DNA from: Reclinomonas americana ATCC 50394
Taxonomy: Eukaryota
Assembly: GCA_048213135.1 (NCBI GenBank)
Contig: PS015559.1
Location: 1-52,798 of the forward strand
Direction: 5' to 3'
Length of the DNA: 52,798 nucleotides
Below the pieces are notes generated by a model, which was not told the origin of the DNA, did no database searches, and saw nothing but the letters and a program-made list of their open reading frames with translations. This document shows, piece after piece, positions 1-52,798 of the stretch. How positions within the stretch are numbered: position 1 is the stretch's first letter; the number at the start of each line of letters is the position of its first letter. The position numbers and the translations under genes were made by a program.

Positions 1-3000
1 GCGGCTGTGATGCCGATGGGCGCGGGCGCCACGTCTCCGAATGCGCCTCCGCCGACGCTGTACACCCAGAAGCCACCTAAATCGTCTCCCAAGTAATCCA
101 CCCGCCGATAGAATGCGCGTGAGAGTGTTTTCTGTGATGCGCTCGCTCGGTTGCCGGTTGCTAGTGGCGCCGGGTGAGTCTGCGGCTCGTTTCCTCCAGT
201 CGGTCGCAAGAATACATAAACCCTACCTCTCTCTCTCTCTCTTGTCTTTCACGCGTCACAACCAGTCTTGCAGTGCCACAGTTGGATCAGGGCAGTGCGA
301 CTGCCACACCTCGTCGAACACGTCACGAGCGAGCTCACTACGAGCCTCGCGTTGTACGGCTGTGGTGGGCGCACGGCAGTCAGCACGCGCGTCCCGTCAG
401 TGTGATCAGTTCTCCACGCAACTCGACTGCAGGTTGACGAGTTGCCGGGCGTGTCGTTGACGCGCTGTTTCCGCGGCCGCGCGTGCAATAGTCTCCAGCT
501 CGGCGGCCGTCAGTTGTGGATCCACAGTCGCTGCCTCCGCGGCCACCACTTCGCCTTCCGGGGTGGTGGCACGCAGAGTGCTAACTGGTGGCTCTACCGT
601 CGGGCGGTGCTCGTCGTCTGCGCTCGCCGACGATTGCGAGGCTTCGTCACTCTCGTCCCACTCGTCGCCGTCGTCAAAGTCATCGTCGCTGACCTCCTGC
701 GTGAAAGTGAGTTGCCGACTCACGCTCACCAGTCGGCACGCAAGCAAACAAACCTCCTCGATCTCGCTCAACGTCTCGTACTGGTCGTCGTCCTCCCACG
801 CCAGGTCGTCGGCCTGCTCCACCATGTGTGCACTGGAGGTCGTTGATGAGGCACGCAGACGTGATCGCGTCGATGACTTGCGGAGGAGGCGGGGTGTCGA
901 CGACGCCTCCGATCCCTCGTTGGGAGGCGGTACTGTCGGTGGTGGCGACGGTGCCGGCGGCGGCTGTGGCTCTTCACGCTTCCGAGCAATGCGCCGCACA
1001 TTCATGTCGGTAATGGCAAGGTTGGACTCGCCGGTGGAGACAATGGTGAAGCGCAGCTGCGGGTACGTCGTGTTGATGATGAACGGCACACCGAACTTGA
1101 CCTTGTAGCGCATCTCGGCCACGGCGCGGTATGGAATGCGCTCTCGCGCCCTGCACGGTGCTCAGCGACGACTCCTGCAGTGGTGAGCAATTCTTGCCAC
1201 CACACTCCCTTACCTGGCTCGCTTGATGATGGTCGACAGTCCCATGCGAAGTGGTGTCAGGTGCTCCGTCTGTACCTCGCCGGCGAGAACGTGACGCACG
1301 TCAAAGATCAGTCCGTGAGGCATGTTGGAGGTCACCACTGCCATTTCAAACACCAGATTCATCTCCTGTGAAACATATGACTGTGAGTGATGATTTCTAA
1401 CGTTGTGCGTGCGTCGCCGAGTAACGCAACCTCGTCCTTGTCGGTCTCCGGCTGATCAAACAGCATGTGACCGTCGACAATGATTTGCGGGTAGGACTTC
1501 TTGCGACAGTAGGCCAGCACGCGCAACTCGCCCAGCCCAATCTCTGGTGCCGCCACAACAAACTGTCAGTGACATTGACGGGCGTGAGGTGGAAGAGGGC
1601 ACACATGCGACGTACTGTGCGGTTGATACGGCTGCGCCTTGGAGAGCACCTCACACGAGAATCGCTGTTCCTTGAGTCGCGAGAAGACTGCAGCAAGTGC
1701 GTCAGAGAGAGTTACTCGCCGTTTGCGACAGCAACAACGAAACTGTTGGCAACCACTGCCCAGTGGGAGCGTTCCGGTGGCTGAAACCAGGTGTAGCGTG
1801 TGAACACTGGTTCCAGCCACTGTCGTGCCTCCTCACGCAGACGAGCAAACTCGAGCAGCGGTGGCGTCGTGCCCTTCAAGGCCAGCACGAGGAAACGGAG
1901 AAAGAGGTTCTACGTACGACCGTGAAGATGAGTGACACTGAGTGCAACTTTAGGGGGTTGGAGACGAGCGCGTACGTACGCGATGAGTGAAATCCATGTC
2001 GCCGGTGAACATGTAGTTGGCCACTGATGTGAGGTCGGCCGTGCGGTCCGACACGAATTCACAGACCATGCGCAGCGCACGACGATCTGCAGCCACTGTG
2101 AGCGATTGCACTCCCGCAACACAGTGCGTAGCACACATACCTCGCAACAGGCACTTGGCCAGCAAGAGTGCCGACAGGCCACACATCCAGTCGTCGCCCT
2201 GTTCGATGATCTCGAGAAGCGAGTGGAACACCAACTCGACATCGATCTCTTCGAGAAGCCATTCGGGTGCCCAGGCGTCCGCGCGGTGGAAGAAGAGCAG
2301 AAACTGCGGGTGGTACTTCCACAAGTGAGGGGAGGGAGGTGGCAACGTAACGACACTACGACGACGACGACGACGACGCACCTCGTTGTACCTCCGCAAT
2401 CGCTCACCCCGGCTGATCGGAACACCCGTCATTGTGACTCCCGAATAGAGCGCACGTAGCGACTCGAGTTGTTCGGGCCACAGGCGGCGCAGCTGCTCCT
2501 CCGGTGAGACATGCCATGAGAGTCAAGGAGTCGAGATGCATACGCATACCTCAAGTCGCGAAAACCGCCAGTCGAACTTGTCCATGTCCTTGAATTCTGC
2601 GTTTGACAATCTGTCAAACAACTGCCCAGATGTTCGCGCACATCGTCTGCCTCACCGTTTTGCAGCATCGGCACCACCACGCCCGCAAAGTTGGCGAAGA
2701 AATCAACGTACCTGCACGCTCTGTCATGCCACTGTGGCGAGCAACTGCTGGACGAGTGTCGACGCAACTCGCTGCTCCTCTCTGTGACACAGAAAATGTC
2801 GGCCACCTGCAACAGACTCTTGAAGAAATCAAAGTAATCCAGCGTCTGTGTGCCCTTGCCCAACACCGTCATCTCCGCCATCATGTCCTCCTGCACAAAA
2901 CACAAGCAACTGCAAAGTCAGAGAGCCCCTGACAGGATATCGTTGGCGCCATCGATAGTTCATGGGGGACACAACTCGAGCCATGAAGATAGCCTCTTCG

Positions 3001-4186
3001 CGACTGCAACCAGGCACCAGAGCCAGATTGATAATGGCCCATAAGCGCTCATACACCGGCGGACTGACACGTTCGCGTGACACCTGCGGCACTTGCGACC
3101 AGACCCGAATGACTTGCGCGTGCAGCGGCGCCATGTCAAAGTCGAAATCCTCGCGACCGGCCATGCGCAGCACATCCTCGGCCGAATACGTGGCCACATA
3201 GCGTGTCACGTTGTCTTCGGCGGCCGCTGCGATCGATCACTCGTGGTTGAACACCACGTCACAGGCGGGAGAGACCAAAGACAAGGTGTGACAGAGGACT
3301 GATTGCACGCAACACCACTTTTCCCAGCACAACGATTGGTGCTCGTCGTACACCTGATCCCACGCCGCTCGCAGCACACCAAAGCGCTCCGCTCGAGTGC
3401 GCGGACATCGCAGATTGTTGACAACTCGGTACATCCGAAACAGCACCTTACGAGAGAGGAGGTCAGCGATGGAGACGATTGACTGGCCTGGACAACCACC
3501 TCGCAGCGCGCAACATCGTCGGCAATCCGCACGGCGTCACTCTCCTCCGATCGGCGCGACGAGCTGGCGACACTCGACATTGGTGCTCCAGCGGCAGCAG
3601 CAGCAGCAGCAGCCTGCACCAGCGAGTGAGCACAAGTGAGCAAGACAACGTGCGCGCAGAATCGATTGCCCAACCTCGGCGGCGGCAATGAGCGGCACCG
3701 TCGCTCCCTGCAACGATGGTGTGGAACGACCCGATGGACTGGCATGCGCGTGTGTGCATGAGTGCATGAGATATGACCACAGGTGAGTGTGTGCGCGCGC
3801 AACTGCGAGGCGGGCGTGTCGGCGCCACTGTTGGAGGGACGTTGATCCAGCATCACAATGGATCGCCGCTGTTGCAGCGATGGCGTGTACTTGGGCGGTG
3901 ACGATGCCTTGCGTGTGAGGCGATGCATGCGTTCGACAGCGAGCACAGAGACGCCGCGTGGAAGGCGCTGTTGCAGTTGTACGCGATAGTCGGAGAGTGT
4001 GCGATGGAGACGACCTGTGTGCGACAGTGTGTGAGTGTCGATGCCACCACGCATTCGTGTGTGTGCTTGAGAGACTCGACTCTTGCGGTGAAACACATTC
4101 TTGCGCAGGCCGTCTTCGTCGCACAGCAGTGCTTGCCATGCAGTCAGCGGTCGCCAACCGACACCGCCACCGCTTGCGCTCGCCAT
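1..4186 (-). CDS. Multi-exon hypothetical protein, running off the left edge of the window; may be more than one gene
   Basis: Protein-like exon segments are separated by CA/CT-rich introns: MASASGGGVGWRPL (ATG 4186), RYVATYSAEDVLRMAG...YERLWAIINLALVPGCSREEAIFMA, EDMMAEM...FFKSLLQVADIF, YKVKFGVPFIINTTYPQLRFTIVS, and an acidic/Pro-rich stretch. No family recognised. Confidence 0.5.
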
Positions 4187-4306
4187 CAACAAACAATGAT
4201 GAGTGAAAATTGGGTTTTTTCTTTCACTCAACAACAACAACACAGGAACAACACCGCCGGTGCTCAGTGAGCGCACCACAGTGTCGGTGAGGCTGTGGCT
4301 GTTCAG

Positions 4307-7283
4307 TTAGTCGAACTCGATGAGGACCTCATCGGCCTGCACCGTGGAGCCCGGCTTTGTGTGCACGGCCTTGACGGTGGCGTCACGCTCGCAGCGCAAC
4401 ACATTGCGCATCTTCATGGCCTCCACAACCGCCATCTCTTGGCCCATCACAACCTGCTCGGCGAGGCGATGAGTGAATGGAAACGAGCAGAGCGCAATCA
4501 CGCAGAGACCGGCAAACGGACCTTGTCACCCGGTTGCACGTTGATGGACACCACAGAGCCGGGCATGGGCGACAGCAGCGACTTGGAGGTGTCGACCTTC
4601 TTGGGGATCGGCATGTAGCGGCGCAGCTCGTGCTCCGCAGGTGAGTCGACACGCACCGTGAACTGCATCGGCAGAGAGAGCAGTGAGCGACAACACACGT
4701 GAGGAGGAAAAAGCAGAAGTATGTGTGTGCACGCAACGTGCATGCCAAAGTATTGCAAAACAGCGCCCTGCGAGCCGCGGTTGTGCACCTGCACGACCAG
4801 CTCCTCCTCGCCGTCGAGAATGGCATCGAAAATGGCGCTGCCGGGGACCCAGTCGGTGTTGAGGGTCACCTGCTGATCGCCGACACGGACATTGAAGGCG
4901 CCGTTCTCGTCCTGCTCCACCGTCACCGCCTCCGCACTATCGTGCTCAGCGTGCGACACCTGGCCCTTGACGACGGTCACCATGTAGGAGCCGCGGTTGG
5001 CATCAGCATCCACCAGCGGGATCATGTGCTCCACCACGCTGTTGTTGAGCTGGTGCGTCTCGTACTGCAGCACAATGAGAAAACCGAGGCACAAATCAGT
5101 GATCGCCACCAGCTGGAGGACCCAAAAAACCACCCCGAGTACCTCCATGAGAGCAGCGGCCGCCTTCAGAATGATGCGCTGGCGCGGAATCAACACGTGA
5201 CCACCAAAGCCCTTCGGGTACTCCTCCGGGATGAACTTGGTGGTGATGGCACCGCTCAAGTAGCGCGGGTTCTCCAGCACGGCGCGCAAGAACGCGACGT
5301 TGTGGTTCACACCCTGCGATGCGACAGCACGATGTGAGCCCACCGCGCACTGCCAACGAGATCAACACATGACAGGCACACGTGCCTTGATCTGGTAGCT
5401 GTCGAGAGCCTTGCGCATGAGGGCAATCGACTGCTCGCGATTCTCTCCGTAGGTGATGAGCTTGCAGATCAGCGGATCGTAGAAAATGCTAATCTCAGAG
5501 CCCTCGAGAATGCCCGAGTCGCAGCGCACATTTGGGTTGCCCGACAGCGGCTCCTTGTAAGTGGTCAGACGGCCAATCGACGGCAGGAAGTTGCGGAACG
5601 GATCCTGCGGCGCAAGACAAGTTCAGAAAACACCAGGCCATGAAGGGAGACGGGGGGACAGCACAGACCTCGGCGTACACACGAGACTCGGTGGCCCAGC
5701 CGCGAATGCGAATATCCTCCTGGCGCACCGACAGCGGGTTGCCAGAGGCCGCCAGAATCATCTGCTCCACAAGATCCAGTCCGGTGATGAACTCAGTAAT
5801 GGGGTGCTCCACCTGCAGGCGGGTGTTCATCTCCAGGAAGTAGAAGTTGCGGTTCTTGTCGACGAGCATCTCCACAGTGCCGGCTGAGGTGTAGCCGACG
5901 GCCTTGCCGAGTCGCACCGCTCTGCCATCGTCCACACACACACGATTAACACGACGTCACACAAGAGAGAAAGAGGAATAGTAAAAAACGAGCGCAACTG
6001 CTCTCCCATGGCCTTGCGCGTGGCAGGATCCAGGAAGGTCGACGGCGCCTCCTCAATGACCTTTTGGTTGCGGCGCTGAATGGAGCACTCACGCTCCGGC
6101 AGGTACAGCTGTGAGGGAGAAAAAGGGGCATTGAGAACANNNNNNNNNNNNNNNNNNNNNNNNNNNNNNNNNNNNNNNNNNNNNNNNNNNNNNNNNNNNN
6201 NNNNNNNNNNNNNNNNNNNNNNNNNNNNNNNNNNNNNNNNNNNNNNNNNNNNNNNNNNNNNNNNNNNNNNNNNNNNNNNNNNNNNNNNNNNNNNNNNNNN
6301 NNNNNNNNNNNNNNNNNNNNNNNNNNNNNNNNNNNNNNNNNNNNNNNNNNNNNNNNNNNNNNNNNNNNNNNNNNNNNNNNNNNNNNNNNNNNNNNNNNNN
6401 NNNNNNNNNNNNNNNNNNNNNNNNNNNNNNNNNNNNNNNNNNNNNNNNNNNNNNNNNNNNNNNNNNNNNNNNNNNNNNNNNNNNNNNNNNNNNNNNNNNN
6501 NNNNNNNNNNNNNNNNNNNNNNNNNNNNNNNNNNNNNNNNNNNNNNNNNNNNNNNNNNNNNNNNNNNNNNNNNNNNNNNNNNNNNNNNNNNNNNNNNNNN
6601 NNNNNNNNNNNNNNNNNNNNNNNNNNNNNNNNNNNNNNNNNNNNNNNNNNNNNNNNNNNNNNNNNNNGACACAGACTCAAGAGAGACTCAGGGCAGAGAG
6701 GAGGGCATACCCTTCTCCAAACGCTCCACAAAGTGCGAGTTCTCCGACAGGAATCCGTAGCCGGGATGCACAGCCTCCGCGCCCGTGTCTCGCATGGCCT
6801 TGATGATGGCATCTTGGTTGAGGTAGCTCAAGCGAGTCGGCGGCGGTCCCTGCGTGACAAGAGGAGAGTGAGAGACAAGAGACATGATGATGAGAGAGAG
6901 GGGGGTGAGAGGAGAGGAGAGGAGAACGCAACAATGCACACGGCCTCGTCGGCCAATCGCACATGCTTGGCAAACTCATCGGCCTCCGAGTAGACAGCGA
7001 CCGTGCGAATGCCCATGCGACGCGCAGTGCGGAACACACGGCATGCAATCTCTCCGCGGTTGGCCACCAAGATCTTCTTGAACGTCTGCGCAGTGAGAGA
7101 GAAGGAGAGAGAGAAGGAGAAGAGTGAGCGGCCATTGCACCAACAAGACACAAGAGCACACACACGTGCCTTGACAGGGTAGTTGCACGGAGGCTCGACT
7201 TTGACAGGCGGCACACTCGACGTCGACATGCAGCGTGTCGTGGCCAGCGCCGCACGCGCCACGCGTTGCAGCAGCAACACCAT
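4307..7283 (-). CDS. PCCA: Propionyl-CoA carboxylase alpha subunit, mitochondrial (biotin carboxylase plus biotinyl domain); multi-exon, interrupted by gap 6140-6667
   Basis: Motifs [64 protein letters not shown] and the biotin site VVEAMKMRN. The Arg/Ala/Ser-rich N-terminus [20 protein letters not shown] looks like a transit peptide. Confidence 0.93.
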
Positions 7284-8125
7284 TGCGAAAGATGCGATTT
7301 GCGCGACGTCCTGCTGCATCAATTGCGTTTTTTTGTGTTGATTGGTGACGTTGCATGGATGATCATGCAACAGCTGTTTAACACGGGCGTTAGATTATAA
7401 ACAGCACAAACACGTGATCGCACATGGCGGATCAGTTAAACTCGATCTCTATTCTCGAACTTCGTGATGCAGCTTGGCCAATTGCAACTCATTGGTGCTC
7501 AAGGGTCCCTACACCGCTGTAAATGGCAGACCAGTGCCCTCCTTGCTGTGCTCAAGGGTCCCTACGTATACACCGCTGATGGATATGAACTACACACAGA
7601 GGGATTGAATTATACACGTAAAACACAATGGCTCGTGCGAAGAGAGCGAGCGCTCGAGGGTCATGTTTGTCGTCGCTCTCAGAGAAGGGGGGAGGGGGAG
7701 GTGGAAAAGGAAACNNNNNNNNNNNNNNNNNNNNNNNNNNNNNNNNNNNNNNNNNNNNNNNNNNNNNNNNNNNNNNNNNNNNNNNNNNNNNNNNNNNNNN
7801 NNNNNNNNNNNNNNNNNNNNNNNNNNNNNNNNNNNNNNNNNNNNNNNNNNNNNNNNNNNNNNNNNNNNNNNNNNNNNNNNNNNNNNNNNNNNNNNNNNNN
7901 NNNNNNNNNNNNNNNNNNNNNNNNNNNNNNNNNNNNNNNNNNNNNNNNNNNNNNNNNNNNNNNNNNNNNNNNNNNNNNNNNNNNNNNNNNNNNNNNNNNN
8001 NNNNNNNNNNNNNNNNNNNNNNNNNNNNNNNNNNNNNNNNNNNNNNNNNNNNNNNNNNNNNNNNNNNNNNNNNNNNNNNNNNNNNNNNNNNNNNNNNNNN
8101 NNNNNNNNNNNNNNNNNNNNNNNNN

Positions 8126-8990
8126 ACCCACCAGCACACGCGGCTGCCGGTCGCCGCCGTCACAGCTGCGGCGTCCGTGCCCGACACCGCGTTTTGGCTC
8201 GTCGGCTGGCGGCCAGGCCAGCTCGTCCTCGGAGGAGGAGGCCGTCGAGGCACCGGCGTAGGCGTCGGCAATGGCCTGCGTGGTGCGCATCTTGTACCGA
8301 ATGTAACCCGACACGTGGGTGGCGCCGTAGCGATCGAGAATGGCCGGATCGGTCCACTCCTTGCCGGTGATGCGCTTGCGGCATGTCTTGGTGCCGCACG
8401 TGCAGTCGAACGGCTCGCAGTTGATCACAAACGTCGCGTAATCGATGGTCAGTTGCTCGCCACGACGAATGGCGCGGCAGGCCACCGTGTTCAGTCCGTC
8501 CAACCACACATTCGGCTCGCACGAGTGATTAATCGGCTTCCAGTCCATGGGATTGGGCGACCACATGGCCCACACATCGTCGTTCAGTGGATACGCATAT
8601 GCGCGGAACCACTGCTGGTACAGTGGGCCCCACTCCTCGTCCACACGACGCTTGGAGACGAGGTAGTGCGGAGTGGTTTCCTGGCACGCAACGAGTATTA
8701 GAGAGAGAAGAGGAGGGATGCCAAAAGCGCTGAGCATACACACCTCCAGGTGATCGACCACCTCGCCAACATCAATGTCGCGCTTGGCGTACAGGCCGAA
8801 ACCCGATTGCCGCGAATGCCGCACTTCGACCACGTCGCGACGCATCTTTTCGGCGTGCCGGCGCATAGCCGAGCCGATAATGGCGGCCAGGAACGACTCG
8901 TGGCTCGCCTCCGGATCGCGATCCAGAATGAAATCAGCGCTGCCAAACAGACCCGGTGGATACTGCAACGCATCCGCGTCAGTCGCGGCG

Positions 8991-9021
<31 letters not shown>

Positions 9022-10570
9022 TACAATTACCCTGCCACCGACGCAACAAAGACTCCACACTGCGGGTTGATCTCCAAAAAGTACAACTCCCCATCGTGCT
9101 GGCTCAGACGCACGTCCAGGCGACCGTAGCCACGGCCGTTCAGACCCGAGAAGACCACCTTGGCCATTTCGCGCAGACGACGATCGATGCCTGGCTCCGT
9201 CACCGGGAACCACTCAATGCCCTCGTAGTCCACAAACTTGAGCTCGAAGTGCTTGAACGTTTCGCCCTCCGGGAAGCGGCACTCCACCTTGTTGACGGGG
9301 AAAGAAAAAGGGTCAGCCTTGGGAGCGGGAAACAAGCAGAGAGAGAGAGAAGGAGAGATACCGGCTGATACGTGATTGGATTGCTCTTGTCTTCGGCACT
9401 CTCGCTGACCAGCACCGTGAATTCGCGCCCGTCAATGAATTCCTCAATCAGAGTGCCACCAAAAGCATCGATAAACCGCAGCGCCTCGGCACGTAGTGAG
9501 TCCGCGTCCGTGACACGCGAATTCCTCGTCATGCCCACCGAATTGTAGCCACACGGGTGCTTGCACAGTAGTGGGTAACGCAGATCGGTGCCGGTCGCCG
9601 CCAGCTGCACCACCTCTTCCACGGCCTGTACAGAGCAATGAGGTGTGCGCACACAAGTACCATGACACTGAAAAAAAGTAGACACAAGTACCGCCGCATC
9701 GTAGCAAAAGCGCCATGCCGGCGTCCGCAGACCATGTGACACGACGACACGCTTCATGGCCTCACGTGACGGATCGTAAAAGTTGGTGTCGGCACCCGTG
9801 AACGGCACATTCAGGCGCTCGAGTGCATCGACCACCTCGGCACCAGCACGGTCCTCGTCCCATGCGCCGTCGCACAAGTTGAGGTAGCAGTCGTACTGCT
9901 TCTTGGCGATCTGCGTGATTTCCCTCACCGCCGACGCCTTTTTCACTGCGTACGTGTCTGCGCACAAAAAGAGAGAGAGAGGAAGGGTCAGTCGTGTGTG
10001 GTGCTGGTGGTGGCAGCGCGGTATGTGACGCAGTCGGGAATGTGGAATCGCATATCAGAGATCAAGTGCGAGATCATGCAGCGGCGGCAGAGGAGAGAGC
10101 GAACGAGCGAGTGAAGCGCAAGAGGGAACAGCAAAAGAGAGAGAGAGAGCGCGCGTGGATCGCAGCAACAGCAGTGGACACACGCCGGCGCGCGCGCACA
10201 CAGCAAAAAACCGGGCAGCAGCGACACAGCAGCCATCCACTTCGCATCTCTCTCTCTCTCCGCTCATCCTCGCACTCGCACTCCCTCCCTCGCTCTCTCG
10301 TAATCACACCGCTGTCATCCCTTTTACCTTTCATCACATGTCGCTCGCACAACGCACATACACACAGACAGACAGACAGTGAGGCAGCACAGACGACTCA
10401 CCAACAGTGTGCCCCATTCGCTCGAGCCAAATCTCGGGTTTGACATCTACGCAACGGTCAGTGAGAGACAGAAGAGACAGAGGAGAGAGACAGAGAGACG
10501 AACCGGGATCGAGTCCATTGCAAGGCGACACAGAGCCTTCATAAGACGACACCAGCACAGCGATTCGCAT
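8126..10570 (-). CDS. D-Ala-D-Ala-ligase-like ATP-grasp domain fused to SET and post-SET domains; 3' end runs into gap 7715-8125
   Basis: The N-terminus reads MRIAVLVSSY...YLNLCDGAWDEDRAG...LNVPFTGAD. ATP-grasp motifs: LIEEFIDGREFTV and GYGRLDVR...LYFLEINPQCG. SET motifs: GFGLYAKRDI, INHSCEPN, GEQLTIDY. Post-SET motif: FDCTCGTKTCR. Confidence 0.88.
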
Positions 10571-11004
10571 TCTGAAGAGAAAAATGTTCGCTGCATCAGA
10601 AAAAACGATATGCGATCAATCACACAATGCACACATCAGAGAGAGGAAAGAGAAAAACGAAAAGAGAGAGAGAGAAAAAGAGAGAGAAAGAACACAAGGA
10701 TGGCAAAACAAAGATGAATGGATACATGCTGCTCATGTGCAATGAGTGTGCAAGACAAGACAGAGTGTGTGCGCGAATTGTGTGAGAAGATAAAACACAC
10801 AAGAAGAAAAAAAGGTGTGTGAGTTGGAAACGTAACACACGACTGATAACAACGCGCAACTGTGACAGAGAGAGAGAGACACACAGACAGAGAGATGCAC
10901 ACACGTAATCACACCTTTTTCGAACTCAGTCTTCGTTGATTCGTCGGATAGGAAGTCACTCGCTCTCTCTTTGTTTGTGTGCGTTTTGTTTGTGAGAGAG
11001 TGCG

Positions 11005-13082
11005 ATGTGGTCGATCTTCACTGGTCGCTTCTGGGCCACGTGGCGCAAGCGCTTCTGTGAGCCAGAGACGCGTCGCGAGTATTGGGTTCCGTAACAACAC
11101 CCACACAAGAGAGAGAGTGAGAGAGTGTGATGCTCATCTCCTTTGTTGTTGTTGCTTGTGTGTGCTTATGTGTGCAGGCGATTGAGGGCCACCGCATCAT
11201 CTTCATTTTGCTCTATGTCGCCGGCAACATGGCTGTGTTGCGTTTCTCTCACACACACGCGCACTTGCACACACGCACGCACTTTCTTCTTCACTCTGTT
11301 CTCTCTCTCTCTTTCACACACACACTCTCTCACACACACAACATGCATGCATCACTGTGAGAGCGTCGTTACCGTCCGCATCATGATTGCGCGGACAATA
11401 AGATTCTCCTCTCACTCTCTCTCTCTCTGTGCGTATGTCTCACAGTGGCGCAGTGTGGTTGTACTGTTGCGTCCGTTTGTGTGAACGCTCGTGCGCGAAC
11501 ATGCAGTTGAGCCAACTCACGCTTGTGAATGTATGTTTTGTGTATGGTGTGCTTTTGGTGTGCTTTTGGTGTACTTTTGGTACGTGTTTGGTATGCTTCT
11601 CGTGTGTTTTGTTGTGTTTGTGCAGATTACTGGGCTGCCCCTCCGTGGATCAAGGTTGCTCGGTGAGTGCGACTCGGTGCTTTTTGTTGTTGCTGTTGTT
11701 GCTTCTGTGCTCACGTGTTGTGCAGTTTCTTTGGAGGCATGTTAAATCTCAACTGCGCGGCGATTCTGTTCGGTGTCATGCGAACCTTCTTGTCATGGTA
11801 TATTCCCCCATGCATTTTTCTATTCCGTGTGTGTTTTGTGTGTGTGACTGATGTGTGTGCGCGCAGGCTACGCACGATTCGCATTTCGTCGTTTATTGAC
11901 CTGGATGTGAATATCGAGTTCCACATCAAGGTCGCGTACTGGATCGCCATTTGTGGCGCGGCTCACGGGTAGCGTGCTGTGTCTTTCTCTCCTTCCGTTT
12001 CCCCCCTGCTAATTACGGTCTCTCCTTCTTGTCGATGCAGCATGGCGCACTATTTTAACTATGTTGCGTGACGGTGGCCTCCATCCCAGTCGCACACACA
12101 CTCGCGACTGACTTTTGTTGTTGCTGATTGTTTTTTATGCAGTCGTGCTGCTCGCCGCTGTACAACCCCGCAAGTTCAGCTGTTGTGCTCCGCTGTCGTT
12201 CACGACCTGACTCGACTCACTCACTGTTTTTTCTGTTGTGCCGTCAGGTCCGATTTACAGCCCCGCCGATGCGTCGTGGACCAATCGTTTTGGTGTGACG
12301 GGCGAACTGCTGGTGATTGTCATGGTGCCAATGTACGCCGCCGCGCACTCGGGATACCGCCAGACGCACAATTTCAGCGTCTTCTGGGTCGTGCATCACC
12401 TGTTTATCGCCTTTTATGTGCTGCTGTTGGTGCATGGTTCGTGCTGATTGAGAAGTATCTGTGTGTGTCTCTCTCCATTCGCGTTGCTCACTTGTGCCCT
12501 CCGCTCGCACAGGCCGCAACTTTTGGCACTGGTTCATTGGCCCCGGCACCCTGTACGTCATTGAACGCATCCTGCGCATCTTCCGCGGTCACGTCAAGAC
12601 GTCAGTGGTGGAGGTTCGACTGTGTTAGTTATTCCACCTGTTGTTTCTCGTCGACTGATCTAAGTATCCTACCGCAGGTCCGCTATCTCCCCTCCAATGT
12701 GATCCACGTCATTCTGCAAAAGGAGGGCTTCAAGTCCAAGTCTGGCCAGTACGCCTTTATCAACTGCAACGCCATCAGCTACCACGAGTGGCATCCGTTT
12801 ACCATCACCTCGTGCCCCGACGATCAGTACCTCGAGTTCCACATTCGTTGCGTCGGTGACTGGACCCGAGCGCTTGCGGAGCACATGAACCCCGATCGCA
12901 AGCAGGTCGTCCACTTTACGCCAGTTCCGTTGCTCCATCACTCTACTCGCTGTGTGCGTCGCTCGTGTCAGCTCACATTGATGGGCGTCAGGAAAAATCG
13001 CCGCTCATGATGATTGATGGACCGTTTGGAGCGCCGGCCGAGCATTTCTGGGCGTATGACTACCTCGTGTTGATTGGTGCCG
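11005..13082 (+). CDS. NADPH oxidase catalytic subunit, NOX2/NoxA type with no N-terminal EF hands; C-terminal NADPH-binding part lost in gap 13149-13562
   Basis: Spliced translation begins MWSIF...RREYW|AIEGHRIIFILLYVAGN. Heme His pairs lie in FHIKVAYWIAICGAAHG and HHLFIAFYVLLLVHG. FAD/NADPH motifs: GQYAFINC, EWHPFTITS, HIRCVGDWT, IDGPFGAP, VLIGAG. Confidence 0.92.
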
Positions 13083-13562
13083 GTGAGTGCAGTGATGTGT
13101 GCACCGAGTTCAATGTGTGTGTACCCCCACCCAATCTTTGTTCCCTTCNNNNNNNNNNNNNNNNNNNNNNNNNNNNNNNNNNNNNNNNNNNNNNNNNNNN
13201 NNNNNNNNNNNNNNNNNNNNNNNNNNNNNNNNNNNNNNNNNNNNNNNNNNNNNNNNNNNNNNNNNNNNNNNNNNNNNNNNNNNNNNNNNNNNNNNNNNNN
13301 NNNNNNNNNNNNNNNNNNNNNNNNNNNNNNNNNNNNNNNNNNNNNNNNNNNNNNNNNNNNNNNNNNNNNNNNNNNNNNNNNNNNNNNNNNNNNNNNNNNN
13401 NNNNNNNNNNNNNNNNNNNNNNNNNNNNNNNNNNNNNNNNNNNNNNNNNNNNNNNNNNNNNNNNNNNNNNNNNNNNNNNNNNNNNNNNNNNNNNNNNNNN
13501 NNNNNNNNNNNNNNNNNNNNNNNNNNNNNNNNNNNNNNNNNNNNNNNNNNNNNNNNNNNNNN

Positions 13563-17781
<4,219 letters not shown>

Positions 17782-18964
17782 GAGGGCGATGTGCGCGAGA
17801 CAGCGAGGGTGATGTGATGGGTGAGCGATGGGCGTTGGTCCAGCACTTCGGACGATGAAATTTACGCCAGTATATTGCACTTCGCGAGAATGACAGCACC
17901 GACAAGCAACAGCAGCTGTCTTGCTGATGGAGTCCAACGATGTCCAGAGCATTGATCGACACAAACACAAGACTTGAGGGCAGGGAGACGTTTGCTTGCG
18001 TCCGCTCTCGCAATCGCGATCGGAATTCGAACTTCACCGCAGCGCATGCGCAGCGTACTCTTGGCTGAACAGCCTTGCCGCACTTGCAGATAGAATCGGT
18101 TGCACCACGGCACATCGAATATTCCCGAGACAGCAAGCAAGTGCAAAGCCGGCCGCTGCGCGGGTCCAACTTCGCAGCTGCATGCGCATGCGGGTGTGGA
18201 TCCGGATCCTTGATTCCGAAGCAATTCCGCAGGCAAAGCAGCGGATTTGTTGTTGCAGAGCGGTGTTGCCGGCTTGATTACCTGATGAAACGTACCGCTG
18301 TGGAGTGCTTGGTTGTGCACGTGGATCTGATTTCACCGGTGGTCGACACAATCCGCGTGGCGCCTTGTGCATGCACGCGCGCATGCATGCATATGCATGA
18401 TTCGAATTCGGTTCAAGAAGTATTGTCTATCTCTTCTTCCTCCACTTCCCACCACCGCCTACGTTGTGCGCAATTACCGGCCTTTGCCCAGCAACTTCCA
18501 CTCCACTCGCTGCTTTCGGTGAGTGATTTGAGCTCGAATTAAACTTGCACTCAAGAAAATTTCCTCTTTGGGATGCTGGCGTGGTGCGCACGTGCATGTG
18601 CACAATTGATTAACATGTTTCTCCGCCCTCCATCACCCCCGCTCTCTTCCATGCACACACAACAGCACATGCCCGTGGAGCATGTGGGCGTTGCCTCTTC
18701 CGGCACTCGGTTGGCGGCGATGTGCTTCAATTTGATCTCGGCGTGTCTCAAGAACACGGCCGAATCGGGAGAGACGTGTGCAAGTTTGTCTTTTTATCTC
18801 GCTCTGAGAGCCAAGGTAAAGTGACGCGCCTCCCTCTCCCTCCCACTCTCACACATGTGCACTCGTTGCACTTCTCTGTGTGTTGGTCAACCATGTCATG
18901 CATGCATGCTCATCTGTGTGCATGACGCAGAAAGTTCTTCAGACTTTTTACGACGGCGACGCTC

Positions 18965-21900
18965 ATGAGCCCCTCTGCAACAACTCGACACTACACCCGC
19001 TTCACTGCGCCAACGCTTATTGTCGTGGCTGTGGCGCTGGTACTACTGCTGTGCACAGCCAGCGGTCATGAAGGTTCGAACTCGAACATCGCCACTCCCC
19101 ATACATGTCAAAGCGCTCGCTTTCCCGCTCTGTCTCCGTCTCTCTCTCTCTCCCACACACCCTCTCTTCACACGCATGCACACGCATCTGCCTCCTCCCA
19201 CTCTCCTCCTCTCCACCGACTCTTGACTATGCAAGATTCGACACTGTTGGTGGTGATGCTCATGCATGAATGCACACAGAGACCAGCAATGCCGCAGTGC
19301 ATACACTGCGCGCGCCCATGCCCTGCTTCGCCCCTGGCACACCAGAATCCAAGGTCATCGAGATGACCAAGTTTCTGGCGGAGCGCCACGCCGGCGGCTT
19401 CCACACCGACAACCAGCAATTTGACACACGTGCGGATGTGAGCACGTACCGGTGGACTACTACCGCCACCAACGGCTCCAACATTCCGCAAGGAAAGCGC
19501 ATCACGCTGACGTACTCATTTGTGCCTGGTATGTCAAATCACAGTGCACATTGCGACATGCATACTGTGGTGTCTCACTGAACTCCGCCCTCCGCGCAGA
19601 CGGCGTTTCTACGGGCGGTCAGACCAACGAGCTGTTTGCTCGTTTCAACGCGATGTACGGCTCGCCCGACGTGTGGCAGAAGGTCTTCCGGGAGGCCTTT
19701 GCCATGTGGTCGTCGAAAACGGCCGTGAATTATGTGTACGAGCCCAACGATGACGGCGCTGCGTGGCCGGGCACGGCTGGCAAGCTGGGCGTGCGCGGCG
19801 ACATCCGCATCGCTGCAGCAGTTGCGTCTCACGCCGCCCTCCTATCCGCGTACGACCATGTGTGCTCACTTTGGCGCTGCACAGTACATTGACGGCTCGG
19901 GCGGCACACTGGCCTACAACTACTACCCCACGAACGGTGACATGCTGATTGACAGCCAAGACGATTGGTTCGTCAGCAGCAGTGCCACGGCGCACAACTA
20001 TCGCGGACTGCGCAACTGCATCATGCACGAACACGGCCATGGACTGGGGTTGCGTGACTGTGTGATTGTCTTGGATCACTCTCCTCTCTTCTGTGCTTCT
20101 CACGCGTCGTCACGCATGGTCACGATGTGCAGACTCGGTCACGCGTGCCCAGCAGACGACACCAAGTTGATGGAGGTGTGTGCAACCTGAAGCCGTTCTT
20201 TTCTGCATGTCACCGGCTCATTGTCTCCCGTCCAGCCGTACATTTCCACGGCCTTTGACGGTCCTCAGTTGGACGACACACTTGGCGCGCAGCGGCAGTA
20301 CGGTGACCCGAATGGTGCGTCACGTAACCGCTGCGTCTCCACGCACGCACTGCGCTGCACTTCACACTCACTTGCTCTCTGGCTGCAGAGGACAACGACA
20401 CGCCCGCCACGGCCACCTCGCTCGGTGCGTTGGTGCGCAGCACAACACCGACTGTCATCACCGGCAGCATTGACGTGCCTGCCGACGTGGACTACTTCAA
20501 GTTCACCACGTTTGCGGAGCTGGCCACCATCCGCCTCTCGCCGCCGGGTGTCGCGCCGTATCTGTTCGCGGTGCAGAGCGGCTCGTGCCCGTCTGGATCG
20601 CCGTACGACCCGAACAATCATCTGAACCTCGGTTTCAGCGTGCTCGGACCCGATGGTGTCACGCAGCTGGCGCTGGTCAACGGCAACCCTGCCGGCACTG
20701 CTGAGTTGCTGACCGAGTTTTTGCTGCCTGGCGGTGGCGGACCGTACTACATTCGTGTGTTCACGGATCCCACTGTGGCCTCCGACATTCAGATGTACAC
20801 GCTGTCGTTGACGCTGTCTAACAGTTGCGTACGCAGTCTGTGTTGCACTCTACAGATTCTTCTGTGCTCACTGCAGTGCGGTTTGCATCACAGTCAACCA
20901 CTGTGTCGGTGTGACGTGCGCCACGGACAACTACTGCAATCCCGACACGGGCATGTGGTGCGTGCACACACACAGAGTGTAATAGCTGTTTCTTTGTGTT
21001 GATGGTTTCTCTTGTATCCCATCAGCTTGCCTTGCCAATGCATCAAGAACAACACGGTGCAATGCAGCGCCACTGGAGAGTGTCAGTGCAAGTTCGGATG
21101 GGAGGGCATCGACTGCGGCACGGTGACGACGGCGTTCTGCAAGAGCACCGCCAGTGGGTTGCAGGCGTACCTCAAGCTCGATGGCGATCTGACAGCGGCG
21201 GGCACGACCACGGTGTCGGGATCAGTTGCTGCACTCGGCACCGCCACGGCGCGCTACACGGCTGGGCGCTTTGGCCAGGCTGCTGCGTTCCGCAACGCCA
21301 AGGCATCGTCGGCAGCCACGGCCGACTGGGCCATCACGCTCGGCACAAATCTCGCCGATGCGTACCGGCTCGGTGGCGGGTTCACCGTATCGGCGTGGGT
21401 GCGCACCACGCTGACGGTAGACTCGGCCATTATCTCCAACAAGAGCTGGGACTCTGGTTCCAACACTGGTTGGGCGTTTAACTCCAAGAATGTCGCCTTT
21501 GCCAACGCTCGTGCCTCTGGCATGACCCGTGTCGACCTTGGTGCCGAGTCACGCGACGGCCAGTGGCATCACTTGGTGCTGACTGCTGACCGTGCGGCCA
21601 ATCTCGTGACGGCATACCGCGATGGCGTGAGTGTCGGCACTGGTGCGATCGGAACTGTCGGGACCGAGTGGCTTGACAGCACCAGCAACTACTCGACGTT
21701 CCTTGGCGCCGACGGTCGCGGATACTGGGGAACCAACGCCGACGTCGACGACTTTGCCGTGTGGTCACGTCCGCTTTCGGCCTCTGAGGTCTCGTGTCTG
21801 GCGCAGCAAGGAGCGCTTGGCAAGTCGTTGGAAGGTTTGTGCACGAGTTTGCTTGTCGATGTTCATCCACTCATTCGCTCACACATCGCCGTCTTCCACG

Positions 21901-24900
21901 TCACTTCATAGCCGCTGCTGGGCTGACTGGTGGCAGTTGCGTGCCGAAGTTGTGAGCCTTGTTCATACGTTCGTTTGTGTCTCACATTTGCAGCGTTGCG
22001 CAGCCAACACGTGTGCCAATTTGTCTTGCCCGACGAACTCGTACTGCAACGCCAACACCGTAACTTGGTACGTGTGATCGATGCATGCGTCGCACTTGGC
22101 CGCCACTGCAGCTGACTGTCGACTGTGCCACTTTCAGTGTTCCGTGCCAGTGCACGTTGGCAAACACGGCTTCGTGCTCGAGCACCGGCCAGNNNNNNNN
22201 NNNNNNNNNNNNTGTGTGTGCAAGGCTGGTTACGGCGGCATCGACTGCAGCCAGCCGACGTCGTGCTCTGTGGTGACATGTCCCGCCAACTCGTACTGCA
22301 ACTCGAGCACGATTACTTGGTGCGTTGTATTTGTGCAGTGCTTCGTGTGCCAATCACCTCGTTGACGTTGCTGACCATGGCGCAGCGTCCCGTGCCAGTG
22401 CAACTCGACCAACACGGCCTCATGCTCCAGTACCGGCCAATGTGTGTGCAAGACTGGTTATGGCGGCAGCGACTGCAGCCAGCCGACGTCGTGCTCTGTG
22501 GTGACGTGCCCGACCAACTCGTACTGCAACCCGACCACGTTTGCCTGCACCGCTTGCAACTGCGTGGCGGCCAACACGACCTCATGCTCCAGCACCGGTC
22601 AGTGCGTGTGCAAGACCGGCTTCGGCGGCGCCGATTGCAGCCAGTCGATCTCGTGCTCCACGATAACGTGCCCGACCAACTCGTACTGCAATCCGACCAC
22701 CATTTCGTGCACCGCTTGCAACTGCGTGGCGGCCAACACGGCGTCATGCTCCAGCACTGGTCAGTGTGTGTGCAAGACTGGCTTCGGCGGCGCCGACTGC
22801 AGCCAGCCAACGACGTGTTCTGTGGTGACGTGCACGACCAACTCGTACTGCAACCCGACTACCTTCGCCTGCACGACATGCAACTGCGTCGCCGCCAACA
22901 CGGCCTCATGCTCCAGCACTGGCCAGTGCATGTGCAAGACTGGCTACGGCGGCACCGATTGCAGCCAGCCGACGTCGTGCTCTGTGGTGGCGTGCCCGAC
23001 CAACTCGTACTGCAACCCGACACCTTTGCTTGCACGGCATGCAACTGCGTCGCCACCAATACTGCTTCGTGTTCCAGCGGCCAGTGTACCTGCAAGACTG
23101 GTTTCGGAGGCGCCGACTGCAGCCAGCCAACGACGTGTTCTGTGGTGACGTGCCCGACCAACTCGTACTGCAACCCGACTACCTTTGCTTGCACGGCATG
23201 CAACTGCGTTGCCGCCAACACGGCGTCATGCTCCAGCACTGGTCAGTGCGTGTGCAAGACTNNNNNNNNNNNNNNNNNNNNNNNNNNNNNNNNNNNNNNN
23301 NNNNNNNNNNNNNNNNNNNNNNNNNNNNNNNNNNNNNNNNNNNNNNNNNNNNNNNNNNNNNNNNNNNNNNNNNNNNNNNNNNNNNNNNNNNNNNNNNNNN
23401 NNNNNNNNNNNNNNNNNNNNNNNNNGTGTGCAAGCCTGGCTTCACTGGCTCCCGATGCGACACGGTGTCGACCGTCACGTGCCCGAGCGCAGGCACCGGC
23501 TTGCGTGCATACCTCAAGTTCGACGGCAACCTGGCCGCCGGCCCCACCACCACCCTGGCGGGCGCTATCGCTCCCAACGGCACTGGCTCTGCGCGATACA
23601 TTGCTGGCCCGTTCGGTCAGGCCGCCTCGTTCCGCAACACTGCCAGCTCCTCGAATTACGCCAACGACTGGGCGGTGACATTCGGCACCAGCTTGGCCTC
23701 GGTGTACCGCACCGAGGTGGCCGGCTTCACAGTGGGCGCGTGGGTTCGCACCACGTCCACCAACGACTCCACATTCTTCTCCAACAAGGACTGGTACTCG
23801 GGCGCGAATACCGGCTGGGTGTTCAGCACATCGTACGCCACATTCCTCAACTCTCGTGCCTCTGGCAAGTCGCGTATCGACATTGGTGCCGAGGTTCGCG
23901 ACGGACAGTGGCACTATGTTGTGGCAACATTCGACCGTGCGGCGAATCGCGTGACAGCGTACCGCGACGGCGTGAATGTGGGTACTGGTGCAATCGGCAG
24001 CACCGGCACCGAATGGCTGGACAGCACCAACAACTACTCGACCTTTATCGGTGCCGATGGTCGTGGTGTGTACGGCGCCATGGCCGATGTGGACGACTTT
24101 GCGGTGTGGGCTCGGCCGCTGACGGCGGCTGAGGTGTCGTGCCTGTACACTCAGGGCGCGGCGGGTCGGTCGCTGGAGAGTTTCGTAGCATTGCATGTTT
24201 TGCCTGCTTCACCGAATTGTTGGTGACTAACATCAATGTCGTTTCATCTTCTTCTTGTGTCCTCCAGTTGCTGCTGGCCTTGCAGCGCCAACCTGCTCGG
24301 GCATCACATGCCCCGCCAACACGTACTGCAGCGCGAGCACTGTGACTTGTGTGGCTTGCAACTGCGTCACCGCCAACACGACCTCGTGCTCCAGCACTGG
24401 TCAGTGCGTGTGCAAGGCTGGCTTCACCGGTGCACGATGCGACACGGTGTCGGCCATCACGTGCCCGAGCGCAGGCACCGGCTTGCGTGCATACCTCAAG
24501 TTCGACGGCAACCTGGCCGCCGGCCCCGCCACCACCCTGGCGGGCGCTATCGCTCCCAACGGCACTGGTTCCGCGCGATACATCGCTGGTCGGTTCGGTC
24601 AAGCCGCCTCGTTCCGCAACACTGCCAGCTATTCGAATTACGCCAACGACTGGGCAGTGACATTCGGCACCAGCTTGGCCCCGGTGTTCCGCACCGAAGT
24701 GGCCGGCTTCACCGTGGGCGCCTGGATTCGAACCACGTCCACCATTGATTCGGCGCTGTTCTCCAACAAGGACTGGTACTCTGGTGCGAATACTGGCTGG
24801 ATCTTCAGCACATCGTACGCCACATTCCTCAACTCTCGTGCCTCTGGCATGCCGCGTATCGACATTGGTGCCGAGGTTCGCGACGGACAGTGGCACTACG

Positions 24901-25181
24901 TTGTGGCGACATTCGACCGTGCGGCGAATCGCGTGACAGCGTACCGCGACGGCGTGAATGTGGGCACTGGTGCGATCGGCAACACCGGCACCGAGTGGCT
25001 GGACAGCACCAACAACTATTCGACTTTTATCGGTGCCGATGGTCGTGGTGTGTACAGCGCCTCGGCCGATGTGGACGACTTTGCGGTGTGGGCTCGGCCG
25101 CTGACGGCGGCTGAGGTGTCGTGCCTGTACACTCAGGGCGCGGCGGGTCGATCTCTCGAGGTCGCCGCTGGCTTGGTTTAA
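18965..25181 (+). CDS. Secreted metzincin (matrixin/M10-like) metalloprotease with a PPC-like domain, Cys-rich EGF-like repeats and three LamG-like jellyroll domains; apparent 1-bp frameshift near 23021
   Basis: Signal-like segment LIVVAVALVLLLCTASG. Zinc motif HEHGHGLG|LGH across an intron and Met-turn TKLME|P. PPC-like GSIDVPADVDYFKF...PYYIRV. Three LamG-like units carrying FTVxAWxRT, SNKxWxSGxNTGW, DGQWHxxVxTxDR and DVDDFAVWxRPL. Stop TAA at 25179-25181. Confidence 0.88.
22243..23261 (+). repeat. Coding tandem repeat with a 162-bp unit (54-aa Cys-rich EGF-like module)
   Basis: The unit start GA(C/T)TGCAGCCAG recurs at 22471, 22633 and 22795 and 22957 (162-bp spacing) and at 23115 (158 bp). 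Unit sequence: CSQPTSCSVVTCPTNSYCNPTTFACTACNCVAANTASCSSTGQCVCKTGFGGAD. Confidence 0.95.
23426..25160 (+). repeat. Near-identical internal duplication of an EGF+LamG module (about 750 bp, two copies, offset 982 bp)
   Basis: GCCCGAGCGCAGGCACCGGCTTGCGTGCATACCTCAAGTTCGACGGC occurs at 23481 and 24463. The two translations differ at only scattered residues. Confidence 0.95.
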
Positions 25182-25274
25182 CGAGATCGGCATGACCACG
25201 ATGTAAAAAGTGTAAAGACGACAGCAACTAATTGTTTCATGGAAGAATTATCATCTCCACAACATCGTACTCTG

Positions 25275-25946
25275 TCAGAGAGCGGAGACGTTGAACGCTT
25301 GCACCATGGCGTGGATGCCGGCGGCAAACGTCACGGACAAGCCCATGACATACGAGATGCTCCGCCACGGTTGCAACTGCAGCGCAAAAGCGAACGAGTG
25401 TGCAAAACGCGCGACAGTGAAGATGATGTAGTAGGCCACGTGCGCCGAAGCCGATGAGTCGGCGTTGCTGGTGATGTACAGCAGGATTGCGATGAGGAGG
25501 AAGATGGGGATGTTCTCCAGGTCGTTCCGATGCATCGCTTGAGCGCGGTCCACCTTTGACGAGATGCTGGCAGCGGGAGCCGCTCCACTGCCCACGCGAC
25601 CGTACGCGGTCGCCGGGTTCGAGTCGCCTCCACCGGGAACGAGAGCCTCGTTGCGAGTGGCCGTCGATGCATTGCGTGCGTCCTTCGCCAATGCATTCCT
25701 GGTGAGCAGGCTGCAGAGGAGTGCAAGGCAACGAAAGAGCGCAGACTCACCTCCGGTGCCGCTGGTCGTCCCTCAGAGCGACGAGCGACGCCCGTGTAGA
25801 TGCCGACGCCAAACATCTGCACACGAACTTTGTCAGGCAGACAGGGAGGCGCGTCACATGCACGCTGCGAGGCACAGTACCTTTACGAAGAGCAAGAAGG
25901 TGCACACGGTGAGCGTGCGGATGTCGAGTTGGATGTCGAATGTCAT
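25275..25946 (-). CDS. MAPEG family membrane protein (MGST1/PTGES-like), copy 1
   Basis: Spliced translation MTFDIQLDIRTLTVCTFLLFVK|MFGVGIYTG...VDRAQAMHRNDLENIPIFL...FTVARFAHSFAFALQLQPWRS, with four hydrophobic helices. Confidence 0.9.
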
Positions 25947-26168
25947 GTGTGGTGTGTGCGCTCTCTCACTTGGTGTTTATTGTTGTTTCTCGGAGTTCGA
26001 TGTCGGAACTTGTCTCGCACTGACTGCAGGGTCTCGGCGACGTTGCCAGAGACTGACCAAGGTCGTAGAATCGAGAGGTTTATGATATTAACTCGCGAGG
26101 AAGGTGAGAAGGCCGGCGCCACGCGCAAGTGCACGTGGCCATGGAGAGAGAGAGCGTTGCGGAGAAGT

Positions 26169-26899
26169 TCACGAGACAATGTTGAACACTTGCACGCAGA
26201 GCTGAATGGCAGCGGCAAACGACATGCCAACACCCGCCGCAAAGGCCACAGTGCGCCACGGCTGCAAGGCAAAGTGGTAGCACACCGAGTGCGCATACCG
26301 CGCCACTGTAAAGATGATAAAGTAGGCGACTTGCGCAGGTGCCGGGTTCGAATCCTCCCGGAAATCCAAGCCCACCAGGCTGCTCAGCACCAGCAACACG
26401 GCAATGATGAGGAAGATGGGGATGTTCTCCAGATCGTTTCTGAGGAGCATGCACAATGAGCACCTCCTGCATCGGAATAACTCTCTCTCTCTTCTCTGAC
26501 CTGTACATCGCCACTCCGCGCTCCACATACGACATGTCTGCGCCGCCGGCTGCGGGCGCACCTGCACCCCCAGTGGCATATGTCGTGGCGGCACCACCCT
26601 CGGCCGCCAGCAGCTGTGCATCACGGCGTCGGTCCTGCAAGAATGCATGCACATTGAGTTGTGATCATCATCGACACGTACACAGAGCACGTGCACGCGC
26701 TTCAGGTGCTGCTGGGCGGCCTTCCTTGCGTCGGTGGTAGGCGGTGTAGAAGCCAGTGGCCCACATCTGTGTGTGTGTATTCTTGTCAGATGCGTGTTGA
26801 TGCACAACGCACAACGCACACAGAGATGAGAGTGACCTTGAAGAAGAGGAAAAAGGTGCACAGGCCAAGTGTGCGCAGGGCCAGAGCGTAGTCGTACAT
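26169..26899 (-). CDS. MAPEG family membrane protein (MGST1/PTGES-like), copy 2
   Basis: Spliced translation MYDYALALRTLGLCTFFLFFK|MWATGFYTA...VERGVAMYR|NDLENIPIFL...FTVARYAHSVCYHFALQPWRT. Confidence 0.9.
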
Positions 26900-26981
26900 C
26901 GTCGTCGCTCGCTGCTTCCACAAAGTGTTTGTTGATTGATTGACCTTCTAATGTTTGTTGTTCATTTTTGTCACATTCCTC

Positions 26982-29900
26982 TCATTGCGCGGCGACCTTG
27001 GCAAACGTCTCATTGCTCTGTGCCGACACGGGGGTCGGCGAGGGCAGGAACCGCGGTGGTGCGGACGCTGTTATACGCGAGTTAATAGGGAGAAAACACG
27101 ACAGTCCGTGCAAGAAAAAACATGGACGCAACCATCCACCGGTTGCATGCGGTGCACAATCGACAGCAGTGGTGCTTTGGAGTCGCCACAGTCTTCGTCG
27201 GCCAGGATGTCGGCCAAGGCTTGCGCGAATGCTGCACTCACGTGCGCGTGTGTGTCAGTACTGAGGACAAAAGGAATACCGTTTCAAGAAACAAAACGCG
27301 AACCGACAGGCAGGGGTGCATGGGGCGCCAGCCGCAGAGCCGTGTACGCGGCCAGGGCCAACTGCGTCGATGGCCAGCCCAGGTGCCACGAGCGGAGCCA
27401 CTTGGTGGCGGCCAGCGAGATCAACGGAGTGGCGAAATCGGTCGACAGCAGAGTCGCCGTGTCGGCCAGACAACTCGCCGACAGTGACAGCGCAGCGCTG
27501 GCCTCCGATTGCTCCGTGGTCGACAGGAGACGACGAGCCAGACGCTCTACCGCGGTTCACAACACAAAGTAGTAAGTGAGCAGTGAAGGCGCGCGCCGCT
27601 GATCACATTGACCCTGCACGCACCGACATTCTGCTTGATCGCATCGTTCTCGTGCGGCAACAACGAGGCATCCTGCTGCAGAAGCAAGTGCAACATCAGG
27701 GCCGACTGCTCCACTGAAGCGCCCTTGCACTCCTCGCCGTGAGCGACGGCCGCCAGCAGTGCTTCAAGCACGCGCTCGACCGCGCCAGACTGCAACAATC
27801 GCGAGCGTCAATTGTTTAATAGCATGAGTGACCGTGATTTGATTGAGTGCGTACAACACACACCTTTTGCATGAGAGCACGCGCGGCAGTGACCATGGCC
27901 GATCTCGCCACCGACGGTGACATGAGGCCCAGGGAGGCGGCAGCGGTTTCGCGTCGGCTAATCAGCACCACACCCTCGGCGTCCTCCTCGAACTCGTCGT
28001 CGTCGACCTCCAGCAGCGACGCCAGGCGGAACACGAGATCCACGGGCGATGCATCCTCGTCGAGTGCAAACCCAGCCGCAGCAACTCGACCGACAGCGGA
28101 AGCAATGTACGCCAGCGCGTGACCACAGTCGCAAGTCTTCCACTGCGAAGCGTTCGACTCGATCCACTCCAACGCGGCCTCCACAAGCGCCTCACCATTC
28201 GTCTCCTGCACGAAATCGACAGGTGAGGGTGGAGGAGTGGTGAATGCACGGCATAGTACACTGGCACTCAACGTCAAGAATGCCCTTCGAGTCGGCAATG
28301 GCAGCCACCGTGGCATCCACAATGTACGCCGAGCTCGGATCCTTCGCCGGCAAGTTCGGCAGCGAGTCTGTCAAGTTCTCCAGCAACTCCTCCGACGGCG
28401 GAGCCACAGTGGCCAGACCAGCTGGCAATGATTGCACGGTTGAGCAACGATGACAACAACGACAAAACACACAGGCGCTCGTATGCAAGCGCACCTGCCA
28501 ACATTGGAGCGGCGGAAAGGAACGAGTGCAAAGTGTCGTGACACAAGGCGTGGAACAGCGCAGCTGCAGCTGGGTGCATGCCGGCGAATGACCTGGCAGA
28601 AGGCGCAGCAGCGGTGAGAGCGGAGAACTACGGATCGGGTGCATGCTCGGACGCACATGGCAAGACTGGCAAACGTCGGCAAGAAGGTCGCGGCGGCCGA
28701 CTCGGGCAAGAGACGAAGCAGAGCGGCGGCGATGCTAGCCATGCTGGCCACCTGCGCCGTCACAAAATCGATAGACGAAGGCACGGCCGGTTGACTCGGT
28801 GGCTCTGCACCCACAGCGTCAGCAAAAAATATATCCGCACACTCTCACTCATACCACCAACGCGCAACTGACGCCGCTCATGTCGACCGTGATCGAGCTC
28901 TCATCGTCCGAGTCATCGTCATCGTCGTCATCGCCATTGGGTCGACTGGCATTACACCCGCAGTGAGCCTTGCGCGACAGCAGCAGCAGCAACAACAACA
29001 ACCATATCACTCACCGCACGACAAGAATGGCGTCCTCATCATCGATCTCGGGTTTTGAGTAGCCGCCGGCGTCGATGAGACCCACAAACTTGGCGGCGAG
29101 CACCGGCAGAGTGCACGCAGCCACTCGTTGCGCCTTGAGACCCTTCAGCGAGGGCGACCGGGACAGTGCTTGCAGACCCCACAGTGCGGCAATCTGCAGC
29201 GCCTCAGGATCCGCATTCTCCTCGTCGGCGACTGCTTGCACCAAGAGCGTGAACAGATTCACGACCAGCTCCGGCGGCGGTGCAGAGTCCTTGCTGGCCA
29301 CCAACAGAGCCAGACTCTCCACCGCTTGCGTCATGCTCTGTGCGCGCGATAACAAGTAAGCAACGGATGCGAGTCAAACAGAGTCGCTCTGCTCGTTCGT
29401 GAACCCACCGTGCGGACACTCTCCTCCTTCTGCCCCTCCTCGACGACACCGAATTTGCCGCGGATAAGGCGAGTGGCCGAGATGAGCACATCAAAGAGCT
29501 GGCCCTCGATCAGACGGCCCACCACTGACGCGTACACACTCATGGCCGGGTATCGCACAGCGTCCAAGTCGTGGAATGCCAGTCGAGCCAGCGGAACAAG
29601 AATGGAGCCCAGTAGGTTTTGTGCAATCAGAGTCTCCCAAAAGCCCGCACACAGTGCCTCGGCAATCTGAATTATCCGATAGAGTGAGTCGGAAGACTCC
29701 CTCGTCGCACAAACGTGTGCACACGCACCTCCAGACTGGCAACAGACACCATGTCCCACGTGGAGAGCGCAAGGTTGGTGAAGAGATCGACGGCGACTTG
29801 TTGCTGTGGGTGTGTAGATTTCACGGTTTGAGGAGGAAATGAAATGGCACTCACACCGCCATCTTTTGCAGAGAAACGCAACAGACGAGTGCCTCCAGTC

Positions 29901-32508
29901 ACTCGAATGCACACGAGACAACAGCCGGAGATACTTGGCAAAGGCTGTGGTGGCCGCAGCCTGCACGTACTCGGCTGAGGCACCACCACGCCTACTCACG
30001 GAAGGTTAGTGTGAGAGGCACACGCATTGGGCAAATGTGGAGTGCAGGTGAGCGACGCAACGTATCGGTGATGCCAGCCTGCAGCATAAGCAGAATGTGT
30101 GGCTGTGCCGATTCTTCAGAGGTGAACTCGGCGGGAGGAGAGGACTGCGAGAAGAGCGCGGCCGCATCTGACACGCGACGAATGGAAGGGATGAGCGCGG
30201 CGAAACATTGAGCGAGTGACACGCGCGCCAACACTTACCCTTGTAGACCATTTCACGGAATTCAACATTGTCCTTGTTGCCCTCGCTGAGCAGGAAGCCG
30301 AGAATCTCCAAGGACAGCGACTGCAACAGCTCCTGCTCAGACACACTGCGTGCGTATCCGGTCGGTTAGCACCATCAACCATTCTCTCTCTCCCTGTGCC
30401 TGCAGGCGCATGACACGAACCCGGCGAGCTTGGCAGCCTGGCGCCAGTTGCGCAGAGCACTGTCACGAATCGGCAGCGAGGCGTGGAACGCGTTCTTGTG
30501 CAGGCGGCTCAGCAGCGGCGTCAGGTATGCCTGGCAACGAGACAGCAGGCGCGGTTAGCGACCAACGGCAGGACTGCTTTGCAAGATCACGGCCAGGCAC
30601 CTGAATAAATGCCGGCAGTTGTGTTTGCAGCAGATACAAGCCGGAACCACCGGCATCCAGCAGGGACGGGTCCGTGCTTGTCAGCGCGCACATCAACAGC
30701 GGCATGACATACGTGTCGAACAGCTCACGGACATCGTCCTGCGCCAAGGATTGATTCAACTGACGAACACGCGCATGCAGGCACGCACACAGGGAAGGTA
30801 CCTTGACGGAGAGTGATTGCATGGCGCCGACCAGTGCGTCCACCGACGATCCAGACGACGACGAGGATGGTGCCGGTGCCGCACACTGTGAGATGAACAA
30901 GTTGACTGCCGCCAGGACGGCCGAGGCCGCTGCTGTACCGCCTTGCCTGCGCACGAAGAAGATGTGAATCGGTGGCGGCGCCGCAGATTGTGCACAATGG
31001 CCTCCACAGACCGCTTGAAGCCATCGATCACATCGCCCAGCATGGCGGCGAAGATTTCGACGACCACCGGGCGAGACAGCTGACTGGCCTGCACACACAC
31101 GCGGCGTGAGGTCACCGTGGCTGGAGCGCTCAATATAGATGCAGACGGAGCGGTACGTGCCAGTTGCCGATCTTGCACCAACAGCAAGAGCGCATACGCA
31201 ATACCGTGGTCGTGCTCCCATCGCTCAGACTTGGCACGCTCGGCCACCATGCGACGCGCGACCGCGTCCGACGCATCACCCGACGCCTTGGTGAAGGCGC
31301 ACAACAGTCGAGCGTTGTGCTTGCGCACGTCAATGTTGTCGTCGTTCACGCGCTCACTGACAATGTCGACGGCCACCGCCGTTCGCAACGCATCCGTCCA
31401 CAGAGCCGGCTCGACTGATCCGCGCGTCTGCAGGATGCGCACCAAAGCACGCACGGCGTACTGTCGCACGTAGTACGAGAGGGTGGGATTGCCCTTGTAC
31501 GATGTGCAGTCAATGACCGCAGAGAGCAGAGCGCTGCCACACACGATAAGCAAGTGATGAAGGCATGATGAATGCGGGAGCCGCAAACCAACCTGAACAC
31601 CTCGGGCGTCACTCCTCGGCACTTGGCCAACAAGTACCCGATGCTAATCATGTGTCCCTCCAGTGCATCCTCCACATCGTCGCCACGCACACGCGCACCA
31701 CGTTCCAGTTGCTGCCAGATCTCGTCGAGCAACTCCATATCCAACACCGCAGCCAGCGTCCCAAAGCACTGCATCGATCCATGAACAACAACAACCTACA
31801 AGCGACGACTCCCAGTCCATGGCATGCTCACCTGCCCGACAGCATCACGCACTTCGCGCTTGGGCGACGACACGCCACTGAGCAGCAACTCGAGAAAGTT
31901 GTGCTCCATCTCGGGGAACCGCTGATGCAAGATCTCCACAGTGGTCTCACGATCGCATGCTGCACCGCAGATGAGCGCAAGAGGCAAAGAAGAACATGTG
32001 TATGTGTCTACAGTCGAAACTCTTGAAGACGTGCATCATGGCAAAGGCGCCAAACTGCTTGAACACCCACTGCTGGTACCCAAAGAGACGCATGAGCAGT
32101 GGCACCGCACGATGCCACACACCACTGACATCCACGCCGCTCTTGAACGCATCCGCGACACGATCCAGTGCACGCAGAATCGGAATGTAATCAATCACTT
32201 CGCCTCTGTGTGTGTGGAGGAGGGGCAAGTTGAGAAGAGGGCGATGGCGCGAAAAACTTGACACACACGCGCGCGCGCAATCACAAAAGACAACTCACGC
32301 AACTCCTGACGACGTGTGATGAATGACTCGAGCTCCGCCAGCACTGGTTCCCAGCTGCACAGTGAGCAGTGTGTGAGTGTGAGTGAGAGTGAACAGAGAG
32401 AGAGAGAGAGCAGAGAGAGAGAGTGACGTGTTGTCGCAACTATGCAGGCGCACACAGCCAGTCACGGCTGACGTGCTCATAGGCTTGTTCGAGCACAGGA
32501 TCGTCCAT
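26982..32508 (-). CDS. Large multi-exon HEAT/ARM-repeat-like alpha-solenoid protein
   Basis: More than 20 short exons. HEAT-like turns: SSPKREVRDAVGQ|CFGTL, PTLSYYVRQYAVRALVRIL, NDDNIDVRKHNARLL, FHDLDAVRYPAMSVY. Probable start MDDPVLEQAY at 32508 and probable stop TGA at 26982-26984. Ortholog not identified. Confidence 0.65.
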
Positions 32509-32674
32509 AGAACGCGCACACAGACAGACAGAGACGAGTAGAGCTTGACAGAGGGAGGGACACTGCAGGACACATAGATTCGCTCGTCGTCGTTGGTGTG
32601 AGAGCACAGATGCTGCTGCTGTGGCGCACACTGCGTGCCACACAAGCACCACTGCTGCTGTCGCGATCACCAGC

Positions 32675-33826
32675 ATGCGTCGCGATACCACTGATGAGAT
32701 TCCACTCGACCTCCTCAGAGAAGAAAGAGGAAGGCATGTGCAGCTTCTCATTCTGCGTAAAGAGAGACACAAGCTGATTGTTGTTGTCTGCAGCTGGTGG
32801 CAGTGGCAATGGTGGTGGGGAAGAGGAGAAATCATCGCGTGGTCACTGGTGGTCGTCTTCTTGGTCGTCGTTCTACGGTCTCCCGTCGCACTTGCGCGGA
32901 TTCAGTGCGGTTCTGCTGTTTGCCGCCGCCAGTTTGTTTGTGTATGAGCCGGGCGTCGATTGTTGGGAGACCATGCTGCGAGGGTGAGTGAGTCTGTGCG
33001 CGTCCGGATCCTTGCAGATGCAGATGCGCAGCGTACACAAGGTGATCGTTTGCGCGTTGTGTTGTGGGCAGTGTGGTGTCGACGACGTGGAAGAAGGCGT
33101 CGACGGCCACCATCACCGAGGCGCATGTGTGCCAGTTTCACTCGGATGGCGAAATCGGTCAGCTGTGCTGTTGGTTTTCTACGTACAAGTACAGTACAGC
33201 GATCGCTCATCGTAGTTGCATGCGCAGTCAAGCGGCTGCATGTGCGCTACGATTTCCGCACACACGACGATGATATCATTCAGGGACGCCGGCACTCGTA
33301 CCTCATTCGCTCCATCGACGACGCCAATGAGGTGTTGCTCAACGGGTTCGTAACGCTGCTGCCTTGGCGACTGGTGTCGTTTGCAGCCTCAATTCCTCCC
33401 CCCTGCAGACTCGCACCAGGCTCGAAAGTGCCGGTGCACTACGATGTGGCGAATCCCGAGAACGCTGTGCTGGTACCCGGCTACGCGTGGTCGCACTTGC
33501 TGTCGGGCGATGTCGGCTTCCGGCGGCAAGGTCTCTTCCACTGGTTCCACTTGTTGACGTGGACGCAGTTGGTGGCGGCCGCCGCAGCCGTGCTTATTCA
33601 GCGCAGTCCACTATCGCTGTTGGCCAACCTGAGCATCGTCATGCTGCCGTTGCCGCGGGCACTGTGGAACGTTTTTGGCGGTGGCGCGCTCACCAAGACC
33701 GACAACGACGTGCAGGGCGAGTGGGAGAGTGTGCATGTGGCCGACGGCGCCGTGCAATGTCTCAATCCTCACTGTGCCAACGAGCCAGCGAGACCACCCG
33801 TCGACGGTCAGATCATCACCGTGTGA
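32675..33826 (+). CDS. DUF3592-like membrane protein (start uncertain)
   Basis: TM segment FSAVLLFAAASLFV, then STTWKKASTATITEAHV, LHVRYDF and LAPGSKVPVHYDVANPENAVL (matches the GxxVxVxYDPxNPxxAxL pattern), followed by further hydrophobic segments. Confidence 0.62.
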
Positions 33827-33910
33827 AGCAACGAAATAATAGTTCACACCACGGTGCTTTTTATATTTGTATATACTCTTGTCTCACACCACGGTCACAT
33901 GCATTCAGTG

Positions 33911-36900
33911 TCACCGTCGGTCGTCGTCATGCGGCCGCCCACCACGTGCGCCCGTCTTGCCCCGACGCATTTTCGAGGCCTCGACAAACACCGAGGTGNN
34001 NNNNNNNNNNNNNNNNNNNNNNNNNNNNNNNNNNNNNNNNNNNNNNNNNNNNNNNNNNNNNNNNNNNNNNNNNNNNNNNNNNNNNNNNNNNNNNNNNNNN
34101 NNNNNNNNNNNNNNNNNNNNNNNNNNNNNNNNNNNNNNNNNNNNNNNNNNNNNNNNNNNNNNNNNNNNNNNNNNNNNNNNNNNNNNNNNNNNNNNNNNNN
34201 NNNNNNNNNNNNNNNNNNNNNNNNNNNNNNNNNNNNNNNNNNNNNNNNNNNNNNNNNNNNNNNNNNNNNNNNNNNNNNNNNNNNNNNNNNNNNNNNNNNN
34301 NNNNNNNNNNNNNNNNNNNNNNNNNNNNNNNNNNNNNNNNNNNNNNNNNNNNNNNNNNNNNNNNNNNNNNNNNNNNNNNNNNNNNNNNNNNNNNNNNNNN
34401 NNNNNNNNNNNNNNNNNNNNNNNNNNNNNNNNNNNNNNNNNNNNNNNNNNNNNNNNNNNNNNNNNNNNNNNNNNNNNNNNNNNNNNNNNNNNNNNNNNNN
34501 NNNNNNNNNNNNNNNNNNNNNNNNNNNNNNNNNNNNNNNNNNNNNNNNNNNNNNNNNNNNNNNNTTTCCACGCATTGAACTCCTCCTCGTTGTTCTCGTC
34601 ATCCGACGTGTCGGGCATGTCCTCGTCGGAGCTGAATTCACCCTTCTTGGCGGCCTCCTGTGCACGTGTGAAAAAGTGATGAGTTGTGCGCATTGGAGGA
34701 GAGGAAGTGGCGAGACGAACCTCCTCTTTTCGGATCTCCTGCACCAGCATCTGGTGCGTCTCCTTCTTGCGCTCCTCTAGCCGCTTCAGACGCTCCTCCT
34801 CCAGCTTCTTGTCCTCCTCCTCACGTCGCTCACGCTCGAGAATGGTGTCGCGCTCCGACTTGGACACAAACTGTGGCTTCATCATGCGCGCCAGACCGAA
34901 TCCCGTCTCCTCCTCCTCGTCAGTCTCCGTCTCGTACTCGCTCGATTCATCGTCACCCTCGTCGGTCTCCTCCTCCTCTTCCTCCTCACGCGCCATGAGC
35001 TCCTCCTCCTCCTTCGCCATCATGGCCTGCCGTCTGCAGCGGGTGGCGGAGAAGGTGAGAGGGAGGAAGAGAAAACAGGGGTAGAGGAGGGGCGGCGCAA
35101 CTTGGCGAGCGCACGACGGCGACGATCTTGAATCTCCTCCTCGTCCTCGGATGATACCTCGTGTCTGGCCACGCTGCACAACCAATCATTCGTGTGAGTC
35201 GCCTCACCTGGAAACACCTGCTTCTCCAAAAAAGGAAACGCAACACTCGCGCGCCACCACCCTCCTCATCATCCGACATGGCCATTGGCTGCGCCTCATC
35301 CTCCGCCGCGGCTTTCTTGCTCTCCGCTGCCGCAGCAGCAGCAGAGGCAGCACTGACAATCTCCGCCTCGTGAATGCGTCGGCGATGCGACTGCGCCGCC
35401 TTGTCGGCATCCACATGCACATCGCGAAGACGCGCAAGACGTGGGTCCTCTCTGCATGGGGGAGAAGGGAGGGTGAGAGGGTGAGGGGAAAAGAGGGAAG
35501 GGGGAGAAGGGGGAAGGGGGAAGGGGGAAGGGGGAAGGGGAAGGGGTGAGAGAGAAAGTGGAGAGAGAAACAGAGAGGGTGAGTTCAGTGGAGAACGACA
35601 GGAGGATTGCAGGCGAGGGAGAATGAATGAATGCTTGTAGGTATGCTACTGAGCAACAGGGGGGACTGCAGGGGCGTGAGAGGGGCGAGTGAGGCGGCGA
35701 GGGAGAGAGAGAGAGGGGAAGGTGACGACAGGCGGATTGCAGGGGAGGGAAAATGAATGCTTGTAGGCGCAGGGTCAGCAGGTTAGTGAGCAACAGGGGG
35801 GATTGCAGGGCGAGTGAGAGGCGAGTGAGGGGCGAGAGAGAGAGAGAGGAAGGGGGGAGGGTGGGGAGAACGGCAGGTGAGGGAGAATGAATGCTTGTGT
35901 ATGCAGGGTCAGTAGGTTAGTGAGCAACAGAAGGGATTGCAGGGCGAGTGAGGGGCGAGAGAGAGGAGGGACAAGGTTGAGTCTCAGTCTCCCTCTTTCC
36001 TCACTCAACTTGCGTTGAATNNNNNNNNNNNNNNNNNNNNNNNNNNNNNNNNNNNNNNNNNNNNNNNNNNNNNNNNNNNNNNNNNNNNNNNNNNNNNNNN
36101 NNNNNNNNNNNNNNNNNNNNNNNNNNNNNNNNNNNNNNNNNNNNNNNNNNNNNNNNNNNNNNNNNNNNNNNNNNNNNNNNNNNNNNNNNNNNNNNNNNNN
36201 NNNNNNNNNNNNNNNNNNNNNNNNNNNNNNNNNNNNNNNNNNNNNNNNNNNNNNNNNNNNNNNNNNNNNNNNNNNNNNNNNNNNNNNNNNNNNNNNNNNN
36301 NNNNNNNNNNNNNNNNNNNNNNNNNNNNNNNNNNNNNNNNNNNNNNNNNNNNNNNNNNNNNNNNNNNNNNNNNNNNNNNNNNNNNNNNNNNNNNNNNNNN
36401 NNNNNNNNNNNNNNNNNNNNNNNNNNNNNNNNNNNNNNNNNNNNNNNNNNNNNNNNNNNNNNNNNNNNNNNNNNNNNNNNNNNNNNNNNNNNNNNNNNNN
36501 NNNNNNNNNNNNNNNNNNNNNNNNNNNNNNNNNNNNNNNNNNNNNNNNNNNNNNNNNNNNNNNNNNNNNNNNNNNNNNNNNNNNNNNNNNNNNNNNNNNN
36601 NNNNNNNNNNNNNNNNNNNNNNNNNNNNNNNNNNNNNNNNNNNNNNNNNNNNNNNNNNNNNNNNNNNNNNNNNNNNNNNNNNNNNNNNNNNNNNNNNNNN
36701 NNNNNNNNNNNNNNNNNNNNNNNNNNNNNNNNNNNNNNNNNNNNNNNNNNNNNNNNNNNNNNNNNNNNNNNNNNNNNNNNNNNNNNNNNNNNNNNNNNNN
36801 NNNNNNNNNNNNNNNNNNNNNNNNNNNNNNNNNNNNNNNNNNNNNNNNNNNNNNNNNNNNNNNNNNNNNNNNNNNNNNNNNNNNNNNNNNNNNNNNNNNN

Positions 36901-36949
36901 NNNNNACTTTCACCTTGTCCTTGCCACCAGGAACGAGACCAGCAGACAT
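33911..36949 (-). CDS. MFAP1: Microfibrillar-associated protein 1 (spliceosomal B-complex protein, Spp381 homolog); two internal gaps
   Basis: SSEYETETDEEEE...MKPQFVSKSERDTILER, coiled-coil EERKKETHQML, and DTSDDENNEEEFNAWK. Candidate start MSAGLVPGGKDKVK. Confidence 0.88.
35600..35970. repeat. Degenerate tandem repeat (about 3 copies, about 130-bp period), purine-rich, inside an MFAP1 intron
   Basis: AATGAATGCTTGT...TGAGCAACAG...GA(T/C)TGCAGGG recurs near 35626, 35752 and 35886, preceded by a (GGGGAA)n run at about 35495-35547. Confidence 0.8.
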
Positions 36950-37153
36950 TGCCCTTACTTTGTCAACAATCACAATGAGACTGCACAGGACATCCACCAT
37001 TCACCTCCTTTTTCTCTTCATGCCACCTATGGTGGTACTATCGCTTGCCTCAGCTAACACGCGACACGCTGCTTCGTTGTTGTCGCGCGCAAAAAAGAGT
37101 TATCGACGTTCGACGTTCTTTTTTTTCAGACGCGCGCGCTTGTTTGAGAGAGA

Positions 37154-38327
37154 ATGGCCTCCTCGTCATCCTCGCCACCCTCGTCCCACGCAATGCCCGC
37201 AGCCGCGCACCGCATGCAGTGGCGAGTGCGCTCATCTGCACCACTGCGTCTGCGCACTCCTCCTGCTTCTGTGCCTGCTTCTGCTTCAGCTGCTGCACCA
37301 GTGGAAGAAAAGGAGTTGTCGTCGCCGGCGACAGTGCTGCCCATGCGTGACTCACCGCGACTGTCCTCGCTCACTCCGTCGTCGTCGGTGGGCTCGTCAT
37401 TGTCGTCGTATGGCATGCGAGGTGAGGCTTTTAAGTTTCCGAACAAATGCTAGACTGCTCTTCCTTGGCCTCGTTGTCTCGCTCTTTCTGTGCATATGAC
37501 GCTCCCTCCACCTCATTACTCACTCTTTCCTTGCCTTTTTTGTGTCTTTTTAAAAAGGATCTGCTTCGAGCGGGTCTCTGGCCGGTCGTGATCGCGAGGT
37601 GCTGACGGGTGTGGTGCCGGGGCAAATGTTTGGTGCCGAGGTCGCCGACGACTGTGTTGGCGACTGTGCGCTCATTGTGTTGCATGAGTTGCGTATCAAA
37701 CCAGCGTGCGGCACCTTTTCCTAGCAGGCCTTTAATTGTTTCTTCGTTGTCGTGGCAGTGCTCGTGGTTCCGACGATCATGTGGCGTCGTTGGCGCTGTT
37801 TTTCCACACCGCCTTGCAGTGTCGAGTGGTGGTGCCGGATCTGTTTCGTGGCGAGGTGCTGACAGATGCGCAGGTGCGTGTGTTTGCCTTTACCGCGGCT
37901 GTGCACGAGCTCACCTCGCGCGCGTGCACCACAGATCGCTCTTCGTATGCGCAACTTTGACTGGGAGGCGGCCATGGACGATGTGTATGCGGTGATTCAT
38001 GGCGTGCGGTGCCAGCGTGTTGCCATTGTCGGATTTGGGCTCGGCGGAGCGCTGGCTGTGTTGGCGGCCAGCCGGCCAGTGCCGGTGCTCAGTCCGTCGT
38101 CGTCGTTTCACGAGGCAGCAGCGCCTACCGCGACGACGATTGTGGCGTGTGCCACCATTGGCGGTATTCCACCGCGTAGCATGTGGAGTGCCACTGAGTT
38201 GGCGGTCGATGGCATCCAGGGGCACTTTGGCAACGACGACGAGACCACCGATGTGCGCGCGGCGGACGAATTCGAGACCCTGCTGGCCACCTCGCCGGTG
38301 CCCGACTGCACAGTGTGGCGGTACCCT
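37154..38327 (+). CDS. Dienelactone-hydrolase-family alpha/beta hydrolase region lacking the nucleophile Cys; possibly the N-terminal part of the next CDS
   Basis: Spliced translation ALIVLH|DARGSDDHVASLA...VVVPDLFRGE|...FDWEAAMDDV...RVAIVGFGLGGALA...IQGHFGNDD...VWRYP, which then enters a 20-N gap. Confidence 0.78.
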
Positions 38328-38387
38328 NNNNNNNNNNNNNNNNNNNNTGCGACTACACAGCGGGCTGTCACCGCCTCTGTGTGACAG

Positions 38388-40530
38388 CAATCCAGTGCTG
38401 CGATCCGGGTGGGGCTTCAAGGAGGGCGAGAAATGGACAGCGGTTGCGTCATCGTCATCGTCGTCGTCATCGTCGTCACTCGCTTGCTCGTCTCACTCTG
38501 ATGATGGTTTAGTGGAGGAGACGCTACTTTACCCTCCGTCTCACCGACCTGCGGTACGCTGCCAAGGCGGAGAGTGGCGACACGCGCGGCTGCATTCCCT
38601 CGTCATCCGTCCGCGCAGTCACGTGTGAAGACAGTCGGAAAGGGCGGCCGTGGGCCGTGTGCATACACACTGAGCGGCTCGACAAAGGTGAGTTGGAAAG
38701 AGATTGCTGGGGGTCTCACGCGAGCTGACGTGCTGCATGCAGGTCCACGGGAGTACTGGTTGACCTTTGAGTCGGAGAGCGAGTGGCGCGGGTGGCTGGT
38801 GGCGCTGACCGAGTGGAGAGTGACCTCGTCACAGTTCGAATACGGCAAGGGGGAGTCGCCGCTGGGAACCCTGGTGGCGTTTGGTGCGTGTGCCTCCCTT
38901 GCCCGTTTCCGTGCGCTTCGTGCGACTGTGACGACTCATTTTTTCGTTTGCATGCAGGCGCTGCCGGCTCCGGAGTGTCGACGTTGTGCAGTCACGCCAA
39001 GATGCTGTGGGGCGGTGGTCTGCTACCGGTGGAGGCGGAGCTGTTGGTCGAACTGTTTCGTGACTCGCGATTCTGCTCTCTCACCTCTCCTCCCGCCCTC
39101 TTCTCACTCCCCGTCTTGGCGCTGTGCAGAATTCGGAGCACAGCGACGTGCGTAGTCGAAGTGATGGCTTGCGTTCAAGAAGCTGTACTCACCCTCTCTG
39201 CCTGCAGGCATGGCATCGCGAGAATGCTGGAGGCGCATGAAGAGCTGCAGCTCTCCTTTGACAACCCCGCCAATGAGGTGTGTGTTTGTGCGCGTGTGCT
39301 CCTGACTGCGCGTCTCTCATGCTCAGCCACCCGTCGATGCCTCCAGGCGCAAGCACGACAAGTGCTGCAGGCGGTGTACGAGAATGAGCCGCTCTCGACG
39401 GAGCTGGCTACGGGTATCGAGCAACTCTTTGCCGACAGCTGTTGCGTGTCGAGTGGCTGTCAAAGAGCGATGCTTGTTTCCCCTCTCATATGTCTGTTAC
39501 AGCCATGCGGCTGGTGCGCGCACAACGAGACGAGTATGGCATCGACGATGGCACTCTGTAGTTGCGCCACCTCTGCCGTGCTCGTGCTACCCCGCTCTTC
39601 CCGCGCCAACGTTGTCTTCTCGATCTGCAGCTTCGTACAACAGGCGGCCAAGATTGCGGATCCACTGTTTGCCCCGACCTCCGCAGACATGGTGAGATGT
39701 TACCGCTGCACCGGCCAGACCACGTTGTTGAGCGGGAGATCGCCGTTGAGGTTGGTGAAGCGAGGCCAAATATTGTGAGGTACTGCGACTTACTGTGCTT
39801 GTGTGCAGATTACTCGAGAGCGGAGGGAGTCGGATGGAGCACGATTCATGGACAAAGTTGTCGAGCACGCTGGCCCGAGCAGACACTGTTATTCTGTTTC
39901 TCGTGGCCATGAGCGAGTTGCGTGCACTGTGCCACAAAAACAGTCAGGGTGTGTGCGATGCATGCTGACTGGCGTGAGCACAGGTTCGATCGACCTTCGT
40001 ACATGGACGACAGCATGCGACTCTTCGACGAGTGGGTGAACCAGGATCTCTCGTTTGCACGGTTTGTTCTCGCCACACACCTGACTTGTCGCGCCAAAGT
40101 GACTCACACACTGGCTGCCGCAGGCCGGTTCTACTGCTGCTAGTCAAATACGACAGGTTTCGTGAGCGTCTCGAGCAGGAGCCGGAGGCATTTGGCCGAG
40201 CGTTTCCCGAATTCAGACGTGCGTCTGCCTGTGCAATCCTCGTTGACTTTATTCTTTGCGTTCTACGGCTGACCTGTGAGCAGCACTGGCGGATGGCACG
40301 GATGCGACACAACAAGCCTGTCAGTACCTGGAGAACCAGTTCATGCATCTGAACAAGAATCCGGAGCGAGAGGTCCACGTGCGAATCATTTCGGCGACCA
40401 GTACGCCTCACGTCAGGTGCGTTGAGCCACCCTCTCTCTGGCGACCCACAAGTTTCTCATTTTTTTGCTGTCTGCACACAGAGACGCCATGAACGACGCC
40501 GTGGCCATGCTGAGAAGAGCTCAAAAGTAG
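38388..40530 (+). CDS. PH domain fused to a degenerate heterotrimeric G-protein alpha domain
   Basis: PH domain: LRSGWGFKEGEKWTA|WRRRYFTL...RGCIP...REYWLTFESESEWRGWLVAL. G-alpha domain: LVAFG|AAGSGVSTL, YFVQQAAKIADPLFAPTSADMVR, LLESGGSRMEHDSW, VILFLVAMSE|FD, MDDSMRLFDEWVN, PVLLLLVKYD, IISATS. Stop TAG at 40528-40530. Confidence 0.82.
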
Positions 40531-41234
40531 TAAATGTCTTCAGCAGCTGGTAGTCACGGTTGTCAGCTCTCCGTTTACGACAGCCAGGCAGGAGGTGCAC
40601 TTGCTCAAAAAATACACACAAACACCATGAACACACACAGTACAATCCTACTGTTGTGGAGGTGGACGGTGCAGTGCTAGTAGTNNNNNNNNNNNNNNNN
40701 NNNNNNNNNNNNNNNNNNNNNNNNNNNNNNNNNNNNNNNNNNNNNNNNNNNNNNNNNNNNNNNNNNNNNNNNNNNNNNNNNNNNNNNNNNNNNNNNNNNN
40801 NNNNNNNNNNNNNNNNNNNNNNNNNNNNNNNNNNNNNNNNNNNNNNNNNNNNNNNNNNNNNNNNNNNNNNNNNNNNNNNNNNNNNNNNNNNNNNNNNNNN
40901 NNNNNNNNNNNNNNNNNNNNNNNNNNNNNNNNNNNNNNNNNNNNNNNNNNNNNNNNNNNNNNNNNNNNNNNNNNNNNNNNNNNNNNNNNNNNNNNNNNNN
41001 NNNNNNNNNNNNNNNNNNNNNNNNNNNNNNNNNNNNNNNNNNNNNNNNNNNNNNNNNNNNNNNNNNNNNNNNNNNNNNNNNNNNNNNNNNNNNNNNNNNN
41101 NNNNNNNNNNNNNNNNNNNNNNNNNNNNNNNNNNNNNNNNNNNNNNNNNNNNNNNNNNNNNNNNNNNNNNNNNNNNNNNNNNNNNNNNNNNNNNNNNNNN
41201 NNNNNNNNNNNNNNNNNNNNNNNNNNNNNNNNNN

Positions 41235-41488
41235 CAATCAATCAGCATACACGCTTGCACTCACACAAGACGCATAGAATGCACACCTGTTGATGCTGTA
41301 ACCTGCACACGCGCACGTAAAGAAAGAGAGAGAGAGAGAGAGAGAGGAGAGACATGCATGAGTGGTGACAACAACAACAACAACATCTTATGAACGGCAG
41401 TGAGCGAACCAAAGAACTCGGTGACAATCTCAGTGGATCCACGCAGTGTGATTGTGTTCTTGGCCGCTTGTGAGGTGGCCGCTGCCAT
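41235..41488 (-). CDS. MAD2: Mitotic spindle checkpoint protein MAD2 (HORMA domain), 5' exons only; remainder in gap 40685-41234
   Basis: MAAATSQAAKNTITLRGSTEIVTEFFG|YSINS matches the MAD2 N-terminal ITLRGSxxIVxEFFxxxINS. Confidence 0.88.
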
Positions 41489-41573
41489 TCTCTCGTCTTT
41501 ATTGACTTACACGTAACGGTCGACAAACGTGAATTTTCACGCACTTTTCTTGTTTCCTCCGCGACAAGGCACT

Positions 41574-42038
41574 ATGGACGACATTGGCATGAACAGCGAG
41601 TACCAGGTATGCGCGCCCGGCCGTTCTTATGCCGCCCTGTTTCCTTACACGCTGTGCAGGCGGGCGACATGGCCGGCTCGTATGCAGGTTTGTCTCTCCT
41701 GCTCTCCTCCACGCATGTTGTTTCTGTTCTTATGCGAGTTTGTGTGGTGTGGCAGCGGAGGGTGGACAGCCCTTCCAGGTGCCGAGCGGTGTGGGCCAGC
41801 AGTTGCGTGTGTGTGTTTGTTGTTGGCGTGAGATTGCCCGCGCAACACACGCACTCACGCTCTTTGTCTCTCCCTCGTGCTCGCTTGCTGTTGTTGTGCC
41901 ACACCAGGTACGCCGAGGGCTTTGTCTCCGGCTACGAGAGCGTTGCGTCTGGAGTGCGTGTGTTCGTGTTTTGTCTTGTTTTCTTTCTCACGTCATGTTC
42001 ATGATACGCAGGCCAACGAGTTCCAGAACTCCACTTGA
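41574..42038 (+). CDS. Five-exon microprotein (55-59 aa), function unknown
   Basis: Four GT-AG introns with mutually consistent phases give MDDIGMNSEYQ|AGDMAGSYAA|EGGQPFQVPSGVGQQ|YAEGFVSGYES(VASG)|ANEFQNST*. Confidence 0.7.
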
Positions 42039-42223
42039 AGGAAGGGAGAGCGAGGTGTCTGTGTACGATGATGATGAGGGAGTGCAATGCACAAATCGCT
42101 GCGTGTGGGAATTCTTCTCGCGTTCGATTTGTTCGAAACCGTTTGCATTCGCGGGAAACACATCGAAGCCCACTTATCCACCTTCAGCTGCTGCCTGTTT
42201 CAAGGTTGGAAAACAACTATTTA

Positions 42224-43676
42224 TTACAGTACCTCGTTCAGGCGCTCGTCCGAGTCCAAGGCCAACTCATCCACCGTGCCTGGCGACGACGGCGTGTTGG
42301 TGGGGCGGGTGTGCATGTGCATGCCGCGTGGTGTGCTGGCGCCTGACGATCGCGAGGCGTGGCCACTTCTTGTTTGCTGTCCGAGTGCGCCTCCAGCTGC
42401 CGCTGTCGCCGCGTGCATAGAGGCCTTGGAGGCCGACATGGATGCCTGCGAGGCAGACTTGGCGACGGCCATCATGCGCTTGAACCACATGGGTGCCTTG
42501 CGGGGCAGTGCCATGCGCCGGCGACCGGACGAGGATCCCGCGCTGCTGCCGCGGTCCTCGTCGTCGTTTGAGTTCTCGTCCGACAGCGAGCCGAGGTCGG
42601 CGACATCCTTGTCCAGCATGTCGCCATCGGCGTCTTCGTTCTTCTTCTTCTTGTACTTGCGGTCGTGGTAGAAGGGCACGAGCTTGTACAGACCGAGGAA
42701 GAGCACGCAGGCGAATACTGTGGAGGGTGATCCCTGCCAGTGAGCCCTCCTCGTTTCCTCCTGTAACAACAGCAACACATTGTACGCACCATCGCCCACC
42801 CAGTGGATCCACCAGCCCTTGTACACGGCGCCGCCAACCATTGTTCCGAGACAGCGGGCCGAGTTAAGTCCTGCGCCACCGTAGCCGCGATCCGAGGCGA
42901 GACCGCCAGACACAAAAATGATAAAGCCGAGTGTGGCACCGACGAGCACCGGCGCCACGACAGGCCCAAAGATCTTGCCCTGCCGCGGATCGAGGGCCAA
43001 TCCAAACGACAAATACAGGTAGATGAAGGTGAAGAAGGTCTCGAACAGCAGCGCCGTGGCATACGGCATGTCACCCACCGCACATGCACCCAGGTGCGTG
43101 AGGTTCTGCACATCCGTGGACACAAACACGCGCAGTATGAGACCGCCGACGACGGCGCCAGCTGTCTGCGCGATGAGGTAGAGAATGCCGCGAGGGATGG
43201 AGCAGAGGCCGGTGCCGACTGTGGCCAGCGTGATGGGTGTGTTGAGGTGAGCGCCAGAGGCCGGCGCCACAGCGAAAATGTACAGAGTCAGGAAGATGGC
43301 ATGCATGACTCCGATAATGGGCGCGGCCGGCTGCGCATGCACACACACACTCTCTCTGTCATCACGCATGCTCTTGTGGCAGTGGTGGACGACGCGCACA
43401 CCCACCTTGAAACCGTAGACCACGGCCGACACGATGGACGCCATCGACGTGAAAACATACATCATCATGCCGACAAACTCGCTCTGCGTGATTTCCAAAT
43501 ACAGCGAAAAGAGTTTAGAGTTTTAGGCCCATAAATTCCATGCGCGCGTGCGTCTACACACAGTCCACGTACCAGTGCAGCGCGCCAACACGAGGGAGAC
43601 ACAAACTCGGCCCAGGTGGGATGGAGGGCGGCCCAGGAATTGGGGTCAAAAGCCGAGGCGGCCACAGTGGCTGGAT
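42224..43676 (-). CDS. Major intrinsic protein (aquaporin), XIP-like; first exon(s) upstream or in gap 43775-44234
   Basis: WRAAL|SEFVG, loop B ASGAHLNTPIT, LSFGLALDPRQ, loop E GYGGAGLNSARCLG and WIHW, with six TM helices and a long polar C-terminal tail. Confidence 0.9.
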
Positions 43677-44506
43677 CTGTGCATGCGCAGAAAGAGAGAG
43701 AGAGAGAGAGAGCCAGTCAACAAACAGGAAAAGGAGCCTCGTCGATGGGAGAGCAGCGTATCATCACACTGATGNNNNNNNNNNNNNNNNNNNNNNNNNN
43801 NNNNNNNNNNNNNNNNNNNNNNNNNNNNNNNNNNNNNNNNNNNNNNNNNNNNNNNNNNNNNNNNNNNNNNNNNNNNNNNNNNNNNNNNNNNNNNNNNNNN
43901 NNNNNNNNNNNNNNNNNNNNNNNNNNNNNNNNNNNNNNNNNNNNNNNNNNNNNNNNNNNNNNNNNNNNNNNNNNNNNNNNNNNNNNNNNNNNNNNNNNNN
44001 NNNNNNNNNNNNNNNNNNNNNNNNNNNNNNNNNNNNNNNNNNNNNNNNNNNNNNNNNNNNNNNNNNNNNNNNNNNNNNNNNNNNNNNNNNNNNNNNNNNN
44101 NNNNNNNNNNNNNNNNNNNNNNNNNNNNNNNNNNNNNNNNNNNNNNNNNNNNNNNNNNNNNNNNNNNNNNNNNNNNNNNNNNNNNNNNNNNNNNNNNNNN
44201 NNNNNNNNNNNNNNNNNNNNNNNNNNNNNNNNNNCGAGACCGAACAACGAAAACTTTTCTGTTTGCTCTGTCCGACGGTCGTCATACGTCCGTCACGGGA
44301 CTCGTCGCTTCATTCACCACCACAGTCGCCTTCGGGCCCCATAGTGTTGATGGAGGAGAGCAAGAGTGAATGACAGCTATCGATGGTCACGATTGCTGAT
44401 ACGTACACACGAACTCGGCATATATGCACCCCCATCCCCCGTTGTTTGCAGCAAGCAGTATATATTTTTCTTGCAACCAAAACAGCGAGGTTAGGTGATG
44501 CGTCTA

Positions 44507-47043
44507 CTAATTCGACTGGTACGTCGGCGGCATGGGAGGCACAGGCCGGCCCGACATTTTGGAAATGTACTGGTGGCAGTCGTCCAGCTGGCGAGCGCGC
44601 TCCTCGTCGGACCAAGCCAACAAGTGCGCCATGCGATCGGCCACACGGGGCGCGATCATGTGCGCCAGGTGGTCGTTGAAGAAGGGCTGCACATGACAAG
44701 GATAACAAACTCAGTCACCATTGGGAAAAAAAGGGGGAGCAGCGCGAAGCCACTAACCACGCGCAGTCGATTGACCACGACGTCCACCAGTGTGCGAGCG
44801 TACTCGTGCTCCACCGTAAAGTCGATTTCGCACACCAGGAACGGGTACGATGGATGCAGTCGCTTGTACACCACTGGCTGACGCCACTTGCGCGCAGACC
44901 CCGGTCGTTTCTGCCTTCGGTGCAGTTCCTCCATGCTGTGCTCCACAAACGAGCGGTCGTAGCGCAGCACCTGAGTCGACAAATCCCCGTACTTGTTGGT
45001 CAAGTAGAACGAGACTGCGCCAGAGTTCTGTCAGCAAGGAAAAAGCAAAGTGATTTCTTTCTTCTCTGGCACGCACGGTCTCGGTCTACTGCATGTCGCA
45101 CGCGGAGGATTTTGGCGAAATAGCGAGGATTGTCGCGAGGGAATGTGTGGCCGCCGAGCAGCACCAGATCCTGCGTCTTGCCGTCGGCGTGTGGCGGCTT
45201 GAGGCCGCACACCTCAATGGCCTTGCCGACGACCTCGGCCGCCATCGTGCGATACGTGGTCCACTTGCCACCCTGGATGCTCACCAGGCCGGCGCTCGAG
45301 ACGGTGATTAGATGCTCACGCGACACGGCCGCCGTGCCCGAGCCGGCATCCTGCGAAACATTCGGGTCCTGTGCGGAGAGGGAGAGACAGTGAGAAAGGG
45401 CCGTCGCACAAGTCTTTCATGAAAAAGAGAACTGACCACTGCCAGTGGCCGAATGCCGGCCCAGGCCGCCGACACCATTTCCCGTTTGAACTCGACATTG
45501 AAGTACTGACTGAGATACTCGAGGAGGTACTGAATGTCCTCCTCGGAAGGCGTGGGGTTCGCCTCTACTCGGGCTGGATTATCGGTGGTGCCAGCCAGCA
45601 ACGCACCGTGCCACGGAAGCATGAACAGGACCTGTTATTGTGCGATTGGTGACACAGGATCGTGAGTTGGCGCGCTGCAAGAGGGAACGGAGAGAGTGGG
45701 CGACGCAACTCGGCCGTCCTTGGTCTTCGGGATGAGCAAGCCCACCGAGGGCAGCTGCGCAAGAAAAGGGATGAGCATTCAAACTCATTCAGAGAGTCAC
45801 GATGGTGCGTGCGCGCAACATCATACGGGTTCTCCGTCGACTCAAAGAACAGTGTGTCGAACACCAGGTGCACGCCCGACGACGCCATGGTGGAGGTCTT
45901 GGCCTGGGGATTGTCGAGCTGCTTGACCTGATCGCTCATGGCGCCGGTGCAGTTGACGACCGACTTGGCCGCCACATTGAACTCCTCGCCCGTCAGCTGA
46001 TCACGCACACGCGCACCACACACACGACCGTTCTCGTCGTGCAGAATCTGCACCGCCTTCATGTGGTTGACCACTGTGGCGCCCAGCGAGGCCGCTGTGA
46101 CGGCCAGCGTCACGTTCATTCGAGCATCGTCAAAGCTGCCGTCGTAGTACAGCACGCCACCACACAGCCCCTCGGCACGAATCATGGGATTCTTGCGCAG
46201 CACCTTGGATCGCGACACGAAACGCGACGGACGCAGTCGGTGCGTGCCAGAGATCCAGTCGTACATCTGGCAAAGGAAGGTGAGGAAAGATGTAGAGAGA
46301 GATGCAGAGTGGCACGGTGACTCTGCTCACTTTCAAGCCAAACCACACGTACGGCACCTCCCACCACGAGTAGAGCGGGGTGAGAATAGCCAGCTGGTGC
46401 GACAGGTGCGGTGCGATCTTGAAAAAGGTGGAGCGCTCATGCAGTGCCTCCATCACCAGGTTGAACTGCGCACGATCCAGCTGCTTGATGGCCTTTTCCA
46501 GGTAGCGCACTCCGCCACTGAGCGACAACAATCCGTCAAGGACCGACTTCATCGATGATGATTGTGAGATGAAGAAGCGCAACTGCATCATCTTGGTGCT
46601 GCGACTGCTGGTGCCCGACGCAAAGTCATCCATCTCAATGAGCGCCACCGACAGACCACGTGCAGTGGCATCCACGGCCGCACCAGCACCCACACAGCCT
46701 GATTGCGCGCATGTGAGAGCATGCAAAGAGAAAGTGAAAGAGACACGCACACACCAGCGCCAATGATGAGCATGTCGAACTGGCGTCTGTGCAAACGATG
46801 GATCTGCTCGAGTCTCCGCGGCACAGTCTTGGTCACATCCACGGGCGCCACTTGACCATTTCCACCACCACCACCATTGTTGTTGATTGCGGTCTCTGGT
46901 GGTGGTGGTGGTGGCGCCGAGTTGTCGGGTGCGCTCAGCAGCACAGCGCCTGTCGCGAGGCCGCCGATGCCCAGCAGTGATGCAGCGAGGCGGATGCCAG
47001 TGAGCGAGCCGGCTTGCAGCCGCCGGCTTGCCCACTGCCACAT
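44507..47043 (-). CDS. GPD2: Mitochondrial FAD-dependent glycerol-3-phosphate dehydrogenase (no C-terminal EF hands)
   Basis: FDMLIIGAG|CVGAG, DDFASGTSSRSTKMM|HGGVRYLE, YYDGSFDDARMN, SSGVHL, IPKTKDGR|VLFMLPW, AWAGIRPL, GGKWTTYRTMA, EYARTLVDVVVNRLR. Confidence 0.94.
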
Positions 47044-47589
47044 CTGATCGAAGAAGACGAAAAAAGTTGACCGTTACGTCGACGAACTCCGCGGCAAAAA
47101 CAAAGCTCCGATCGCGATTGCGTGGGGGATAGGCGTGCAGTGCGCTGTGGTTGCTTCTTATCGGTGCGTCGGCTGCGAAGGAGAGGGTGATGGAGAGGGA
47201 GATCTGCATTCCAACGTCGACGTCGCGACGTCGATCATGAAGCATGCGCGGCAGTGTTGCATCAAGCGATGTTACAGAACGTGTATGCGCTGTCTACGTC
47301 GAGGTGTGGCATCGACTGGCAGCAGCGGCCGGAACCCGTTCCTGCGAGAAACAAGGAGCAGGACGTCGACTTTGCATGCGCAATGCATCACTTGGGCAAG
47401 GGCGGCTGTGATACTGGACACCGGGGACATGAGCTGTCCGCTGGTCTTGTGTGGCGCGCTTCAGCCTCTGCAGCGACGAGGAGGAAGGAGGAGGAGGAGG
47501 TGATCAATACAATGCATTGATCACGGTGTCCTGCTCGGAAGATTCGACCCTGCCTTTGCCTGCAGTGACTGCGCGTTGCAACCCACACC

Positions 47590-50204
47590 ATGGAGCTGCT
47601 GAGCGCCAACGCCATCAAAAACCTCTCGGAAAAGATCCCCGAGAAGCGCAAGCAGGGCGCGCTCGAGGTCGATCAACTCGTCAGACAGGTGACACTCTGC
47701 CGTGTTCCTCTGTCTCTCTCTCTCTATCTGTGTGTGCGCACCCCACTCACTGCGCTCCTTGTCCCCATCATCCACTCAGATCCGACAACGAAACGAGCAA
47801 CAACGACGCATTCCCGAGCTGACCTCGGGACTCACCAAAGAGTTTGTCAACTCGGTCCAACCAAACTCGCGCAAGGGCGGTCTGGTCGCGCTGGCTGCTG
47901 TCGCTGTGGCACTCTTGCAGGTGTGCACGGACAGGAAGAGAGCAAGGGGGCAGGAGAGAGAGCGAACGAGCATTGCCAAACATGGCCACTCTTCTGTGAC
48001 CACTCACGCTCACCCCGTGTGCGTGTGTGTGCAGGATGTGCACGAGTTCCTGGATACACTGGTGCCGCCGATTTTGCAGTGCCTGGGCGATCAGGACAGC
48101 AAAGTGCGATTTCATGCATCCGAGGCACTGTACAATGTGGCCAAGGTCGCTCGTGGAAGCATGCTGCGGTACTTTGCCGAGATCTTTGATGGCCTCTGCA
48201 GAGTTGAGTCCTCTCTCGCTTTTCCTCTCGTTTCCGTCGCTCACCACCTTTCCCCAACGCCGCAGCTGAGCGCCGATCCCGATGCACAAGTGAAATCCGG
48301 GTGTGAGCTGCTGGATCGCCTCATCAAGGACATTGTGGCGGAGAGCGAAAAGTTTGACACGCGCACCTTTGTGCAGCTGCTGCGCGATCGCATCATGGCC
48401 ACGAATGCGTTTGTGCGCCAGTTTCTCGTGTCGTGGATCTCGGTGCTGAATTCGATCCCCGACACGTCGCTGGTGCCGTACCTGCCCGAGTTCCTCGACG
48501 GTCTGTTCCGCATGCTCAGCGACCCACACGAGGAGATCCGCACGCAAGCCGACACCACTCTCGGCGAATTCCTGCGGGAGATGAAGCAGGAGACCACCAA
48601 TTATCCGGCCCTGGTCGACATTGTGATTGTGCACTCGGGCAGCAAGGACGACTTCACGTGCCTCACCGCCCTCAACTGGGCGCACGAATTCCTCGCCGAG
48701 GCCGGTCAGGTGCTGCTGCCCCACGCGGCCGCCGTGTTGGGTGCCGTGTTGCCGTGCATCTCACACAGGCAAGAGAGTTGCGTTCACTTGTTCTGTTTGT
48801 CTCCCTGGGGATCGCGGGCTCACGCATCGCGCGATGCAGATATCCGGCAGATTGCGTCGCGCATCAACATTAGCATTCAGACGCTGGTGAACGGCGCCTC
48901 GAGTTCCTTTGATCTGGCCGCCATTCTGCAAGTGGTGGCCGTCGAACTGGTGAAGCACTTTGTGCCAACACGCGTGGCCGCCCTCAACTGGATCATCATG
49001 CTGTTCCGCAAGGATCCCGATGCCACGCTGGCGCACATTGATGAGCTGTTCCCGCTGCTGCTAAAGACGCTGTCGGATCGGTCAGACAAGGTCATTTCGC
49101 TGGACTTGGAGGTGCTGGCCCGCTTCTCGGCCAACGAGGATATCTTCCAGCGCTTCATGACCTCGCTGCTGGAGCTGTTCTCCACCGACCAGGAGCTGCT
49201 GAACAAGGCCGGCTTCATCATTCGCACGCTGAGCATGATGCTCTCACCACCTTCGATCTACTCGGCGCTGGCACAGAATTTGGAGCGAGAAAAGGTGCGC
49301 TTTTTTGTTGTGTGCGGGTGCATGGCCCGCCTACTCAAATCTCATGTGCACATGTGGCAGGACATTGAGTTTGCCAGCACCATGGTGCAAACACTGAACA
49401 TGATTCTGCTGACCGCACAAGAGCTGAGTCAACTGCGCAACGCCATTCGACGAGCACCAGTGGATGAGGAGGTGAGAGTGTGATCAAGCAGTGTGGATGG
49501 CATCGAGTTGCTTACAAGAACGGCGCCTGCAGGGTCGCAAGCTGTTTACCACATTGTACCCGTCGTGGTGCAACAACCCAGTGGCCACGCTCAGCCTCTG
49601 CCTCCTGTCGCAGTCGTACGAGCACGCCAGCAATCTCATTTCACGGTTTGCCGAGTGCGAAATCACCGTCAGTTTCTTGGTACAAGTCGACAAGCTGGTG
49701 CAGTTGCTGGAGTCGCCGATTTTCTCCTGTGCGTCCTTACTCCCGTCGTACTGCTTGTTTCCGTCCGTCCTCACTCTCCTGTGCAGATTTGAGACTGCAG
49801 CTGCTCGAGCCGGCCAAGTGTCCACATTTGCTCAAGACCCTGTACGGCATCCTCATGTTGCTGCCGCAGAGCTCCGCCTACGACACGCTGAAGAACCGCC
49901 TGAAGAGTGTCTCCACCCTCTCTATTCTACAAATGCACACCGTGGCGACACCACCGTTGCGTCTGCTGCGGTGTGCGCGCTGGGAGAGATGGAGGAGGGC
50001 ATTGATACTCACTGCGTGTGCGGTTATCCCAGTAGCTCGGCGTCGACTGCGAGTGCCTCCGCACACGGCTCGGCCATTGATTTTGACGAACTCATGCGAT
50101 CATTCGAGGCCACGCAGACGCGACACCAGGAGACCAGGCAACAATTACTGCAGCAGGCGGCAGCCAGTGGTGCACACGTGGTGTCCCTGGAGATGCCCAA
50201 GTGA
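47590..50204 (+). CDS. VAC14: VAC14, HEAT-repeat scaffold of the Fab1/PIKfyve-Fig4 complex
   Basis: [109 protein letters not shown]. Confidence 0.96.
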
Positions 50205-50418
50205 CAATGATGGCTGTGGAATGAATGGGTGTGCACGAGTGGATTCGGGCGACTGGCGTCAATAATACAGCAGAACACACTCACACTGAAGGCAAGGGAG
50301 GAGGGCGAGTAACACAGTATTTTTCGAGGCGCTTACAATTTCCGTACACAAGCACGCCTCCGTTCACGATCCGCACACCCGCCGGCGAGGGGTCATTGGA
50401 CTACTACAGTTTGTGTGG

Positions 50419-51809
50419 TTATCGTCTGTGATAATTGGAGGCGAGAGAAGTCAGAGAGACGCGCGGAGAAAAGAAAGAGATTGTCTCGTGCGCACCCTTC
50501 CTTCCTTGTTGCCATTCTTGCGCAAATCAATTGCCGACGACAGCATCAGCCAGCCCCAGATAATGGCCCTGCAGGAGGAGAGGAGTCAGATCTCGAGAAG
50601 CACCAAAAGATGATCACGGATCAGCGCGTACCAGAACCAGCCTGTGTATTTCGGTGATTAGTGTCACAAAAAAGACAGACAAACTGCAAGACAGAATCCT
50701 TTTGCGTACCAACGATGAAGAATAATGTGCTGCCAGCCTGGAGTGCAAACACCTGCCAGCATCGACATGTGTCAAACAAGAGAGCAACCACAAGTTCCGC
50801 GGAGAAACAGGGGCGCAACGAAAAAGTTGATCCAAAACACCGCACAGCCGTTGGGCCAGCTCTTGACCACGGCCCCGTCGCCTCGTGGAGTCCTGCTCCC
50901 ATGGTGGTGGTTGACAATGGTCACTCTCCACAGCGATGCAAAAGAAGAAGAAGCAGCAGCAGCAGCAGCAGAGCAGCAAAACGCAACGGGCAGCAGCACT
51001 GATCACAGCCGCCGACAATGGCGCCGATCAGAGTGCCGAGTGCTCCGGGAATGATGTTGAGGATGAAGCAGGCAATCTGCGCATCAACTCGACATCAGCG
51101 AGAGATACACACACACACTCACACATGAGAGGCATGAAGAGGGACAGCGACGACGCAACGCCCCAGCCCAGTCGGAGACGCGGAATAGCCAATTTGAAGC
51201 GCTCGAGGCAGCCTGGAGTCTCCGCTGTCGTCTGTGTCAACACGACGACTGCCGGGGGCGAGTGAATGAGAAGAAGGCAGGGAGCGGGAATCACGAGAAA
51301 CACACACACACCAGTCGGTTGATACCCCGGAGGGAACTGTGCGCCCTGGAGAGTGTGCGCAGTGAGAGAGAGTGGCACACACACGCACGCACAAGACGAC
51401 AGTGACCCACCGCTCCAGGATAGTCGCCATACTGTGTGATACACACGAGTCAGACTCACAAACAGAGAGGGAGAGAGTTTGTGTGTGCAATGGGACACAA
51501 TCACACACACCTGTGCGGGATACATGGCTCCGGGCGGTTGCATTCCCGCCGGTTGAGGCATGTGCTGCATAGGCACAGAGGCGCCAGGCGGAGGCAAGCC
51601 ACCACCATGTACCTGAGAGAGGGAGAGAGGGAGTGAGAGTGAGTTGTAGACAATGAGGGCGCGTGCTTTCCGACAACTGACCTGTGAGCCACCAACTGCG
51701 CCCTCTTGATTCGGCTGCCGCAGCGTATGTGGAGAGAGAGTGAGCAGAGTGACGGGTGATGGTCGGTGCAAAGCAACGCAACAGAAACTTGATCTGTGCG
51801 CACGCCCAT
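50419..51809 (-). CDS. SPEC3/Stum family membrane protein with a Pro/Gln-rich N-terminus (start may be 51863)
   Basis: Spliced translation FKLAIPRLRLGWG|IACFILNIIPGALGTLIGA...CAVFWINFF|VFALQAGSTLFFIV|GWF|WAIIWGWLML matches the Stum pattern AIP...CxxLNxxxPGxGT...GWxxSIxWG. Confidence 0.82.
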
Positions 51810-52015
51810 CTGAGTGTTATGAAGAGAAGCCCGACGCGAGCAATCAGCGAATTCACGTTTCATCCCTCACAAGTGTGCATTTGTTTCTTAAAAAGGGGGA
51901 GAGGGGAGAAGAAAGAGAGAGAGAGGGAGGAGAGGCACTGCTGTTTCCTTGCTGGACCATTCGGCAGAGCACAAAAAAGAAGACCAAAAACAGCAGAGAG
52001 AGTGGGGAAACAATC

Positions 52016-52798
52016 TCAGATTGCCGAGCGGCCGTAGATGCCCTTGGAGGCCAGCAGGTCCTCCACATCGTCGTTGTTCTGCTTTCTCGGCCTTCGTGGG
52101 CAGATGATCAGGTAGAGCAACGTCAGGCCCATAAAGGCGACCAAAATGTACAGGTACACCTGCGAGGAGCGTGTGAGAAGACGAGTCGCTTGCAATCGGC
52201 GCGCGGCCACACACACAGAAACGCAACATTCCACGCTGGTCCAATGCCCTTCAGATGCTTCACATAGGTCTGGAACAGGGCTGTACAACACAATGGTGAG
52301 TGAGTGCAAAGGAAACTGTGGTGGTGGCTGCGGGAGGGGGAAGCGGCACGCACAGTTGACAGCGGTGCCATTGGTGTAGCCGGAGAAGGTGGTGGCCGTG
52401 AACTGGGTGACCACAATCGCAACCAGCATGACCATGTCGGTGTTGAAGAGGAACGAGCTCATCAGCGTCTTGCCAGGCCTGTGCAAGTGCTTAATGAGCC
52501 AAAAGAAACTGGAGGGGGGAGGAAACGAGGAGTACGCAACTCCATCGGGTGAATGCGGAAGATGAACGGAATCTGCAGGCCGAAGCGCACGCAGCCCTTA
52601 ATGGCCGCCCACAGCAGGTAGTACGCAAAGATGCCGTAGAAGATGATGGCGAAGAGCGCAAAGGTCTTGTCGAGATCGATGAGCAGCGTGTTGATGAAGG
52701 GCGACACGTTGGTGAAGTCGTGCAGAATGATTTGCAGAATCCACGCAATGGACAGGCAGACGCTGCACACGCGAGGGAAAATGGTCAGTACACACGCA
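52016..52798 (-). CDS. LIMR / LMBR1-like membrane protein, 3' part
   Basis: FYGIFAYYLLWAAIKGCVRFG...FRIHPME|PGKTLMSSFLFN...VTQFTATTFSGYT. Confidence 0.85.

Follow-up and report, generated by a model that had tools for sequence, protein, structure and literature searches.

Roca and Krainer are said to have described in 2009 a set of shifted-register (+1) 5' splice sites in mammals, including rare human sites of the GUUAAGU type. A related arrangement, the bulge +2/+3 register of U1 pairing, was reportedly set out by Roca et al. in 2012. Donor classes in which an exon G at -1 is traded off against a strong intron side are also on record (PMC11732430); those classes have a single register in common, and the text lacks the words 'shifted' and 'bulge' and has 'register' twice, in passing. 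PMC4856993, which cites both Roca studies, puts all validated noncanonical U1 registers combined at ~1.5% of human 5' splice sites.

The window analysed here is the whole 52,798-nt stretch of Reclinomonas americana DNA, of which ~48 kb of readable sequence was examined. Many donors in this window resemble the mammalian shifted sites of PMC4856993: a U at +3 comes straight after the GU, the consensus tract lies one base out of place, the cut falls at the GU, U1 would pair one position away from its usual place, and the shifted register is predicted to be more stable than the canonical one. They differ in three ways: about one in three short introns in the window starts with GTTGCG(T/C), whereas such sites are rare in humans; the displaced tract is GCGY here and AAGU there; and the near-invariant C at +5 is unexplained by standard U1. 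The trade-off between exon G and intron side is shared with the classes of PMC11732430, but the intron-side class here is split into an in-register form and a one-base-displaced form. A literature search covering main texts found no published description of such a donor class.

A sequence-only reading of the window had listed 29 introns of this kind, and at all 29 positions we find a GT at the given base and strand with the shifted motif present. Twenty-six of these donors read GTTGCG[T/C], the exceptions being GTAGCGT (11969), GTTTCGT (24180) and GTTGAGT (48203). T occupies +3 in 28/29 and C occupies +5 in 28/29; at +7, 24 sites have T and 5 have C.

GTTGCG might be no more than a common word of GC-rich DNA, with copies near exon ends simply picked out. 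The 78 raw copies of the hexamer exceed the Markov expectation just 1.4-fold, GTTGCGC by itself shows no enrichment (22 seen, 20.0 expected), and 12 antisense copies of the motif lie within genes of known orientation. However, GTTGCGT is seen 39 times when both strands are counted, where an order-3 Markov model predicts 11.7 (3.3x; Poisson p 2.5e-10), and it is the most over-represented 7-mer in the window once simple repeats of the CT/GT/GGA type (microsatellites) are set aside. Methods blind to the donor motif, both alignment and gene parses, also select the shifted sites. In two such parses, which over-predict introns, GTTGCG was the commonest donor hexamer (14 of 108 in the first, next best 5; 30 of 309 in the second, next best 10), and the shifted class accounts for 10 of the 24 well-placed introns, in keeping with the earlier claim of a major intron class. 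A local coding-context test was passed by 15/61 copies of GTTGCG[CT] against 5/81 of GT[ACG]GCG[CT], 0/17 of GTTGCG[AG] and 12/400 random GT, which shows that the extra base is specifically T. An explanation by chance or selective picking is therefore largely refuted, and we consider it very improbable.

Individual donors were tested by spliced protein-to-genome alignment, in which any GT or GC donor was permitted and the donor motif went unused, and by Pfam domain coordinates combined with enumeration of every frame-compatible GT/GC..AG pair. The best protein matches of the window come from stramenopiles and amoebozoans rather than from green algae. By alignment, Pfam coordinates or conserved motifs, 10 of the 29 listed sites were confirmed as GT-AG intron starts (donors 4737, 5998, 6932, 20049, 45709, 46583, 48203, 48777, 52227 and 52540; in all lists the last exon base is in lower case and a slash marks the cut):

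4663..4737, minus strand: intron, c/GTTGCGT...CAG, 75 nt, propionyl-CoA carboxylase alpha-like gene, also parse-called
5922..5998, minus strand: intron, a/GTTGCGC, 77 nt, phase 2, propionyl-CoA carboxylase alpha-like gene
6850..6932, minus strand: intron, t/GTTGCGT, 83 nt, phase 0, propionyl-CoA carboxylase alpha-like gene, parse-called
20049..20132, plus strand: intron, g/GTTGCGT, 84 nt, matrixin-LamG gene
45632..45709, minus strand: intron, a/GTTGCGT, 78 nt, phase 0, mitochondrial-type glycerol-3-phosphate dehydrogenase (GPD2) gene
46518..46583, minus strand: intron, a/GTTGCGC, 66 nt, phase 2, GPD2 gene
48203..48265, plus strand: intron, a/GTTGAGT, 63 nt, VAC14 gene
48777..48839, plus strand: intron, a/GTTGCGT, 63 nt, VAC14 gene
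52160..52227, minus strand: intron, t/GTTGCGT, 68 nt, LMBR1-like gene
52479..52540, minus strand: intron, a/GTTGCGT, 62 nt, LMBR1-like gene

For the carboxylase gene, no more than 1 residue separates the end of the Pfam PCC_BT match from donor 4737, and the exon after that intron encodes a biotinyl domain (FTVRV...PMPGSVV). The CPSase_L_D2 match spans intron 5922..5998 (109-144, then 144-209), and 5998 is the sole GT donor to yield the expected 26 residues (MGEQ/AV). Similarly, Biotin_carb_N spans intron 6850..6932 (2-52, then 52-97), the sole pair to yield the expected 28 residues (AVCI/GPPP). Removal of 20049-20132 restores HEHGHGLGLGH, the matrixin zinc motif HExxHxxGxxH, whose third His is lost on read-through. 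Donor-blind alignment picked 45709 and 46583 with 4/4 GPD2 homologues, 48203 and 48777 with 12/12 VAC14 homologues, and 52227 and 52540 with 8/10 and 9/10 LMBR1 homologues; the parse agrees at 45709, 52227 and 52540. The GPD2 His of STKxxHGG is indeed obtained from CA/T at 46583, as had been proposed (STKMMH/GG).

The same motifs bear on the position of the cut. If these were GC-AG introns starting 3 nt downstream, GTT (Val) would stay exonic and the intron would begin GCGT..., a reading that is in phase at every site and that the aligner sometimes took (52537 and 52224, 1/10 each; 45816, 1/4). It would, however, put an extra residue into conserved motifs, giving AVCI-V-GP at 6932 and MGEQ-L-AV at 5998, and likewise at 46583 and 20049, and the Pfam residue count of 28 at 6932 is matched by the GT donor only. 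Cleavage before the GT, as first suggested, is thus upheld, and we give the GC alternative hardly any credence.

The observation behind the list of 29 is confirmed, with support that differs from site to site. Besides the 10 confirmed, 2 are compatible with the evidence and about 9-11 more are called by a parse, while 6 have the motif alone; in all, 19/29 listed donors were called by the donor-blind gene parse. The two compatible sites are:

45755..45819, minus strand: probable shifted-class intron, t/GTTGCGC, 65 nt, in phase, parse-called
8963..9047, minus strand: probable shifted-class intron, t/GTTGCGT, 85 nt, ATP-grasp/SET gene

At the first, the donor is ambiguous: a GTATGA at 45825 keeps the phase too, and 45819 was chosen by 0/4 homologues. 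At the second, the exon before the donor stops 1 residue past the Pfam Dala_Dala_lig_C (ATP-grasp) match and the 3' end carries CTGAC and CAG; the downstream exon has no Pfam match. The other listed donors are called by donor-blind parse:

11466..11625, plus strand: listed donor, t/GTTGCGT, acceptor uncertain, parse only
11969..12040, plus strand: listed donor, g/GTAGCGT, variant with A at +3, parse only
12063..12142, plus strand: listed donor, t/GTTGCGT
19821..19884, plus strand: listed donor, a/GTTGCGT, 64 nt (the exon from 19885 has a Matrixin match, 67-120, beginning at its 2nd residue)
20824..20893, plus strand: listed donor, a/GTTGCGT, 70 nt, both parses
24180..24285, plus strand: listed donor, a/GTTTCGT variant, called in parses
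39441..39502, plus strand: listed donor, t/GTTGCGT, 62 nt (a cruder scan favoured an acceptor at 39561)
39561..39630, plus strand: listed donor, a/GTTGCGC, 70 nt, parse alone (TA/C would encode Tyr, as first argued)
39917..39983, plus strand: listed donor, a/GTTGCGT, 67 nt
50753..50819, minus strand: listed donor, c/GTTGCGC, 67 nt
51077..51159, minus strand: listed donor, c/GTTGCGT, 83 nt

or show the motif only:

11237..11243, plus strand: candidate donor motif, t/GTTGCGT
37688..37694, plus strand: candidate donor motif, a/GTTGCGT
38443..38449, plus strand: candidate donor motif, g/GTTGCGT
41802..41808, plus strand: candidate donor motif, a/GTTGCGT
49956..49962, plus strand: candidate donor motif, c/GTTGCGT, 1/12 VAC14 homologues, in the unconserved C-terminal tail
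50981..50987, minus strand: candidate donor motif, c/GTTGCGT

Against the reference set, the first parse regained the exact intron in 5/14 cases plus the donor of a sixth, and the second regained 10/13 ordinary and 7/10 shifted donors. The second parse, again donor-blind, also called 14 shifted-class candidates beyond the 29:

21936..22003, plus strand: candidate intron, a/GTTGCGT, 68 nt
41942..42011, plus strand: candidate intron, c/GTTGCGT, 70 nt, coding scores weak
360..422, minus strand: candidate intron, a/GTTGCGT, 63 nt
1366..1430, minus strand: candidate intron, g/GTTGCGT, 65 nt, CTCAC and CAG at 3' end
3227..3313, minus strand: candidate intron, t/GTTGCGT, 87 nt
3447..3514, minus strand: candidate intron, t/GTTGCGC, 68 nt
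3739..3803, minus strand: candidate intron, a/GTTGCGC, 65 nt
14760..14831, minus strand: candidate intron, a/GTTGCGT, 72 nt
15018..15089, minus strand: candidate intron, t/GTTGCGT, 72 nt
27068..27132, minus strand: candidate intron, g/GTTGCGT, 65 nt
28805..28868, minus strand: candidate intron, a/GTTGCGC, 64 nt
35034..35101, minus strand: candidate intron, a/GTTGCGC, 68 nt, upstream part of MFAP1-like gene
35174..35244, minus strand: candidate intron, t/GTTGCGT, 71 nt, MFAP1-like gene
51715..51782, minus strand: candidate intron, t/GTTGCGT, 68 nt, coding scores weak

Within the window, then, GTTGCGT is in excess, and shifted donors are associated with a non-G base at -1. The last exon base is other than G in 26 of the 29 listed donors (A 13, T 8, C 5, G 3), and ordinary donors do mostly follow G, which stands at -1 in 10/14 of them against 1/10 confirmed shifted donors (Fisher p 0.0045) and, among parse-called donors, in 16/39 against 2/30 (p 0.0018). 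Over the 61 motif copies, -1 is A in 27 and G in 4, compared with backgrounds of ~20% and 21% (p 1.3e-5 and 1.5e-3, respectively). This A-rich, G-poor position resembles the -2 position of ordinary donors, which is A in 8/14 and G in 0/14; one step further out, -2 of the motif copies (C 22, G 20, A 9, T 10) is unlike the A/C-rich -3 of ordinary donors. Weak ordinary intron sides (GTGTGT, GTGACA, GTCAGT) follow G, and both GTTGCGY and perfect ordinary GTGCGT donors (after c, t, t) follow non-G. The earlier suggestion that the extra base compensates for a missing G at -1 is better put another way: displacement of the recognition motif as a whole fits better than compensation, because -1 mirrors the ordinary -2.

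That mirroring also speaks to a bulged-nucleotide register, in which U1 and later U6 would pair normally with one U of +2/+3 flipped out. The class does have one additional U straight after the GU, as in that register, and this U adjoins U+2, making the bulge position degenerate; pairing of U6 with G+6/U+7 could persist, and a bulge at +3 (or +2) is documented at human sites (Figure 1C legend, PMC4856993). A bulge leaves the exon positions in their normal register, and G at -1 should therefore remain favoured, whereas it is depleted here (4/61 motif copies; 1/10 against 10/14 in the reference set). With a human-type U1 5' end, its letters taken from Table 2 of PMC4856993, gcA/GUUGCGUc is predicted to pair at -1.3 kcal/mol in the shifted register, against +2.5 with a bulge at +3 and +2.6 in the canonical register. 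We therefore regard the bulge as rather unlikely.

In other respects the two classes look alike. Median length is 71.5 nt for shifted and 66 nt for ordinary introns, a branch-like CT[CG]A[CT] occurs in 11/12 and 10/13, and CAG ends all compared introns of either kind, as expected of the same machinery. The near-invariant starting 7-mer and narrow length range (62-87 nt, as predicted for 29/30 shifted introns of the second parse) could suggest mobile, introner-like copies that bring their own GTTGCGT end. However, all-against-all blastn of 25 introns returned just 8-16-nt matches in simple repeats, neither a shared body nor terminal repeats were found, and ordinary introns are equally long, which makes such an origin extremely doubtful.

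We somewhat favour the view that these are ordinary short U2-type GT-AG introns in which recognition motif and cut are out of step by one base, in the Roca-Krainer shifted U1 register, and that they form a second abundant 5' splice site class with consensus (A)/GTTGCG(T/C). Over a footprint of 8 letters, the class differs from ordinary AG/GTGCGT by one letter (AG-G-TGCGT to AG-T-TGCGT), and the sole GT of the shifted footprint lies one base further upstream. U1 snRNA and other exon-side readers would first bind this footprint in a one-base-shifted register, with intron G+1 standing in for exon G-1, exon A-1 for A-2 and U+3 for U+2, and the U5/U6/Prp8 stages would then cut at the only GU. Duplication of a single T would be enough to turn an ordinary GTGCGT intron into a shifted one, with the reading frame untouched. 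Several points run counter to this shifted-register account: the shifted duplex is weak with human-type U1, -2 of the motif copies fails to mirror the ordinary -3, and U6 ACAGAGA pairing in the shifted register is, by our own reasoning, not obviously possible.

A lineage-specific snRNA adaptation would bear on the first point. Under this explanation, a change in the U1 5' end, a U1 variant, U6 or a protein would complement GCGU-type sites, making GUGCGU and GUUGCGU both strong; where a standard component would merely tolerate the shifted class, a dedicated or altered one would recognise it. The earlier suggestion that altered U1/U6 snRNA, U1C/LUC7 or U6 m6A biology may lie behind the class is of this kind. 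The class is far commoner than the human noncanonical registers (PMC4856993). C stands at +5 although human-type U1 prefers A there, with GUUGAGU pairing better (-5.7 against -1.3 kcal/mol), and canonical U1 pairing alone thus does not explain the motif. Non-G/GUGCGU is also weak with human-type U1 (-1.1) yet used at 45076, 49729 and 52353. Few RNA sequences, however, are as strongly conserved as the 5' end of U1 and the ACAGAGA box of U6, which speaks against such an adaptation. To our knowledge, no snRNA change has been reported in GC-rich genomes with GTGCGY donors, and no snRNA genes were found in the window. We hold this adaptation to be possible but clearly less probable than the shifted register.

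The data thus support a real second donor class, the local consensus GTGCGT displaced one base inward. The U1 register and a genome-wide rule are what we infer from it, the latter by extrapolation, as just 48 kb of readable sequence stands behind it. A shifted donor that is a rarity in humans is apparently a main class in this window.

A donor class displaced by one base, which was the central observation of the sequence-only reading, is confirmed in this window. Introns of this class open GTTGCG(T/C), in which the local ordinary donor GTGCGT or GTGAGT is shifted by one base. All 29 donors named by that reading start with GT and carry its pattern on the strands assigned, and 26 of the 29 are GTTGCG(T/C). 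Counting intron bases from +1, the sites have T at +3 in 28, G at +4 in 28, C at +5 in 28, G at +6 in 29 and T or C at +7 in 29. Set against ordinary GTGCGT/GTGAGN donors, the consensus that follows GU begins exactly one base later, with a U filling +3. A reading by chance or composition was rejected, as GTTGCGT occurs 39 times where an order-3 Markov model of the window expects 11.7 (p = 2.5e-10), making it the most surprising 7-mer in the window once simple repeats are set aside. The 17 copies of GTTGCG(A/G) are unlike GTTGCG(C/T); several are the antisense of a recurring LamG coding word, which in the gene at 19425-25181 explains three GTTGCGGAAC copies.

This DNA is nuclear and comes from an intron-rich eukaryote. 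Called bases are 58% G+C, N makes up 8.7% of the window in 11 gaps of at least 20 N, and introns are 56-114 nt long. CT/GA microsatellites are extremely common (CTCTCTC, 296 copies over the two strands where 66.7 are expected), GT/CA repeats rank second, and many repeats sit within introns. Recognisable genes were found on both strands:

About 4.3-7.4 kb, minus strand: propionyl-CoA-carboxylase-alpha-like biotin carboxylase gene
8.1-9.4 kb, minus strand: ATP-grasp/SET gene
About 11-13 kb, plus strand: ferric-reductase/NOX-like gene
19.4-25.2 kb, plus strand: matrixin, LamG and EGF gene
44.3-47.3 kb, minus strand: mitochondrial-type glycerol-3-phosphate dehydrogenase (GPD2)
47.6-50.3 kb, plus strand: VAC14
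52.0-52.8 kb, minus strand: 3' part of an LMBR1-like gene
Further recognisable genes of the window: two MAPEG genes, an MFAP1-like gene and an aquaporin

The closest protein matches reach just 40-56% identity and are spread across stramenopiles, Balamuthia and Protostelium. The top VAC14 spliced-alignment score came from a Balamuthia homologue, the LMBR1 best-match cluster includes Protostelium nocturnum, and scanning metagenomes with an exon of GPD2 returned five loci at 37-42% identity (L001-L005). No Rfam family reached its gathering threshold anywhere in the window. At 8126-9431 (minus strand), an ATP-grasp exon resembling the D-Ala-D-Ala-ligase C domain is followed by the 9047 intron and an ORF with a SET domain, which may be an unusual fusion of ATP-grasp and SET methyltransferase. 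At 19425-25181 (plus strand) a single large gene combines a matrixin metalloprotease, at least three LamG domains (Laminin_G_3) and laminin/teneurin-type EGF repeats, and at 25278-26981 (minus strand) there is an adjacent, apparently tandem pair of MAPEG-family ORFs.

Support for the donors themselves comes from a purpose-built protein-to-genome aligner that accepts every GT or GC as donor and every AG as acceptor, and gives splice sites zero weight. In these donor-blind spliced alignments 46583 and 45709 were picked by 4/4 GPD2 homologues, 48203 and 48777 by 12/12 VAC14 homologues, and 52540 and 52227 by 9/10 and 8/10 LMBR1 homologues, respectively. The carboxylase gene was placed through Pfam coordinates because searching proteins with its PCC_BT exon yielded no homologue. 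Biotin_carb_N matches over 2-52 and 52-97 on the exons either side of 6932, CPSase_L_D2 over 109-144 and 144-209 flanking 5998, and the PCC_BT match stops one residue from 4737. When all frame-compatible GT/GC..AG pairs in this gene were enumerated, 6932-6850 was the sole pair yielding the expected 28 residues and 5998-5922 the sole GT donor yielding the expected 26. A GC-AG reading with the cut three bases downstream was rejected, since at 6932 only the GT donor gives those 28 residues. The spliced peptides AVCI/GPPP (6932) and MGEQ/AV (5998; here and below a slash marks the junction) match motifs that we take to be typical of biotin carboxylases. The intron at 4737 is 75 nt long and ends in CAG, and the next exon reads into the biotinyl domain. 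Excising 20049-20132 changes HEHGHGLGLRD to HEHGHGLGLGH and regains the zinc-binding HExxHxxGxxH spacing. Altogether, intron removal recovered reading frame and homology at 10 sites, as judged from a spliced alignment, an unbroken Pfam match or a conserved motif. A cut before the GT, as first proposed, also holds, for instance from the residue count at 6932 and the zinc motif at 20049.

Others among the named donors are placed less closely:

45819: in phase and followed by good signals at the 3' end; the GTATGA lying six bases upstream is in phase just as well, and 0 homologues chose 45819
9047: one residue past the ATP-grasp match, with a downstream exon that has no Pfam match
49956: chosen by 1/12 homologues, within an unconserved tail
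11237, 37688, 38443, 41802 and 50987: motif only

A Pfam search of the exons flanking 9047 and 19821 left the partner exon, upstream or downstream, without a match. On the plus strand, the named donors 39441 and 39561 lie 120 nt apart. One parse of 39441-39630 places a 58-nt exon (39503-39560) between the two, and a cruder scan favours a single 121-nt intron with a TAG acceptor ending on the G of the second donor.

Alongside the shifted sites, 14 ordinary donors were placed: 13 through alignment or enumeration and one, aag/GTCCGT at 4521, read from the sequence and the Pfam frame. These donors are g/GTGTGT, a/GTGAGC, g/GTCAGT, c/GTGCGT, g/GTTAGT, g/GTGACA and g/GTGTGC, together with g/GTGCGC, g/GTGAGA, t/GTGCGT, t/GTGCGT, g/GTCTGT, g/GCACGT (GC-AG) and g/GTCCGT. 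The g/GTTAGT donor, of the minus-strand intron at 44687-44757, was picked by 4/4 homologues and has T at +3 with no displaced GCG tract; therefore T at +3 alone is insufficient to define the shifted class. The GC-AG intron, aag/GCACGT...CAG at 5314-5385 (minus strand) in the carboxylase gene, is probable: its donor is the only one that fits Biotin_carb_C matches over 8-78 and then 78-107, and the nearest GT donors would add AR or ARVP. The GPD2 intron at 45351-45436 (minus strand) offers two CAG acceptors separated by 18 nt, with the last intron base at 45369 or 45351. Homologues favour 45351 and the first of the donor-blind gene parses described below favours 45369, and the pair may represent alternative 3' splicing that adds or removes 6 residues.

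The shifted donors had been proposed as a major class, and they form one here. GTTG(C/A)G-type donors account for 10 of the 24 well-placed introns, and GTTGCG ranked first in each of two gene parses that were blind to donor sequence beyond GT. Both parses score coding potential, and the second also scores acceptor and branch and applies a prior on length. GTTGCG opened 14 of 108 predicted introns in the first (next hexamer, 5) and 30 of 309 in the second (next hexamer, 10). The parses are noisy and were used for hexamer ranking only: the first recovered 5 of 14 reference introns exactly, matched only the donor of a sixth, and reads through in-frame introns, while the second recovered 10/13 ordinary and 7/10 shifted reference donors with clear over-prediction. 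The 30 GTTGCG calls of the second parse comprise 16 of the named sites and 14 new ones, and 29 of the 30 introns are 62-87 nt long. A local coding-context test was passed by 15/61 copies of GTTGCG(C/T), 6/68 of GTGCGT, 5/81 of GT(A/C/G)GCG(C/T), 0/17 of GTTGCG(A/G) and 12/400 random GTs. We place the shifted donor at about a third of introns within the window.

Apart from their donors, the introns of the two classes are alike. Every named site starts with GT, and 12/12 placed shifted-class introns end in CAG. Lengths are similar, with medians of 71.5 nt (shifted) and 66 nt (ordinary), and a branch-site-like CT(C/G)A(C/T) motif lies mostly 17-45 nt from the 3' end in 11/12 shifted and 10/13 ordinary introns, so that a CTCAC/CTGAC-like motif and a CAG end are common to both. 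With GT/AG ends, recovery of frame and homology and a branch-like motif, the shifted-class introns appear from their sequence to be of the U2-type GT-AG kind. U12-type introns, those of the minor spliceosome, have a 5' splice site of the RTATCCTT type; 0 of the 29 sites have one, and this type was rejected. Mobile, introner-like introns were likewise rejected, as all-against-all blastn of 25 introns gave only simple-repeat matches of 8-16 nt.

The exon side separates the classes. A preference for non-G at the last exon base, noted from sequence, was borne out at 26/29 sites, and the link to this base is clear in the reference set of donors placed without the donor motif, where G stands at -1 in 1/10 shifted and 10/14 ordinary donors (Fisher p = 0.0045). 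In the second parse the figures are 2/30 for GTTGCG and 16/39 for GTG(A/C/T)G(T/C)-type donors (p = 0.0018). All 61 copies of GTTGCG(C/T) are preceded by A in 27 cases, T in 17, C in 13 and G in 4, against 20% A and 21% G before any GT of the window (p = 1.3e-5 for A and 1.5e-3 for G). These counts bear on the main alternative to a shifted register, a bulged one in which the extra U at +2/+3 is flipped out and the exon pairs in its normal register. That arrangement predicts G at -1, which is the rarest base before the motif copies and is found in a single shifted reference donor.

Position -2 of the ordinary donors (n = 14; A 8, T 3, C 3, G 0) has the same A-first, G-last profile as -1 of the shifted class. 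The exon-side mirror is only partial, because -2 of the shifted class (C 22, G 20, A 9, T 10) is unlike ordinary -3. Perfect ordinary GTGCGT donors are preceded by non-G (c, t, t) and weak intron sides by G, and this pairing of non-G with a strong intron side is the known exon/intron trade-off, as outlined in the excerpted text of PMC11732430. Of the proposal that the class compensates for lack of G at -1, the association with that base stands, but displacement of the motif is a better reading than compensation.

We favour pairing of U1 one base off the cut as the most likely mechanism, with moderate confidence. AG/GTGCGT and A/GTTGCGT can be viewed as the same eight letters with one change, the lone GT lying one base further upstream. 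If U1 reads this footprint, in the shifted class it would bind one base away from the cut: G+1 would face the usual U1 partner of G-1, A-1 that of A-2, and U+3 that of U+2. Such pairing would account for an extra base that is T only and for a -1 rich in A and poor in G.

ViennaRNA duplex energies, computed with a human-type U1 end that may not be the host's, are -1.3 kcal/mol for the shifted, +2.5 for the bulged and +2.6 for the canonical register. With this U1 end the shifted duplex beats the canonical one yet is weak in absolute terms. GUUGAGU in the shifted register would do much better with human-type U1 (-5.7 kcal/mol), yet +5 is C in nearly all of the sites; non-G/GUGCGU is equally weak on the same basis (-1.1 kcal/mol) but is used in the window. 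Some factor in the organism appears to favour GCGU. The most interesting alternative is that this could be a lineage-specific adaptation, located in the U1 end native to the organism, in a variant U1, in U6 or in a protein; the near-fixed +5 C and the use of non-G/GUGCGU are both poorly explained by human-type U1 pairing. A U1 5' end or variant complementary to GCGU, for example, would form a long helix with A/GUUGCGU with a single mismatch. We regard it as a tentative, rather doubtful proposal that such a change in the recognition machinery has allowed recognition and cutting to come apart by a single base in roughly a third of all introns. U6 need not follow the diversity of U1 registers, according to the portion of PMC4856993 that treats them.

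What is known is the existence of shifted and bulged registers as such; what sets the class of the window apart is its scale, the GCGY tract and the rigidity of that tract. These registers matter for predicting the effects of disease mutations and for splice-modifying drugs. In the relevant excerpts of PMC4856993, the shifted register is described at rare human sites (Roca and Krainer, 2009, as cited there), the bulged +2/+3 register appears in the legend of Figure 1C, and validated noncanonical registers altogether make up ~1.5% of human 5' splice sites. Unlike the human shifted sites, the window class is used on a larger scale, about a third of introns, with a rigid GCGY tract. [quoted passage not shown] A search of article text for the motif with splicing terms yielded nothing but primers and sequences of other kinds, with no such donor class described.

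For gene prediction the class is a warning, as donor models with a single register and six intron bases would score shifted sites poorly. Duplication of an intronic T, which leaves the reading frame unaffected, offers a simple evolutionary route between the donor types. If about a third of introns are displaced, the organism would serve, on a large scale, as a natural experiment in what sets the cut site once U1 has departed (U5/U6/Prp8), and in whether snRNAs can co-evolve with splice-site grammar. If the lineage-specific uncoupling is true, natural shifted-register introns would number in the tens of thousands in the genome, and this would be the first organism to use the shifted register as a main splicing mode.

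Follow-up and report, generated by a model that had tools for sequence, protein, structure and literature searches.

A predicted intron-rich gene of Reclinomonas americana joining a PH domain to a G-alpha-like domain with degenerate nucleotide motifs

G-alpha subunits are usually stand-alone, lipid-anchored switches. A locus on contig PS015559.1 of Reclinomonas americana ATCC 50394 (assembly GCA_048213135.1) raises the question of what a G-alpha-like protein might do if it were preceded by a PH domain and if the residues on which nucleotide binding and hydrolysis depend were altered. The stretch of DNA analysed, referred to here as the window, comprises positions 1 to 52,798 of the contig, and all coordinates refer to it.

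Gene model

On the + strand between positions 38388 and 40530, 13 exons spliced by coordinates gave one open frame with no internal stops. The encoded protein has 449 amino acids in the preferred model and 432, 458 or 483 in others, the spread of 432-483 aa being due to two ambiguous junctions, exon 4/5 and exon 8/9. The 12 introns measure 55-75 nt and possess splice sites in the correct phase at all 12 junctions; 11 are of the GT-AG type and one is GC-AG, requiring a GC donor at position 39920. Position 38388 is the base directly 3' of a CAG acceptor and the stop codon TAG occupies 40528-40530. Both agree with the gene span of 38388-40530 given in an earlier note on this DNA, but that span has to be qualified at its 5' limit, where the gene is truncated by an assembly gap and may extend further upstream. 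No ATG occurs in exon 1 or in the PH frame, which stays open as far back as the gap, and the 5' end of the gene is absent from the assembly, the gap of 20 N (38328-38347) lying just upstream. The 40 bases that follow the gap (38348-38387, + strand) are unassigned and could be either the tail of an intron ending with the CAG at 38385-38387 or coding sequence. From 38348 to 40684 the sequence is continuous and free of N.

The codon score of the spliced frame was +0.106 bits per codon, against -0.30 and -0.29 out of frame, the reference ORFs for this score being drawn from the same window and scored against themselves. The G+C fractions at the three codon positions (GC1/2/3) were 0.61, 0.47 and 0.71, and the introns showed no periodicity. 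A gene on the opposite strand was considered and rejected, as the four reverse-strand ORFs over the locus had no Pfam match. The locus is probably a real, intron-rich eukaryotic gene that is 5'-incomplete in the assembly, a prediction that carries the grade of our best reading as a whole, slightly above even.

The PH domain and its junction with the G-alpha-like domain

Exon 1 (38388-38442) encodes the PH strand beta1 (GWGFKEGEKW) and is separated by a 70-nt GT-AG intron from exon 2 (38513-38687), which contains the PH core (WRRRYFTL ... ERLDK); splicing restores the beta1-beta2 reading. Exon 2 by itself, with exons 1 and 3 not joined to it, matched the Pfam PH family (PF00169) with E=1.2e-4 and 23.0 bits (cut-off 25.1) over positions 18-75 of the 105 in the profile, and in a PDB sequence search seven of its nine matches were PH domains. 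In the 449-aa model the PH landmarks GWGFKEG, WRRRYF and EWRGW stand at residues 7, 19 and 90, and inspection of the spliced translation revealed both strand beta1 (G-W-x-x-K) and the C-terminal helix with its conserved Trp. The PH domain had been described as complete in the earlier note; the Pfam match covers exon 2, whereas the parts in exons 1 and 3 were recognised by inspection only. The basic beta1-beta2 motif KXn(K/R)XR is present as well (K-EGEKWTAW-RRR-YF); according to PMC8282632, this motif fails to separate PH domains that bind lipids from those that do not.

The two domains meet in exon 3 (38743-38883). Its single reading frame runs from the C-terminal PH helix, which includes the conserved Trp, through a linker of about 16 amino acids into G-alpha strand beta1 (TLVAF), and the exon ends one base into the P-loop Gly codon. 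There is no stop and no ATG between the domains. Because exon 3 alone spans both of them, the fusion does not depend on the intron calls. A PH plus G-alpha-like architecture is contained in one predicted frame, and the earlier claim that a PH domain lies in frame with a G-alpha fold is borne out by this exon together with the four collinear G-alpha matches described below.

The degenerate P-loop (GAAGSGVST) and helix alpha1 are encoded by exon 4 (38958-39054), whose donor is ambiguous, 39055 being preferred. The predicted helical domain starts in exon 5 (39130-39277), within a stretch that matched the Pfam G-alpha family at profile positions 69-167. An alternative start of exon 5 at 39208 would shorten the protein by 26 aa; 39130 is favoured because it leaves an intron of 75 nt, a length in line with the other introns (55-75 nt). 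Exon 6 (39347-39440; ELATGIEQLFADS), also within a Pfam match but with no PDB match when searched alone, and exon 7 (39503-39557; RDEYGIDDG) were assigned to the helical domain from the spliced reading. Exon 8 (39631-39750) contains linker 2 and switch I (VRCYRCTG) and is followed by a 58-nt intron with the donor GTTGGT; an alternative end at 39774 would add 8 aa and leave an intron of 34 nt. The G3 motif (ESGGS) and switch II are located in exon 9 (39809-39919), directly before the GC donor, the surrounding frame matching the G-alpha profile at 184-226 (E=0.018). From the spliced reading, exon 10 (39984-40061; DDSMRLFDEW) represents the helix alpha3 region. Exon 11 (40124-40218; Pfam G-alpha E=0.022, profile 252-279) carries strand beta5 and G4 (LLLLVKYD), and exon 12 (40284-40416; E=0.0066, profile 284-319) helix alpha4, strand beta6 and G5 (ISATST). 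Exon 13 (40482-40530), again by the spliced reading, encodes a short helix alpha5 and ends with the stop codon.

The earlier note had suggested a check with Pfam profiles. The PF00503 and PF00169 scans were run on contiguous pieces and exons rather than on the spliced protein; they gave weak but collinear G-alpha matches and the PH match in exon 2, all below the cut-offs. PF00503 was matched by four of the nine locus pieces (E=0.005-0.04), at profile positions 69-167, 184-226, 252-293 and 284-325 of 333. Their scores of 13.5, 14.6, 13.8 and 16.6 bits each lie below the gathering cut-off of 48.8 and add up, as a simple sum, to about 58; when exon-only pieces were used, two of ten matched again. 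We infer that four ordered matches are not due to chance, since for a family fixed beforehand each E-value is to be divided by about 24736. In a PDB search with exon 12 all 36 matches were G-alpha chains, aligned at the G5 region and including chains of G(o), G(t), G(z) and G(i), the best being 3c7k_A with E=0.17. The best ESM Atlas matches were likewise G-alpha clusters (0.86), which the search tool itself rates as a lead only.

Among six PDB queries taken from the G-alpha part, exon 12 was the only one to retrieve G-alpha chains. Neither the 335-aa open frame 38771-39778 nor the exon 9 region had any PDB match, exon 8 alone gave two unrelated matches and exon 11 gave one. Exon 9 alone and exon 10 alone matched no Pfam family. 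AlphaFold, applied without an alignment to the contiguous frame 38960-39772 with its introns translated, returned a mean pLDDT of 34.9, too low for the model to be used. The G-alpha-type domain is probably complete but very divergent, with a Ras-like core and an inserted helical domain; this too is graded as part of the best reading as a whole.

Relatives were sought with several parts of the locus. A word-index search of 5.8 billion proteins found none for the 335-aa frame, nor for exon 12 or the hydrolase-like ORF upstream of the locus, both at the 'longer' lengths. HMMER against 1.84 billion representatives returned nothing at E<=0.001 for the 335-aa frame, a query that holds translated introns, which lowers its power. 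The sole locus found in a metagenome scan with exon 8 (L001) lay on a bacterial or phage-like contig and was dismissed as a chance match on one peptide. A search of sequencing runs for RNA data likewise listed none. The window contains 247 ORFs of at least 100 aa, of which seven at the PH/G-alpha locus were scanned separately; none of the other 240 encoded a second G-alpha, a PH, an RGS or a G-beta protein.

Motif states, proposed function and alternative readings

G-alpha proteins are defined by some 130-150 aa inserted between G1 and switch I. In the 449-aa model the boxes G1 to G5 follow the G-alpha order, with GAAGSGVST at residue 124, RCYRCTG at 277, ESGGS at 298, VKYD at 365 and SATST (G5) at 426. 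Their spacing of 152/16/67/62/22 residues is G-alpha-like; the counterpart in G-alpha-i1 we take to be 135/19/69/57/28. From the P-loop to the switch I Thr there are 152 residues (126 in the short model), so that an insert of the size of a helical domain is present at the sequence level, where the Pfam profile matches at 69-167. The degenerate states reported in the earlier note were all found again at these residues. The P-loop Lys is replaced by Val, the catalytic Gln of G3 by Ser and the Asn of NKxD by Val, and in switch I (VRCYRCTG) the catalytic Arg is shifted out of register. The Lys and Asp of G4, the Ala of G5, the GG of G3 and the Ser/Thr at both Mg-ligand positions have been kept. 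Consensus sequences, residue roles and part of the canonical numbering follow the XLG2 preprint (10.1101/795088).

Since these pocket residues are retained, some residual nucleotide binding may persist. They fit residual binding better than a fully empty pocket, a point against the adaptor reading given below.

The ends of the domain are altered as well. Helix alphaN is absent, as only about 16 residues lie between the PH helix and beta1 in exon 3, and the tail after G5 comprises 22 residues, compared with 28 in G-alpha-i1. Because of the missing alphaN helix and the shorter tail, canonical lipidation and receptor coupling appear unlikely. No lipidation site is visible ahead of beta1, the true N-terminus being hidden by the gap.

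From the observed architecture, motif states and coding-like statistics we infer lipid binding, the loss of nucleotide cycling and the nature of the partners as follows. The PH domain would take the place of the lipidated alphaN helix and bring the protein to a membrane bearing phosphoinositides. Given the motif losses, the G-alpha-like domain could probably not cycle as a GTPase. It might instead be a module that binds partners in G-protein pathways independently of nucleotide, or at most in a nucleotide-locked state, by the same logic as the 'decoy G-alpha' XLG2 of plants. The protein would then be a PH-anchored, GTPase-dead G-alpha-like adaptor analogous to XLG2, and this is the account towards which, judging from sequence and analogy, we lean a little. 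The interpretation in the earlier note, a phosphoinositide-targeted pseudo-GTPase acting as a scaffold or G-beta-gamma/RGS decoy, is supported in part, through the architecture and the motif losses.

It might be thought that the PH and G-alpha-like exons form the 3' portion of a larger gene, one starting with the ATG at 37154 and encoding a three-domain pseudo-enzyme scaffold, with a Ser-rich N-terminus, a domain resembling dienelactone hydrolase (DLH), the PH domain and the G-alpha-like domain in this order. We consider this a real possibility, albeit one that falls short of even. The DLH-like gene or region (37154-38327, + strand) begins with that ATG, comprises exons at about 37154-37421, 37554-37690, 37736-37880 and 37935-38327 (limits by inspection) and ends at the gap; Pfam DLH matched 37863-38327 with E=2.1e-5 over profile positions 91-173 of 217, and each piece has one frame with a coding-like codon score. 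It lies on the same strand as the PH exons and runs into the gap 60 bases before exon 1, which itself has no ATG and either begins at an acceptor or is open back to the gap, and its nucleophile position is apparently Gly. The window has two minimal gaps of 20 N, one of them being the gap that conceals the junction, and nine others of 164-885 N. The flanks of the junction gap align weakly at their very edges, with a local score of 12 that was reached by 5% of 3000 control pairs. The true gap may therefore be very small, in which case a stop, an intergenic stretch, a promoter and another first exon would hardly fit into it, but the alignment is marginal (P about 0.05) and the 20 N do not fix the real size. 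Moreover, no counterpart was seen for about 34 DLH profile positions, among them the region of the catalytic His. Pfam gave no match for two post-gap frames (the PH frame and the frame from 38348) or for the 44 aa at the end of one pre-gap frame other than the DLH frame, and the search started from the hydrolase part retrieved no homologue with such an architecture. That the fusion itself is an artefact, created from two neighbouring genes or by a misassembled join, seems very improbable. The assembly is a gapped draft and the gene model has no transcript support, yet the locus lies in continuous sequence without N (38348-40684), and the exon at 38743-38883 holds the end of the PH domain and G-alpha beta1 in one frame with neither stop nor ATG between them.

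If the gene is genuine, its G-alpha-like domain might bind guanine nucleotide without hydrolysing it, and would then be permanently GTP-locked and constitutively 'on' instead of an empty decoy. The loss of the catalytic Arg and Gln is in keeping with this proposal, as is the retention of several other residues: the Lys and Asp of VKYD, the Ala of G5 (SAT), both Gly of G3, Ser-Thr in the P-loop and the Thr of switch I. We nevertheless think it unlikely, for Val has replaced the P-loop Lys, a residue in contact with the beta and gamma phosphates. According to the preprint, the Lys-to-Ala change of XLG2, a protein with other changes too, accompanies a 100-1000-fold weaker binding of GTP-gamma-S (10.1101/795088). 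Loss of the catalytic residues would also be expected if the locus were the relic of a G-alpha paralogue, decaying or unexpressed and at present without function, as would the extreme divergence from all G-alpha proteins and the lack of relatives in the protein searches; furthermore, the codon score of 0.106 is below that of most reference ORFs in the window (0.12-0.41, the references being self-scored). However, about 449 codons over 13 exons have stayed open with all 12 junctions in phase, and both third-position GC and a frame-specific codon bias have been kept, while an unconstrained sequence that had diverged so far should presumably carry stops or frameshifts. A relic is in our judgement quite improbable.

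Comparison with known systems

To our knowledge, the plant XLG proteins are the only well-studied case of a G-alpha-like domain that lies behind a large extra N-terminal region and lacks working nucleotide motifs. If the adaptor reading is true, a nucleotide-independent G-alpha would have been arrived at a second time and independently, through the replacement of alphaN by a PH domain, which would also offer a direct route from phosphoinositides to heterotrimeric G-protein signalling or availability. The value of the finding is limited for now, as the gene is an orphan with its 5' end absent and is known here from sequence alone.

With canonical G-alpha proteins (PF00503) the locus protein shares the order and similar spacing of G1 to G5 and the insert between G1 and switch I. 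It differs in having a PH domain, with no visible lipidation, where they have alphaN and lipidation, in lacking the Lys of the P-loop, both catalytic residues (Arg and Gln) and the Asn of G4, and in its shorter C-terminal tail. Three introns of the locus may share position and phase with introns 1, 5 and 7 of animal GNAI genes, which we regard as a lead. PH and GTPase-type domains also occur in one chain, with a membrane-coupled function, in dynamin and in AGAP/PIKE. However, their GTPase domains are of the dynamin type or Ras-like and have no helical domain, and both the domain order and the catalytic competence differ from those of the locus protein.

The literature searches, which did not reach the survey of Anantharaman et al. 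2011 (Gene), brought up no PH plus G-alpha architecture. In the XLG2 preprint XLGs are described as unique to plants. XLG2 is without the same Lys, Arg and Gln, and its binding of GTP-gamma-S is weaker by a factor of 100-1000, yet it retains binding to G-beta-gamma and RGS1 and is proposed to act independently of nucleotide (10.1101/795088). The locus protein resembles plant XLG1-3 in that its G-alpha-homology domain follows an N-terminal extension unrelated to G-alpha, and it lacks, like XLG2 as described there, the P-loop Lys, the arginine finger and the catalytic Gln. In contrast, DVGG (RLNP in XLG2) and the Ala of G5 are missing from XLG2, according to the same source, whereas the locus protein keeps ESGG and SAT. 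The N-terminal half is Cys-rich in the XLGs, but in the locus protein there is a PH domain. It is conceivable, though we think it rather unlikely, that an XLG-like 'decoy G-alpha' arose independently outside plants, in which a PH domain, possibly after a catalytically dead DLH-like domain, replaced alphaN, so that a nucleotide-free domain recruited by phosphoinositides would sequester or scaffold G-beta-gamma or RGS proteins. Since the locus protein has a PH domain where the XLGs are Cys-rich, and no homologue was retrieved, the likeness to XLG would be one of design and not of membership, and any resemblance would be convergent.

Gene model and fusion of the two domains

When the + strand was read between 38388 and 40530 and the exons were joined by their coordinates, a model of 13 exons resulted: 38388-38442, 38513-38687, 38743-38883, 38958-39054, 39130-39277, 39347-39440, 39503-39557, 39631-39750, 39809-39919, 39984-40061, 40124-40218, 40284-40416 and 40482-40530. 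The predicted product has 449 aa and no internal stops, and terminates with the TAG at 40528-40530. The introns measure 70, 55, 74, 75, 69, 62, 73, 58, 64, 62, 65 and 65 nt. Of the 12, eleven are GT-AG introns and the remaining one, whose donor is at 39920, is GC-AG; the acceptor is CAG except in intron 1, which has TAG. A CTGAC-like motif inside several introns was taken, by inspection, as the branch site. Two junctions were ambiguous: an alternative start of exon 5 at 39208 would remove 26 aa, and an alternative end of exon 8 at 39774 would add 8 aa and require an intron of 34 nt. We favoured the choices with an intron length within 55-75 nt; no alternative junction affects the motifs. Intron 1 (38443-38512, +) contains a (GTC/ATC)n trinucleotide run, so that readthrough in the exon 1 frame would yield a poly-Ser tract, and the PH beta1-beta2 reading is recovered only by the 70-nt splice. 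Between exons 9 and 10 (39920-39983) an in-frame intron of normal size is possible only as GC-AG, the GT option being only 31 nt long.

All strings quoted in the earlier note are found in the spliced model: GAAGSGVST (residue 124), (V)RCYRCTG (277), ESGGS (298) and VKYD (365). The model also contains the PH landmarks GWGFKEG (7), WRRRYF (19) and EWRGW (90), and SATST (426) as G5. The in-frame fusion of a PH domain to a G-alpha-like domain that the note described is confirmed. In exon 3, which is a single open frame, the C-terminal helix of the PH domain is followed by a linker of some 16 residues and then by strand beta1 (TLVAF), which precedes the P-loop. Because this exon alone spans both domains, the fusion is independent of intron prediction. 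That the two parts are separate genes, or were brought together by scaffolding, is very unlikely, since the sequence from 38348 to 40684 is continuous and N-free and exon 3 is uninterrupted across both domains.

Scored with a codon table built on nine ORFs elsewhere in the window, the spliced frame reached +0.106 bits per codon and the two wrong frames -0.30 and -0.29. GC1/2/3 of the spliced frame was 0.61/0.47/0.71 (GC3 of the reference ORFs, 0.60-0.79), and periodicity was absent from the introns. Four reverse-strand ORFs over the locus gave no Pfam match. That about 449 codons are intact and all 12 junctions are in the correct phase, although the sequence is far from any G-alpha, would argue for maintained coding capacity. 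Database searches with the open frame, exon 12 or the upstream hydrolase-like ORF as queries found no relatives. The sole locus returned by a metagenome scan with exon 8, on a bacterial or phage-like contig (L001), was rejected as a chance match.

Identity of the PH and G-alpha-like domains

Exon 2 alone matched the Pfam PH profile with E=1.2e-4 and 23.0 bits (cut-off 25.1; profile positions 18-75 of 105). Against PDB (E<=10) it matched PH domains in seven of nine cases (ARHGAP25, RIAM, GRP1/cytohesin-3), the other two being unrelated. By inspection, exon 1 supplies beta1 and exon 3 the Trp-containing helix. The beta1-beta2 segment satisfies the pattern KXn(K/R)XR, described in an excerpt of PMC8282632 as the foremost determinant of headgroup contact, yet one that does not separate binders from non-binders. 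Lipid binding by the predicted PH domain is plausible.

The searches for G-alpha used contiguous translations, not joined exons. Among nine frame pieces of the locus, four matched the Pfam G-alpha family PF00503 weakly, one matched PH and four gave nothing relevant. The four G-alpha matches cover profile positions 69-167 (E=0.039, 13.5 bits), 184-226 (E=0.018, 14.6 bits), 252-293 (E=0.032, 13.8 bits) and 284-325 (E=0.0047, 16.6 bits) of 333, each far under the cut-off of 48.8 bits. Unrelated weak matches among the locus pieces were PCSK9_C1 (0.14), Tle3_C (0.061) and YdgV (0.016). When ten exon-only pieces were used, G-alpha was matched by exon 11 (E=0.022) and exon 12 (E=0.0066); six had no match and two had unrelated ones at E=0.13. 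These E-values apply to a search of all 24,736 models in the library, and the chance per piece for a family fixed beforehand is therefore about E/24736. Since four such pieces lie in the correct order on one strand, the pattern would not be one of chance.

Exon 12 compared with PDB (E<=10) matched G-alpha chains exclusively (36 of 36; top G(o) 3c7k_A, E=0.17), its ISATST being aligned with the TCATDT G5 box. Five other PDB queries from the domain retrieved no G-alpha: three were empty, one gave one unrelated match and one gave two. For the N-terminal half, the top ESM Atlas clusters were those of G-alpha, with scores of 0.86, 0.86 and 0.85; the tool regards values below 0.9 as a lead only. AlphaFold, applied to the contiguous frame including translated introns, gave an unusable model (pLDDT 34.9). 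The boxes are spaced by 152/16/67/62/22 residues, the corresponding values for G-alpha-i1 being 135/19/69/57/28. The distance of 126-152 residues from G1 to switch I corresponds to the helical-domain insert which distinguishes G-alpha from small GTPases.

Intron 3 (phase 1) interrupts the P-loop at its first Gly codon, intron 8 (phase 2) is placed three codons ahead of the G3 acidic residue, and intron 11 (phase 1) splits the codon directly after FPEFR. The exon lengths of animal GNAI genes are 118/43/142/158/129/130/154, and as a lead we take introns 3, 8 and 11 to match GNAI introns 1, 5 and 7 in position and phase. Common exon borders and split codons within G-alpha families are described in a section of PMC5896119.

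The 5' end and the neighbouring genes

Exon 1 has no ATG and follows a CAG (38385-38387); its frame is also open back to a 20-N gap (38328-38347). Immediately upstream, on the + strand, a coding-like region (37154-38327) starts at the ATG at 37154 and runs into this gap. It matched the Pfam dienelactone hydrolase (DLH) profile (E=2.1e-5, positions 91-173 of 217). A single protein made up of hydrolase-like, PH and G-alpha-like domains is possible, though less likely than not. The gap is one of only two of the minimal 20 N among 11 (the other nine have 164-885 N), and its flanks align weakly at its edges (score 12, reached by 5% of 3000 control pairs). If it is truly small, a stop codon, an intergenic region and another first exon could not be accommodated, and the three domains would form one protein. 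However, the final 34 or so positions of the DLH profile were not recovered, and neither of the two frames scanned beyond the gap had a Pfam match. The C-terminal part of the DLH-like domain, including the His region, falls in the gap. Its nucleophile elbow reads GFGLGG; in active members of the family, Cys or Ser occupies the third position of this motif, and the DLH-like domain may accordingly be catalytically dead as well.

The window represents a eukaryotic draft scaffold with gaps (11 runs of N), a G+C content of about 60% outside them, and genes interrupted by many short introns. A Pfam scan of 240 of the 247 stop-to-stop ORFs of at least 100 aa (the remaining seven belong to this locus and were scanned separately) revealed ordinary eukaryotic neighbours around the PH/G-alpha gene: propionyl-CoA carboxylase, a SET-domain protein, an ATP-grasp ligase, an NADPH-oxidase-type FAD domain, matrixin, laminin-G/EGF genes, two MAPEG genes, MFAP1, aquaporin, glycerol-3-phosphate dehydrogenase, VAC14 and LMBR1. 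No second G-alpha, PH, RGS or G-beta gene was present among the ORFs of this size in the window. At 20300-25200 (+), tandem, closely alike ORFs carry laminin-type EGF repeats and Laminin_G_3 (three LamG matches, E 1e-16 to 1e-18); this array contains two assembly gaps and is preceded by a matrixin-like ORF (19729-20187). Long (CT)n/(GA)n microsatellites at 16300-17500 flank a 591-N gap (16683-17273) on each side. The adjacent MAPEG-family ORFs (25278-26981, -) are probably a tandem duplicate. VAC14 (47693-50262, +) encodes a scaffold of the complex that synthesises PI(3,5)P2; it is 7 kb downstream of the PH gene, with no evidence of a functional link.

The nucleotide site and comparison with XLG2

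The alphaN helix is absent, and the tail beyond G5 comprises 22 residues, compared with 28 in G-alpha-i1. The protein is therefore unlikely to be lipid-anchored or coupled to receptors in the canonical way.

Motif consensus and residue roles follow the XLG2 preprint (10.1101/795088, section 5). The losses of the P-loop Lys (to Val), the switch I catalytic Arg and the catalytic Gln (to Ser), claimed in the earlier note, are seen in GAAGSGVST, RCYRCTG and ESGGS. The Arg is out of register, with Tyr or Cys in its place depending on a one-residue gap. The G3 Asp is replaced by Glu and the G4 Asn by Val. Retained are the P-loop Ser-Thr, the switch I Thr, the GG of G3, the Lys and Asp of G4, and the Ala of G5. 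Judged from these residues, the domain almost certainly does not function as a GTPase; it may be either empty or nucleotide-locked. The interpretation in the earlier note, a phosphoinositide-targeted pseudo-GTPase acting as a scaffold or decoy, is reasonable but only partly supported, the supported parts being the architecture and the loss of catalytic residues.

The closest design is that of XLG2, a plant extra-large G protein. According to the preprint, XLG2 lacks the same trio of Lys, Arg and Gln, binds GTP-gamma-S 100-1000x more weakly, retains binding of G-beta-gamma and RGS1, and has been proposed to be a decoy (10.1101/795088). The present protein has a PH domain where XLG2 has a Cys-rich half and, unlike XLG2, retains the GG of G3 and the Ala of G5. 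Because no sequence link to the XLGs is detectable, it is by this comparison an analogue and not a member of that family. No PH plus G-alpha architecture was found in the literature searched, and the sections concerned of PMC3971589, PMC12716839 and PMC9283941 do not mention one; an earlier description may nevertheless exist. G-alpha-like proteins that are nucleotide-dead and carry a foreign module at the N-terminus are a known kind, of which the predicted PH version appears to be a new variant.
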